A DNA stretch of 64,000 bases from Antedon mediterranea (taxonomy: Eukaryota; Animalia; Echinodermata). The stretch covers positions 5,756,201 to 5,820,200 of the forward strand of contig NC_092670.1 of NCBI RefSeq assembly GCF_964355755.1. Reading direction: 5' to 3'. Positions 1 to 64,000 of the stretch are shown piece by piece. Each line of letters starts with the position of its first letter. Positions within the stretch are counted from its first letter, which is position 1. The notes below the pieces were generated by a model. It made no database searches. It had not been told where the DNA came from and saw only the letters and a list, made by a program, of their open reading frames with translations. The position numbers and the translations under genes are program-made.

Positions 1-435
1 TTCACTAACAAGCAGCGGCAGAGTCTGAATTGTATGGCTATCAAGAATAACTAATTATCTTTATACTACGTTCTAATACTAGACTACGTAAATAGTTAAA
101 CAATGACTACTACTAATTCTACAATACAATAACATTACTACAATAACTACTACTGCTACTACAACTAGGCCTGGTACAGTACTACTAGGCCTAGTGTTAG
201 CTAGGCTCTAGGGCGTATGATGTTAGTACTACTAGGCTAGGCCTAGTAGTAGTCGTAGCAGTAGTACTTATTGTAGTACTATTGTATTGTAGTATAAACA
301 GTAGCTATTGTGACCTGTCAAGTAGTCCTTGGCCACCATTGCCTAACTAGCTACCCAATACTGCGTAGTAAAAGATAACATAGTTATTATTCGATGAGCC
401 ACACAATTCAGATTCTACCGCTGCTTGCTAGTGAA
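1..435. repeat. Long imperfect inverted repeat (foldback/MITE-like), probably cut by the window edge
   Basis: Reverse complement of 1-70 (ttcactaacaagcagcggcagagtctgaattgt...) matches 364-435 (...acaattcagattctaccgctgcttgctagtgaa). Inner arms also pair: 120-172 (acaatacaat...ctaggcct) with 239-290 (aggcctag...attgtattgt). Confidence 0.8.
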
Positions 436-519
436 TAGGCGGAGGGAGAGAAAGAGTGAAATAAACCGTGTATAAACGTATAATTATCAAATCATTCCCT
501 TTGAACAGGAACAATAATA

Positions 520-1020
520 TCATATAAATTAACAATATACGAATACGTATAATATAATAATGTTATATGTTATAAAGTAAGCTAGATGCGTTTAATATAA
601 TACAATTATATTATAATGTAATTGTAATGAATTTTATTAATAATATAATAATAAATGTTCATAATATAATGCTAAAACCAAATAATATAATGCAAAACGT
701 CATAATTTGTTAAAATGTTCACATAATATATTAGAAATAGATATAATATAATGTATTTTGATGCAACAATTTGTATAATATGATGCTAAAACCAAGTATT
801 ATAATTATAATGCAAAAGTATAATTCATTAAATACAATATATAATAATATTAAAAAATGATAGAATAATATAATATTTCGAATACTTCAGACAGCTGAGG
901 CTTCCCATATAATTCAGTACAATGGATACATATAATAAAAAGTGATATAATAATATAACATTTCGATTACTTCAAAACAGCTGAGGCTTGCCATATTATT
1001 ATTATCCATTCAACAATAAT
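520..1020. repeat. Very AT-rich low-complexity (ATAAT-like) region with short degenerate duplications
   Basis: Repeated ataatataat motifs. ttcgaatacttcagacagctgaggcttcccatat (~877) recurs at ~962, and atgctaaaaccaa occurs at ~669 and ~783. Confidence 0.7.
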
Positions 1021-1064
1021 ATATGAGCGTTCTTTATAAGATATTACTCTATATGATCTTTCAG

Positions 1065-3279
1065 GTCTACACAAACACAGCTAACTTCGATGTGGACATG
1101 CAAGCGGTCAGCAGATTTGTTAATCCTGAAAAGGTGTCGATTTCAGAGGCCAGGGGAAGCCCCCAAAAAAGGAGGCTTTCAATAGAGGGACCAGTCCTAG
1201 AAGTAATTACGACAATTTGTAGACTATTTTATAACACAATTTCCGCCACAATTTGCAATCTATTTTATTGTTGAAAAAAAAAAAATTCTTATTCAATCTA
1301 CAAATTGAACACAACCATACTGCGAATAAAAAAATATAATCAGTCATTTTATTACATTTAATATTTTTCCACCTATACACATTTTCCTTTTCAAGAAACC
1401 AAACGATGTATATAACTTTTCTATACATATTTATAGTTTACTTATACCACTCAAACGAACTATTGAACAATTAATATAAATGTATACATATACTTAGATA
1501 GGGTAGGCCTACACATAAATACAAGTTCATGCATGTGAATTGTGTTATTACAGTTATACATAAATATCTTTCATCGTCTTTAAAAATAATATGATATCAG
1601 TTTATTAATTAATAATGTTAATAACTTCTCATTACAATATACTTTTCCTTTAACTTTCCCAAACTCACAAACAAGACCCGCTTAAAAAAGAGTGCTCGTT
1701 TAAACGCTAGTTTCATTACTTCACGATTAAAAACTGAAATAGAAACAGTATATTATCAGTAAAGTATTCAACAGTAGTAACGCAGTAAAATAGAAAAAAA
1801 TTATAAACAACTATTATTACGTAACAACGAAATTATTCGGGATGTACGAAAAAGCGGAGAAAAATCAATGCGTTATAGAGTTTCGTTTTCATAATTTTCC
1901 AATTAAATCTTTTTACATCTTTGGTTAAAACATACAATTTCGCTTTCTCATTCTAAAATAAAAATCACAATGTTGCCTTAACATAATTATATTTCTCTTT
2001 TAGATCGGCCAACTGACTCAGGCACCAACCTACACCAGAAGAACACTAACCATGGGGACAAGAGAGGCCCCCATGAGTATAACGCTATGGGGGTCTGCGG
2101 CGGAAGATGCCGCAACCCTCACTGATAACATTATCGTGAGCGCAGTGGTAATTACTCAAGAAGGCCATGCCTCAAGCACGGCATCCACCAAATTTACGGT
2201 AAATTGCAACCCCATTCATATACCAAAACAAATCAATATACAAATAAACTTTTAAAAGTAGGCCTATCGTAAAATCACATAACCAGATATCCAATACCAC
2301 TAAACTATCAAATACCTTAATACCCACATCTTCAACTAAAAATACACTTTACGACAACCAACTAATCATTAAAAAATACCGTACAACATCAAATCAAAAT
2401 TACAAAACAAATTATTTAATGTAACTTATATTCCCATAACAAATTTTTACTTTTCCAGACAAATGGTGCAAGTAAATGCGATGTCGAGATCGTGGCAATT
2501 GGCGATATTAACGACGGGTAAGATTTTCTAATGATTATTAACAAAGTCCTCCCACATTTAATTCAACCCATACCAAAAAGTTTCTGCAATCTGCAGTTTC
2601 AATCATGTTTCAACAGTATTTAAACAAATAGTATTATTACTTTATGCAAATTGATGTCTTTTTCTTTGTTGTTTCATCATCGTATTATGTTTCGCATTTC
2701 AAATTTAAAACATACAAATCCAGGAACTAGAACCTTCGCAAAAATCTGCGCGCTCATGACAATTTTGTAAACGCCTACAATTGCCTGAAACGTACTGTTA
2801 TTCCATTGAAAATAAATTTTGAAAATTTTAACCGCGCGTACGCGCGCATACGTTACATGCGCTACGCACGTAATTGTATTGCCATTATGATGATTTATGC
2901 CCTGAAATGTATGAGTACCAAATTTTATTTAATTGTGATTCATAATTGTTAAGATAATTACAAATACGTGATTTCGTTAAACATTCGATTCCGACCGACA
3001 TAGTAAACTATAGAGTCGCGTCCACATGACTAAAAAACAAATAAATAAATAAACACAAACTGCAAACAATGTCTCAATATTTGTATTCTACTATTTATTA
3101 CATTTCCCTTTTTCAGGTACCCAATAGATATCGTCACTAACGAAGGGAAAACGTTTAAAGTTCCTGAAGAGTTATCGTTTACAGTAGGCCTAACCGATAT
3201 CCAACTACCGTTGTCGGCAACAATTTCCTACAACGCGGTTGCTGAAGTGACAGAATTAAAATATAAAACCGATAAATAA
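1065..3279 (+). CDS. 3' part of a spliced gene for an RPA-like OB-fold (ssDNA-binding-type) protein; exons 1065-1202, 2004-2198, 2459-2517, 3117-3279
   Basis: All introns are GT-AG with pyrimidine tracts, phases 0/0/2 are consistent, and the spliced frame is open to TAA at 3277-3279, followed by AATAAA. Peptide: VYTNTANFDVDMQAVSRFVNPEKVSISEARGSPQKRRLSIEGPVLE-IGQLTQAPTYTRRTLTMGTREAPMSITLWGSAAEDAATLTDNIIVSAVVITQEGHASSTASTKFT-TNGASKCDVEIVAIGDINDG-YPIDIVTNEGKTFKVPEELSFTVGLTDIQLPLSATISYNAVAEVTELKYKTDK*. The I.G.V.EIG...RR.L...ITLWG..A pattern resembles RPA70-type OB folds. Start exon not identified. Confidence 0.75.
2700..3037 (-). mobile_element. Truncated HINE/Helentron-type element in intron 3
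   Basis: Minus strand begins tttttagtcatgtggacgcgactctatag...gtcggtcgg (T-run, hairpin head, GTCG microsatellite remnant). CGCG-rich body resembles the main repeat interior. Left boundary approximate. Confidence 0.55.
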
Positions 3280-3366
3280 ATAAATGTTATGTTGTAGGCT
3301 ATTGCCAATTCAAAAATAAACCTAAACCTAAAACCGAGACCAACATTATTCTTTCTTTCTCCTCCA

Positions 3367-3468
3367 TTTTTAGTCGCGTGCTAACACGACTCTACACCTC
3401 ACAATGTCGGTCGATAAACACTAATTAAAGTTTGAGCACGCGACTGCAGCCATGTATATGGCCTTGTT
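3367..3468 (+). mobile_element. Minimal (~100 bp) HINE of a second family
   Basis: 5' ttttt-AGTCGCGTGCT..acacgact head, gtcggtcg, 3' subTIR AGCACGCGACT, then stem-loop gccatgtatatggc and cttgtt end. Confidence 0.65.
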
Positions 3469-3485
3469 GTGCCTTGCATATGTCA

Positions 3486-3590
3486 CCAAGGCCACAGCTG
3501 CAGTCAGCTACAGAAATTTGTGTTCACTGACCAACCAATCTACCAACCGACATATTGAGCTGCAAAGTCGCATTAGCACGCAACTCACAA
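3486..3590 (-). mobile_element. Degenerate inverted copy of the same mini-HINE family
   Basis: Minus strand reads gagttgcgtgctaatgcgact...atgtcggttggtagattggttggtc...gactgcagctgtggccttg, matching the 3367-3468 layout. Confidence 0.5.
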
Positions 3591-4400
3591 CTTGTAAATA
3601 TTCAATTTCATAACTAGTCAGCATATGGAAATTTATGTCAACTACTGGTGCATCTCATATTTCTGATTGACGTCAAAGTTGCACAACGTGACTTTTACAA
3701 AAATGGTCCATTTTTGTACACTAAAAATGACATTTTTTACGACAACTTACGTGCAAACGCACATTTCAAATTTCAAATTGCGCAAAATTAATCTGTAATC
3801 AACTTCCTGCATGTTATAATGAAGCACATCTCCGCTTACCCATACATCAAAATTTTCCCTTCACATTTTAAAATTGCTTACTTTTACGTCAATCCATTAC
3901 CTTTAATCTAAATTTTTATGACGTCATGATGTTCATAAACGTGAATAATTTGAGCCACTGATTTTCATCATTACATTAAATTTCAATATGCTATAGCTCC
4001 ACAGAATAAAAAAGTGATACGCATGAATACAATGTTTGAATTATAGAAACGAAAACATGTACACATTCTCCGCATCATATTTTGTTACGTTATCATATGG
4101 CCAGTTTCAATATAAAAATCGTATCTTCATATTTTACGTCATAATTCGTCAAATCACCAGCAAATACACTACCTATGTTATACGTATTCCAATACCTTCA
4201 ACATGTTAACAAGATGTTGCTCAGACAATTTCCATCGGAAAGAAATTTTCTGGTATCTTCGTCTTTCATTTTGACGACGTCATCAAGTTAAAAAATAGAA
4301 CTAAAATTGTTCCCGTTATTTTCATCTATGCTACACTGTATACAATAAACAGTATAGTGTATACTGTACTTCAATATACTTCCGACACAACATAGAAAGC
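3590..4400 (+). mobile_element. Old, internally deleted relative of the main 1.5-kb element body
   Basis: Collinear degenerate matches to the unit: gacgtcaaagttgcacaacgtgactt, cactaaaaatgacattttttac, aatttcaaattgcgcaaaattaat, tttttatgacgtcatgat, tcatatggccagtt, gttgctcagacaatttcc. Confidence 0.65.
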
Positions 4401-4784
4401 ACACTGACAACATTTTGTTTTCTTCAGTTTATAATAGCCACACCTTTTTTCTGTGCGCAATAGTTCAAATCCCGTTGTTTCTCCTATGGTTTATTGTATG
4501 TAATGTTTACATTATATACTAGATACATACAGTATACTGCACTAAAGAACAGCATTCAGCGCAACAATTTTCATCAGGTCATAATGACAATATTTCATTT
4601 TGTAAAAACTTGATAAAAAGCGAAAAATTTTGATACATAATTATGTATCTAAATTTGTAATACATTTTTTAAATGATAGAGGGCGCAAAACAATAATTTG
4701 CTTCATTCACCTCTAATACAAATCTCCTAACATGTTGGGTTAGCAGATTTTTAAATCTTTTCAATCTGATCGTTGTCAATGTTA

Positions 4785-5010
4785 GACACGGCCTCTTCTA
4801 TCTTCTCCTTTCATTCCTCGTTGTGCATGAACTGGTGTCTCCAACCTTCCCTTTTGAACTGCGCAGAGGCTGACCTAGCACGCTTCAATTTGAACTCAAC
4901 TGGGAATACGACTCCTCGGCAAGCTCCCTTTTGAATTTGCTCTTGCTCAACTTAGCATCAAGAACAGCAGATATCTGGTTAAACGTCTAAGTTTGGAGAC
5001 GCAGCAATGT
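4785..5010 (-). pseudogene. Decayed retrotransposon gag-like ORF fragment (DIRS/Ngaro-like)
   Basis: Minus strand gives NQISAVLDAKLSKSKFKRELAEESYSQLSS / frameshift / LKRARSASAQFKREGWRHQFMHNEE*KEKIEEAV. This resembles the FK..G...QF..N motif I recall from invertebrate tyrosine-recombinase retroelement ORF1. It carries a frameshift and a stop, and the family call is from memory only. Confidence 0.4.
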
Positions 5011-8000
5011 CAACCCTGGTTTCCAACTACGCCCTGTTCTGAATCCAAAACGGCAAAAAATAATTAGATAATGAGAAGAAAAACGCAAACTGGTGGTGTA
5101 AAGAACATAACAGTGTAACGTGTTGACCGCAAATGACTAAGCATACACCCTTTCCCACTACACCTGCACAAGTCTTTTGCATAACAACACAAGGCATACC
5201 AAACCCTGTCGTACAACTACGATGAGATATAAATTCACTTCTAAACACGTAATAAAGAGAATTACTAATTCCTAAAGATATATTTCTTTTATATTATATT
5301 TCTGATGACGTCAACATGCCTAACAATTTAAATTACATGGGTCAGAAATTACACTTTTACAGTCAATTTAATGTAATACATTATACACATTTATATACAG
5401 TAAAATGACGAATTTCATGTCCAGTTACTATACTATATATACTATATGACACAAAATAGACAGAATTTCGCAATAACAACATATTATATTCTTCAGTTCA
5501 GGTCATAATGCCATAATCTTTTTCCGTGTGCAATATTCCAACGTATGACTTTCACGTGGCGTTTGTCATGCGGATAACTAACTCGTCAAAGTGACGAGTT
5601 TCATGTCTAGTTATTTCTCTTCTTTCTTTCTGTATGATTTTTGTGGAACGCTTTTCTCGAAAACTTGCAAACATAACATTTTGTAACTTTCTCAACATAT
5701 CGTCGTGCACATGAAGATGTGCAGCGAAGCTTTTCATGATGTTTACAATTGCGCAACGTGACTTACGCGCGATTTAACGATTTTGTCGTATTTAACATAG
5801 CTCGACAACCAAATAACATTTCAACTTGAAACTTTGCAAAAGTTTAATTTATATCATGCGCTAACTTTCTGTTGAAAAAAAATTGCGTATTTTACACAAA
5901 GTTACGCGCGCACACGCATATAAAATTTCAAAATGCGCAAAATTAATTTTTAATCAACTTTCTACGCGTTTCATGTCGTTTTAAGCATGTCAACAATTCC
6001 CACGCGTGCGCACATTTTTACGTGTGCGGTGCGCACGTAGCATCGAAAACGTATTTTTTTTGCGTAATTTATGTTTTTCCAGCCTTTTCTAGTAATTTTA
6101 CCAAATTTTAAACAATTTCGACTTAAAGATACGTCATACGAGCACGTCGAATTGGACAATTTGCGCGCGTTTTTTATGAAAAGGTTAAAAAATTCGTTTA
6201 AAATATGCCTTTTTTTAAACAGTCGTAATTTCTAACCTAAACGGTCAAATTTTTGTGGATGACATATTCTAGAAGTAGATGAGTTATAGATATCGGATCA
6301 GGTATTAATATGGCTAACCGGACCTAGTGACGTCATCGTATGGCCACGCGAATATAAAATTTAGGATTTTTGTATCATTCGTCATAGCTCATCACATTGA
6401 ATAGAGCGCATCTCCACTTATCCGATTTCCATTTTCACCCCGATTTTGATATTGTCTAGGTCAATCAACTATCTTTCGCATGAGTTAAAAATATTTTAAT
6501 TTTTTTGACGTCATCATGCCTAAAAATTTAAATCACGTGTGGCATCAATTTCATCTTTACAGTAAATTTTAATCTGTTATAGCTCGAAAGAATAAAATGT
6601 GATAATCACGATTAAAACTTTTTCTGGAAGCTATTGGATTGTAGATACGAAATTATGTAAAAATGTTGCCAATCGGATGTTGTGACGTCATTATATGGCC
6701 AGTTAAATAAAAAAGGTCGTATTTTCATCTTTTGCGTCATAATTCATTACATTTAAAAGAGCGCGCATCAATATTTCACGTATTCAAATTTCTTCTACAC
6801 GCTAATACGTTGTTGCTGAGATAATTTCCTTTCGGAATTGCTATCTTCGCGTTTCATTTTAAAACCGTCAACATGTTAAAAATTGCAATAAATAGCGGGT
6901 CCCGTAATTTCACCTATTCTACACTGTATGTGATATGGATACAGATTATACTGTGTATACTATATATGAATTTAAATAATAAAATTCAGCAATAACAAAC
7001 ATATCATATTCTTCAGTTCAGGTCATAATGCCAACGTGAACACTTCCTTTTGTCCTCAACCTATCCCCTTAATGTTAATGTTGCACCACTTGCGCGGCGG
7101 ATAACCAAACTCGTCAAAGTGACGAGTTACATGTCTAGTATTTCTCTTCTTTCTTTCTGTATGATTTTTGTGGATCGCTTTTCTCTAAAACTTGCAAACA
7201 TAACATTTTGTAACTTTCTCAACATATCGTCATGCACATGAAGATGTGCAGCGAAGCTTTTCATGATGTTTACAATTGCGCAACGTGACTTACGCGCGAT
7301 TTAACGATTTTGTCGTATTTAACATAGCTCGACAACCAAATAACATTTCAACTTGAAACTTTGCAAAAGTTTAATTTATATCATGCGCTAACTTTCTGTT
7401 CAAAAAAAATTGCGTGTTTTACACAAAGTTACGCGCGCACGCGCATTTAAAATTTCAAAATGCGCAAAATTAATTTATAATCAACTTTCTACGCGATTCA
7501 TGTCGTTTTAAGCATGTCAAAAATTCCCACGCGTGCGCACATTTTTACGTGTGCGGTACGCACGTAGCATTGAAAACGTATTTTTTTCGCGTGATTTATA
7601 TTTTTCCAGCCTTTTCTAGTAATTTTACCAAATTTTAAACAATTTCGACTTAAAGATACGTCATACGAGCACGTCGAATTGGACAATTTGCGCGCGTTTT
7701 TTATGAAAACGTTAAAAAATTTGTTTAAAATATGCCTTTTTTTAAACAGTCGTAATTTCTAAACTAGACGGTCAACTTTTTGTGGATGGCATATTCTGGA
7801 AGTAGATGAGTTGTAGATATCGGATCAGGTATTAATATGGCTAACCGGACATTGTGACGTCATCGTATGGCCACGCAAATATAAAATTTAGGATTTTTTG
7901 TACCTTTTGTCATAGCTCATCACATTGAATAGAGCGCATCTCCACTTATCCGTTTTCCATTTTCACCCCGATTTTGATATTGTCTAGGTCAATCAAGTAT

Positions 8001-11000
8001 CTTTCGCAGGAGTTAAAAATATTTTAATTTTTTTGACGTCATCATGCCTAAAAATTTAAATCACGTGTGGCATTAATTTCATCTTTACAGTAAATTTTAA
8101 TCTGTTATAGCTCATAAGAATAAAATGTGATAATCACGATTAAAACTTTTTCTGGAAGCTATTGGATTGTAGATACGAAATTTTGTAAAAATGTTGCCAA
8201 TCGGATGTTGTGACGTCATCATATGGCCAGTTATATAAAAAAGGTCGTATTTTCATCTTTTGCGTCATAATTCATTACATTTAAAAGAGCGCGCATCAAT
8301 ATTTCACGTATTCAAATTTCTTCTACACGCTAATACGTTGTTGCTGAGATAATTTCCTTTCGGAATTGCTACCTTCGCGTTTCATTTTAAAACCGTCAAC
8401 ATGTTAAAAATTGCAATAAATAGCGGGTCCCGTAATTTCACCTATTCTACACTGTATGTGATATGGATACAGATTATACTTTGTATACTATATATGAATC
8501 TAAATAATAAAATTCAGCAATAACAACATATCATATTCTTCAGTTCAGGTCATAATGCCAACGTGAACACTTCCTTTTGTCCTCAACCTATCCCCTTAAT
8601 GTTAATGTTGCACCACTTGCGCGGCGGATAACCAAACTCGTCAAAGAGACGAGTTACATGTCTAGTCTGTATTCTTCTTATTTCTTTCCCATTTTTTTGT
8701 GAGTCACGTTTCTCTAAAATGTGTAAACATAACATTTTATAACTTTGACAACATGTGGGCATTTACGTGAAGTTGTGCATCTCCTATTTTGAATGACGTC
8801 TGAGTTGCGCAACGTGACTTGCGCGCGATTTTATGATTTTTAATGATTGATCATAGCTTAAAAACCAAGAGTAATTTTTTTTTTTACCCTTTATGAAAAT
8901 TTAAGTCATATCAAGGGCAAACTGTTAGTGCACTAAAAATGGCATGTTTTACAAAAAGTTACGCGTGGACGCGCATTTAAAATTTCAAAATGCGCAAAAT
9001 TAATTTCTAATCAACTTTCTACGCGTTTCATGTCATTTTAAGCATGTAAAAAATTCCCACGCGTGCGCACATTTTTACGTGTGCGGTGCGCACGTAGCAT
9101 TAAAAACATATTTTTTTCGAGTGATTTATGTTTTTCCAGCCTTTTATAGTAATTTTACCAACTTTTAAACACTTTCGACTTAAAGTTACGTCATACGAGC
9201 ACGTCGAATTGGACAATTTGCGCACGTTTTTGATGAAAAAGTACAAAAATTTGTCAAAATTATGCCTTTTTTTAAACAGTCGTAATTTCTAAACTACACG
9301 GTCAACTTTTTGTGGATGACATATTCCGGAAGTTGATGAGTTGTAGATATCGGATCATGTATTAATATGGCTAACCGGACATTTTAACGTCATCGTATGG
9401 CCACGCGAATATAAAATTGAGGATTTTTGTATCTTTCGTCATAGCTCATCACATTTAATAGAGCGCATCTCCACTTATCCATTTTCCATTTTCACCCCGA
9501 TTTTGATATTGTCTAGGTCAATCAACTATCTTTCGCATGAGTTAAAAATATTTTAATTATTATGACGTCATCATGCCTAAAAATTTAAATTACATGTGGC
9601 ATTAATTTCATCTTTACAGAAAATTTTAATCTGTTATAGCTCGTAAAAATAAAATGTGATAATCACGATTAAAACGTTTTCTGGAAGATATTGGATTGTA
9701 GATACAAAATCATGTAAACATTTGGCAAATCGGATGTTGTGACATCATCATATGGCCAGTTAAATAAAAAAAGTCGTATTTTCATATTTTGCATCATAGT
9801 TCATTACATTTAAAAGAGCACGCATTAATATTTTACGTATTAAAATTTCTTCTACACGTTAATATGTTGTTGCTGAGATAATTTCCTTCCGAAATTGCTA
9901 TATCAGTGTTTCATTTTCATACCGTCACCATGTTAAAAATTGGAATAAATGACGGGACCCGTAATTTCGCCTATCCTACACTGTATTAATATGTATACAG
10001 ATTATACTACGTATACTGTAAATAGTATATGACACAAAATATACAGCATTTAGCACTAACAACATATTATACTCTTCAGTTCATGTCAATATGCCATAAT
10101 CTTTTTCTGTGTCCAATGTATGACGTGCACGTGGCGTTTGTCGTGCGGATAACTAACTCGTCAAAGTGACGAGTTTCATGTCTAGTCTTTTTTTTTTTTT
10201 TCTGTATTATTAGTTATCCGCACTCAGCGGATAACTCCTTGTAACTGTCCTGTTTCATCATCTTTTTTTTAGTTATCCGCATTCAGCGGATAACTCCTTG
10301 TAACTGTCCTGGTTCTTTTTTTTCACATTATTCTTCGGTCTTTCTCTCTCACTTTTTGTGCAGAGCGTATCTCTAAAACGTGTTAACATAACATTTCATA
10401 ACTTTGTCGACATATGGGCATTCACGTGAAGTTGTGCACCTCCTATTTTTGAATGACGTCAGAGTTGCGCAACGTGACTTACGTGCGTTTTTATGAATTT
10501 CGCGTTTTTAACATAGTTCAAAAACCATTCAACAATTTAAATTGAAACTTAGCAAAAGTTTAATTTATATCTTGCGCTAACTGTATGTAGAAAAAAAATG
10601 GCATGTTTCACAGAAAGTTACGCGCGCACGCGCATTTAAAATTTGAAAATGCGAAAAATCAATTTCTAATCAACTTTCTATGCGTTTCATGTCATTTTAA
10701 GCATTTAAAAAATTCCCAAGCGCAAGCAATTTTTTACGCGCGCGCGCGCACGTAGCGCAAAAAAAAATATTTTTTCTCATGATTTATGTTTTTCCAGCCT
10801 TTTCTAGTAATTTTACCAATTTTTAAACAATTTCGACTTAAAATCATGTCATACGAGCACGTAGAATTTGATAATTTGCCCACGTTTTTGATGAAAAAGT
10901 TCAAAAATTCTTCAAAATTATGCCTTTTTTTAAACAGTCGTAGTTGCTAAACTAAACGGTGAAAGTTGTTTTTATTACATATTCTGGAAATTGATGAATT

Positions 11001-11737
11001 GTAGATATTGGATCATGCATTAATATGGCTAACCGGACATTGTGACGTCATCGTGGGGCCACGCGAATATAAAATATAGGATTTTTGTATCTTTCATCAT
11101 AACTCATCACATTTAATAGAGCGCATCTCCACTTATTTGTTTTCCATTTTCACCCCGATTTTTATATTATCTAGGTCAATCAACTATCTTTCACCTAAGT
11201 TAAACATATTTTAATTTTTATGACGTCATCATGTCTAAAAATGAAAATAACGTGGGTCATTTATTTTCATCTTTACAGTAAATTTCAATCTGTTATAGTT
11301 CGTCAGAATAGAACGTGATAATCATGATTAAAACGTTTTCTGGAAGCTATTAGATTGTAGATACGAATTCATGTAAACATTTTTCCAATCGGATGTTGTG
11401 ACGTCATCATATAGCCAGTTGAATAAAAAAAAGTCGTATTTTCATATTTTGCGTAATAGTTCATCACATTTAAAAGGGCGCGCATCTATATTTTACGTAC
11501 TCAAATTTTTTGTACACGTTAATATGTGGTTGCTGAGATAATGTCCTTCCGAAATTGATATCTTAGTGTTTCATTTTGATACCGTAGCCATGTTAAAAAT
11601 AAGAATAAACGTGGGGTCCCGTAATTTCACGTATTCTACACTGTATGTAACATGTATACAGATTAAATACCGTTTGCACTGTATACTATATGACACAAAA
11701 TTGACAGAATTCAGCACTAACATCATATGATATTCGT

Positions 11738-12706
11738 TAGTCTGGGTTCCAGACGGAGTTTTGTCTTAATATTAGTAAAAAGATAAATATTTTGGCACAT
11801 ATGGCGTTTCATACGTATACTACTTGAATTGGATACTCCGTCTGGGGAAACACGCACAAGTCACGTGGTTTGACACCAAGAATTCTTGGTGCATACGATT
11901 ATCCGGTTGACTAGTTTCAGCTGCATGCGATTGGCTACTCACTCGTACACTGTTTTAATATTCATATTTCAGAATTTCAAAGACTCAACAACTAAGATGA
12001 TGCGCATGCGCTATGTTACGTTTAGACAATGTGTACTTGGGTACATTTATGAAAGTTTCTGAAGGCTAGAAATTATTTTATATGCCTAGTAGTCTGGTAA
12101 ACATTTGATGGGATTTTTCTCAAGAACATGAAAACTCGTGATATGATAGGCTAGCTTCTCCGCAAAGCAAACATTGAATGGATCATTTATTACGCGGAGA
12201 TAATTTTGATCTAATTTCCACCCAGACCCTGTCCTGTTCTGTGTGGTGGTGTAGCCCTGTTGTTGTGTGCCGTCGGTGGTGGTATTTAGGCCTACTTTAT
12301 TGGCGTTTTATTTGGCAGGTCATACGTGCGAATTGAGTAGGACCTACGAAAGAGGCCTAGACCAAGGACTAAAAAATTAATAAACAAAACAACTTGGCAT
12401 TGCGATTTATATTTCAACAGTCTCGATCGTACATTCAGCACTGTACGTACTCGATCTTTTTCATTTTGAAACAAAATGATCATTGGTTGATTCGAAATCC
12501 ATATTTACATACCTCCCGCCCCATATAGCCAAATACGGTATGATAAACTACGTCATTCTTATCGGATGTTTGCGGTCTGCAAATCGATTTCTATACGTGT
12601 TTCACAAGTCTGTATTTTCAGACAAAAATCGCGGTCGAAATAAAAACAAATAAATAAAAAAAAATACATATATATATATATATAATACAGACTTGGGGCA
12701 AGTCTA
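11738..12706. mobile_element. 969-bp non-autonomous cut-and-paste-type DNA transposon (TAG...CTA ends, possibly Zisupton/KDZ-like) inside a type-B HINE
   Basis: Flanked by direct repeat GATATTCGT (11729-11737 and 12707-12715); the empty site catatgatattcgtaaattc is seen in sister copies (~15830, ~20645). Ends are TAGTCTGGGTTCCAGAC and CAGACTTGGGGCAAGTCTA, with internal IR ccagacggagt/actccgtctgg. Confidence 0.8.
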
Positions 12707-14373
12707 GATATTCGTAAATTCAGGTCATAATGCCATAATCTTTTTCCGTGTGCAAAATTCCAACGTATGACGTGCGCGTGTCGTTTGTCGTGCGGATAAC
12801 TAACTCGTCAAAGTGACGAGTTCAAATCTAGTTTTTTTTTCTGTATTCTTCTTTCTTTCTGTCATTTTTGTGCAGAGCATATCTCAAAAACGTGTAAAGT
12901 TAACATTTCATAACTTTGTCAACATATGGGCATTCACGTGAAGTTGTGCTTTTTTATTTTTGAATGACGTCAGATTTGCGCAACATGACTTACGCGCGTT
13001 TTAACGAATTTCGCGTATTTAACATAAATCAAAAACCATATAACAATTAAAATTGAAACTTAGCAAAAGTTTAATTTATATTCTGCGCTAACTGACTGTG
13101 GGAAAAAAATGGCATGTTTCACACGAAGTTACGCGCGCACGCACGTTTAAAATTGAAAAATGCGAAAAATCAATTTCTAATCAACTTTCTACGTGTTTCA
13201 TGTGATTTTGAGCATGTAAAAAATTCCCACTCGCGCGCATATTTTTACGCGCGTGGTGCGCACGTAGCGTTGAAAACTATTTTTTTCGCGTGATTTAGGT
13301 TTTTCCAGCCTTTTCTAGTAATTTTACCAACTTTTAAACGATTTCGACTTAAAATCACGTCATACGAGCCCGTAGAATTGGATAATTTATGTGCGTTTTT
13401 TATGAAAAAGTTCAAAAATTCATCAAAATTTGTCAAAATTATACCTTTTTTTAAACAGTTGTAGTTTCTAAACTAAACGGTAAAAGTTGTTTTTATTACG
13501 TATTCTGGAAGATGATGAGTTGTAGATATCGTATCATGCATCAATATGGCTAACCGGACATTATGACGTCATCGTATGGCCACTCGAATATAAAATATAG
13601 GGATTTTTTCTCTTTTGTCATAGCGCATCACATTTAATAGAGCGCATCTCCACTTATCCGTTTTCCATTTTCACCCCGATTTTGATATTGTCTAGGTCAA
13701 TCAACTATCCTTTGCATGAGTTAAAAATATTTTAATTTTTATGACGTCATCATGCCTAAAAATTTAAATTACGTGTGCCTTTAATTTCATCTTTACAGTA
13801 AATTTTAATCTGTTATAGCTCGTACGAATAAAATGTGATAATCACGATTAAAACGTTTTCTGGAAGCTATTGGATTGTAGATACAAAATCATGTAAAAAT
13901 TTTGCCATTTGGATGTTTTGACGTCATCATATGGCCAGTTAAATAAGAAAAGTCGTATTTTCATCTTTTGCGTCATAATTCATTACATTTAAAAGAGCGT
14001 GCACCAATATTTTACGTATTTAAATTTCTTCTACACATTAATATGTTGTTGCCGAGATAATTTCCTTCCGAAATTGCAACCTTATTGTTTCATTTTGATA
14101 CCGTCTCCATGTTAAAAATTGAAATAAATGGCGGGTCCCGTAATTTCACCTATTCTACACTGTATATAATATATATATACAGATTATACTGTTTGTACTA
14201 TATACTATATGACACAAAATTGACCGAATTCAGCACTAACAACATATCATATTCATCAGTTCAGGTCATAATGCCATAATCTTTTTCTGTGTGGAATATT
14301 CCAATGTATGACGTGCACGTGGCGTTTGTCGTGCGGATAACTAACTCGTCAAAGTGACGAGTTACATGTCTAG

Positions 14374-15958
14374 TTAGTTATCCGCATTCAGCGGATAACT
14401 CCTTGTAACTGTCCTGGTTCTTTTTTTTCACATTATTCTTCGGTCTTTCTCTCTCACTTTTTGTGCAGAGCGTATCTCTAAAACGTGTTAACATAACATT
14501 TCATAACTTTGTCGACATATGGGCATTCACGTGAAGTTGTGCACCTCCTATTTTTGAATGACGTCAGAGTTGCGCAACGTGACTTACGTGCGTTTTTATG
14601 AATTTCGCGTTTTTAACATAGATCAAAAACCATTCAACAATTTAAATTGAAACTTAGCAAAAGTTTAATTTATATCTTGCGCTAACTGTATGTAGAAAAA
14701 AAATGGCATGTTACACAGAAAGTTACGCGCGCACGCGCATTTAAAATTTGAAAATGCGAAAAATCAATTTCTAATCAACTTTCTATGCGTTTCATGTCAT
14801 TTTAAGCATTTAAAAAATTCCCAAGCGCAAGCAATTTTTTACGCGCGCGCGCGCACGTAGCGCAAAAAAAAATATTTTTTCTCATGATTTATGTTTTTCC
14901 AGCCTTTTCTAGTAATTTTACCAATTTTTAAACAATTTCGACTTAAAATCATGTCATACGAGCACGTAGAATTTGATAATTTGCCCACGTTTTTGATGAA
15001 AAAGTTCAAAAATTCTTCAAAATTATGCCTTTTTTTAAACAGTCGTAGTTGCTAAACTAAACGGTGAAAGTTGTTTTTATTACATATTCTGGAAATTGAT
15101 GAATTGTAGATATTGGATCATGCATTAATATGGCTAACCGGACATTGTGACGTCATCGTGGGGCCACGCGAATATAAAATATAGGATTTTTGTATCTTTC
15201 ATCATAACTCATCACATTTAATAGAGCGCATCTCCACTTATTTGTTTTCCATTTTCACCCCGATTTTTATATTATCTAGGTCAATCAACTATCTTTCACC
15301 TAAGTTAAACATATTTTAATTTTTATGACGTCATCATGTCTAAAAATGAAAATAACGTGGGTCATTTATTTTCATCTTTACAGTAAATTTCAATCTGTTA
15401 TAGTTCGTCAGAATAGAACGTGATAATCATGATTAAAACGTTTTCTGGAAGCTATTAGATTGTAGATACGAATTCATGTAAACATTTTTCCAATCGGATG
15501 TTGTGACGTCATCATATAGCCAGTTGAATAAAAAAAAGTCGTATTTTCATATTTTGCGTAATAGTTCATCACATTTAAAAGGGCGCGCATCTATATTTTA
15601 CGTACTCAAATTTTTTGTACACGTTAATATGTGGTTGCTGAGATAATGTCCTTCCGAAATTGCTATCTTAGTGTTTCATTTTGATACCGTAGCCATGTTA
15701 AAAATAAGAATAAACGTGGGGTCCCGTAATTTCACGTATTCTACACTGTATGTAACATGTATACAGATTAAATACCGTTTGCACTGTATACTATATGACA
15801 CAAAATTGACAGAATTCAGCACTAACATCATATGATATTCGTAAATTCAGGTCATAATGCCATAATCTTTTTCTGTGTGCAAAATTCCAACGTATGACGT
15901 GCGCGTGTCGTTTGTCGTGCGGATAACTAACTCGTCAAAGTGACGAGTTCAAATCTAG
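14374..15958 (+). mobile_element. Uninterrupted type-B element (head TTAGTTATCCGCATTCAGCGGATAACT, tail ...GAGTTCAAATCTAG)
   Basis: Head and tail contiguous; 13-bp subTIRs TTAGTTATCCGCA / TGCGGATAACTAA. Confidence 0.85.
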
Positions 15959-17517
15959 TTCTTCTTTCTTTCTGTCATTTTTGTGCAGAGCGTATCTCTA
16001 AAACTTGTAAAGTTAACATTTTATAACTTTGTCAACATATGGGCAATCACGTGAAGTTGTGCTTTCCTATATTTGGATGACGTCAGAGTTGCGCAACATG
16101 ACTTATGCGCGTTTTTATGAATTTCGCGTATTTAACATAACTCGAAAACCATATAACAATTTAACTTGAAACTTAGCAAAAGTTTAATTTATATTGTGCG
16201 CTAATTTTTTGTACACTAAAAATGGTATGTTATACACGAAGTTACGCGCGCACGTGCATTTAAAATTTTAAAATGCGAAAAAACAATTTCTAATCAACTT
16301 TCTACGCATTTCATGTCATTTTAAGGATGTCAAAAATTCCCACGCGCCCGCAAATTTTTACATGCGCGGTGCGCATGTAGCGTTAAAAACATATTTTCTT
16401 TGCGTGATTTATGTTTTTCTGGCCTTTTTTTAGTAATTTTACTAACTTTTAAACAATTTTGACTTAAAATCACGTCATATAAGCACGTCGAATTAAATAA
16501 TTTGCGCGCGTTTTTGATGAAAAAGTTCAAAAATTCAGCAAAATTATGCCTTTTTTTAAATAGTCGTAGTTTCTAAACTAAACGGTGAAAGTTATTTTTA
16601 TTACATATTCTGGAAGTTGATGAATTGTAGATATCGAATAATGTATTAATATTGCTAACCGGACCTTGTGACGTCGTCGTATGGCCACGCGAATATAAAA
16701 TTTAGGATTTTTGTGTCTTTCGTAATAGGTCATAACATTTAATAGAGCGCATCTCTACTTATCCATTTTCCATTTTCACCCTGATTTTGATATTGTCTAG
16801 GTCAATCGACTATCTTTCGCATGAGTTAAAAATATTTTAATTTTTTTGACGTCATCATGCCTAAAAATTTAAATTACGTGTGGCATTAATTTCATCTTTA
16901 CAGTAAATTTTAATCTGTTATAGCTCGTAAGAATAAAATGTGATAATCACGATTAAAACATTTTCTGGAAGCTATTGGATTGTAGATACAAAATCATGTG
17001 AACATTTTGCCAATCGGATGTTGTGACGTCATCATATGGCCAGTTAAATAAAAAAAGTCGTATTTTCATCTTTTGCGTCATAATTCATTACATTTAAAAG
17101 AGCGCGCATTAATATTTCACGTATTTAAATTTCTTCTACACGTTAATATGTTGTTGCTGAGATAATTTCCTTCCAAAATTTCTATCTTCGCATTTCATTT
17201 TAAAACCGTGAACATGTCAAAAATTGCAATAAATAGCGGGTCCCGTAATTTCACCTATTCTACACTGTATGTGATATGGATACAGATTATACTGTGTATA
17301 CTATATATGAATCAAATTAATAGAATTCAGCAATAACAACATATCATATTCTTCAGTTCAGGTCATAATGCCATAATCTTTTTTCGTGTGCAATATTCCA
17401 ACGTATGACGTGCACGTGGCGTTTGTCGTGCGGATAACTAACTCGTCAAAGTGACGAGTTTCATGTCTAGTTGGTTATCCGCAACGAAGTTGCAGGATAA
17501 CCTCTTGTGATTGTACG

Positions 17518-17548
<31 letters not shown>

Positions 17549-20500
17549 TGGTTATCCGCAACGAAGTTGCAGGATAACCTCTTGTGATTGTACGAAATCA
17601 TCATCATCATCAACTTTTTATTTTTAGTTATCCGCATTCAGCGGATAACTCCTTGTAACTGTCCTGGTTCTTTTTTAGTTATCCGCATTTAGCGGATAAC
17701 TCCTTGTAACTGTCCTGTGTCTTTTTTGGCATTATTCTTCGATCTTTCTCCCTCACTTTTTGTGCAGAGCGTATCTCTAAAATGGGTAAACATAACATTT
17801 CATAACTTTGTCAACATATGGGCATTTACGTGAAGTTGTGCACCTCCTATTTTTGAATGACGTCATAGTTACGCAACGTGACTTACGCGTGATTTTATGA
17901 TTTTTTTAAATTGATCATAGATTTAAAACCAAGTGTAATTTTGTTTTGACACTTTGTGAAAATTTAAGTCATATCAAGGGCAAACTTTTTGTGCACAAAA
18001 AATGGCATGTTTTACAAGAAGTTACGCGCGCACGCGCGTTTAAAATTTTAAAATGCGAAAAACCAATTTCTAATCAACTTTCTACGCGTTTCTTGTCATT
18101 TTGAGCATGTCAAAAATTCCCACGCATGCGCAAATTTTTACGCGCGCGGTGCCCACGTAGCGTTAAAAACATACTTTTTCCACGTGATTTATGTTTTTTC
18201 AGCCTTTTCTAGTAATTTTACCAACTTTTAAACAATTTAGACTTAAAATTACGTCATACGAGGACGCCGAATTGGATAATTTGTGCGCGTTTTTGATGAA
18301 AAAGTTCAAAAATTCGTCAAAATCATGCCCTTTTTTAAACAGTCGTAGTTTCTAAACTAAACGGTGAAAGTTATTTTTATTACATATTCTGGAAGTTGAT
18401 GAGTTGTAGATATCGGTTCATGTTTTAATATGGCGAACCGGACATTGTGACGTCATCGTATGGCCACGCGAATATAAAATATAGGATTTTTGTATCTTTC
18501 ATCATAGCTCATCACATTTAATAGAGCGCATTTCCACTTATCTGTTTTTCATTTTTATCCCGATTTTTATATTTTCTAGGTCAATCAACTATCAATCGCA
18601 TGAGTTAAAAATATTTTAATTTTTATGACGTTATGATGTCTAAAAATGTAAATAACCTGGGTCACTTATTTTCATCTTTACAGTAAATTTCAATCTGTTA
18701 TAGCTCGTCAGAATAAAACGTGATAATCATGATTAAAACATTTTGAGGAAGCTATTGGATTGCAGATACGAATTCATGTAAACATTTTGCCAATTAGATG
18801 TTGTGACGTCATCATATGGCCAGTTAAATAAAAAAAGTCGTATTTTGATCTTTTGCATCATAGTTCATTACATTTAAAAGAGCGCGCATCAATATTTAAC
18901 ATATTCAAATTTCTTAAACACGTTAATATGTTGTTGCTGAGATAATTTCCTTCCGAAATTGCTACCTTAGTTTTTCATTTTGAAACCGTCAACATTAAAA
19001 ATTGGAATAAATAGCGGGTCCCGTAATTTCACCTATTCTACACTGTATGTGATATGTATACAGATTATACTGTGTATGACACAAAATAACAGAATTCAGC
19101 AATAACAACATATCATATTCTTCAGTTCAGGTCATAATGCCATAATTTTTCTGTGTGCAATATTCCAACGTATGACGTGCACGTGACGTTTGTCGTGCGG
19201 ATAACTAACTCGTCAAAGTGACGAGTTTCATGTCTAGTTTTCACATTATTCTTCGGTCTTTCTCTCTCACTTTTTGTGCAGAGCGTATCTCTAAAACGTG
19301 TTAACATAACATTTCATAACTTTGTCGACATATGGGCATTCACGTGAAGTTGTGCACCTCCTATTTTTGAATGACGTCAGAGTTGCGCAACGTAACTTAC
19401 GTGCGTTTTTATGAATTTCGCGTTTTTAACATAGATCAAAAACCATTCAACAATTTAAATTGAAACTTAGCAAAAGTTTAATTTATATCTTGCGCTAACT
19501 GTATGTAGAAAAAAAATGGCATGTTTCACAGAAAGTTACGCGCGCACGCGCATTTAAAATTTGAAAATGCGAAAAATCAATTTCTAATCAACTTTCTATG
19601 CGTTTCATGTCATTTTAAGCATTTAAAAAATTCCCAAGCGCGAGCAATTTTTTTACGCGCGCGCGCGCACGTAGCGCACAAAAAATATTTTTTCTCATGA
19701 TTTATGTTTTTCCAGCCTTTTCTAGTAATTTTACCAATTTTTAAACAATTTCGACTTAAAATCATGTCATACGAGCACGTAGAATTTGATAATTTGCCCA
19801 CGTTTTTGATGAAAAAGTTCAAAAATTCTTCAAAATTATGCCTTTTTTTAAACAGTCGTAGTTCCTAAACTAAACGGTGAAAGTTGTTTTTATTAGATAT
19901 TCTGGAAATTGATGAATTGTAGATATTTGATCATGCATTAATATGGCTAACCGGACATTGTGACGTCATCGTGGGGCCATGCGAATATAAAATATAGGAT
20001 TTTTGTATCTTTCATCATAGCTCATCACATTTAATAGAGCGCATCTCCACTTATCTGTTTTCAATTTTCACCCCGATTTTTATATTATCTAGATCAATCA
20101 ACTATCTTTCACTTAAGTTAAACATATTTTAATTTTTATGACGTCATCATGTCTAAAAATTTAAATAACGTGGTTCATTTATTTTCATCTTTACAGTAAA
20201 TTTCAATCTGTTATAGTTCGTCAGAATAGAACGTGATAATCATGATTAAAACGTTTTCTGGAAGCTATTGGATTGTAGATACGAATTCATGTAAACATTT
20301 TCCCAATCGGATGTTGTGACGTCATCATATGGCCAGTTGAATAAAAAAAAGTCGTATTTTCATATTTTGCGTAATAGTTCATCACATTTAAAAGTGCGCG
20401 CATCTATATTTTACGTACTCAAATTTCTTGTACACGTTAATATGTGGTTGCTGAGATAATGTCCTTCCGAAATTGCTATCTAATTGTTTCATTTTGATAC

Positions 20501-23500
20501 CGTAGCCATGTTAAAAATAAGAATAAACGTGGGGTCCCGTAATTTCACCTATTCTACACTGTATGTAACATGTATACAGATTATACCGTTTGCACTGTAT
20601 ATACTATATGACAAAAAATTGACAGAATTCAGCACTAACAGCATATGATATTCGTAAATTCAGGTCATAATGCCATAATCTTTTTCCGTGTGCAAAATTC
20701 CAACGTATGACGTGCGCGTGTCGTTTGTCGTGCGGATAACTAACTCGTCAAAGTGACGAGTTCAAATCTAGTACTTATTTCCTTCCGTCATTTTTGTGCG
20801 TCGCGTTTCTCTAAAACGTGTACACAGAACATATCGTAACTTTGTCAACATATCGACATTTACGTGAACTTGTGCACCTCCTATTTTTGAATGACGTCAG
20901 AGTTGCGCAACGTGACTTACGCGTGATTTTATGAATTTCAATGATTGATCATAGACTGAAAACCAAACATAATTTTGTTTTGACACTTTGTGAAAATTTA
21001 AGTCACATCAAGCGCAAACTTTCTATGGATTAAAAATAGCATCTTTCACAAAAAGTTACGCGCGCACGCGCGTTTAAAATTTTAGAGTGCGAAAAATCAA
21101 CTTCTAATCAACTTTCTATGCGTTTCATGTCATTTTGAGCATGTCAAAAATTCCCACGCGCGCGAAACTTTTTACGCACGCGGTGCACACGTAGCGTTAA
21201 AAACATGCTTTTTTCGCGTGATTTATGTTTTTTCAGCCTTTTATAGTAATGTTACCAACTTTTAAACAATTTCGACTTAAAATTACGTCATACGAGCACG
21301 TCGAATTAAATAATTTGCACGCGTTTCTGATGAAAAAGTTTAAAAATTCGTCAAAATTATGCCTATTTTTAAACAGTCATAGATTCTAAACTACATGGAG
21401 AACTTTTTTTTAATTACATATTCTGGAAGTTGATGAGTTGTAGATATCGAATCATGCATTAATATGGCTAACCGGACATTGTGACGTCATCGTATGGCCA
21501 CGCGAATATAAAATATAGGATTTTTGTCTCTTTCGTCATAGCTCATCACATTTAATAGAGCGCATCTCCACTTATTCGTAGTCGATTTTCATCCCGATTT
21601 TAATATATTCTAGGTCAATCAACTATCTTTTGCATGAATTAAAAAATTTTTAATTTTTTTAACGTCATCATGCCTAAAAATTTAAATTACGTTGGTCATT
21701 AATTTCATCTTTACAGTAAATTTTAATCTGTTATAGCTCGTAAGAATAAAATGTGATAATCACGATTAAAACGTTTTCAGGAAGCTATTGTATTGTAGAT
21801 ACAAAATCATGTAAAAATTGTGCCAATCGAATGTTGTGACGTCATCATATGGCCAGTTAAATACAAAAAGTCGTATTTTCATCTTTTGCGTTATATTTCA
21901 TTACATTTAAAAGAACGCGCATCAATATTTCACGTATTCAAATTTCTACTACACGTTAATATGTTGTTGCTGAGATAATTTCATTCTGAAATTTCTACTT
22001 TTGCATTTCATTTTGAAACCGTCAAGATGTTAAAAATTACAATAAAATACGGGTCCCGTAATTTCACCTATTTTACACTGTTTGTGATATGTATACAGAT
22101 TGTACCGTGTATACTATGTATATGACACAAAATAACAGAATTCAGAAATAACAACATATCATATTCTTCAGTTCAGGTCATAATGCCTTAATATTTTTCT
22201 GTGTGCAATATTCTAACGTATGACGTGCACGTGGCGTTTGTCGAGCGGATAACTAACTCGTCAAAGTGACGAGTTTCATGTCTAGTTGGTTATCCGCAAC
22301 GAAGTTGCAGGATAACCTCTTGTGATTGTACAAAATCATTCTGTATGATTTTTGTGTAACGCTTTTCTCTAAAACTCGCAAACATAACATTTCGGTAACT
22401 ATCTTAACATATTGACATTTACGTAACGTCGTCAAGCGAAGCTTTTCATGACGTTTACAATTGCGCAACGTGACTTACGCGCGATTTAACGATTTTGTCG
22501 TATTTAACATAGCTCGACAACCAAATAGCATTTCAACTTGAAACTTTGCAAAAGTTTAATTTATATCATGCGCTAACTTTCTGTTGAAAAAAAATTGCGT
22601 GTTTTACAGAAAGTTACGCGCGCACGCGCATTTAAAATTTCAAAATGCGCAAAATTAATTTATAATCAACTTTCTACGCGTTTCATGTCGTTTTAAGCAT
22701 GTCAAAAATTCCCACGCATGCGCACATTTTTACGTGTGCGGTGCGCACGTAGTATTGAAAACGTACTTTTTTCGCGTGATTTATATTTTTCCAGCCTTTT
22801 CTAGTAATTTTACCAAATTTTAAACAATTTCGACTTAAAGATACGTCATACGAGCACGTCAAATTGGACAATTTGCGCGCGTTTTTTATGAAAAGGTTAA
22901 AAAATTCGTTTAAATATGCCTTTTTTTAAACAGTCGTAATTTCTAAACTAGACGGTCAACTTTTTGTGGATGGCATATTCTGGAAGTAGATGAGTTGTAG
23001 ATATCGGATCAGGTATTAATATGGCTAACCGGACATTGTGACGTCATCGTATGGCCACGCGAATATAAAATTTAGGATTTTTGTATCTTTCGTCATAGCT
23101 CATCACATTGAATAGAGCGCATCTCCACTTATTCGTTTTCCATTTTCACCCCGATTTTGATATTGTCTAGGTCAATCAACTATCTTTCGCATGAGTTAAA
23201 AATATTTTAATTTTTTTTACGTCATCATGCCTAAAAATTTAAATCACGTGTGGCATCAATTTCATCTTTACAGTAAATTTTAATCTGTTATAGCTCGTAA
23301 GAATAAAATGTGATAATCACGATTAAAACTTTTTCTGGAAGCTATTGGATTGTAGATACGAAATTATGTAAAAATTTTGCCAATCGGATGTTGTGACGTC
23401 ATCATATGGCCAGTTAAATAAAAAAGGTCGTATTTTCATCTTTTGCGTCATAATTCATTACGTTTAAAACAGCGCGCATCAATATTTCCCGTATTCAAAT

Positions 23501-23519
23501 TTCTTCTACACGCTAATAC

Positions 23520-24188
23520 GTTGTTGCTGAGATAATTTCCTTTCGGAATTGCTACCTTCGCGTTTCATTTTAAAACCGTCAACATGTCAAAAATTGCAAT
23601 AAATAGCGGGTCCCGTAATTTCACCTATTCTACACTGCACTGTATGTCACTGTATGTGATATGGATACAGATTATACTGTGTATACTATATGAATTTAAA
23701 TAATAAAATTCAGCAATAACAACATATCATATTCTTCAGTTCAGGTCATAATGCCAACGTGAACACTTCCTTTTGTCCTCAACCTATCCCCTTAATGTTA
23801 ATGTTGCACCACTTGCGCGGCGGATAACCAAACTCGTCAAAGTGACGAGTTGTTGTTGCTGAGATAATTTCCTTTCGGAATTGCTACCTTCGCGTTTCAT
23901 TTTAAAACCGTCAACATGTTAAAAATTGCAATAAATAGCGGGTCCCGTAATTTCACCTATTCTACACTGTATGTCACTGTATGTGATATGGATACAGATT
24001 ATACTGTGTATACTATATGAATTTAAATAATAAAATTCAGCAATAACAACATATCATATTCTTCAGTTCAGGTCATAATGCCAACGTGAACACTTCCTTT
24101 TGTCCTCAACCTATCCCCTTAATGTTAATGTTGCACCACTTGCGCGGCGGATAACCAAACTCGTCAAAGTGACGAGTTACATGTCTAG
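23520..24188 (+). repeat. Tandem duplication of the terminal ~330 bp of a type-A element
   Basis: First copy stops right after the hairpin (GTGACGAGTT, 23851) without CATGTCTAG and restarts at gttgttgctgagataatt; second copy ends normally at 24188. Confidence 0.85.
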
Positions 24189-27100
24189 TTGGTTATCCGC
24201 AACGAAGTTGCAGGATAACCTCTTGTGATTGTACGAAATCATCATCATCATCATCATCATCAACTTTTTATTGGTTATCCGCAACGAAGTTGCAGGATAA
24301 CCTCTTGTGATTGTACGAAATCATCATCATCATCTTTTTCTTAATCTTCTTTCTTTCTGTATGATTTTTGTGTAACGCTTTTCTCTAAAACTTGCAAACA
24401 TAACATTTTGTTAACTATGTTAACATTTTGACATTTATGTAACGTCGTCAAGCGAAGCTTTTCATGATGTTTACAATCGCGCAACGTGACGTACGCGCGA
24501 TTTAACGATTTTCTCGTATTTAACATATGTCGAAAACCAAATAACATTTAAAAGTGAAACTTTGCAAAAGTTTAATTTATATCATGCGCTAACCTTCTGT
24601 TGAAAAAAAAATTGCGTGTTTTACACAAAGTTACGCGCGCACGCGCATTTAAAATTTCAAAATGCGCAAAATTAATTTCTAATCAACTTTCTACGCGTTT
24701 CATGTCGGTTTAAGCATGTCAAAAATTCCCACGCATGCGCACAATTTTACGTGTGCGGAGCGCACGTAGCATTGAAAACGTATTTTTTTCGCGTGATTTA
24801 TGTTTTTCCAGCCTTTTCTAGTAATTTTACCAAATTTTAAACAATTTTGACTTAAAGATACGTCATACGAGCACGTCGAATTGGACAATTTGCGCGCGTT
24901 TTTTATGAAAACGTTAAAAAATTCGTTTAAAATATGCCTTTTTTAAAACAGTCGTAATTTCTAAACTAAACGGTCAACTTTTTGTGGATGGCATTTTCTG
25001 GAAGTAGATGAGTTGTAGATATTGGATCAGGTATTAATATGGCTAACCGGACATTGTGATGTCATCGTATGGCCACGCAAATATAAAATTTAGGATTTTG
25101 TATCTTTCGTCATAGCTCATCACATTGAATAGAGCGCATCTCCACTTATCCGTTTTCCATTTTCACCCCGATTTTGATATTGTCTAGGTCAATCAACTAT
25201 CTTTCGCATGAGTTAAAAATATTTTAATTTTTTTTACGTCATCGTACTTAAAAATTTAAATCACGTGTGGCATTAATTTCATCTTTACAGTAAATTTTAA
25301 TCTGTTATAGCTCGTAAGAATAAAATGTGATAATCACGATTAAACTTTTTCTGGAAGCTATTGGACTGTAGATACGAAATTATGTAAAAATGTTGCCAAT
25401 CGGATGTTGTGACGTCATCATTTGGCCAGTTAAATAAAAAAGGTCGTATTTTCATCTTTTGCGTCATAATTCATTACATTTAAAAGAGCACGCATCAATA
25501 TTTCACGTATTCAAATTTCTTCTACACGCTAATACGTTGTTGCTGAGATAATTTCCTTTCGGAATTGGTACCTTCGCGTTTCATTTTAAAACCGTCAACA
25601 TGTTAAAAAATTGCAATAAATAGCGGGTCCCGTAATTTCACCTATTCTACACTGTATGTGATATGGATACAGATTATACTGTGTATACTATATATGAATT
25701 TAAATAATAAAATTCAGCAATAACAACATATCATATTCTTCAGTTCAGGTCATAATGCCAACGTGAACACTTCCTTTTGTCCTCAACCTATCCCCTTAAT
25801 GTTAATGTTGCACCACTTGCGCGGCGGATAACCAAACTCGTCAAAGTGACGAGTTACATGTCTAGTTCTTCTTCTTTCTTTCTGTATGATTTTTGTGTAA
25901 CGCTTTTCTCTAAAACTCGCAAACATAACATTTTGTTAACTATGTTAACATTTTGACATTTATGTAACGTCGTCAAGCGAAGCTTTTCATGATGTTTACA
26001 ATTGCGCAACGTGACGTACGCGCGATTTAACGATTTTATCGTATTTAACATATGTCGAAAACCAAATAACATTTTAAAGTGAAACTTTGCAAAAGTTTAA
26101 TTTATATCATGCGCTAAATTTCTGTTGAAAAAAAATTGCGTGTTTTACACAAAGTTACGCGCGCACGCACATTTAAAATTTCAAAATGCGCAAAATTAAT
26201 TTATAATCAACTTTCTACGCGTTTCATGTCGTTTTAAGCATGTCAAAAATTCCCACGCGTGCGCACATTTCTACGTGTGCGGTTCGCACGTAGCATTGAA
26301 AACGTATTTTTTTCGCGTGATTTATGTTTTTCCAGCCTTTTCTAGTAATTTTACCAAATTTTAAACAATTTCGACTTAAAGATACGTCATACAAGCACGT
26401 CGAATTGGACAATTTGCGCGCGTTTTTTATGAAAAGGTTAAAAAATTCGTTTAAAATATGCCTTTTTTTAAACAGTCGTAATTTCTAAACTAGACGGTCA
26501 AATTTTTGTGGATGACATATTCTGGAAGTAGATGAGTTTTAGATATCGGATCAGGTATTAATATGGCTAACCGGACATTGTGACGTCATCGTATGGCCAC
26601 GCGAATATAAAATTTAGTATTTTTGTATCTTTCGTCATAGCTCATCACATTGAATAGAGCGCATCTCCACTTATCCGTTTTCCATTTTCACCCCGATTTT
26701 GATATTGTCTAGGTCAATCAACTATCTTTCGCATGAGTTAAAAATATTTTAATTTTTTTGACGTCATCATGCCTAAAAATTTAAATCACGTGTGGCATCA
26801 ATTTCATCTTTACAGTAAATTTTAATCTGTTATAGCTCGTAAGAATAAAATGTGATAATCACGATTAAAACTTTTTCTGGAAGCTATTGGATTGTAGATA
26901 CGAAATTATGTAAAAATGTTGCCAATCGGATGTTGTGACGTCATCATATGGCCAGTTAAATAAAAAAGGTCGTATTTTCATCTTTTGCGTCATAATTCAT
27001 TACATTTAAACGAGCGCGCATCAATATTTCACGTATTCAAATTTCTTCTACACGCTAATACGTTGTTGCTGAGATAATTTCCTTTTCGAATTGCTACCTT

Positions 27101-27395
27101 CGCGTTTCATTTTAAAACCGTCAACATGTTAAAAATTGCAATAAATAGCGGGTCCCGTAATTTCACCTATTCTATGTATGTCACTGTATGTGATATGGAT
27201 ACAGATTACTGTGTATACTATATATGAATTTAAATAATAAAATTCAGCAATAACAACATATCATATTCTTCAGTTCAGGTCATAATGCCAACGTGAACAC
27301 TTCCTTTTATCCTCAACCTATCCCCTTAATGTTAATGTTGCACCACTTGCGCGGCGGATAACCAAACTCGTCAAAGTGACGAGTTTCATGTCTAG

Positions 27396-28957
27396 TTGGT
27401 TATCCGCAACGAAGTTGCAGGATAACCTCTTGTGATTGTACGAAATCATTCTGTATGATTTTTGTGTAACGCTTTTCTCTAAAACTCGCAAACATAACAT
27501 TTCGGTAACTATCTTAACATATTGACATTTACGTAACGTCGTCAAGCGAAGCTTTTCATGACGTTTACAATTGCGCAACGTGACTTACGCGCGATTTAAC
27601 GATTTTGTCGTATTTAACATAGCTCGACAACCAAATAACATTTCAACTTGAAACTTTGCAAAAGTTTAATTTATATCATGCGCTAACTTTCTGTTGAAAA
27701 AAAATTCCGTGTTTTACACAAAGTTACGCGCGCACGCGCATTTAAAATTTCAAAATGCGCAAAATTAATTTATAATCAACTTTCTACGCGTTTCATGTCG
27801 TTTTAAGCATGTCAAAAATTCCCACGCGTGCGCACATTTTTACGTGTGCGGTGCGCACGTAGCATTGAAAACGTATTTTTTTCGCGTGATTTATGTTTTT
27901 CCAGCCTTTTCTAGTAATTTTACAAAATGTTAAACAATTTCGACTTAAAGATACGTCATACGAGCACGTCGAATTGGACAATTTGCGCGCGTTTGTTATG
28001 AAAAGGTTAAAAAATTCGTTTAAAATATACCTTTTTTTAAACAGTCGTAATTTCTAAACTAGACGGTCAACTTTTTATGGATGGCATATTCTGGAAGTAG
28101 ATGAGTTGTAGATATCGGATCAGGTATTAATATGGCTAAGCGGACATTGTGACATCATCGTATGGCCACGCGAATATAAAATTTAGGATTTTTGTATCTT
28201 TCGTCATAGCTCATCACATTGAATAGAGCGCATCTCCACTTATCCGTTTTTCATTTTCACCCGGATTTTGATATTGTCTGAGTCAATCAACTATCTTTCG
28301 CATGAGTAAAAAATATTTAAATTTTTTTGACGTCATCATGCCTAAAAATTTAAATCACATGTGGCATCAATTTCATCATCATACAGTAAATTTTAATCTG
28401 TTATAGCTCGTAAGAATAAAATGTGATAATCACGATTAAAACTTTTTCTGGAAGCTATTGGATTGTAGATACGAAATTATGTAAAAATGTTGCCAATCGG
28501 AAGTTGTGACGTCATCATATGGCCAGTTAAATAAAAAAGGTCGTATTTTCATCTTTTGCGTCATAATTCATTACATTTAAAAGAGCGCGCATCAATATTT
28601 CACGTATTCACATTTCTTCTACACGCTAATACGTTGTTGCTGAGATAATTTCCTTTCGTAATTGCTACTTTCGCATTTCATTTTAAAACCGTCAACATGT
28701 TAAAAATTGCAATAAATAGCGGGTCCCGTAATTTCACCTATTCTACACTGTATGTGATATGGATACAGATTATACTGTGTATACTATATATGAATTTAAA
28801 TAATAAAATTCAGCTTAACAACATATATTCTTCAGTTCAGGTCATAATGCCAACGTGAACACTTCTTTTTGTCCTCAACCTATCCCCTTAATGTTAATGT
28901 TTCACCACTTGCGCGGCGGATAACCAAACTCGTCAAAGTGACGAGTTACATGTCTAG
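27396..28957 (+). mobile_element. Uninterrupted type-A element (head TTGGTTATCCGCAACGAAGTTGCAGGATAACC)
   Basis: 12-bp subTIRs TTGGTTATCCGC / GCGGATAACCAA; 3' hairpin plus CATGTCTAG. Other intact A copies at 33690-35293 and 50341-51935. Confidence 0.85.
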
Positions 28958-30583
28958 TTGGTTATCCGCAACGAAGTTGCAGGATAACCTCTTGTGATTG
29001 TACGAAATCATCATCATCATTGGTTATCCGCAACGAAGTTGCAGGATAACCTCTTGTGATTGTACGAAATCATTCTGTATGATTTTTGTGTAACGCTTTT
29101 CTCTAAAACTCGCAAACATAACATTTCGGTAACTATCTTAACATATTGACATTTACGTAACGTCGTCAAGCGAAGCTTTTCATGACGTTTACAATTGCGC
29201 AACGTGACTTACGCGCGATTTAACGATTTTGTCGTATTTAACATAGCTCGACAACCAAATAACATTTCAACTGGAAACTTTGCAAAAGTTTAATTTATAT
29301 CATGCGCTAACTTTCTGTTGAAAAAAAATTCCGTGTTTTACACAAAGTTACGCGCGCACGCGCATTTAAAATTTCAAAATGCGCAAAATTAATTTCTATT
29401 CAACTTTCTACGCGTTTCATGTCGTTTTAAGCATGTCAAAAATTCCCACGCGTGCGCACATTTTTACGTGTGCGGTGCACACGTGGCATTGAAAACGTAT
29501 TTTTTTCGCGTGATTTATGTTTTTCCAGCCTTTTCTAGTAATTTTACAAAATTTTAAACAATTTCGACTTAAAGATACGTCATACGAGCACGTCGAATTG
29601 AACAATTTGCGCGCGTTTCTTATGAAAAGGTTAAAAAATTCGTTTAAAATATGCCTTTTTTTAAACAGTCGTAATTTCTAAACTAGACGGTCAACTTTTT
29701 ATGGATGGCATATTCTGGAAGTAGATGAGTTTTAGATATCGGATCAGGTATTAATATGGCTAACCGGACATTGTGACGTCATCGTATGGCCACGCGAATA
29801 TAAAATTTAGGATTTTTGTATCTTTCGTCATAGCTCATCACATTGAATAGAGCGCATCTCCACTTATCCGTTTTTCATTTTCACCCCGATTTTGATATTG
29901 TCTGGATCAATCAACTATCTTTCGCATGAGTAAAAAATATTTTAATTTTTTTGACGTCATCATGCCTAAAAATTTAAATCACGTGTGGCATCAATTTCAT
30001 CTTTACAGTAAATTTTAATCTGTTATAGCTCGTAAGAATAAAATGTGATAATCAAGATTAAAACTTTTTCTGGAAGCTATTGGATTGTAGATACGAAATT
30101 ATGTAAAAATGTTGCCAATCGGATGTTGTAACGTCATCATATGGCCAGTTAAATAAAAAAGGCCGTATTTTCATCTTTTGCGTCATAATTAGATTTAAAA
30201 GAACGCGCATCAATATTTCACGTATTCAAATTTCTTCTACACGCTAATACGTTGTTGCTGAGATAATTTCCTTTCGGAATTGCTGCTACCTTCGCGTTTC
30301 ATTTTAAAACCGTCAACATGTTAAAATTGCAATAAATAGCGGGTCCCGTAATTTCACCTATTCTACACTGTATGTGATATGGATACAGATTATACTGTGT
30401 ATACTATATATGAATTTAAATAATAAAATTCAGCTTAACAACATATATTCTTCAGTTCAGGTCATAATGCCAACGTGAACACTTCCTTTTGTCCTCAACC
30501 TATCCCCTTAATGTTAATGTTTCACCACTTGCGCGGCGGATAACCAAACTCGTCAAAGTGACGAGTTACATGTCTAGTCTTTT

Positions 30584-32172
30584 TTAGTTATCCGCACTCA
30601 GCGGATAACTCCTTGTAACTGTCCTGTTTCATCATCTTTTTTTTTTTTCTGTATTATTCTTTCTTTCTGTCATTTTTGTGCAGAGCATATCTCAAAAACG
30701 TGTAAAGTTAACATTTCATAACTTTGTCAACATATGGGTATTCACCTGAAGTTGTGCTTTTCTATTTTTGAATGACGTCAGAATTGCACAACATGACTTA
30801 CGCGCATTTTAACGAATTTCGCGTATTTAACATACATCGAAAACCATATAACAATTTAAATTGAAACTTAACAAAAGTTTTAGTTATATCTTGCGCTAAC
30901 TGACTTTGTAAAAAAAATGGCATGTTTTACACGAAGTTACGCGCGCACGCGCGTTTAAAATTTCAAAACGCGAAAAATCAATTTCTAATCAACTTTCTAC
31001 GCGTTTCATGTCATTTTGAGCAGGTAAAAAATTCCCACGCGTGCGCATTTTTTTACGCGCGCCGTGCGCACGTAGCGTTGAAAACAATTTTTTTCACGTG
31101 ATTTATGTTTTTCCAGCCTTTTGTAGTAATTTTACCAACTTTTAAAAGATTTAGACTTAAAATTACGTCATACGGGCACGTCGAATTGGATAATTTACGT
31201 GGGTTTTTGATGAAAAAGGTAAAAAATTCGTTAAAATTTGTCAAAATTATGCCTTTTTTTAAACAGTCGTAATTTCTAAACTAGACGGTCAACTTTTTGT
31301 GGATGACATATTCTTGAAGTTGATGAGGTGTAGATATCGGATCATGTAATAATATGGCTAACCGGACATTGTGACGTCATCGTATGGCCACGCGAATATA
31401 AAATATAGGATTTTTGTATCTTTCATCATAGCGCATGACATTTAATAGAGCGCATCTCCAATTATCTGTTTTCCATTTTTACCCCGATTTTTATATTATC
31501 TAGGTCAATCCACTATCTTTCGTATGAGTTAAAAATATTTTAATTTTTATGACGTCATCATGTCTAAAAATGTAAATAACGTGAGTCACTTATTTTCGGC
31601 TTTACAGTAAATTTCAATCTGTTATAGCTCGTCAGAATAAAACGTGATAATCATGATTAAAACGTTTTCTGGAAGCTATTGGATTGTAGATACGAATTTA
31701 TGTAAACATTTTGCCAATCGGATGTTGTGACGTCATCATATGACCAGTTAAATAAAAAAAGTCGTATTTTCATCTTTTGCGTCATAATTCATCACATTTA
31801 AAAGAGCGCGCATCAATATTTTACGTATTTAAATTTCTTCTACACGTTAATATTTTGTTGCCGAGATAATTTCCTTCCGAAATTGCTATCTTAGTATTTC
31901 ATTTTGATACCGTCGCTATGTTAAAAATTGGATTAAATGGCGTGTCCAGTCATTTCACCTATTCTACACAGTATGTAATATGTATACAGATTATATTGTA
32001 TATATAATATGACACAAAATAACAGAATTCAGCAATAACAACATATCATATTCTTCAGATCAGGTCATATTGCCACAATCTTTTTCTGTGTGCAATATTC
32101 TAACGTATGACGTCTACGTGACCTTTGTCGTGCGGATAACTAACTCGTCAAAGTGACGAGTTACATGTCTAG
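30584..32172 (+). mobile_element. Uninterrupted type-C element (head TTAGTTATCCGCACTCAGCGGATAACT); near-identical copy at ~36907-38495
   Basis: Head, poly-T, body and ACTAA-type tail are contiguous. Confidence 0.8.
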
Positions 32173-35100
32173 TTCTTCTTTCTTTCTGTCATTTTTGTGC
32201 AGAGCGTATCTCTAAAACGTGTAAAGTTAACATTTTATAACTTTGTCAACATATGGGCAATCACGTGAAGTTGTGCTTTCCTATAATTGAATGACGTCAG
32301 AGTTGCGCAACATGACTTACGCGCGTTTTTATGAATTTCGCGTATTTAACATAGATCGAAAACCATATAACAATTTAAATTGAAACTTAGCAAAAGTCTA
32401 ATTTATATTGTGCGCTAACTTTTTGTGCACTAAAAATGGCATGTTTTACACGAAGTTACGCGCGCATGCGCGTTTAAAATTTTGCGATGCGAAAAATCAA
32501 TTTCTAATCAACTTTATACGCGTTTCATGTCAATTTGAGCATGTCAAAAATTCCCACACGTGCGCAAATTTTTACGCGCGTGGTGCACACGTAGCGTTAA
32601 AAACGTCATTTTTTCGAGTGATTTATGTTTTTCCAGCCTTTTCTAGTAATTTTACCAACTTTTAAATAATTTCGACTTCAAATTACGTCATACAAGCACG
32701 TAGAATATGATAATTTGCGCGCTTTTTTGATGAAAAACTTCAAAAATTCGTCAAAATTAAGGCTTTTTTTAAACAATCGTAGTTTCTAAACTAAACGGTA
32801 AAAATTATTTTTATTACATATTCTGGAAGTTGATGAGTTGTAGATATCAGATCATGCATTAATATGGCTAACCGGACATTGTGACGTCATCGTATGGCCA
32901 CGCGAATATGAAATTTAGGATTTTTGTATCTTTCGTCATAACTCCTCACATTTAATAGAGGGCATCTCCACTTATCCGTTTTCCATTTTCACCCCGATTT
33001 TGATATTGTCTAGGTCAATCAACTATCTTTAGCATGAGTTGAAAATATTTTAATTTTTATGACGTCATCATGCCTAAAAATTTAAATTACGTGTGGCATT
33101 AATTTCATCTTTACAGTAAATTTCAATCTGTTATAGCTCGTAAGAATAAAATGCGATAATCACGATTAAAACGTTTTCTTGAAGCTATTGGATTGTAGAT
33201 ACAAAATCATGTCAAAATTTTGCCAATCGGATGTGGTGACGTCATCATATGGCCAGTTAAATAAAAAAAGTCGTATTTTCATCTTTTGCGTCATAGTTCA
33301 TTACATTTAAAAGAGCGCGCATTAATATTTCACGCATTCAAATTTCTTCTACACGTTAATATGTTGTTGCTGAGATAATTTCCTTCCAAAATTGCTACCT
33401 TCGCGTTTCATTTTAAAACCATCAACATGTTAAAAATTGCAATAAATAGCGGGTCCCGTAATTTCCCCTATTCTACACTGTATGTGATATGTATACAGAT
33501 TACACTGTGTATACTATATATGAATCAAAATAATAGAATTCAGCAATAACAACATATCATAGTCTTCAGTTCAGGTCATAATGCCATAATCTTTTTCCGT
33601 GTGCAATATTCCAACGTATGGCGTGGACGTGGCGTTTGTCGTGCGGATAACTAACTCGTCAAAGTGACGAGTTTCATGTCTAGTCTTAATTGGTTATCCG
33701 CAACGAAGTTGCAGGATAACCTCTTGTGATTGTACGAAATCATCATCATCATCATCATCAACTTTTTATTCTTCTTCTTTCTTTCTGTATGATTTTTGTG
33801 TAACGCTTTTCTCTGAAACTTGCAAACATAACATTTTGTTAACTATGTTAACATTTTGACATTTATGTAACGTCGTCAAGCGAAGCTTTTCATGATGTTT
33901 ACAATTGCGCAACGTGACGTACGCGCGATTTAACGATTTTCTCGTATTTAACATATGTCGAAAACCAAATAACATTTCAACTTGAAACTTTGCAAAAGTT
34001 TAATTTATATCATGCGCTAACTTTCTGTTGAAAAAAAATTGCGTGTTTTACACAAAGTTACGCGCGCACGCGCATTTAAAATTTCAAAATGCGCGAAACT
34101 AATTTATAATCAACTTTCTACGCGTTTCATGTCGTTTTAAGCATGTAAAAAATTCCCACGCGTGCGCACATTTTTACGTGTGCGGTGCGCACGTAGCATT
34201 GAAAACGTATTTTTTTCGCGTGATTTATGTTTTTCCAGCCTTTTCATGTAATTTTACCAAATTTTTAACAATTTCGACTTAAAGATACGTCATACGAGCA
34301 CGTCGAATTGGACAATTTGCGCTCGTTTTTTATGAAAAGGTTAAAAAATTCGTTTAAAATATGCCTTTTTTTAAACAGTCGTAATTTCTAAACTAAACGG
34401 TCAACTTTTTGTGGATGGCATATTCTGGAAGTAGATGAGTTGTAGATATCGGATCAGGTATTAATATGGCTAACCGGACATTGTGACGTCATCGTATGGC
34501 CACGCGAATATAAAATTTAGGATTTTTGTATCTTTCGTCATAGCTCATCACATTGAATAGAGCGCATCTCCACTTATCCGTTTTCCATTTTCACCCCGAT
34601 TTTGATATTGTCTAGGTCAATCAACTATCTTTCGCATGAGTGAAAAATATTTTAATTTTTATGACGTCATCATGCCTAAAAATTGAAATCACGTGTGGCA
34701 TCAATTTCATCTTTACAGTAAATTTTAATCTGTTATAGCTCGTAAGAATAAAATGTGATAATCACGATTAAAACTTTTTCTGGAAGCTATTGGATTGTAG
34801 ATACGAAATTATGTTAAAATGTTGCCAATCGGATGTTGTGACGTCATCATATGGCCAGTTAAATAAAAAAGGTCGTATTTTCATCTTTTGCGTCATAATT
34901 CATTACATTTAAAAGAGCGCGCATCAATATTTCACGTATTCAAATTTCTTCTACACGCTAATACGTTGTTGCTGAGATAATTTACTTTCGGAATTGCTAC
35001 CTTCGCGTTTCATTTTAAAACCGTCAACATGTTAAAAATTGCAATAAATAGCGGGTCCCGTAATTTCACCTATTCTACACTGTATGTGATATGGATACAG

Positions 35101-38100
35101 ATTAGACTGTGTATACTATATATGAATTTAAATAATAAAATTCAGCAATAACAACATATCATATTCTTCAGTTCAGGTCATAATGCCAACGTGAACACTT
35201 CCTTTTGTCCTCAACCTATCCCCTTAATGTTAATGTTGCACCACTTGCGCGGCGGATAACCAAACTCGTCAAAGTGACGAGTTACATGTCTAGTCTTCTT
35301 TCTTTCTGTATGATTTTTGTGTAACGCTTTTCTCTAAAACTTGCAAACATAACATTTTGTTAACTATGTTAACATTTTGACATTTATGTAACGTCGTCAA
35401 GCGAAGCTTTTCATGATGTTTACAATCGCGCAACGTGACGTACGCGCGATTTAACGATTTTCTCGTATTTAACATATGTCGAAAACCAAATAACATTTTA
35501 AAGTGAAACTTTGCAAAAGTTTAATTTATATCATGCGCTAACCTTCTGTTGAAAAAAAATTGCGTGTTTTACACAAATTTACGCGCGCACGCGCATTTAA
35601 AATTTCAAAATGCGCAAAATTAATTTCTAATCAACTTTCTACGCGTTTCATGTCGGTTTAAGCATTTCAAAAATTCCCACGCATGCGCACATTTTTACGT
35701 GTGCGGAGCGCACGTAGCATTGAAAACGTATTTTTTTCGCGTGATTTATGTTTTTCCAGCCTTTTCTAGTAATTTTACCAAATTTTAAACAATTTTGACT
35801 TAAAGATACGTCATACGAGCACGTCGAATTGGACAATTTGCGCGCGTTTTTTATGAAAACGTTAAAAAATTCGTTTAAAATATGCCTTTTTTAAAACAGT
35901 CGTAATTTCTAAACTAAACGGTCAACTTTTTGTGGATGGCATTTTCTGGAAGTAGATGAGTTGTAGATATTGGATCAGGTATTAATATGGCTAACCGGAC
36001 ATTGTGATGTCATCGTATGGCCACGCAAATATAACATTTAGGATTTTGTATCTTTCGTCATAGCTCATCACATTGAATAGAGCGCATCTCCACTTATCCG
36101 TTTTCCATTTTCACCCCGATTTTGATATTGTCTAGGTCAATCAACTATCTTTCGCATGAGTTAAAAATATTTTAATTTTTTTTACGTCATCGTGCTTAAA
36201 AATTTAAATCACGTGTGGCATTAATTTCATCTTTACAGTAAATTTTAATCTGTTATAGCTCGTAAGAATAAAATGTGATAATCACGATTAAAACTTTTTC
36301 TGGAAGCTATTGGACTGTAGATACGAAATTATGTAAAAATGTTGCCAATCGGATGTTGTGACGTCATCATATGGCCAGTTAAATAAAAAAGGTCGTATTT
36401 TCATCTTTTGCGTCATAATTCATTACATTTAAACGAGCGCGCATCAATATTTCACGTATTCAAATTTCTTCTACATGCTAATACGTTGTTGCTGAGATAA
36501 TTTCGTTTCGGAATTGCTACCTTCGCGTTTCATTTTAAAACCGTCAACATGTTAAAAATTGCAATAAATAGCGGGTCCCGTAATTTCACCTATTCTACAC
36601 TGTATGTGATATGGATACAGATTATACTGTGTATACTACAGTATATATGAATTTAAACAATAAATTTCAGCAATAACAACATATCATATTCTTCAGTTCA
36701 GGTCATAATGCCAACGTGAACACTTCCTTTTGTCCTCAACCTATCCCCTTAATGTTAATGTTGCACCACTTGCGCGGCGGATAACCAAACTCGTCAAAGT
36801 GACGAGTTACATGTCTAGTCTTTTTCTTAATTGGTTATCCGCAACGAAGTTGCAGGATAACCTCTTGTGATTGTACGAAATCATCATCATCATCAACTTT
36901 TTATTTTTAGTTATCCGCACTCAGCGGATAACTCCTTGTAACTGTCCTGTTTCATCATCTTTTTTTTTTTTCTGTATTATTCTTTCTTTCTGTCATTTTT
37001 GTGCAGAGCATATCTCAAAAACGTGTAAAGTTAACATTTCATAACTTTGTCAACATATGTGTATTCACCTGAAGTTTTGCTTTTCTATTTTTGAATGACG
37101 TCAGAATTGCACAACATGACTTACGCGCGTTTTAACGAATTTCGCGTATTTAACATACATCGAAAACCATATAACAATTTAAATTGAAACTTATTAAAAG
37201 TTTTAGTTATATCTTGCGCTAACTGACTTTGTAAAAAAAATGGCATGTTTTACACGAAGTTACGCGCGCACGCGCGTTTAAAATTTCAAAACGCGAAAAA
37301 TCAATTTCTAATCAACTTTCTACGCGTTTCATGTCATTTTGAGCAGGTAAAAAATTCCTACGCGTGCGCATTTTTTTACGCGCGCCGTGCGCACGTAGCG
37401 TTGAAAACAATTTTTTTCACGTGATTTATGTTTTTCCAGCCTTTTGTAGTAATTTTACCAACTTTTAAACGATTTAGACTTAAAATTACGTCATACGGGC
37501 ACGTCGAATTGGATAATTTACGTGGGTTTTTGATGAAAAAGGTAAAAAATTCGTAAAAATTTGTCAAAATTATGCCTTTTTTTAAACAGTCGTAATTTCT
37601 AAACTGGACGGTCAACTTTTTGTGAATGACATATTCTTGAGGTTGATGAGGTGTAGATATCGGATCATGTAATAATTTGGCTAACCGGACATTGTGACGT
37701 CATCGTATGGCCACGCGAATATAAAATATAGGATTTTTGTATCTTTCATCATAGCGCATGACATTTAATAGAGCGCATCTCCAATTATCTGTTTTCCATT
37801 TTTACCCCGATTTTTATATTATCTAGGTCAATCAACTATCTTTCGTATGAGTTAAAAATATTTTAATTTTTATGACGTCATCATGTCTAAAAATGTAAAT
37901 AACGTGGGTCACTTATTTTCGTCTTTACAGTAAATTTCAATCTGTTATAGCTCGTCAGAATAAAACGTGATAATCATGATTAAAACGTTTTCTGGAAGCT
38001 ATTGGATTGTAGATACGAATTTATGTAAACATTTTGCCAATCGGATGTTGTGACGTCATCATATGACCAGTTAAATAAAAAAAGTCGTATTTTCATCTTT

Positions 38101-41100
38101 TGCGTCATAATTCATCACATTTAAAAGAGCGCGCATCAATATTTTACTTATTTAAATTTCTTCTACACATTAATATTTTGTTGCCGAGATAATTTCCTTC
38201 CGAAATTGCTATCTTAGTATTTCATTTTGATACCGTCGCTATGTTAAAAATTTGATTAAATGGCGTGTCCAGTCATTTCACCTATTCTACACAGTATGTA
38301 ATATGTATACAGATTATATTGTATATATAATATGACACAAAATAACAGAATTCAGCAATAACAACATATCATATTCTTCAGATCAGGTCATATTGCCACA
38401 ATCTTTTTCTGTGTGCAATATTCTAACGTATGACGTCTACGTGACCTTTGTCGTGCGGATAACTAACTCGTCAAAGTGACGAGTTACATGTCTAGTTCTT
38501 CTTTCTTTCTGTATGATTTTTGTGTAACGCTTTTCTCTGAAACTCGCAAACATAACATTTCGTTAACTATGTTATCATTTTGACATTTACGTAACGTCGT
38601 CATGCGAAGCTTTTCATGACGTTTACAATTGCGCAACGTGACGTACGCGCGATTTAACGATTTTCTCGTATTTAACATATGTCGAAAACCAAATAACATT
38701 TTAAAGTGAAACTTTGCAAAAGTTTAATTTATATCATGCGCTAACTTTCTGTTGAAAAAAAATTGCGTGTTTTACACAAAGTTACGCGCGCACGCGCATT
38801 TAAAATTTCAAATTGCGCAAAATTAATTTATAATCAACTTTCTACGCGTTTCATGTCGTTTTAAGCATGTCAAAAATTCCCACGCGTGCGCACATTTTTA
38901 CGTGTGCGGTGCGCACGTAGCATTGAAAACGTATTTTTTTCGCGTAATTTATGTTTTTCCAGCCTTTTCTAGTAATTTTACCAAATTTTAAACAATTTCG
39001 ACTTAAAGATACGTCATACGAGCACGTCGAATTGGACAATTTGCGCGCGTTTTTTATGAAAAGGTTAAACAATTCGTTTAAAATATGCCTTTTTTTAAAC
39101 AGTCGTAATTTCTAAACTAGACGGTCAACTTTTTGTGGATGACATATTCTGGAAGTAGATGAGTTGTAGATGTCGGATCAGGTATTAATATGGCTAACCG
39201 GACATTGTGACGTCATCGTATGGCCACGCGAATATAAAATTTAGGATTTTTGTATCTTTCGTCATAGCTCATCACATTGAATAGAGCGCATCTCCACTTA
39301 TCCGTTTTCCATTTTCACCCCGATTTTGATATTGTCTAGGTCAATCAACTATCTTTCGCATGAGTTAAAAATATTTTTATTTTTTTGACGTCGTCATGCC
39401 TAAAAATTTAAATCACGTGTGGCATCAATTTCATCTTTACAGTAAATTTTAATCTGTTATAGCTCGTAAGAATAAAATGTGATAATCACGATTAAAACTT
39501 TTTCTGGAAGCTATTGGATTGTAGATACGAAATTATGTAAAAATGTTGCCAATCGGATGTTGTGACGTCATCATATGGCCAGTTAAATAAAAAAGGTCGT
39601 ATTTTCATCTTTTGCGTCATAATTCATTACATTTAAAAGAGCGCGCATCAATATTTCACGTATTCAAATTTCTTCTACACGTTAATACGTTGTTGCTGAG
39701 ATAATTTTCTTTCGGAATTGCTACCTTAGCGTTTCATTTTAAAACCGTCAACATGTTAAAAATTGCAATAAATAGCGGGTCCCGTAATTTCACCTATTCT
39801 ACACTGTATGTGATATGGATACAGATTATACTGTGTATACTATATATGAATTTAAACAATAAAATTCAGCAATAACAACATATCATATTCTTCAGTTCAG
39901 GTCATAATGCCAACGTGAACACTTCCTTTTGTCCTCAACCTATCCCCTTAATGTTAATGTTGCACCACTTGCGCGGCGGATAACCAAACTCGTCAAAGTG
40001 ACGAGTTACATGTCTAGTCTTCTTTCTTTCTGTATGATTTTTGTGTAACGCTTTTCTCTAAAACTTGCAAACATAACATTTTGTTAACTATGTTAACATT
40101 TTGACATTTATGTAACGTCGTCAAGCGAAGCTTTTCATGATGTTTACAATCGCGCAACGTGACGTACGCGCGATTTAACGATTTTCTCGTATTTAACATA
40201 TGTCGAAAACCAAATAACATTTTAAAGTGAAACTTTGCAAAAGTTTAATTTATATCATGCGCTAACCTTCTGTTGAAAAAAAATTGCGTGTTTTACACAA
40301 AGTTACGCGCGCACGCGCATTTAAAATTTCAAAATGCGCAAAATTAATTTCTAATCAACTTTCTACGCGTTTCATGTCGGTTTAAGCATGTCAAAAATTC
40401 CCACGCATGCGCACATTTTTACGTGTGCGGAGCGCACGTAGCATTGAAAACGTATTTTTTTCGCGTGATTTATGTTTTTCCAGCCTTTTCTAGTAATTTT
40501 ACCAAATTTTAAACAATTTTGACTTAAAGATACGTCATACGAGCACGTCGAATTGGACAATTTGCGCGCGTTTTTTATGAAAACGTTAAAAAATTCGTTT
40601 AAAATATGCCTTTTTTAAAACAGTCGTAATTTCTAAACTAAACGGTCAACTTTTTGTGGATGGCATTTTCTGGAAGTAGATGAGTTGTAGATATTGGATC
40701 AGGTATTAATATGGCTAACCGGACATTGTGATGTCATCGTATGGCCACGCAAATATAACATTTAGGATTTTGTATCTTTCGTCATAGCTCATCACATTGA
40801 ATAGAGCGCATCTCCACTTATCCGTTTTCCATTTTCACCCCGATTTTGATATTGTCTAGGTCAATCAACTATCTTTCGCATGAGTTAAAAATATTTTAAT
40901 TTTTTTTACGTCATCGTGCTTAAAAATTTAAATCACGTGTGGCATTAATTTCATCTTTACAGTAAATTTTAATCTGTTATAGCTCGTAAGAATAAAATGT
41001 GATAATCACGATTAAAACTTTTTCTGGAAGCTATTGGACTGTAGATACGAAATTATGTAAAAATGTTGCCAATCGGATGTTGTGACGTCATCATATGGCC

Positions 41101-44100
41101 AGTTAAATAAAAAAGGTCGTATTTTCATCTTTTGCGTCATAATTCATTACATTTAAACGAGCGCGCATCAATATTTCACGTATTCAAATTTCTTCTACAT
41201 GCTAATACGTTGTTGCTGAGATAATTTCCTTTCGGAATTGCTACCTTCGCGTTTCATTTTAAAACCGTCAACATGTTAAAAATTGCAATAAATAGCGGGT
41301 CCCGTAATTTCACCTATTCTACACTGTATGTGATATGGATACAGATTATACTGTGTATACTACAGTATATATGAATTTAAACAATAAATTTCAGCAATAA
41401 CAACATATCATATTCTTCAGTTCAGGTCATAATGCCAACGTGAACACTTCCTTTTGTCCTCAACCTATCCCCTTAATGTTAATGTTGCACCACTTGCGCG
41501 GCGGATAACCAAACTCGTCAAAGTGACGAGTTACATGTCTAGTTGGTTATCCGCAACGAAGTTGCAGGATAACCTCTTGTGATTGTACGAAATCATCATC
41601 ATCATCAACTTTTTATTAGTTATCCGCACTATGGCGGATAACTCCTTGTAACTGTCCTGTTTCATCATCTTTTTTTTTTTTTTTTTTTTCTGTATTATTC
41701 TTCTTTCTTTCTGTCATTTTTGTGCAGAGCGTATCTCTAAAACGTGTAAAGTTAACATTTTATAACTTTGTCAACATATGGGCAATCACGTGAAGTTGTG
41801 CTTTCCTATAATTGAATGACGTCAGAGTTGCGCAACATGACTTACGCGCGTTTTTATGAATTTCGCGTATTTAACATAGATCGAAAACCATATAACAATT
41901 TAAATTGAAACTTAGCAAAAGTCTAATTTATATCGTGCGCAAACTTTTTGTGCACTAAAAATGGCATGTTTTACACAAAGTTACGCGCGCACGCGCGTTT
42001 AAAATTTTCCAATGCGAAAAATCAATTTCTAATCAACTTTATACGCGTTTCATGTCATTTTGAGCATGTCAAAAATTCCCACACGTGCGCAAATTTTTAC
42101 GCGCGTGGTGCACACGTAGCGTTAAAAACGTCATTTTTTCGAGTGATTTATGTTTTTCCAGCCTTTTCTAGTAATTTTACCAACTTTTAAATAATTTCGA
42201 CTTCAAATTACGTCATACGAGCACGTAGAATATGATAATTTGCGAGCTTTTTTGATGAAAAACTTCAAAAATTCGTCAAAATTAAGCCTTTTTTTAAACA
42301 ATCGTAGTTTCTAAACTAAACGGTAAAAATTATTTTTATTACATATTCTGGAAGTTGATGAGTTGTAGATATCAGATCATGCATTAATATGGCTAACCGG
42401 ACATTGTGACGTCATCGTATGGCCACGCGAATATGAAATTTAGGATTTTTGTATCTTTCGTCATAACTCCTCACATTTAATAGAGGGCATCTCCACTTAT
42501 CCGTTTTCCATTTTCACCCCGATTTTGATATTGTCTAGGTCAATCAACTATCTTTAGCATGAGTTTAAAATATTTTAATTTTTATGACGTCATCATGCCT
42601 AAAAATTTAAATTACGTGTGGCATTAATTTCATCTTTACAGTAAATTTCAATCTGTTATAGCTCGTAAGAATAAAATGTAATAATCACGATTAAAACGTT
42701 TTCTTGAAGCTATTGGATTGTAGATACAAAATCATGTAAACATTTTGCCAATCGGATGTGGTGACGTCATCATATGGCCAGTTAAATAAAAAAAGTCGTA
42801 TTTTCATCTTTTGCGTCATAATTCATTACATTTAAAAGAGCGCGCATCAATATTTCACGTATTCAAATTTCTTCTACACGCTAATACGTTGTTGCTGAGA
42901 TAATTTCCTTTCGGAATTGCTACCTTCGCGTTTTATTTTAAAACCGTCAACATGTTAAAAATTGCAATAAATAGCAGGTCCCGTAATTTCACCTATTCTA
43001 CACTGTATGTCACTGTATGTGATATGGATACAGAATATACTGTGTATACTATATATGAATTTAAATAATAAAATTCAGCAATAACAACATATCATATTCT
43101 TCAGTTCAGATCATAATGCCAACGTGAACACTTCCTTTTGTCCTCAACCTATCCCCTTAATGTTAATGTTGCACCACTTGCGCGGCGGATAACCAAACTC
43201 GTCAAAGTGACGAGTTACATGTCTAGTTCTTCTTCTTTCTTTCTGTATGATTTTTGTGTAACGCTTTTCTCTGAAACTTGCAAACATAACATTTTGTTAA
43301 CTATGTTAACATTTTGACATTTATGTAACGTCGTCAAGCGAAGCTTTTCATGATGTTTACAATTGCGCAAAGTGACGTACGCGCGATTTAACGATTTTCT
43401 CGTATTGAACATATGTCGAAAACCAAATAACATTTCAACTTGAAACTTTGCAAAAGTTTAATTTATATCATGCGCTAACTTTCTGTTGAAAAAAAATTGC
43501 GTGTTTTACACAAAGTTACGCGCGCACGCGCATTTAAAATTTCAAAATGCGCGAAACTAATTTATAATCAACTTTCTACGCGTTTCATGTCGTTTTAAGC
43601 ATGTAAAAAATTCCCACGCGTGCGCACATTTTTACGTGTGCGGTGCGCACGTAGCATTGAAAACGTATTTTTTTCGCGTGATTTATGTTTTTCCAGCCTT
43701 TTCATGTAATTTTACCAAATTTTTAACAATTTCGACTTAAAGATACGTCATACGAGCACGTCGAATTGGACAATTTGCGCGCGTTTTTTATGAAAAGGTT
43801 AAACAATTCGTTTAAAATATGCCTTTTTTTAAACAGTCGTAATTTCTAAACTAGACGGTCAACTTTTTGTGGATGACATATTCTGGAAGTAGATGAGTTG
43901 TAGATGTCGGATCAGGTATTAATATGGCTAACCGGACATTGTGACGTCATCGTATGGCCACGCGAATATAAAATTTAGGATTTTTGTACCTTTCGTCATA
44001 GCTCATCACATTGAATAGAGCGCATCTCCACTTATCCGTTTTCCATTTTCACCCCGATTTTGATATTGTCTAGGTCAATCAACTATCTTTCGCATGAGTT

Positions 44101-46214
44101 AAAAATATTTTTATTTTTTTGACGTCATCATGCCTAAAAATTTAAATCACGTGTGGCATTAATTTCATCTTTACAGTAAATTTTAATCTGTTATAGCTCG
44201 TAAGAATAAAATGTGATAATCACGATTAAAACTTTTTCTGGAAGCTATTGGATTGTAGATACGAAATTATGTAAAAATGTTGCCAATCGGATGTTGTGAC
44301 GTCAACATATGGCCAGTTAAATAAAAAAGGTCGTATTTTCATCTTTTGCGTCATAATTCATTACATTTAAAAGAGCGCGCATCAATATTTCCCGTATTCA
44401 AATTTCTTCTACACGCTAATACGTTGTTGCTGAGATAATTTCCTTTCGGAATTGCTACCTTCGCGTTTCATTTTAAAACCGTAAACATGTTAAAAAATTG
44501 CAATAAATAGCGGGTTCCGTAATTTCACCTATTCTACACTGTATGTGATATGGATACAGATTATACTGTGTATACTATAATATGAATTTAAATAATAAAA
44601 TTCAGCAATAACAACATATCATATTCTTCAGTTCAGATCATAATGCCAACGTGAACACTTCCTTTTGTCCTCAACCTATCCCCTTAATGTTAATGTTGCA
44701 CCACTTGCGCGGCGGATAACCAAACTCGTCAAAGTGACGAGTTACATGTCTAGTCAACTTTTTAGTTATCCGCATTCAGCGGATAACTCCTTGAAACTGT
44801 CCTGGTTCTTTTTTTTCACATTATTCTTCGGTCTTTCTCTCTCGTATCTCTAAAACGTGTTAACATAACATTTCATAACTTTGTCGACATATGGGCATTC
44901 ACGTGAAGTTGTGCACCTCCTATTTTTGAATGACGTCAGAGTTGCGCAACGTGACTTACGTGCGTTTTTATGAATTTCGCGTTTTTAACATAGATCAAAA
45001 ACCATTCAACAATTTAAATTGAAACTTAGCAAAAGTTTAATTTATATCTTGCTCTAACTGTATGTAGAAAAAAAATGGCATGTTTCACAGAAAGTTACGC
45101 GCGCACGCGCATTTAAAATTTGAAAATGCGAAAAATCAATTTCTAATCAACTTTCTATGCGTTTCATGTCATTTTAAGCATTTAAAAAATTCCCAAGCGC
45201 AAGCAATTTTTTACGCGCGCGCGCGCACGTAGCGCAAAAAAAAATATTTTTTCTCATGATTTATGTTTTTCCAGCCTTTTCTAGTAATTTTACCAATTTT
45301 TAAACAATTTCGACTTAAAATCATGTCATACGAGCACGTAGAATTTGATAATTTGCCCACGTTTTTGATGAAAAAGTTCAAAAATTCTTCAAAATTATGC
45401 CTTTTTTTAAACAGTCGTAGTTGCTAAACTAAACGGTGAAAGTTGTTTTTATTACATATTCTGGAAATTGATGAATTGTAGATATTGGATCATGCATTAA
45501 TATGGCTAACCGGACATTGTGACGTCATCGTGGGGCCACGCGAATATAAAATATAGGATTTTTGTATCTTTCATCATAACTCATCACATTTAATAGAGCG
45601 CATCTCCACTTATTTGTTTTCCATTTTCACCCCGATTTTTATATTATCTAGGTCAATCAACTATCTTTCACCTAAGTTAAACATATTTTAATTTTTATGA
45701 CGTCATCATGTCTAAAAATGAAAATAACGTGGGTCATTTATTTTCATCTTTACAGTAAATTTCAATCTGTTATAGTTCGTCAGAATAGAACGTGATAATC
45801 ATGATTAAAACGTTTTCTGGAAGCTATTAGATTGTAGATACGAATTCATGTAAACATTTTTCCAATCGGATGTTGTGACGTCATCATATAGCCAGTTGAA
45901 TAAAAAAAAGTCGTATTTTCATATTTTGCGTAATAGTTCATCACATTTAAAAGGGCGCGCATCTATATTTTACGTACTCAAATTTTTTGTACACGTTAAT
46001 ATGTGGTTGCTGAGATAATGTCCTTCCGAAATTGATATCTTAGTGTTTCATTTTGATACCGTAGCCATGTTAAAAATAAGAATAAACGTGGGGTCCCGTA
46101 ATTTCACGTATTCTACACTGTATGTAACATGTATACAGATTAAATACCGTTTGCACTGTATACTATATGACACAAAATTGACAGAATTCAGCACTAACAT
46201 CATATGATATTCGT

Positions 46215-47183
46215 TAGTCTGGGTTCCAGACGGAGTTTTGTCTTAATATTAGTAAAAAGATAAATATTTTGGCACATATGGCGTTTCATACGTATACTAC
46301 TTGAATTGGATACTCCGTCTGGGGAAACACGCACAAGTCACGTGGTTTGACACCAAGAATTCTTGGTGCATACGATTATCCGGTTGACTAGTTTCAGCTG
46401 CATGCGATTGGCTACTCACTCGTACACTGTTTTAATATTCATATTTCAGAATTTCAAAGACTCAACAACTAAGATGATGCGCATGCGCTATGTTACGTTT
46501 AGACAATGTGTACTTGGGTACATTTATGAAAGTTTCTGAAGGCTAGAAATTATTTTATATGCCTAGTAGTCTGGTAAACATTTGATGGGATTTTTCTCAA
46601 GAACATGAAAACTCGTGATATGATAGGCTAGCTTCTCCGCAAAGCAAACATTGAATGGATCATTTATTACGCGGAGATAATTTTGATCTAATTTCCACCC
46701 AGACCCTGTCCTGTTCTGTGTGGTGGTGTAGCCCTGTTGTTGTGTGCCGTCGGTGGTGGTATTTAGGCCTACTTTATTGGCGTTTTATTTGGCAGGTCAT
46801 ACGTGCGAATTGAGTAGGACCTACGAAAGAGGCCTAGACCAAGGACTAAAAAATTAATAAACAAAACAACTTGACATTGCGATTTATATTTCAACAGTCT
46901 CGATCGTACATTCAGCACTGTACGTACTCGATCTTTTTCATTTTGAAACAAAATGATCATTGGTTGATTCGAAATCCATATTTACATACCTCCCGCCCCA
47001 TATAGCCAAATACGGTATGATAAACTACGTCATTCTTATCGGATGTTTGCGGTCTGCAAATCGATTTCTATACGTGTTTCACAAGTCTGTATTTTCAGAC
47101 AAAAATCGCGGTCGAAATAAAAACAAATAAATAAAAAAAAATACATATATATATATATATAATACAGACTTGGGGCAAGTCTA
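46215..47183. mobile_element. Second, near-identical copy of the 969-bp DNA transposon at the same site of a type-B HINE
   Basis: Same GATATTCGT flanks (46206-46214, 47184-47192) and same termini as 11738-12706. Confidence 0.85.
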
Positions 47184-50100
47184 GATATTCGTAAATTCAG
47201 GTCATAATGCCATAATCTTTTTCCGTGTGCAAAATTCCAACGTATGACGTGCGCGTGTCGTTTGTCGTGCGGATAACTAACTCGTCAAAGTGACGAGTTC
47301 AAATCTAGTTATTCTTCTTCTTTCTTTCTGTATGATTTTTGTGTAACGCTTTTCTCTAAAACTCGCAAACATAACATTTCGGTAACTATGTTAACATTTT
47401 GACATTTATGTAACGTCGTCAAGCGAAGCTTTTCATGATGTTTACAATTGCGCAACGTGACGTACGCGCGATTTAACGATTTTCTCGTATCTAACATATG
47501 TCGAAAACCAAATAACATTTTAAAGTGAAACTTTGCAAAAGTTTAATTTATATCATGCGCTAACTTTCTGTTGAAAAAAAATTGCGTGTTTTACACAAAG
47601 TTACGCGCGCACGCGTATTTAAAATTTCAAAATGCGCAAAATTAATTTCTAATCAACTTTCTACGCGTTTCATGTCGTTTTAAGCATGTCAAAAATTCCC
47701 ACGCGTGCGCACATTTTTACGTGTGCGGTGAGCACGTAGCATTGAAAACGTATTTTTTTCGCGTGATTTATGTTTTTCCAGCCTTTTCTAGCAATTTTAC
47801 CAAATTTTAAACAATTTCGACTTAAAGATACGTCATACGAGCACGTCAAATTGGACAATTTGCGCGCGTTTTTTATGAAAAGGTTAAAAAATTCGTTTAA
47901 AATATGCCTTTTTTTAAACAGTCGTAATTTCTAAACTAGACGGTCAACTTTTTGTGGATGACATATTCTGGAAGTAGATGAGTTGTAGATATCGGATCAG
48001 GTAGTAATATGGCTAACCGGACATTGTGACGTCATCGTATGGCCACGCGAATATAAAATTTAGGATTTTTGTATCTTTCGTCATAACTCATCACATTGAA
48101 TAGAGCGCATCTCCACTTATTCGTTTTCCATTTTCACCCTGATTTTGATATTGTCTAGGTCAATCAACTATCTTTCGCATGAGTTAAAAATATTTTAATT
48201 TTTTTGACGTCATCATGCCTAAAAATTTAAATCACGTGTGGCATCAATTTCATCTTTACAGTAAATTTTAATCTGTTATAGCTCGTAAGAATAAAATGTG
48301 ATAATCACGATTAAAACTTTTTCTGGAAGCTATTGGATTGTAGATACGAAATTATGTAAAAATGTTGCCAATCGGATGTTGTGACGTCATCATATGGCCA
48401 GTTAAATAAAAAAGGTCGTATTTTCATCTTTTGCGTCATAATTCATTACATTTAAAAGAGCGCGCATCAATATTTCACGTATTCAAATTTCTTCTACACG
48501 CTAATACGTTGTTGCTGATATAATTTCCTTTCGGAATTGCTACCTTCGCGTTTTATTTTAAAACCGTCAACATGTTAAAAATTGCAATAAATAGCAGGTC
48601 CCGTAATTGGTTATCCGCAACGAAGTTGCAGGATAACCTCTTGTGATTGTACGAAATCATCATCAACATCAACTTTTTGGTTATCCGCAACGAAGTTGCA
48701 GGATAACCTCTTGTGATTGTACGAAATCATCAACATCAACTTTTTATTGGTTATCCGCAACGAAGTTGCAGGATAACCTCTTGTGATTGTACGAAATCAT
48801 CAACATCAACTTTTTATTTGTCTTCTTTCTTTCTGTATGATTTTTGTGGATCGCTTTTCTCTAAAACTTGCAAACATAACATTTTGTAACTTTCTCAACA
48901 TATCGTCATGCACATGAAGATGTGCAGCGAAGCTTTTCATGATGTTTACAATTGCGCAACGTGACTTACGCGCGATTTAACGATTTTGTCGTATTTAACA
49001 TAGCTCGACAACCAAATAACATTTCAACTTGAAACTTTGCAAAAGTTTAATTTATATCATGCGATAACTTTCTGTTGAAAAAAAATTGCGTGTTTTAAAC
49101 AAAGTTACGCGCGCACGCGCATTTAAAATTTCAAAATGCGCAATATTAATTTATAATCAACTTTCTACGCGATTCATGTCGTTTTAAGCATGTCAAAAAT
49201 TCCCACGCGTGCGCACATTTTTACGTGTGCGGTGCGCACGTAGCATTGAAAACGTATTTTTTTCGCGTGATTTATATTTTTCCAGCCTTTTCTAGTAATT
49301 TTACCAAATTTTAAACAATTTCGACTTAAAGATACGTCATACGAGCACGTCGAATTGGACAATTTGCGCGCGTTTTTTATGAAAAGGTTAAAAAATTTGT
49401 TTAAAATATGCCTTTTTTTAAACAGTCGTAATTTCTAAACTAGACGGTCAACTTTTTGTGGATGGCATATTCTGGAAGTAGATGAGTTGTAGATATCGGA
49501 TCAGGTATTAATATGGCTAACCGGACATTGTGACGTCATCGTATGGCCACGCGAATATAAAATTTAGGATTTTTGTACCTTTCGTCATAGCTCATCACAT
49601 TGAATAGAGCGCATCTCCACTTATCCGTTTTCCATTTTCACCCCGATTTTGATATTGTCTAGGTCAATCAAGTATCTTTCGCAGGAGTTAAAAATATTTT
49701 AATTTTTTTGACGTCATCATGCCTAAAATTTTAAATCACGTGTGGCATTAATTTCATCTTTACAGTAAATTTTAATCTGTTATAGCTCATAAGAATAAAA
49801 TGTGATAATCACGATTAAAACTTTTTCTGGAAGCTATTGGATTGTAGATACGAAATTATGTAAAAATGTTGCCAATCGGATGTTGTGACGTCATCATATG
49901 GCCAGTTATATAAAAAAGGTCGCATTTTCATCTTTTGCGTCATAATTCATTACATTTAAAAGAGCGCGCATCAATATTTCACGTATTCAAATTTCTTCTA
50001 CACGCTAATACGTTGTTGCTGAGATAATTTCCTTTCGGAATTGCTACCTTCGCGTTTCATTTTAAAACCGTCAACATGTTAAAAATTGCAATAAATAGCG

Positions 50101-51935
50101 GGTCCCGTAATTTCACCTATTCTACACTGTATGTGATATGGATACAGATTATACTGTGTATACTATATATGAATTTAAATAATAAAATTCAGCAATAACA
50201 ACATATCATATTCTTCAGTTCAGGTCATAATGCCAACGTGAACACTTCCTTTTGTCCTTAACCTATCCCCTTAATGTTAATGTTGCACCACTTGCGCGGC
50301 GGATAACCAAACTCGTCAAAGTGACGAGTTACATGTCTAGTTGGTTATCCGCAACGAAGTTGCAGGATAACCTCTTGTGATTGTACGAAATCATCAACAT
50401 CAACTTTTTATTTTTCTTCTTTCTTTCTGTATGATTTTTGTGTAACGCTTTTCTCTGAAACTTGCAAACATAACATTTTGTTAACTATGTTAACATTTTG
50501 ACATTTATGTAACGTCGTCAAGCGAAGCTTTTCATGATGTTTACAATTGCGCAACGTGACGTACGCGCGATTTAACGATTTTCTCGTATTTAACATATGT
50601 CGAAAACCAAATAACATTTTAAAGTGAAACTTTGCAAAAGTTTAATTTATATCATGCGCTAACTTTCTGTTGAAAAAAAATTGCGTGTTTTACACAAAGT
50701 TACGCGCGCACGCGCATTTAAAATTTCAAAATGCGCGAAATTAATTTATAATCAACTTTCTACGTGTTTCATGTCGTTTTAAGCATGTCAAAAATTCCCA
50801 CGCGTGCGCACATTTTTACGTGTGCGGTGCGCACGTAGCATTGAAAACGTATTTTTTTCGCGTGATTTATGTTTTTCCAGCCTTTTCATGTAATTTTACC
50901 AAATTTTTAACAATTTCGACTTAAGGATACGTCATACGAGCACGTCGAATTGGACAATTTGCGCGCGTTTTTTATGAAAAGGTTAAAAAATTTGTTTAAA
51001 ATATGCCTTTTTTTAAACAGTCGTAATTTCTAAACTAGAAGGTCAACTTTTTGTGGATGGCATATTCTGGAAGTAGATGAGTTGTAGATATCGGATCAGG
51101 TATTAATATGGCTAACCGGACATTGTGACGTCATCGTATGGCCACGCGAATATAAAATTTAGGATTTTTGTATCTTTCGTCATAGCTCATCACATTGAAT
51201 AGAGCGCATCTCCACTTATCCGTTTTCCATTTTCACCCCGATTTTGATATTGTCTAGGTCAATCAACTATCTTTCGCATGAGTGAAAAATATTTTAATTT
51301 TTATGACGTCATCATGCCTAAAAATTGAAATCACGTGTGGCATCAATTTCATCTTTACAGTAAATTTTAATCTGTTATAGCTCGTAAGAATAAAATGTGA
51401 TAATCACGATTAAAACTTTTTCTGGAAGCTATTGGATTGTAGATACGAAATTATGTTAAAATGTTGCCAATCGGATGTTGTGACGTCATCATATGGCCAG
51501 TTAAATAAAAAAGGTCGTATTTTCATCTTTTGCGTCATAATTCATTACATTTAAAAGAGCGCACATCAATATTTCACGTATTCAAATTTCTTCTACACGC
51601 TAATACGTTGTTGCTGAGATAATTTCCTTTCGGAATTGCTACCTTCGCGTTTCATTTTAAAACCGTCAACATGTTAAAAATTGCAATAAATAGCAGGTCC
51701 CGTAATTTCACCTATTCTACACTGTATGTGATATGGATACAGATTATACTGTGTATACTATATATGAATTTAAATAATAAAATTCAGCAATAACAACATA
51801 TCATATTCTTCAGTTCAGGTCATAATGCCAACGTGAACACTTCCTTTTGTCCTCAACCTATCCCCTTAATGTTAATGTTGCACCACTTGCGCTGCGGATA
51901 ACCAAACTCGTCAAAGTGACGAGTTACATGTCTAG

Positions 51936-53554
51936 TTGGTTATCCGCCTCAAGCGGATAACCTTTGTTATTGTAGTGTTACTTTTTTTTTTTATTATTCT
52001 TCTTTCTTTCTCCGATTTTGTGTACGCGTTTTCTCTTGAACGTGTTAACATAACATTTTGTAACTTGGTCAACATATAGACAATTAACTGAAGATGTACT
52101 GCGAAGCTTTTTGACAATGTCAGATCCGCGTAGCGTAAGTTACGCGCGATTTTCTGAAAATCTTAAATCGGTCATAACTTCGAAACCGATAAATATTTTT
52201 TAACGAAATTTTCAGCCACGTTTTCTTCACATCAATGGCTAACTTTTTCGCTCTTCAGCAAATTTTTGAACACTAGAAAGTCTGCGCGTAAACTGCGTTT
52301 GAAATTTTAAAATGCTCCTAATTTGTGCACGCTGTTTCTCTGTAACGCGTTAACATAACATTTTGTAACTTGTTCAACATATAGACATTTTACTGAAGTT
52401 GTCCAGCCAAGCTTTTTGACGATGTCAGAGCCGCGTAGCGTAAGTTACGCGTGATTTTCTGAAAATCTTAAATTGGTTATAACTTCGAAACAAATGAATA
52501 TTTTTTAACGTCATTTTCAGCCACGTTTGCTTCACATCAATAGTTAACTTTTTTAACGCTATCGCAATTTGTAACATTAGAAAGTGCGCGCGTAAATGGC
52601 GTTTGGAATTTTAAAATGCTTCAAATCAATTTCTGATTAAATTAGAGCACGATTCAGGTCATTTTAAGCGTTTAAAAAATTGCCACTGGTGCGCACATTT
52701 TTACGCGCGCACGGCGCAGGGAACAGGTATGAGCATTTCTTTTACACGATTTGTGTTTTTAAATCTTCTGTTAACAATTTTACGTTATTTTATTCACTTT
52801 TCAACTTGAAATGGCGTTCTACGAGCACGTTAAACATGACAGGTTGCGCACGAAAACGTCAACAAATTGTGAAAATGTTCCAAAATATGTCTACTTTTAA
52901 AAATGACACAGTTCATCAGAATGCAAGGTTACCCCCATTTTTTATTTTAATTTCTTGCAGTGTATGAATCATAGGTCTGATTTATTATAGTGTTGAATGC
53001 TAAAACGTGTTTGATGGCTACATTATTTGCATATTAAATATAATTTTTGAAATATTTATCATCAAACAAACATAAACTTATTCAAAGAGCAAAACAATAA
53101 ACATAACATTTATCTTTTTTCTTTACATGTTAATATATAAAACTTGAAAGTAGGTACTTTCATAAAATATCAGCGTTTAAAATTTTTGAAGATTTCATCA
53201 TAGTAAAATTTATGATTTAAGTTTGATATGTAATAATCAACTTGCATCGAGGGGGTTCACGACATACCGAATGAACGAGGACTCTTTCTTCGGATTTTCG
53301 TCAGCAGGTGGTCATATGGCTCGATGTGTAATGCAACCGACTTTGGTATCAGAGGTACCGGGTTCGAGTCCCGTCACGGGAAAACAATTAATTAAAAGGG
53401 TTTAGTTGGTTATTACACTGAGAGGGCAGTTTTAATTTTGAATAGCCTACTTTTTTTGGAAAAGTCATAACTTGGAAGTACTTGAATACGCAAGATACGC
53501 TTTGTTGCTGGCGGATAACCAAACTCGTCCTCAAGTGACGAGTTTAAGTTCTAG
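51936..53554 (+). mobile_element. Divergent HINE family (type H) sharing only termini and weak body similarity
   Basis: Head TTGGTTATCCGCCTCAAGCGGATAACC; tail GGCGGATAACCAAACTCGTCCTCAAGTGACGAGTTTAAGTTCTAG; perfect 13-bp subTIRs; internal ~305-bp degenerate tandem repeat (~52020-52625). Confidence 0.85.
53310..53382 (+). pseudogene. tRNA-derived sequence (tRNA pseudogene or SINE head) inside the type-H element
   Basis: A-box-like TGGCTCGATGTG, B-box GGTTCGAGTCC, T-arm ccgggttcgagtcccg; acceptor stem does not pair well. Confidence 0.55.
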
Positions 53555-56500
53555 TTTGTCTTCTTTCTTTCTGTATGATTTTTGTGGATCGCTTTTCTCT
53601 AAAACTTGCAAACATAACATTTTGTAACTTTCTCAACATATCGTCATGCACATGAAGATGTGCAGCGAAGCTTTTCATGATGTTTACAATTGCGCAACGT
53701 GACTTACGCGCGATTTAACGATTTTGTCGTATTTAACATAGCTCGACAACCAAATAACATTTCAACTTGAAACTTTGCAAAAGTTTAATTTATATCATGC
53801 GCTAACTTTCTGTTGAAAAAAAATTGCGTGTTTTACACAAAGTTACGCGCGCACGCGCATTTAAAATTTCAAAATGCGCAAAATTAATTTATAATCAACT
53901 TTCTACGCGATTCATGTCGTTTTAAGCATGTCAAAAATTCCCACGCGTGCGCACATTTTTACGTGTGCGGTGCGCACGTAGCATTGAAAACGTATTTTTT
54001 TCGCGTGATTTATATTTTTCCAGCCTTTTCTAGTAATTTTACCAAATTTTAAACAATTTCGACTTAAAGATACGTCATACGAGCACGTCGAATTGGACAA
54101 TTTGCGCGCGTTTTTTATGAAAAGGTTAAAAAATTTGTTTAAAATATGCCTTTTTTTAAACAGTCGTAATTTCTAAACTAGACGGTCAACTTTTTGTGGA
54201 TGGCATATTCTGGAAGTAAATGAGTTGTAGATATCGGATCAGGTATTAATATGGCTAACCGGACATTGTGACGTCATCGTATGGCCACGCGAATATAAAA
54301 TTTAGGATTTTTGTACCTTTCGTCATAGCTCATCACATTGAATAGAGCGCATCTCCACTTATCCGTTTTCCATTTTCACCCCGATTTTGATATTGTCTAG
54401 GTCAATCAAGTATCTTTCGCAGGAGTTAAAAATATTTTAATTTTTTTGACGTCATCATGCCTAAAAATTTAAATCACGTGTGGCATTAATTTCATCTTTA
54501 CAGTAAATTTTAATCTGTTATAGCTCATAAGAATAAAATGTGATAATCACGATTAAAACTTTTTCTGGAAGCTATTGGATTGTAGATACGAAATTATGTA
54601 AAAATGTTGCCAATCGGATGTTGTGACGTCATCATATGGCCAGTTATATAAAAAAGGTCGTATTTTCATCTTTTGCGTCATAATTCATTACATTTAAAAG
54701 AGCGCGCATCAATATTTCACGTATTCAAATTTTTTCTACACGCTAATACGTTGTTGCTGAGATAATTTCCTTTCGGAATTGCTACCTTCGCGTTTCATTT
54801 TAAAACCGTCAACATGTTAAAAATTGCAATAAATAGCGGGTCCCGTAATTTCACCTATTCTACACTGTATGTGATATGGATACAGATTATACTGTGTATA
54901 CTATATATGAATTTAAATAATAAAATTCAGCAATAACAACATATCATATTCTTCAGTTCAGGTCATAATGCCAACGTGAACACTTCCTTTTGTCCTCAAC
55001 CTATCCCCTTAATGTTAATGTTGCACCACTTGCGCGGCGGATAACCAAACTCGTCAAAGTGACGAGTTACATGTCTAGTTATTTCTCTTCTTTCTTTCTG
55101 TATGATTTTTGTGGAACGCTTTTCTCGAAAACTTGCAAACATAAAATTTTGTAACTTTCTCAACATATCGTCATGCACATGAAGATGTGCAGCGAAGCTT
55201 TTCATGATGTTTACAATTGCGCAACGTGACCTACGCGCGATTTAACGATTTTGTCGTATTTAACATAGCTCGACAACCAAATAACATTTCAACTTGAAAC
55301 TTTGCAAAAGTTTAATTTATATCATGCGCTAACTTTCTGTTGAAAAAAAATTGCGTGTTTTACATAAAGTTACGCGCGCACGCGCATATAAAATTTCAAA
55401 ATGCGCAAAATTAATTTATAATCAACTTTCTACGCGTTTCATGTCGTTTTAAGCATGTCACAAATTCCCACGCGTGCGCACATTTTTACGTGTGCGGTGC
55501 GCACGTAGCATTGAAAACGTATTTTTTTCGCGTGATTTATGTTGTTTCAGCTTTTTCAAGTAATTTTACCAAATTTTAAACAATTTCGACTTAAAGATAC
55601 GTCATACGAGCACGTCGAATTGGACAATTGGCGCGCGTTTTTTATGAAAAGGTTAAAAAATTCGTTTAAAATATGCCTTTTTTTAAACAGTCGTAATTTC
55701 TAAACTAGACGGTCAACTTTTTGTGGATGGCATATTCTGGAAGTAGATGAGTTGTAGATATCGAATCAGGTAGTAATATGGCTAACTGAACATTGTGACG
55801 TCATCGTATGGCCACACGAATATAAAATTTAGGATTTTTGTATCTTTCGTCATAGCTCATCACATTGAATAGAGCGCATCTCCACTTATCCGTTTTCCAT
55901 TTTCACCCCGATTTTGATATTGTCTAGGTCAATCAAGTATCTTTCGCATGAGTTAAAAATATTTTAATTTTTTTGACGTCATCATGCCTAAAAATTTAAA
56001 TCACGTGTGGCATTAATTTCATCTTTACATTAAATTTTAATCTGTTATAGCTCGTAAGAATAAAATGTGATAATCACGATTAAAACTTTTTCTGGAAGCT
56101 ATTGGATTGTAGATACGAAATTATGTAAAAATGTTGCCAATCGGATGTTGTGACGTCATCATATGGCTAGTTAAACAAAAAAGGTCGTATTTTCATCTTT
56201 TGCGTCATAATTCATTACATTTAAAAGAGTGCGCATCAATATTTCACGTATTCAAATTTCTTCTACACGCTAATACGTTGTTGCTGAGAAAATTTCCTTT
56301 CGGAATTGCTACCTTCGCGTTTCATTTTAAAACCGTCAACATGTTAAAAATTGCAATAAACAGCGGATCCCGTAATTTCACCTATTCTACACTGTATGTG
56401 ATATGGATACAGATACTGTGTATACTATATATGAATTTAAATAATAAAATTCAGCAATAACAACATATCATATTCTTCAGTTCAGGTCATAATGCCAACG

Positions 56501-58203
56501 TGAACACTTCCTTTTGTCCTCAACCTATCCTCTTAATGTTAATGTTGCACCACTTGCGCGGCGGATAACCAAACTCGTCAAAGTGACGAGTTACATGTCT
56601 AGTTTCACCTATTCTACACTGTATGTCACTGTATGTGATATGGATACAGAATATACTGTGTATACTATATATGAATTTAAATAATAAAATTCAGCAATAA
56701 CAACATATCATATTCTTCAGTTCAGATCATAATGCCAACGTGAACACTTCCTTTTGTCCTCAACCTATCCCCTTAATGTTAATGTTGCACCACTTGCGCG
56801 GCGGATAACCAAACTCGTCAAAGTGACGAGTTACATGTCTAGTTTCTCTTCTTTCTTTCTGTATGATTTTTGTGGAACGCTTTTCTCGAAAACTTGCAAA
56901 CATAACATTTTGTAACTTTCTCAAAATATCGTCATGCACATGAAGATGTGCAGCGAAGCTTTTCATGATGTTTACAATTGCGCAACGTGACTTACGCGCG
57001 ATTTAACAATTTTGTCGTATTTAACATAGCTCGACAACCAAATAACATTTCAACTTGAAACTTTGCAAAAGTTTAATTTATATCATGCGCTAACTTTCTG
57101 TTGAAAAAAAATTGCGTGTTTTACACAAAGTTACGCGCGCACGCGCATATAAAATTTCAAAATGCGCAAAATTAATTTATAATCAACTTTCTACGCGTTT
57201 CATGTCGTTTTAAGCATGTCAAAAATTCCCACGCGTGCGCACATTTTTACGTGTGCGGTGCGCACGTAGCATTGAAAACGTATTTTTTTCGCGTGATTTA
57301 TGTTGTTCCAGCTTTTTCAAGTAATTTTACCAAATTTTAAACAATTTCGACTTAAAGATACGTCATACGAGCACGTCGAATTGGACAATTGGCGCGCGTT
57401 TTTTATGAAAAGGTTAAAAAATTCGTTTAAAATATGCTTTTTTTTAAACAGTCGTAATTTCTAAACTAGACGGTCAACTTTTTGTGGATGGCATATTCTG
57501 GAAGTAGATGAGTTGTAGATATCGGATCAGGTAGTAATATGGCTAACCGGACATTGTGACGTCATCGTATGGCCACACGAATATAAAATTTAGGATTTTT
57601 GTATCTTTCGTCATAGCTCATCACATTGAATAGAGCGCATCTCCACTTATCCGTTTTCCATTTTCACCCCGATTTTGATATTGTCTAGGTCAATCAAGTA
57701 TCTTTCGCATGAGTTAAAATATTTTAATTTTTTTACGTCATCATGCCTAAAACTTTAAATCACGTGTGGCATTAATTTCATCTTTACAGTAAATTTTAAT
57801 CTGTTATAGCTCGTAAGAATAAAATGTGATAATCACGATTAAAACTTTTTCTGGAAGCTATTGGATTGTAGATACGAAATTATGTAAAAATGTTGCCAAT
57901 CGGATGTTGTGACGTCATCATATGGCCAGTTAAATAAAAAAGGTCGTATTTTCATCTTTTGCGTCATAATTCATTACATTTAAAAGAGCGCGCATCAATA
58001 TTTCACGTATTCAAATTTCTTCTACACGCTAATACGTTGTTGCTGAGATAATTTCCTTTCGGAATTGCTACCTTCGCGTTTCATTTTAAAACCGTCAACA
58101 TGTTAAAAATTGCAATAAATAGCGGGTCCCGTAATTTCACCTATTCTACACTGTATGTGATATGGATACAGATACTGTGTATACTATATATGAATTTAAA
58201 TAA

Positions 58204-59763
58204 CTAGATGGCACGCTCGCTTCGCTCGCGTACCATCTAGGTCGTGCCCACAGATGGTTCTCGAATACACAGTATTTCCAGCGAGAAAAAAATGGAGATT
58301 TCAAATGTACGTATACCGCAGGACTATAATACATTGTCGTTTACAGAAACGAATAAATATACACAATGATTTATGTAGTCAACCAAAATTAGCACCCTGG
58401 GAATTACTTCCGAGAGAGAAACAAAATGAGTCAAATTTTTTTATTTGGACTCATTTAAACAAACCCAATTTGTGTTTTGTATGTAACATTAAGGGTTGAG
58501 GGATGGGGGAAGAAGATAGGTACAAAGAGGAAACATTTTAAAATATATTCTTATCCACTCAGTAACGAAATATTGTTTTTAATGTTTTATAGGCCTATAA
58601 ATAATATACCACTAAATACAGTAAAACATTTACGATTTAATACGGTACTTTGTTAAAACTCTCACTGTCATAGTCGATTGAAATAGTAAAGTACATGTAA
58701 CGATACACCACTACGACGTTTATATATTTTTAAATTATTAATTAATACAAACGTTGAGAAGCAACTGTCAGTATTAACGTTTATTTATTTGTATATTATA
58801 TGTTTATAATCTAACAGTAGGGCCTACCCACACTCACAGTAATAAAGTTTATTTGTATATATTTTTATATTACATCTAACAGTACCAACACTCACAGTAA
58901 GAAATTTGCGATTCAAATTGCGATCAAAAGTGGTTAATACCATAACAGTATTGTACAGCATTGCAATACTATTTATGTTTATTCTCCAAGGGGGCCCATA
59001 AATCTAAATCTATACCTCTATGGTTAAACCAAATAATTTGGAATGTTTATTTGTATATTATATGTTTATAATCTAACAGTAGGGCCTACCCACACTCACA
59101 GTAATAAAGTTTATTTGTATATATTTTTATATTACATCTAACAGTACCAACACTCACAGTAAGAAATTTGCGATTCAAATTGCGATCAAAAGTGGTTAAT
59201 ACCTTAACAGTATTGTACAGCATTGCAATACTATTTATGTTTATTCTCCAAGGGGGCCCATAAATCTAAATCTATACCTGTATGGTTAAACCAAATAATT
59301 TGGAATGTTCCATTCATCACAAATCAATACATTTGTAAAAACGTATATTAAATGTATCAAAATAGTATTTTTTAAAGAAAATCGGCCTGTCTTCAACATT
59401 ATGATGCTGTACTCGAACTGTTCAATCGGTTTTCAGCTATTAAAAACAATTATCGTAGGAGGAGATAGGAAAATGCGAAGCCTCCTCGCATTTTTTTGGC
59501 GGGTATTTTTCAAGATGGACATCCATTAGACAGTGTATACCACGATCGGAAAACACCCCTATTTGGGGCAAATCGTTGAACCTAAATTCGTTTTAATCGT
59601 CAATAACTAATTATCTAACTTAATTTAATTAGTAAACAGGGTTACATCAGGTGGTTAAAATCAGTACCGAAAGTACGAACCAACTTTACATACCATCGAG
59701 TAAAAATTCTAGAAGTAAGGCGCGATTTACCGAATTTTGCCCTTACGTAAATTTATATATAGA
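58204..59763 (-). mobile_element. Canonical non-autonomous Helitron (5' TC ... hairpin-CTAG 3'), 1560 bp, inserted antisense into the last HINE
   Basis: Host aatttaaataa|taaaattcagc is split with no TSD (A|T). Minus strand starts TCTATATATAAAT and ends CTAGATGGTACGCGAGCGAAGCGAGCGTGCCATCTAG. Confidence 0.85.
58784..59307. repeat. Two near-identical 262-bp tandem copies inside the Helitron
   Basis: ctaacagtagggcctacccacactcacag at 58811 and 59073. Confidence 0.85.
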
Positions 59764-59921
59764 TAAAATTCAGCAATAACAACATATCATATTCTTCAGT
59801 TCAGGTCATAATGCCAACGTGAACACTTCCTTTTGTCCTCAACCTATCCTCTTAATGTTAATGTTGCACCACTTGCGCGGCGGATAACCAAACTCGTCAA
59901 AGTGACGAGTTACATGTCTAG

Positions 59922-60110
59922 TGGTAATATCGGACTAGCATGTGATAGGCATGGGTTCGAGGTTATCTGTACCATACTAATTGCATCCTTAGGCAAGATG
60001 CTTTACTCTCATTGCCTAATCTGGTGGGCGCTGCACTGCTGGCTGCCGTGGGTCCGTGGAGGGCCTAATCCGAATTTCCTCACTGAGGACAAATATTAAT
60101 ACAAAATACA
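59922..60110 (+). mobile_element. tRNA-derived SINE, 5'-truncated by the outermost HINE
   Basis: tggtaatatcggactagcatgtgataggcatGGGTTCGAGg...ccttaggcaagatgctttactctcattg; A-rich tail; homologous to 61633-61807. Confidence 0.7.
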
Positions 60111-60746
60111 GAAAAAATACAAATAAATTATTACTTACTCCATGGATTAATACAGTAGGCCCTATGTCCAATGATTTAACATTGACATGACAGTCACTTA
60201 AATGCCACCGATGTTTATTGTAGATTTGATTTACCAAAAAAAAAGAAAAAATCACAAAAAATAGCTATTTTTAATTTCAAAACGATACTAAATTTATAGA
60301 TTGAAGAAGCTATTATTGTGAATGTATTGTGTGATCAATCCATTCAACAATTTCGTATCGTGTGTTTGTTCGCCTTTCATATTTGATAGACCTCTATTAA
60401 TGCGAAAATGAACTTGATAATGTTTGTAAGCCTACATAATTTATTTATTCATAATACAGTTTGTACTAAAATTTAGCCTTGATAGTGTCTGAAAATTCAG
60501 ATCTTGAAAACTCAGATACGAGATATATCTCAGGTTTCTATATCTATAACACTCAGATATCAACATCTAGGTTTTCTAGTTCCAGAATAGAACTATAAAA
60601 CTTCCATTATTAATCAGAGGGTAGGTAAAATGCTCAATATTATACGTTACAAATTGTAACTTGTAGTAGCCGCCTCTACGACTAAACGTGTTTCAGTTCT
60701 GTACCATTGTTTCCAATAATAATATGAAAGTATATTGTGCGTTGGC

Positions 60747-60759
60747 GTCTCCTAGCAAC
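60747..60759. promoter_or_regulatory. Candidate RFX X-box motif
   Basis: GTCTCCTAGCAAC resembles the X-box consensus; single motif, no supporting transcript evidence. Confidence 0.3.
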
Positions 60760-61632
60760 GGTCACATTCTTTCAAAGGGGGATTCCGAGTTTAAAATGAC
60801 TATTCAAATATATCTTTCTATATAAATAAAGTAACAGCAGAAAACTTGGTTACTTCATTGTTTTAATCACTACAAATTTGTTTCGTACGACCAGCATGTA
60901 GCTGGCCGCACTCTTCAGGTGAAATGTAAAACATAAGTGACATATAACATATATATCTATATATATATATAAAAGGAAAACACAAAAAGTCTGTCCTCTA
61001 ATACACGCCGTCGTGTAACTTTCGATCCGTCTGAATTTTACATCCAACATCCATTTTGCTACGGAGATGGTCATAATCTATATGAAAAGTTCGTAAACTA
61101 CATATTTAGGCCTACGGAATTATGAATTATTAAATATTTTAAAAAAATACCTCTGGGTCAATAGGCTATCAAATGTGGAATTTCCAAAGGTCGTCATTCA
61201 AAAATATAAAGGCTGAAACCGTGCAAACGGCACCATTACCGTTTAGAAAGGCGAGTCAAAAGGTTAGGCCCAATTTTCAAGTAAAAGAACAGCCACGTGG
61301 TCGATCGTTGATTAGTGTACTTCAATTCACTTCCATTTGTAATATAATATACATTTATAGGATGATTTATTTAGGCTTTATAACTAACTGGTAAGTATCA
61401 ATTCGGGCCTACTACTCTAGATAGTCTTGCTTATTCGATTTTTAACTGGGCCAAATCAGCTTCTTTTTTTTTTTGGAGTGGAATATTAACATTTCGAGAC
61501 CACACGTACGAACGACGATCGGGCCTTTTTTACCTCAATATTTATGGCCGATTTTTAGAGGATTTGGAGCGTTAAATTTAGATTATTTAGAAGTTGAATT
61601 GATTTAATATTGTGTTAACAAGCGTTTTTTTT

Positions 61633-61807
61633 ACCCTATTTAATGAGGGTGACCCATCCAGCACTTGCTGATCATTTGGGACCCTCAGGTAAGACAATGA
61701 GAGTAAAGCATCTTGCCTAATGATGCAATCAGTATGGTACAGATAACCTCGAACCCATGCATCCTATCACATGCTAGTCCGATATTATCATTACACCATC
61801 ACTCTCC
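61633..61807 (-). mobile_element. tRNA-derived SINE with intact 5' end, inverted relative to the 59922 copy
   Basis: Minus strand: ggagagtgaTGGTGTAATGataatatcggactagcatgtgataggatgcatGGGTTCGAGgttatctgtacc...taggcaagatgctttactctcattg (A and B boxes). Confidence 0.7.
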
Positions 61808-62446
61808 AGTATATGTAGCATGTTGTATCGACCCTCAAATAGTGACGTGACAATTTTCTGAAAAGTTTTATATTTATTAATACTATACATTAAAGTAACA
61901 ATATGATACTTAACAACCCTCTATCAGTTTAAACTTTCAAGTTTGAAAACAACAATATTGTTGCTCACATGCAATTATAGTTACTTTTAAATATTTAGGC
62001 CTAAAGCCTCCACCAAACAAAAAATCAAAAATACAATAATGTACACCAAGAAACTAGTTTTAGTTACAAGCGTAAACTCACCCTTCTGAGTATTGTTTTA
62101 CTGTAAACTTTTAAATAAAAATGCAGGCAACGAAACATTGGAATATTCGGTAAAAATACTATTGCCGAAACAGTTTAAGTTGATTATTAATAATTATACT
62201 ATTACATGTCAAAGTTTGACGTGTTTTAACTTATTAGGCCCTGTATTAATGAATAACAGTATATCATTACACGTTGTATAAACTCTCCAAAAACTTCAAA
62301 TTGAAACTGTAGTTAAGTTGTTAAACTAATACAAATATAAATAAAATGTCTAATTAATATGTCGTAATGGTAAAGTACAGTATATAATAACTATGCATAA
62401 TCCCTCCACCAAATTTAGAAGTTGTGTTATTAATATTAACAGAAAC

Positions 62447-63614
62447 TTATTCCCATGCATTCATCGAAGCTGGTGTTTCTGGTCGAGTTTCTTTCAAGCT
62501 GGGGGCGATGAACAAACGATTCAATGAGCCTGTGTAGAGTGTAAAAGAAAAAACAAATATTAGAAATGTGATAAAGCAGTAATCAGATATCTAACAACAG
62601 CTCCATCTAGTTCTTACTGCATGTTGATGTCATTATTTCCAATGGTGTTATAGTGTTATTTATTTGCATTACATTTTGATACACCAATGAGAACTAATTA
62701 CTGTTACAATAGATTCCTACCTGATGAAAGTTCGTCGTGAGATTTTACTCTACTTACACCAGCTGATACACTGGTTATAGAAACGACATTTTTCTTGTGA
62801 TGTTTTGATTTGCCTGTTTGATGATGCCTGGTTTAATTTAAAAAAACACATGAGCATGTTAGTTATTTCTTCACAATAACATAGATTCTAATAAATTCTA
62901 AAAACTTTTTTTTTAAATTATAAATCCTAGTATATTTTGACATACATGCCACATTGACCAATATTCCAACCACTCACTCATTTTTATTGTAAATATATAT
63001 ATAAGGGAGGTTTCCCAACGCTACGAATACGATAACGAAAACGGATACGTCACACATGTGTTAAACCTTTGAGCTGATCAGTCAAATTAGTAGGATAAAA
63101 AACGAATAGTGTTTGATATCATAGATATTTTAATGAAAGTAATTTAAATAGCAGTTTTAAAATCCTAGACAACTAATTAACACGTATCTAGGCCTACACT
63201 TCGTTCAAATTTACCGCATATTTGGACGACGCCCTCAAAATGTCATTGCCAGGCGAAACAGATTTTTACTGGCTTACGAAAACGAATACTCTTGTACTTT
63301 GTAATAGAAGGGAAGAGATACCCAGCACAGGTAGTAAAGTAAACAACATTTTGTTTACAAATAAACATTACAATTGGCAATTTAACATTAACATTATACG
63401 TACCGTTTGTATAATTGAAAAACACAAAGAACAAATAAAACCGCCAAGCAACTAACACCAATAATGATGAATATAGTGTATGATTTGTTATCATCACTAG
63501 AGTCATCTCTCTTAGAATAAAGAGAAACCTCTATGATTTCCATCTGAATAGCAGTTTCGATATTTTCTTTTTGTTCTTCAAATGAAGATTTCACAACTTT
63601 AGAGGGAATGTATT
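62447..63614 (-). CDS. Last three exons of a single-pass membrane protein gene (63614-63404, 62827-62721, 62529-62447)
   Basis: GT-AG introns with matching phases. Peptide: YIPSKVVKSSFEEQKENIETAIQMEIIEVSLYSKRDDSSDDNKS-YTIFIIIGVSCLAVLFVLCVFQLY(TM)-KR-HHQTGKSKHHKKNVVSITSVSAGVSRVKSHDELSS-GSLNRLFIAPSLKETRPETPASMNAWE*. Upstream exons not identified. Confidence 0.7.
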
Positions 63615-64000
63615 CTGAAACAAAAGTAATTAATGGTAATATATTGTCAAAAAACCATACTCTTCTACAGCTAGTTTCCATTTACTATTTTTCATGAGAA
63701 ACAATGCTCTTCTTTAGCTAGTTTCAATCCCTCCCACTGTGTGAAGTTGCTATTGTTTTTGGCTTTCACACCAGTCCCACCCCTTTCCACGTATATTCCA
63801 AGTTTTCTGGACTTTCTGCATTCTCACTCCATATTGATCGAAACGTCAAAAAACTCAATAGTTCTTTTCAGAAGTAATACACATTATAGTGTACCGCAAA
63901 ATTTATATCAATAATCAATGGTAATGTCATACAGTAGTTCGAATCTCAGTAGATTGATGTTTCTATTATTTCATATTTTTTTATATTAACAGTATAATTT

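Follow-up and report, generated by a model that had tools for sequence, protein, structure and literature searches.

How does a 54-kb block that looks like a tandem repeat come to be made of one small transposon, always on the same strand? Positions 5429-59921 of the window (the whole 64,000-nucleotide stretch analyzed here) raise this question. The block holds 33 CTAG 3′ ends and 25 5′ heads from one family, all on the plus strand, and resolves into 33 copies of a non-autonomous, non-coding, Helentron/DINE-1-like element of about 1.6 kb, nested in each other. A preliminary description of this DNA placed the start of the array at 10186; the real start lies 4.7 kb further left, at about 5429. 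It also spoke of a satellite, a loose term for a single 54-kb locus, and the array has neither neighbors that are most alike nor a regular higher-order period.

With 25 heads for 33 ends, eight bodies are headless, likely because the left edge of the array was deleted. That edge (5291-5610, plus strand) has no heads; it comprises 79 bp of mid-body sequence (5291-5369) and a 3′ remnant of 182 bp (5429-5610), and is likely a deletion scar. On the right, the array meets the 3′ part of another dispersed repeat (59922-60023, plus strand), whose 5′ part we looked for to the left of the array and did not find. We found no tRNA gene in this flanking repeat, and its SINE-like character is only an impression.

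All 25 heads begin with TT and carry subterminal inverted repeats (subTIRs), rather than the TC without inverted repeats of canonical Helitrons (HLE1), while all 33 ends read CTAG followed by T, which, with the 3′ hairpin, fits the HLE1 3′ end (hairpin and CTRR, then T). The subTIRs are 12-14 bp long, perfect in the five intact elements examined (5/5), and end 28-32 bases from the 3′ end. In both elements that we folded, a hairpin lies within the 5′ subTIR (z −7.0 and −5.7) and a stem-loop with a 9-bp stem follows the 3′ subTIR (z −2.8 and −2.9). An (ATC)n microsatellite and a C/T tract come after the 5′ hairpin. The window contains no stop-to-stop frame of at least 120 amino acids. SubTIRs, 3′ stem-loop, 5′ inverted repeat with microsatellite, lack of coding capacity and lack of target-site duplication together match HINE or DINE-1-like elements, the non-autonomous HLE2 class.

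The family is highly abundant in short-contig read data from one sample of one study, in which contigs were placed on one intact element. In one of the four runs, most bins have a summed read depth of about 1-3.4 million, compared with 250-500 for rare contigs taken singly; depth is not copy number, the head region was skipped as a repeat, and the placement speaks to abundance only, not to junctions. An exact scan for the tail pattern in viral contigs and metagenome contigs gave no matches.

Rejoining of the interrupted elements

The preliminary description read the array as a last-in-first-out stack in which, after each CTAG, the sequence resumes where an earlier head was cut. Every head it quoted is in place, and its quoted pairs of cut and resumed strings agree with the window letter for letter (4/4). 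Resumption itself is frequent but not general: 23 of 33 ends run into a resumed body, nine into a new head and one into unrelated flank. Fourteen of the 23 resumed bodies rejoin cleanly, one does so with three edits in a poly-T run (12832), one is mismatched with its stack partner (20772), one is an orphan (32173) and six have no left piece in the window.

Excising elements in silico in strict last-in-first-out order restores an intact copy, with at most one edit, at 10 of 16 interruptions; the summed edits are 20, and 57 of 1,500 random picks among open elements (3.8%) did no worse. With the orphan body at 32173 set aside, a post hoc choice and the best of 24 single set-asides (sum 8, against 15 for the next best), 14 of 16 joins fall within one edit of an intact copy, and the sum of 8 compares with a mean of 53 and a minimum of 25 over 200,000 shuffles. 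First-in-first-out order was also tried and gave just 4-6 of 16 joins, with sums of 46-47. Head type equals body type in nine of the ten split elements that have a head. The nesting order holds; the stack is imperfectly balanced, and the joins at 20772 and 32173 break it. The array very probably arose by nested insertion.

Read from left to right on the plus strand, the array begins with three headless bodies (5611-10185: 5611-7138, 7139-8665 and 8666-10185), each starting in the polypyrimidine tract. A headless C-type host (10186-17470) follows, whose pieces 10186-10209 and 15959-17470 rejoin with 0 edits. Inside its coordinates lie a C-type element cut at host position 59 (10210-14373, in pieces 10210-10268 and 12832-14373, with the join that is off by three edits in the poly-T run), a B-type element with a 970-bp foreign insert (10269-12831; insert 11737-12706, flanked by an 8-bp duplication) and an intact B-type element (14374-15958) with a 13-bp subTIR, the 5′ hairpin of z −7.0, a 3′ hairpin and TT...CTAG ends. 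The element opened at 17471, an A-type host (17471-41542), runs to 17547, resumes at 36819-36830 and again at 40018, and closes at 41542, as the preliminary description had it, with 14 elements enclosed. Among these is the anomaly at 17548-22285, an A-type head (17548-17623) that the stack pairs with a divergent body and B/C-type tail (20772-22285). A B-type element (17624-20771), interrupted at position 51 by a B-like one that is intact (17675-19237), rejoins with 0 edits. Next come an A element with a shortened head and its 3′ ~330 bp duplicated (22286-24188; duplication 23852-24188), an A element cut at position 82 by an intact A element (24189-27395; guest 24271-25865) and an intact A element with a shortened head (27396-28957).

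One A host (28958-36818) was cut three times, at positions 62, 68 and 74. Its pieces (28958-29019, 30578-30583, 33684-33689 and 35294-36818) rejoin with 0 edits each around the guests 29020-30577, 30584-32172 and 33690-35293, and the orphan C-type body (32173-33683), which has no head, begins at the usual cut site. Further A elements are cut at position 76 by an intact C element (36831-40017; guest 36907-38495) and at position 73 by a chimera (41543-44753; guest 41616-43226) that is C-type to about 42845 and A-type thereafter. A headless A host (44754-56842; pieces 44754-44761, 47309-48606 and 56603-56842) carries the sole insertion site outside the tract (48606/56603). Within its coordinates the 970-bp insert recurs in another B element (44762-47308; 99.9% identity, different flanks), and there is a three-deep stack (48607-56602) in which 48607-48676 plus 55079-56602 encloses 48677-48746 plus 53555-55078, and the latter encloses 48747-50340, 50341-51935 and a divergent relative, 51936-53554. 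The likely outermost element (56843-59921) has lost its head.

The nest looks young, its outermost body having four private changes in 1,239 bases. Near-identical copies recur in it: the insert-bearing B element occurs twice (44762 and 10269, two differences in 1,240 bases), and three related A copies are 0.3-1.0% apart. Segmental duplication was considered as the source of the twin B elements and rejected, as their flanks diverge exactly at the element ends. The expectation that inner copies would lie nearer the consensus failed: with headless-element depths assigned on the assumption of nesting, divergence shows no gradient with depth (rho 0.03, p 0.90, n = 18), and a second age-by-depth correlation gave rho 0.07 (n = 18).

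Insertion sites

Fifteen insertion sites can be seen in full, the mismatched join 17623/20772 lying outside this set. Fourteen fall inside the element's single long polypyrimidine tract, at host positions 51-89, and the pyrimidine fraction is also high (0.80) at the remaining one. All 15 lie at A|T (9) or T|T (6) and are followed by at least 80% pyrimidine over the next 15 bases. HINEs are reported to prefer T-rich targets (accessible text of PMC4067079); the targets here are T-rich as well, and would all be T|T only if the element's own terminal T were reassigned. The nine A|T sites all show target-site duplications of 0 bases. The six T|T sites lie in T runs, which alone are uninformative on duplication; five of them rejoin within one edit. 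The cuts track sequence rather than a fixed distance: in two A hosts with different (ATC)n lengths, the same two junctions fall at positions 62/74 and 77/89.

How special is the tract? In rebuilt elements with a head and fewer than 1,700 bases, the tract window holds 4.9% of all A|T and T|T dinucleotides yet 95 of 97 sites at 93% pyrimidine, a figure that is partly circular since the site pattern was derived from sites within the tract. The minus strand has two sites at that threshold, against 97 on the plus strand. At 80% pyrimidine, the threshold passed by every site, the tract supplies only 34% of candidates. One example of this hot-spot tract (33761-33786, plus strand, element position ~72) is 96% C/T over 25 bases. 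Because the tract holds 95 of the 97 strongest A|T or T|T sites, position and strand are explicable by sequence alone, and a preference for the tract can account for both without homing to the 5′ end. The roughly 30 separate same-strand insertions of the preliminary description stand, but their being aimed at resident 5′ ends is not established.

Outside the nest, 7.5 kb of flank with 23 strong sites contains no young insertion of the family, two long tracts in 10.6 kb of non-family DNA are unused, and the sequence to the right of the outermost element is not rich in pyrimidines. Inside it, the two bodies at each of the nine exact tail-to-head abutments differ by at least 2.9%. A preference for the tract does not obviously predict such abutments, and the unused strong sites and long tracts, the composition of the right flank, the two stack-breaking joins and the missing age gradient also sit against it.

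A candidate self-made landing site

Nesting, order, duplication-free A|T or T|T sites, clustering at 51-89 and a single strand are observed. We lean, by a modest degree, toward explaining the clustering by a preference of the rolling-circle transposase for the element's own polypyrimidine tract, which would make the nest self-feeding. Every arriving copy would carry a further target for the next one, located behind its 5′ hairpin. An autonomous RepHel partner, presumably acting in trans, would link the donor's 5′ T to the last base ahead of the cut and its CTAG to the T that follows, and the strand-asymmetric tract would set orientation. The tract would have to be much preferred over ordinary C/T-rich DNA as a target, probably because the enzyme would bind at the 5′ hairpin and subTIR immediately upstream of it. 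Many different donors may have fed the nest in a single short burst, after which a deletion would have taken the outermost stack, of about seven heads, at the left edge; the lost head, the head/body mismatch, the chimera and the 3′ duplication, one of each, would be later additions.

A branching calculation bears on how general this might be. We took 5,000-10,000 copies and a genome of 300 Mb, both rough figures and the latter an assumption, with 1-3 acceptable sites per kb. Under a generic T-rich preference the expected number of 33-copy nests is then 1e-13 to 1e-47, and a value near 1 is reached only if copies receive about 78% of insertions. A generic preference therefore cannot build the nest: either most insertions enter copies or the locus is special. 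Judged from one locus picked for being striking, genome-wide self-targeting, with most new copies entering older same-strand copies and arrays growing by insertion alone, seems to us slightly the better bet.

A special locus would act as a sink in which copies with an ordinary T-rich preference were gathered by chromatin, cis re-insertion or lax selection, the tract being merely the best T-rich site within it. The recurrence of near-identical copies in the nest and reports of Helitrons inserting near other Helitrons (accessible part of review PMC12477314, citing Yang and Bennetzen 2009) fit such a sink, but the 7.5-kb flank with its 23 strong sites received no young copy, consecutive A bodies are no more alike than shuffled ones (p 0.24), and Helraiser, from a different Helitron group, showed no local hopping in 701 re-insertions (excerpted text of PMC4778049); we find the sink rather improbable. 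The same empty flanks, with their unused generic tracts, favor a transposase, bound at or nicking the resident 5′ end, that captures incoming elements, the tract setting only the exact cut. Its target would be the displaced single strand behind the hairpin, and the CTAG-to-TT abutments would reflect circle-closure chemistry between two molecules. With one exception the sites are 51-89 bases away from a 5′ end, the nine abutments join different subtypes, and precise head-to-tail joining is normal Helitron chemistry (same portion of PMC4778049). Against such capture, the cuts follow the tract sequence as (ATC)n length varies, and multiple hits on one host must come in strict 3′-to-5′ order, so that the B element at 44762 would be older than 24 others, its near twin at 10269 among them; this is possible in a fast burst yet not needed under a tract preference. 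We hold end-directed capture to be possible but unlikely.

Tandem amplification through concatemers, read-through or unequal crossover, with the stacked heads as amplified 5′ fragments, recalls plant Helitron arrays that combine multiple 5′ ends with a single 3′ end (accessible part of review PMC12628747, citing Xiong 2016). Some recombination or read-through did take place, as seen in the orphan (32173), the chimera (41616) and the duplication (23852). As the main process tandem amplification is largely refuted by the rejoining test. The heads within a stack belong to different subtypes, and their bodies follow further on in reverse order. It is rejected, too, because neighbors are not each other's closest relatives: in a 31-body alignment, which excludes the divergent 51936-53554 and the short 3′ pieces 5429-5610 and 56603-56842, adjacent bodies differ by 0.091 against 0.100 when shuffled (p 0.12), and the nearest relative is adjacent for 4 of 31. 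We give amplification very little credence; rejoining, unlike neighbors and abutments between diverged bodies bear out the earlier proposal of growth by separate insertion. Collapse or shuffling of a high-copy repeat during assembly is scarcely credible. The family is very abundant in reads, but an assembler cannot yield base-exact, reverse-order rejoining over 24 kb, and the bodies carry private changes.

On HLE2/Helentron target choice we know of nothing beyond "T-rich, TT". The 15 empty sites rebuilt from this locus supply a defined, element-borne, strand-asymmetric candidate target. If the rule holds genome-wide, a transposon could form a long repeat array without concatemers or unequal exchange, as a rolling-circle case of self-targeting as a low-harm strategy; the stack would spare host genes and record its own assembly order, and annotated Helitron tandem repeats or multi-terminus Helitrons may prove to be nests. 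An insertion preference that is sequence-directed and leaves no duplication would also be of interest for building Helitron vectors.

Comparison with known systems

Nested Helitrons are already known; a self-nest of Helitron-like elements this deep and position-specific was not found in the literature searched, most subscription papers being outside its reach. Zepp and DIRS-1 are self-inserting retroelements that prefer earlier copies and form same-orientation nests. They resemble the present array in that respect, but their chemistry is unrelated.

The closest relatives by structure are the DINE-1/HINE non-autonomous Helentrons (HLE2; Thomas et al. 2014, PMC4067079; HELIANO, PMC11417382). As far as the accessible text of these papers goes, they share 12-14-bp subTIRs, a nested 5′ inverted repeat, a short microsatellite, a 3′ stem-loop, lack of coding capacity, lack of target duplication and T-rich targets. 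Here, in contrast, the ends are exactly 5′ TT and 3′ CTAG, nine of the 15 insertions fall at A|T instead of T|T, the subTIR begins at base 1, and the elements nest deeply in themselves, which those portions do not describe. The proto-Helentron of Phytophthora, from the same portions, has the same 5′ TT, 3′ CTAG and duplication-free A|T insertion, but is autonomous, about 14 kb long, and has its inverted repeat far inside the 5′ end, whereas our elements have canonical HLE2 geometry.

In maize, Helitron-in-Helitron insertion produces elements with more than one 5′ or 3′ end, 17.6% and 28.7% of helA (Dong et al. 2011, PMC3288121), and nested units re-mobilize, which could explain the orphan body here. 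Those nests are two or three levels deep with decayed inner ends and no reported fixed insertion window, against 33 copies, intact ends and one hot spot at this locus. The telomere-repeat-targeted Helitrons of Paramecium (PMC13085455) share a strand-asymmetric target and a single orientation, but their target is a host telomeric repeat, not part of the element. Finally, in the accessible parts of the work on transposon tandems formed by double insertion (McGurk and Barbash 2018, PMC5932611) and on abutting bat Helitrons (PMC4778049), repeated insertion at one preferred site yields head-to-tail neighbors in a burst. In the double-insertion tandems the site is host DNA regenerated by duplication and dimers expand by unequal exchange (PMC5932611), whereas here the element carries the site and the array grows by insertion only.

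Composition of the array

Self-comparison of the window reveals a single repeat family, exclusively on the + strand, between ~5,400 and ~59,900. Motif searches of the window found 25 heads (element 5′ ends) and 33 CTAG ends, each followed by T, with none on the minus strand; 15 elements run unbroken from head to CTAG, 10 are split but keep their head, and for eight bodies the window contains no head. The preliminary description had read this array as a last-in-first-out stack of insertions aimed at resident 5′ ends. Its stacks of heads are exact, as are the four pairs of cut and resumed strings it quoted, and the structure it outlined holds, with a true start ~4.7 kb further left than it stated. 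The nest is a real, unusually clean structure.

The unit is ~1.6 kb long and non-coding, as the window contains no frame of 120 aa or more. It opens with TT. All 5 elements examined carry a 12-14-bp inverted repeat at base 1 that recurs 28-32 bases ahead of the end. Folding gave z scores of -5.7 and -7.0 for the 5′ hairpin and about -2.8 for the 3′ hairpin. Behind the 5′ hairpin, an (ATC)n or T run precedes a C/T-rich tract. In an alignment of 31 bodies, 18 are A-type, with mutual differences of 0.3-4.6%, and the other types lie 11-17% from them. Within each body, element positions ~730-880 and ~1090-1230 form a diverged ~145-bp repeat (~70% identity). The architecture agrees with the DINE-1/HINE plan (PMC4067079; PMC11417382). 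The TT...CTAG ends and A|T sites resemble proto-Helentron, and the family likely belongs to HLE2.

A divergent relative at 51936-53554 (~65-73% to the others) shares the subterminal inverted repeat, ends and landing site; ~310 bp are duplicated inside it, and its 3′ half differs. Directly left of the array lies an old relative (3340-4600, ~70% identical). At 2000-3240, short blocks of higher GC content with AG and GT borders (about 2003-2197, 2457-2520, 3117) are possible exons of a host gene adjoining the left edge, and positions 1-440 form an imperfect inverted-repeat-like stretch with many short AT/TAG repeats.

Order and timing of insertion

Excising and rejoining segments, the check proposed with the stack reading, largely supports the last-in-first-out order. 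We passed the segments through a stack machine and scored every 28-base join against the 15 intact copies. Under strict last-in-first-out order, 10 of 16 joins had at most one edit (sum 20), and 3.8% of 1,500 runs that picked open elements at random did equally well. With body 32173-33683 treated as an orphan, a status that was picked post hoc and is clearly the best of 24 single choices (sum 8 versus 15 for the next), 14 of 16 joins had at most one edit. The sum of 8 compares with a mean of 53 and a minimum of 25 in 200,000 shuffles, and one of 1,500 random-choice runs equalled it. First-in-first-out order gave 4-6 of 16 joins. The clearest case is the host (a copy split by insertion) at 28958. 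Its cuts lie at positions 62, 68 and 74, and the four pieces join with 0 edits to give the variant also seen in the intact copy at 24271 (bodies 1.0% apart). In 9 of 10 split elements, the head and body are of the same type.

Some anomalies remain. The stack pairs the A head at 17548 with an unrelated body, a C/A chimera switches type near 42845, and 330 bp are duplicated 3′ at 23852. The orphan at 32173 may have lost its head by slippage between adjacent near-identical heads, or may stem from read-through of a nested donor, as PMC3288121 proposes for maize. A stack would close seven of the eight headless bodies last; at the left edge, where these seven heads are expected, all that is left is a fragment of mid-body sequence and a 3′ remnant. 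One deletion there is the simplest reading and would account for the loss. On the right, the array is flanked by the 3′ part of a different repeat (91% to the copy at 61686-61790, minus strand). Left of the array, no sequence matches the 5′ part of this repeat well, the best having 4 mismatches in 17 at 5085. Two copies of this short dispersed repeat stand in opposite orientation, one at 59922-60023, which the array's right end cuts, and one at 61686-61807; bases past the cut faintly resemble the element's own 5′ end.

Among 18 bodies, depth in the nest is correlated neither with divergence from the A consensus (rho 0.03, p 0.90) nor with the number of private changes (rho 0.07, p 0.78). The age gradient sought in the preliminary description did not appear, a result that is uninformative here and no refutation. 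Private changes number 4 in 1,239 bases for the likely outermost body and 0 for the host of 14 elements. So few changes suggest that many donors, already different from one another, built the nest within ~0.3% divergence; its apparent age could be too young owing to gene conversion.

Landing site and growth of the nest

The tract holds 14 of the 15 sites seen with both flanks, at host positions 51-89 in hosts that retain the head, and 22 of 23 resumed bodies begin in it. Of the 15 sites, 9 are A|T and 6 T|T; the 15 bases that follow are at least 80% pyrimidine in every case, and no A|T site shows a target duplication. The outermost site is not pyrimidine-rich. No other 25-base window of the element exceeds 84% pyrimidine. 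The tract window's share of A|T and T|T dinucleotides is 4.9% overall, 34% at 80% pyrimidine and, in a partly circular figure, 98% (95 of 97) at 93%, where the minus strand has 2. Two hosts with unequal (ATC)n lengths have identical cut junctions at different distances from the end. Because the cuts track the tract, its sequence can explain both position and strand of insertion.

In the flanks, 23 similar sites in 7.5 kb and 2 long tracts in 10.6 kb are unused; the C/T tract near 3345 in the old relative carries no young insertion. A canonical-looking Helitron1 (A|TC ... hairpin CTAG|T; 58204-59763, minus strand), with an internal 262-bp tandem duplication, lies inside the outermost body in reverse orientation and off the tract, in contrast to the nesting family.

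Tandem amplification is a very improbable builder of this array. Nine copies abut exactly tail to head, and the bodies joined at all nine abutments are at least 2.9% apart, unlike what a single replicating circle would produce. Adjacent bodies are no more similar than shuffled ones (0.091 versus 0.100, p 0.12; A bodies alone, p 0.24), and the nearest relative is a neighbor for 4 of 31, in keeping with the separate insertions proposed earlier. Twin B elements share a 970-bp insert, but their flanks differ right at the element ends, which marks separate insertions. The insert (11737-12706 and 46214-47183) sits at the same place in both, flanked by an 8-bp duplication and with 99.9% identity; the B copy at 14374 lacks it and is 0.3% distant, so the insert is of very recent date and travelled with the element.

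Alongside the observed nesting, order, site sequence and strand, we lean toward a model in which a partner transposase places copies at the tract, every inserted copy would supply a new tract in unchanged orientation, and the nest would extend inward from its 5′ ends. Homing directed at ends as such, the aim originally proposed, fits the clustered sites and single strand, which stand; the tract sequence can account for both, and we consider such homing unlikely. A branching model with a genome size assumed at 300 Mb, 5,000-10,000 copies and 1-3 acceptable sites in each kb expects 1e-13 to 1e-47 33-copy nests. Such a nest becomes plausible only if ~78% or more of insertions enter copies, for example at 20,000 copies and 0.3 sites per kb. 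In contigs of four runs from one sample, the family is thousands of times deeper than rare single contigs, a depth that is not copy number. The branching result means that either the tract behind the hairpin is a far better target than ordinary C/T-rich DNA or the locus is special; a local sink of the latter kind seems somewhat less likely again than homing. An assembly artefact is hardly credible.

Comparison with known Helitrons

Helitrons move by single-strand transfer without duplication, with precise head-to-tail joining and 3′ read-through; bat copies abut, and Helraiser shows no local hopping (PMC4778049; PMC5876387). Nesting with multiple termini (PMC3288121), tandems from double insertion (PMC5932611) and sequence-targeted insertion in one orientation (PMC13085455) are already published. 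PMC12477314, citing earlier work, has Helitrons inserting near other Helitrons, and PMC12628747 cites shuffled Helitron loci in oyster and 5′-amplified arrays. The portions seen of PMC11934779, PMC12001565 and PMC13286980 contain nothing on self-nesting. In a search that covered subscription journals poorly, we found no published description of a 30-deep, strand-locked nest centered on an element-borne tract. Zepp and DIRS-1 are reportedly self-inserting elements. Genome-wide self-targeting remains a candidate claim; the nest itself, judged from this locus, is probably a variant form, not found described, of known Helitron nesting.
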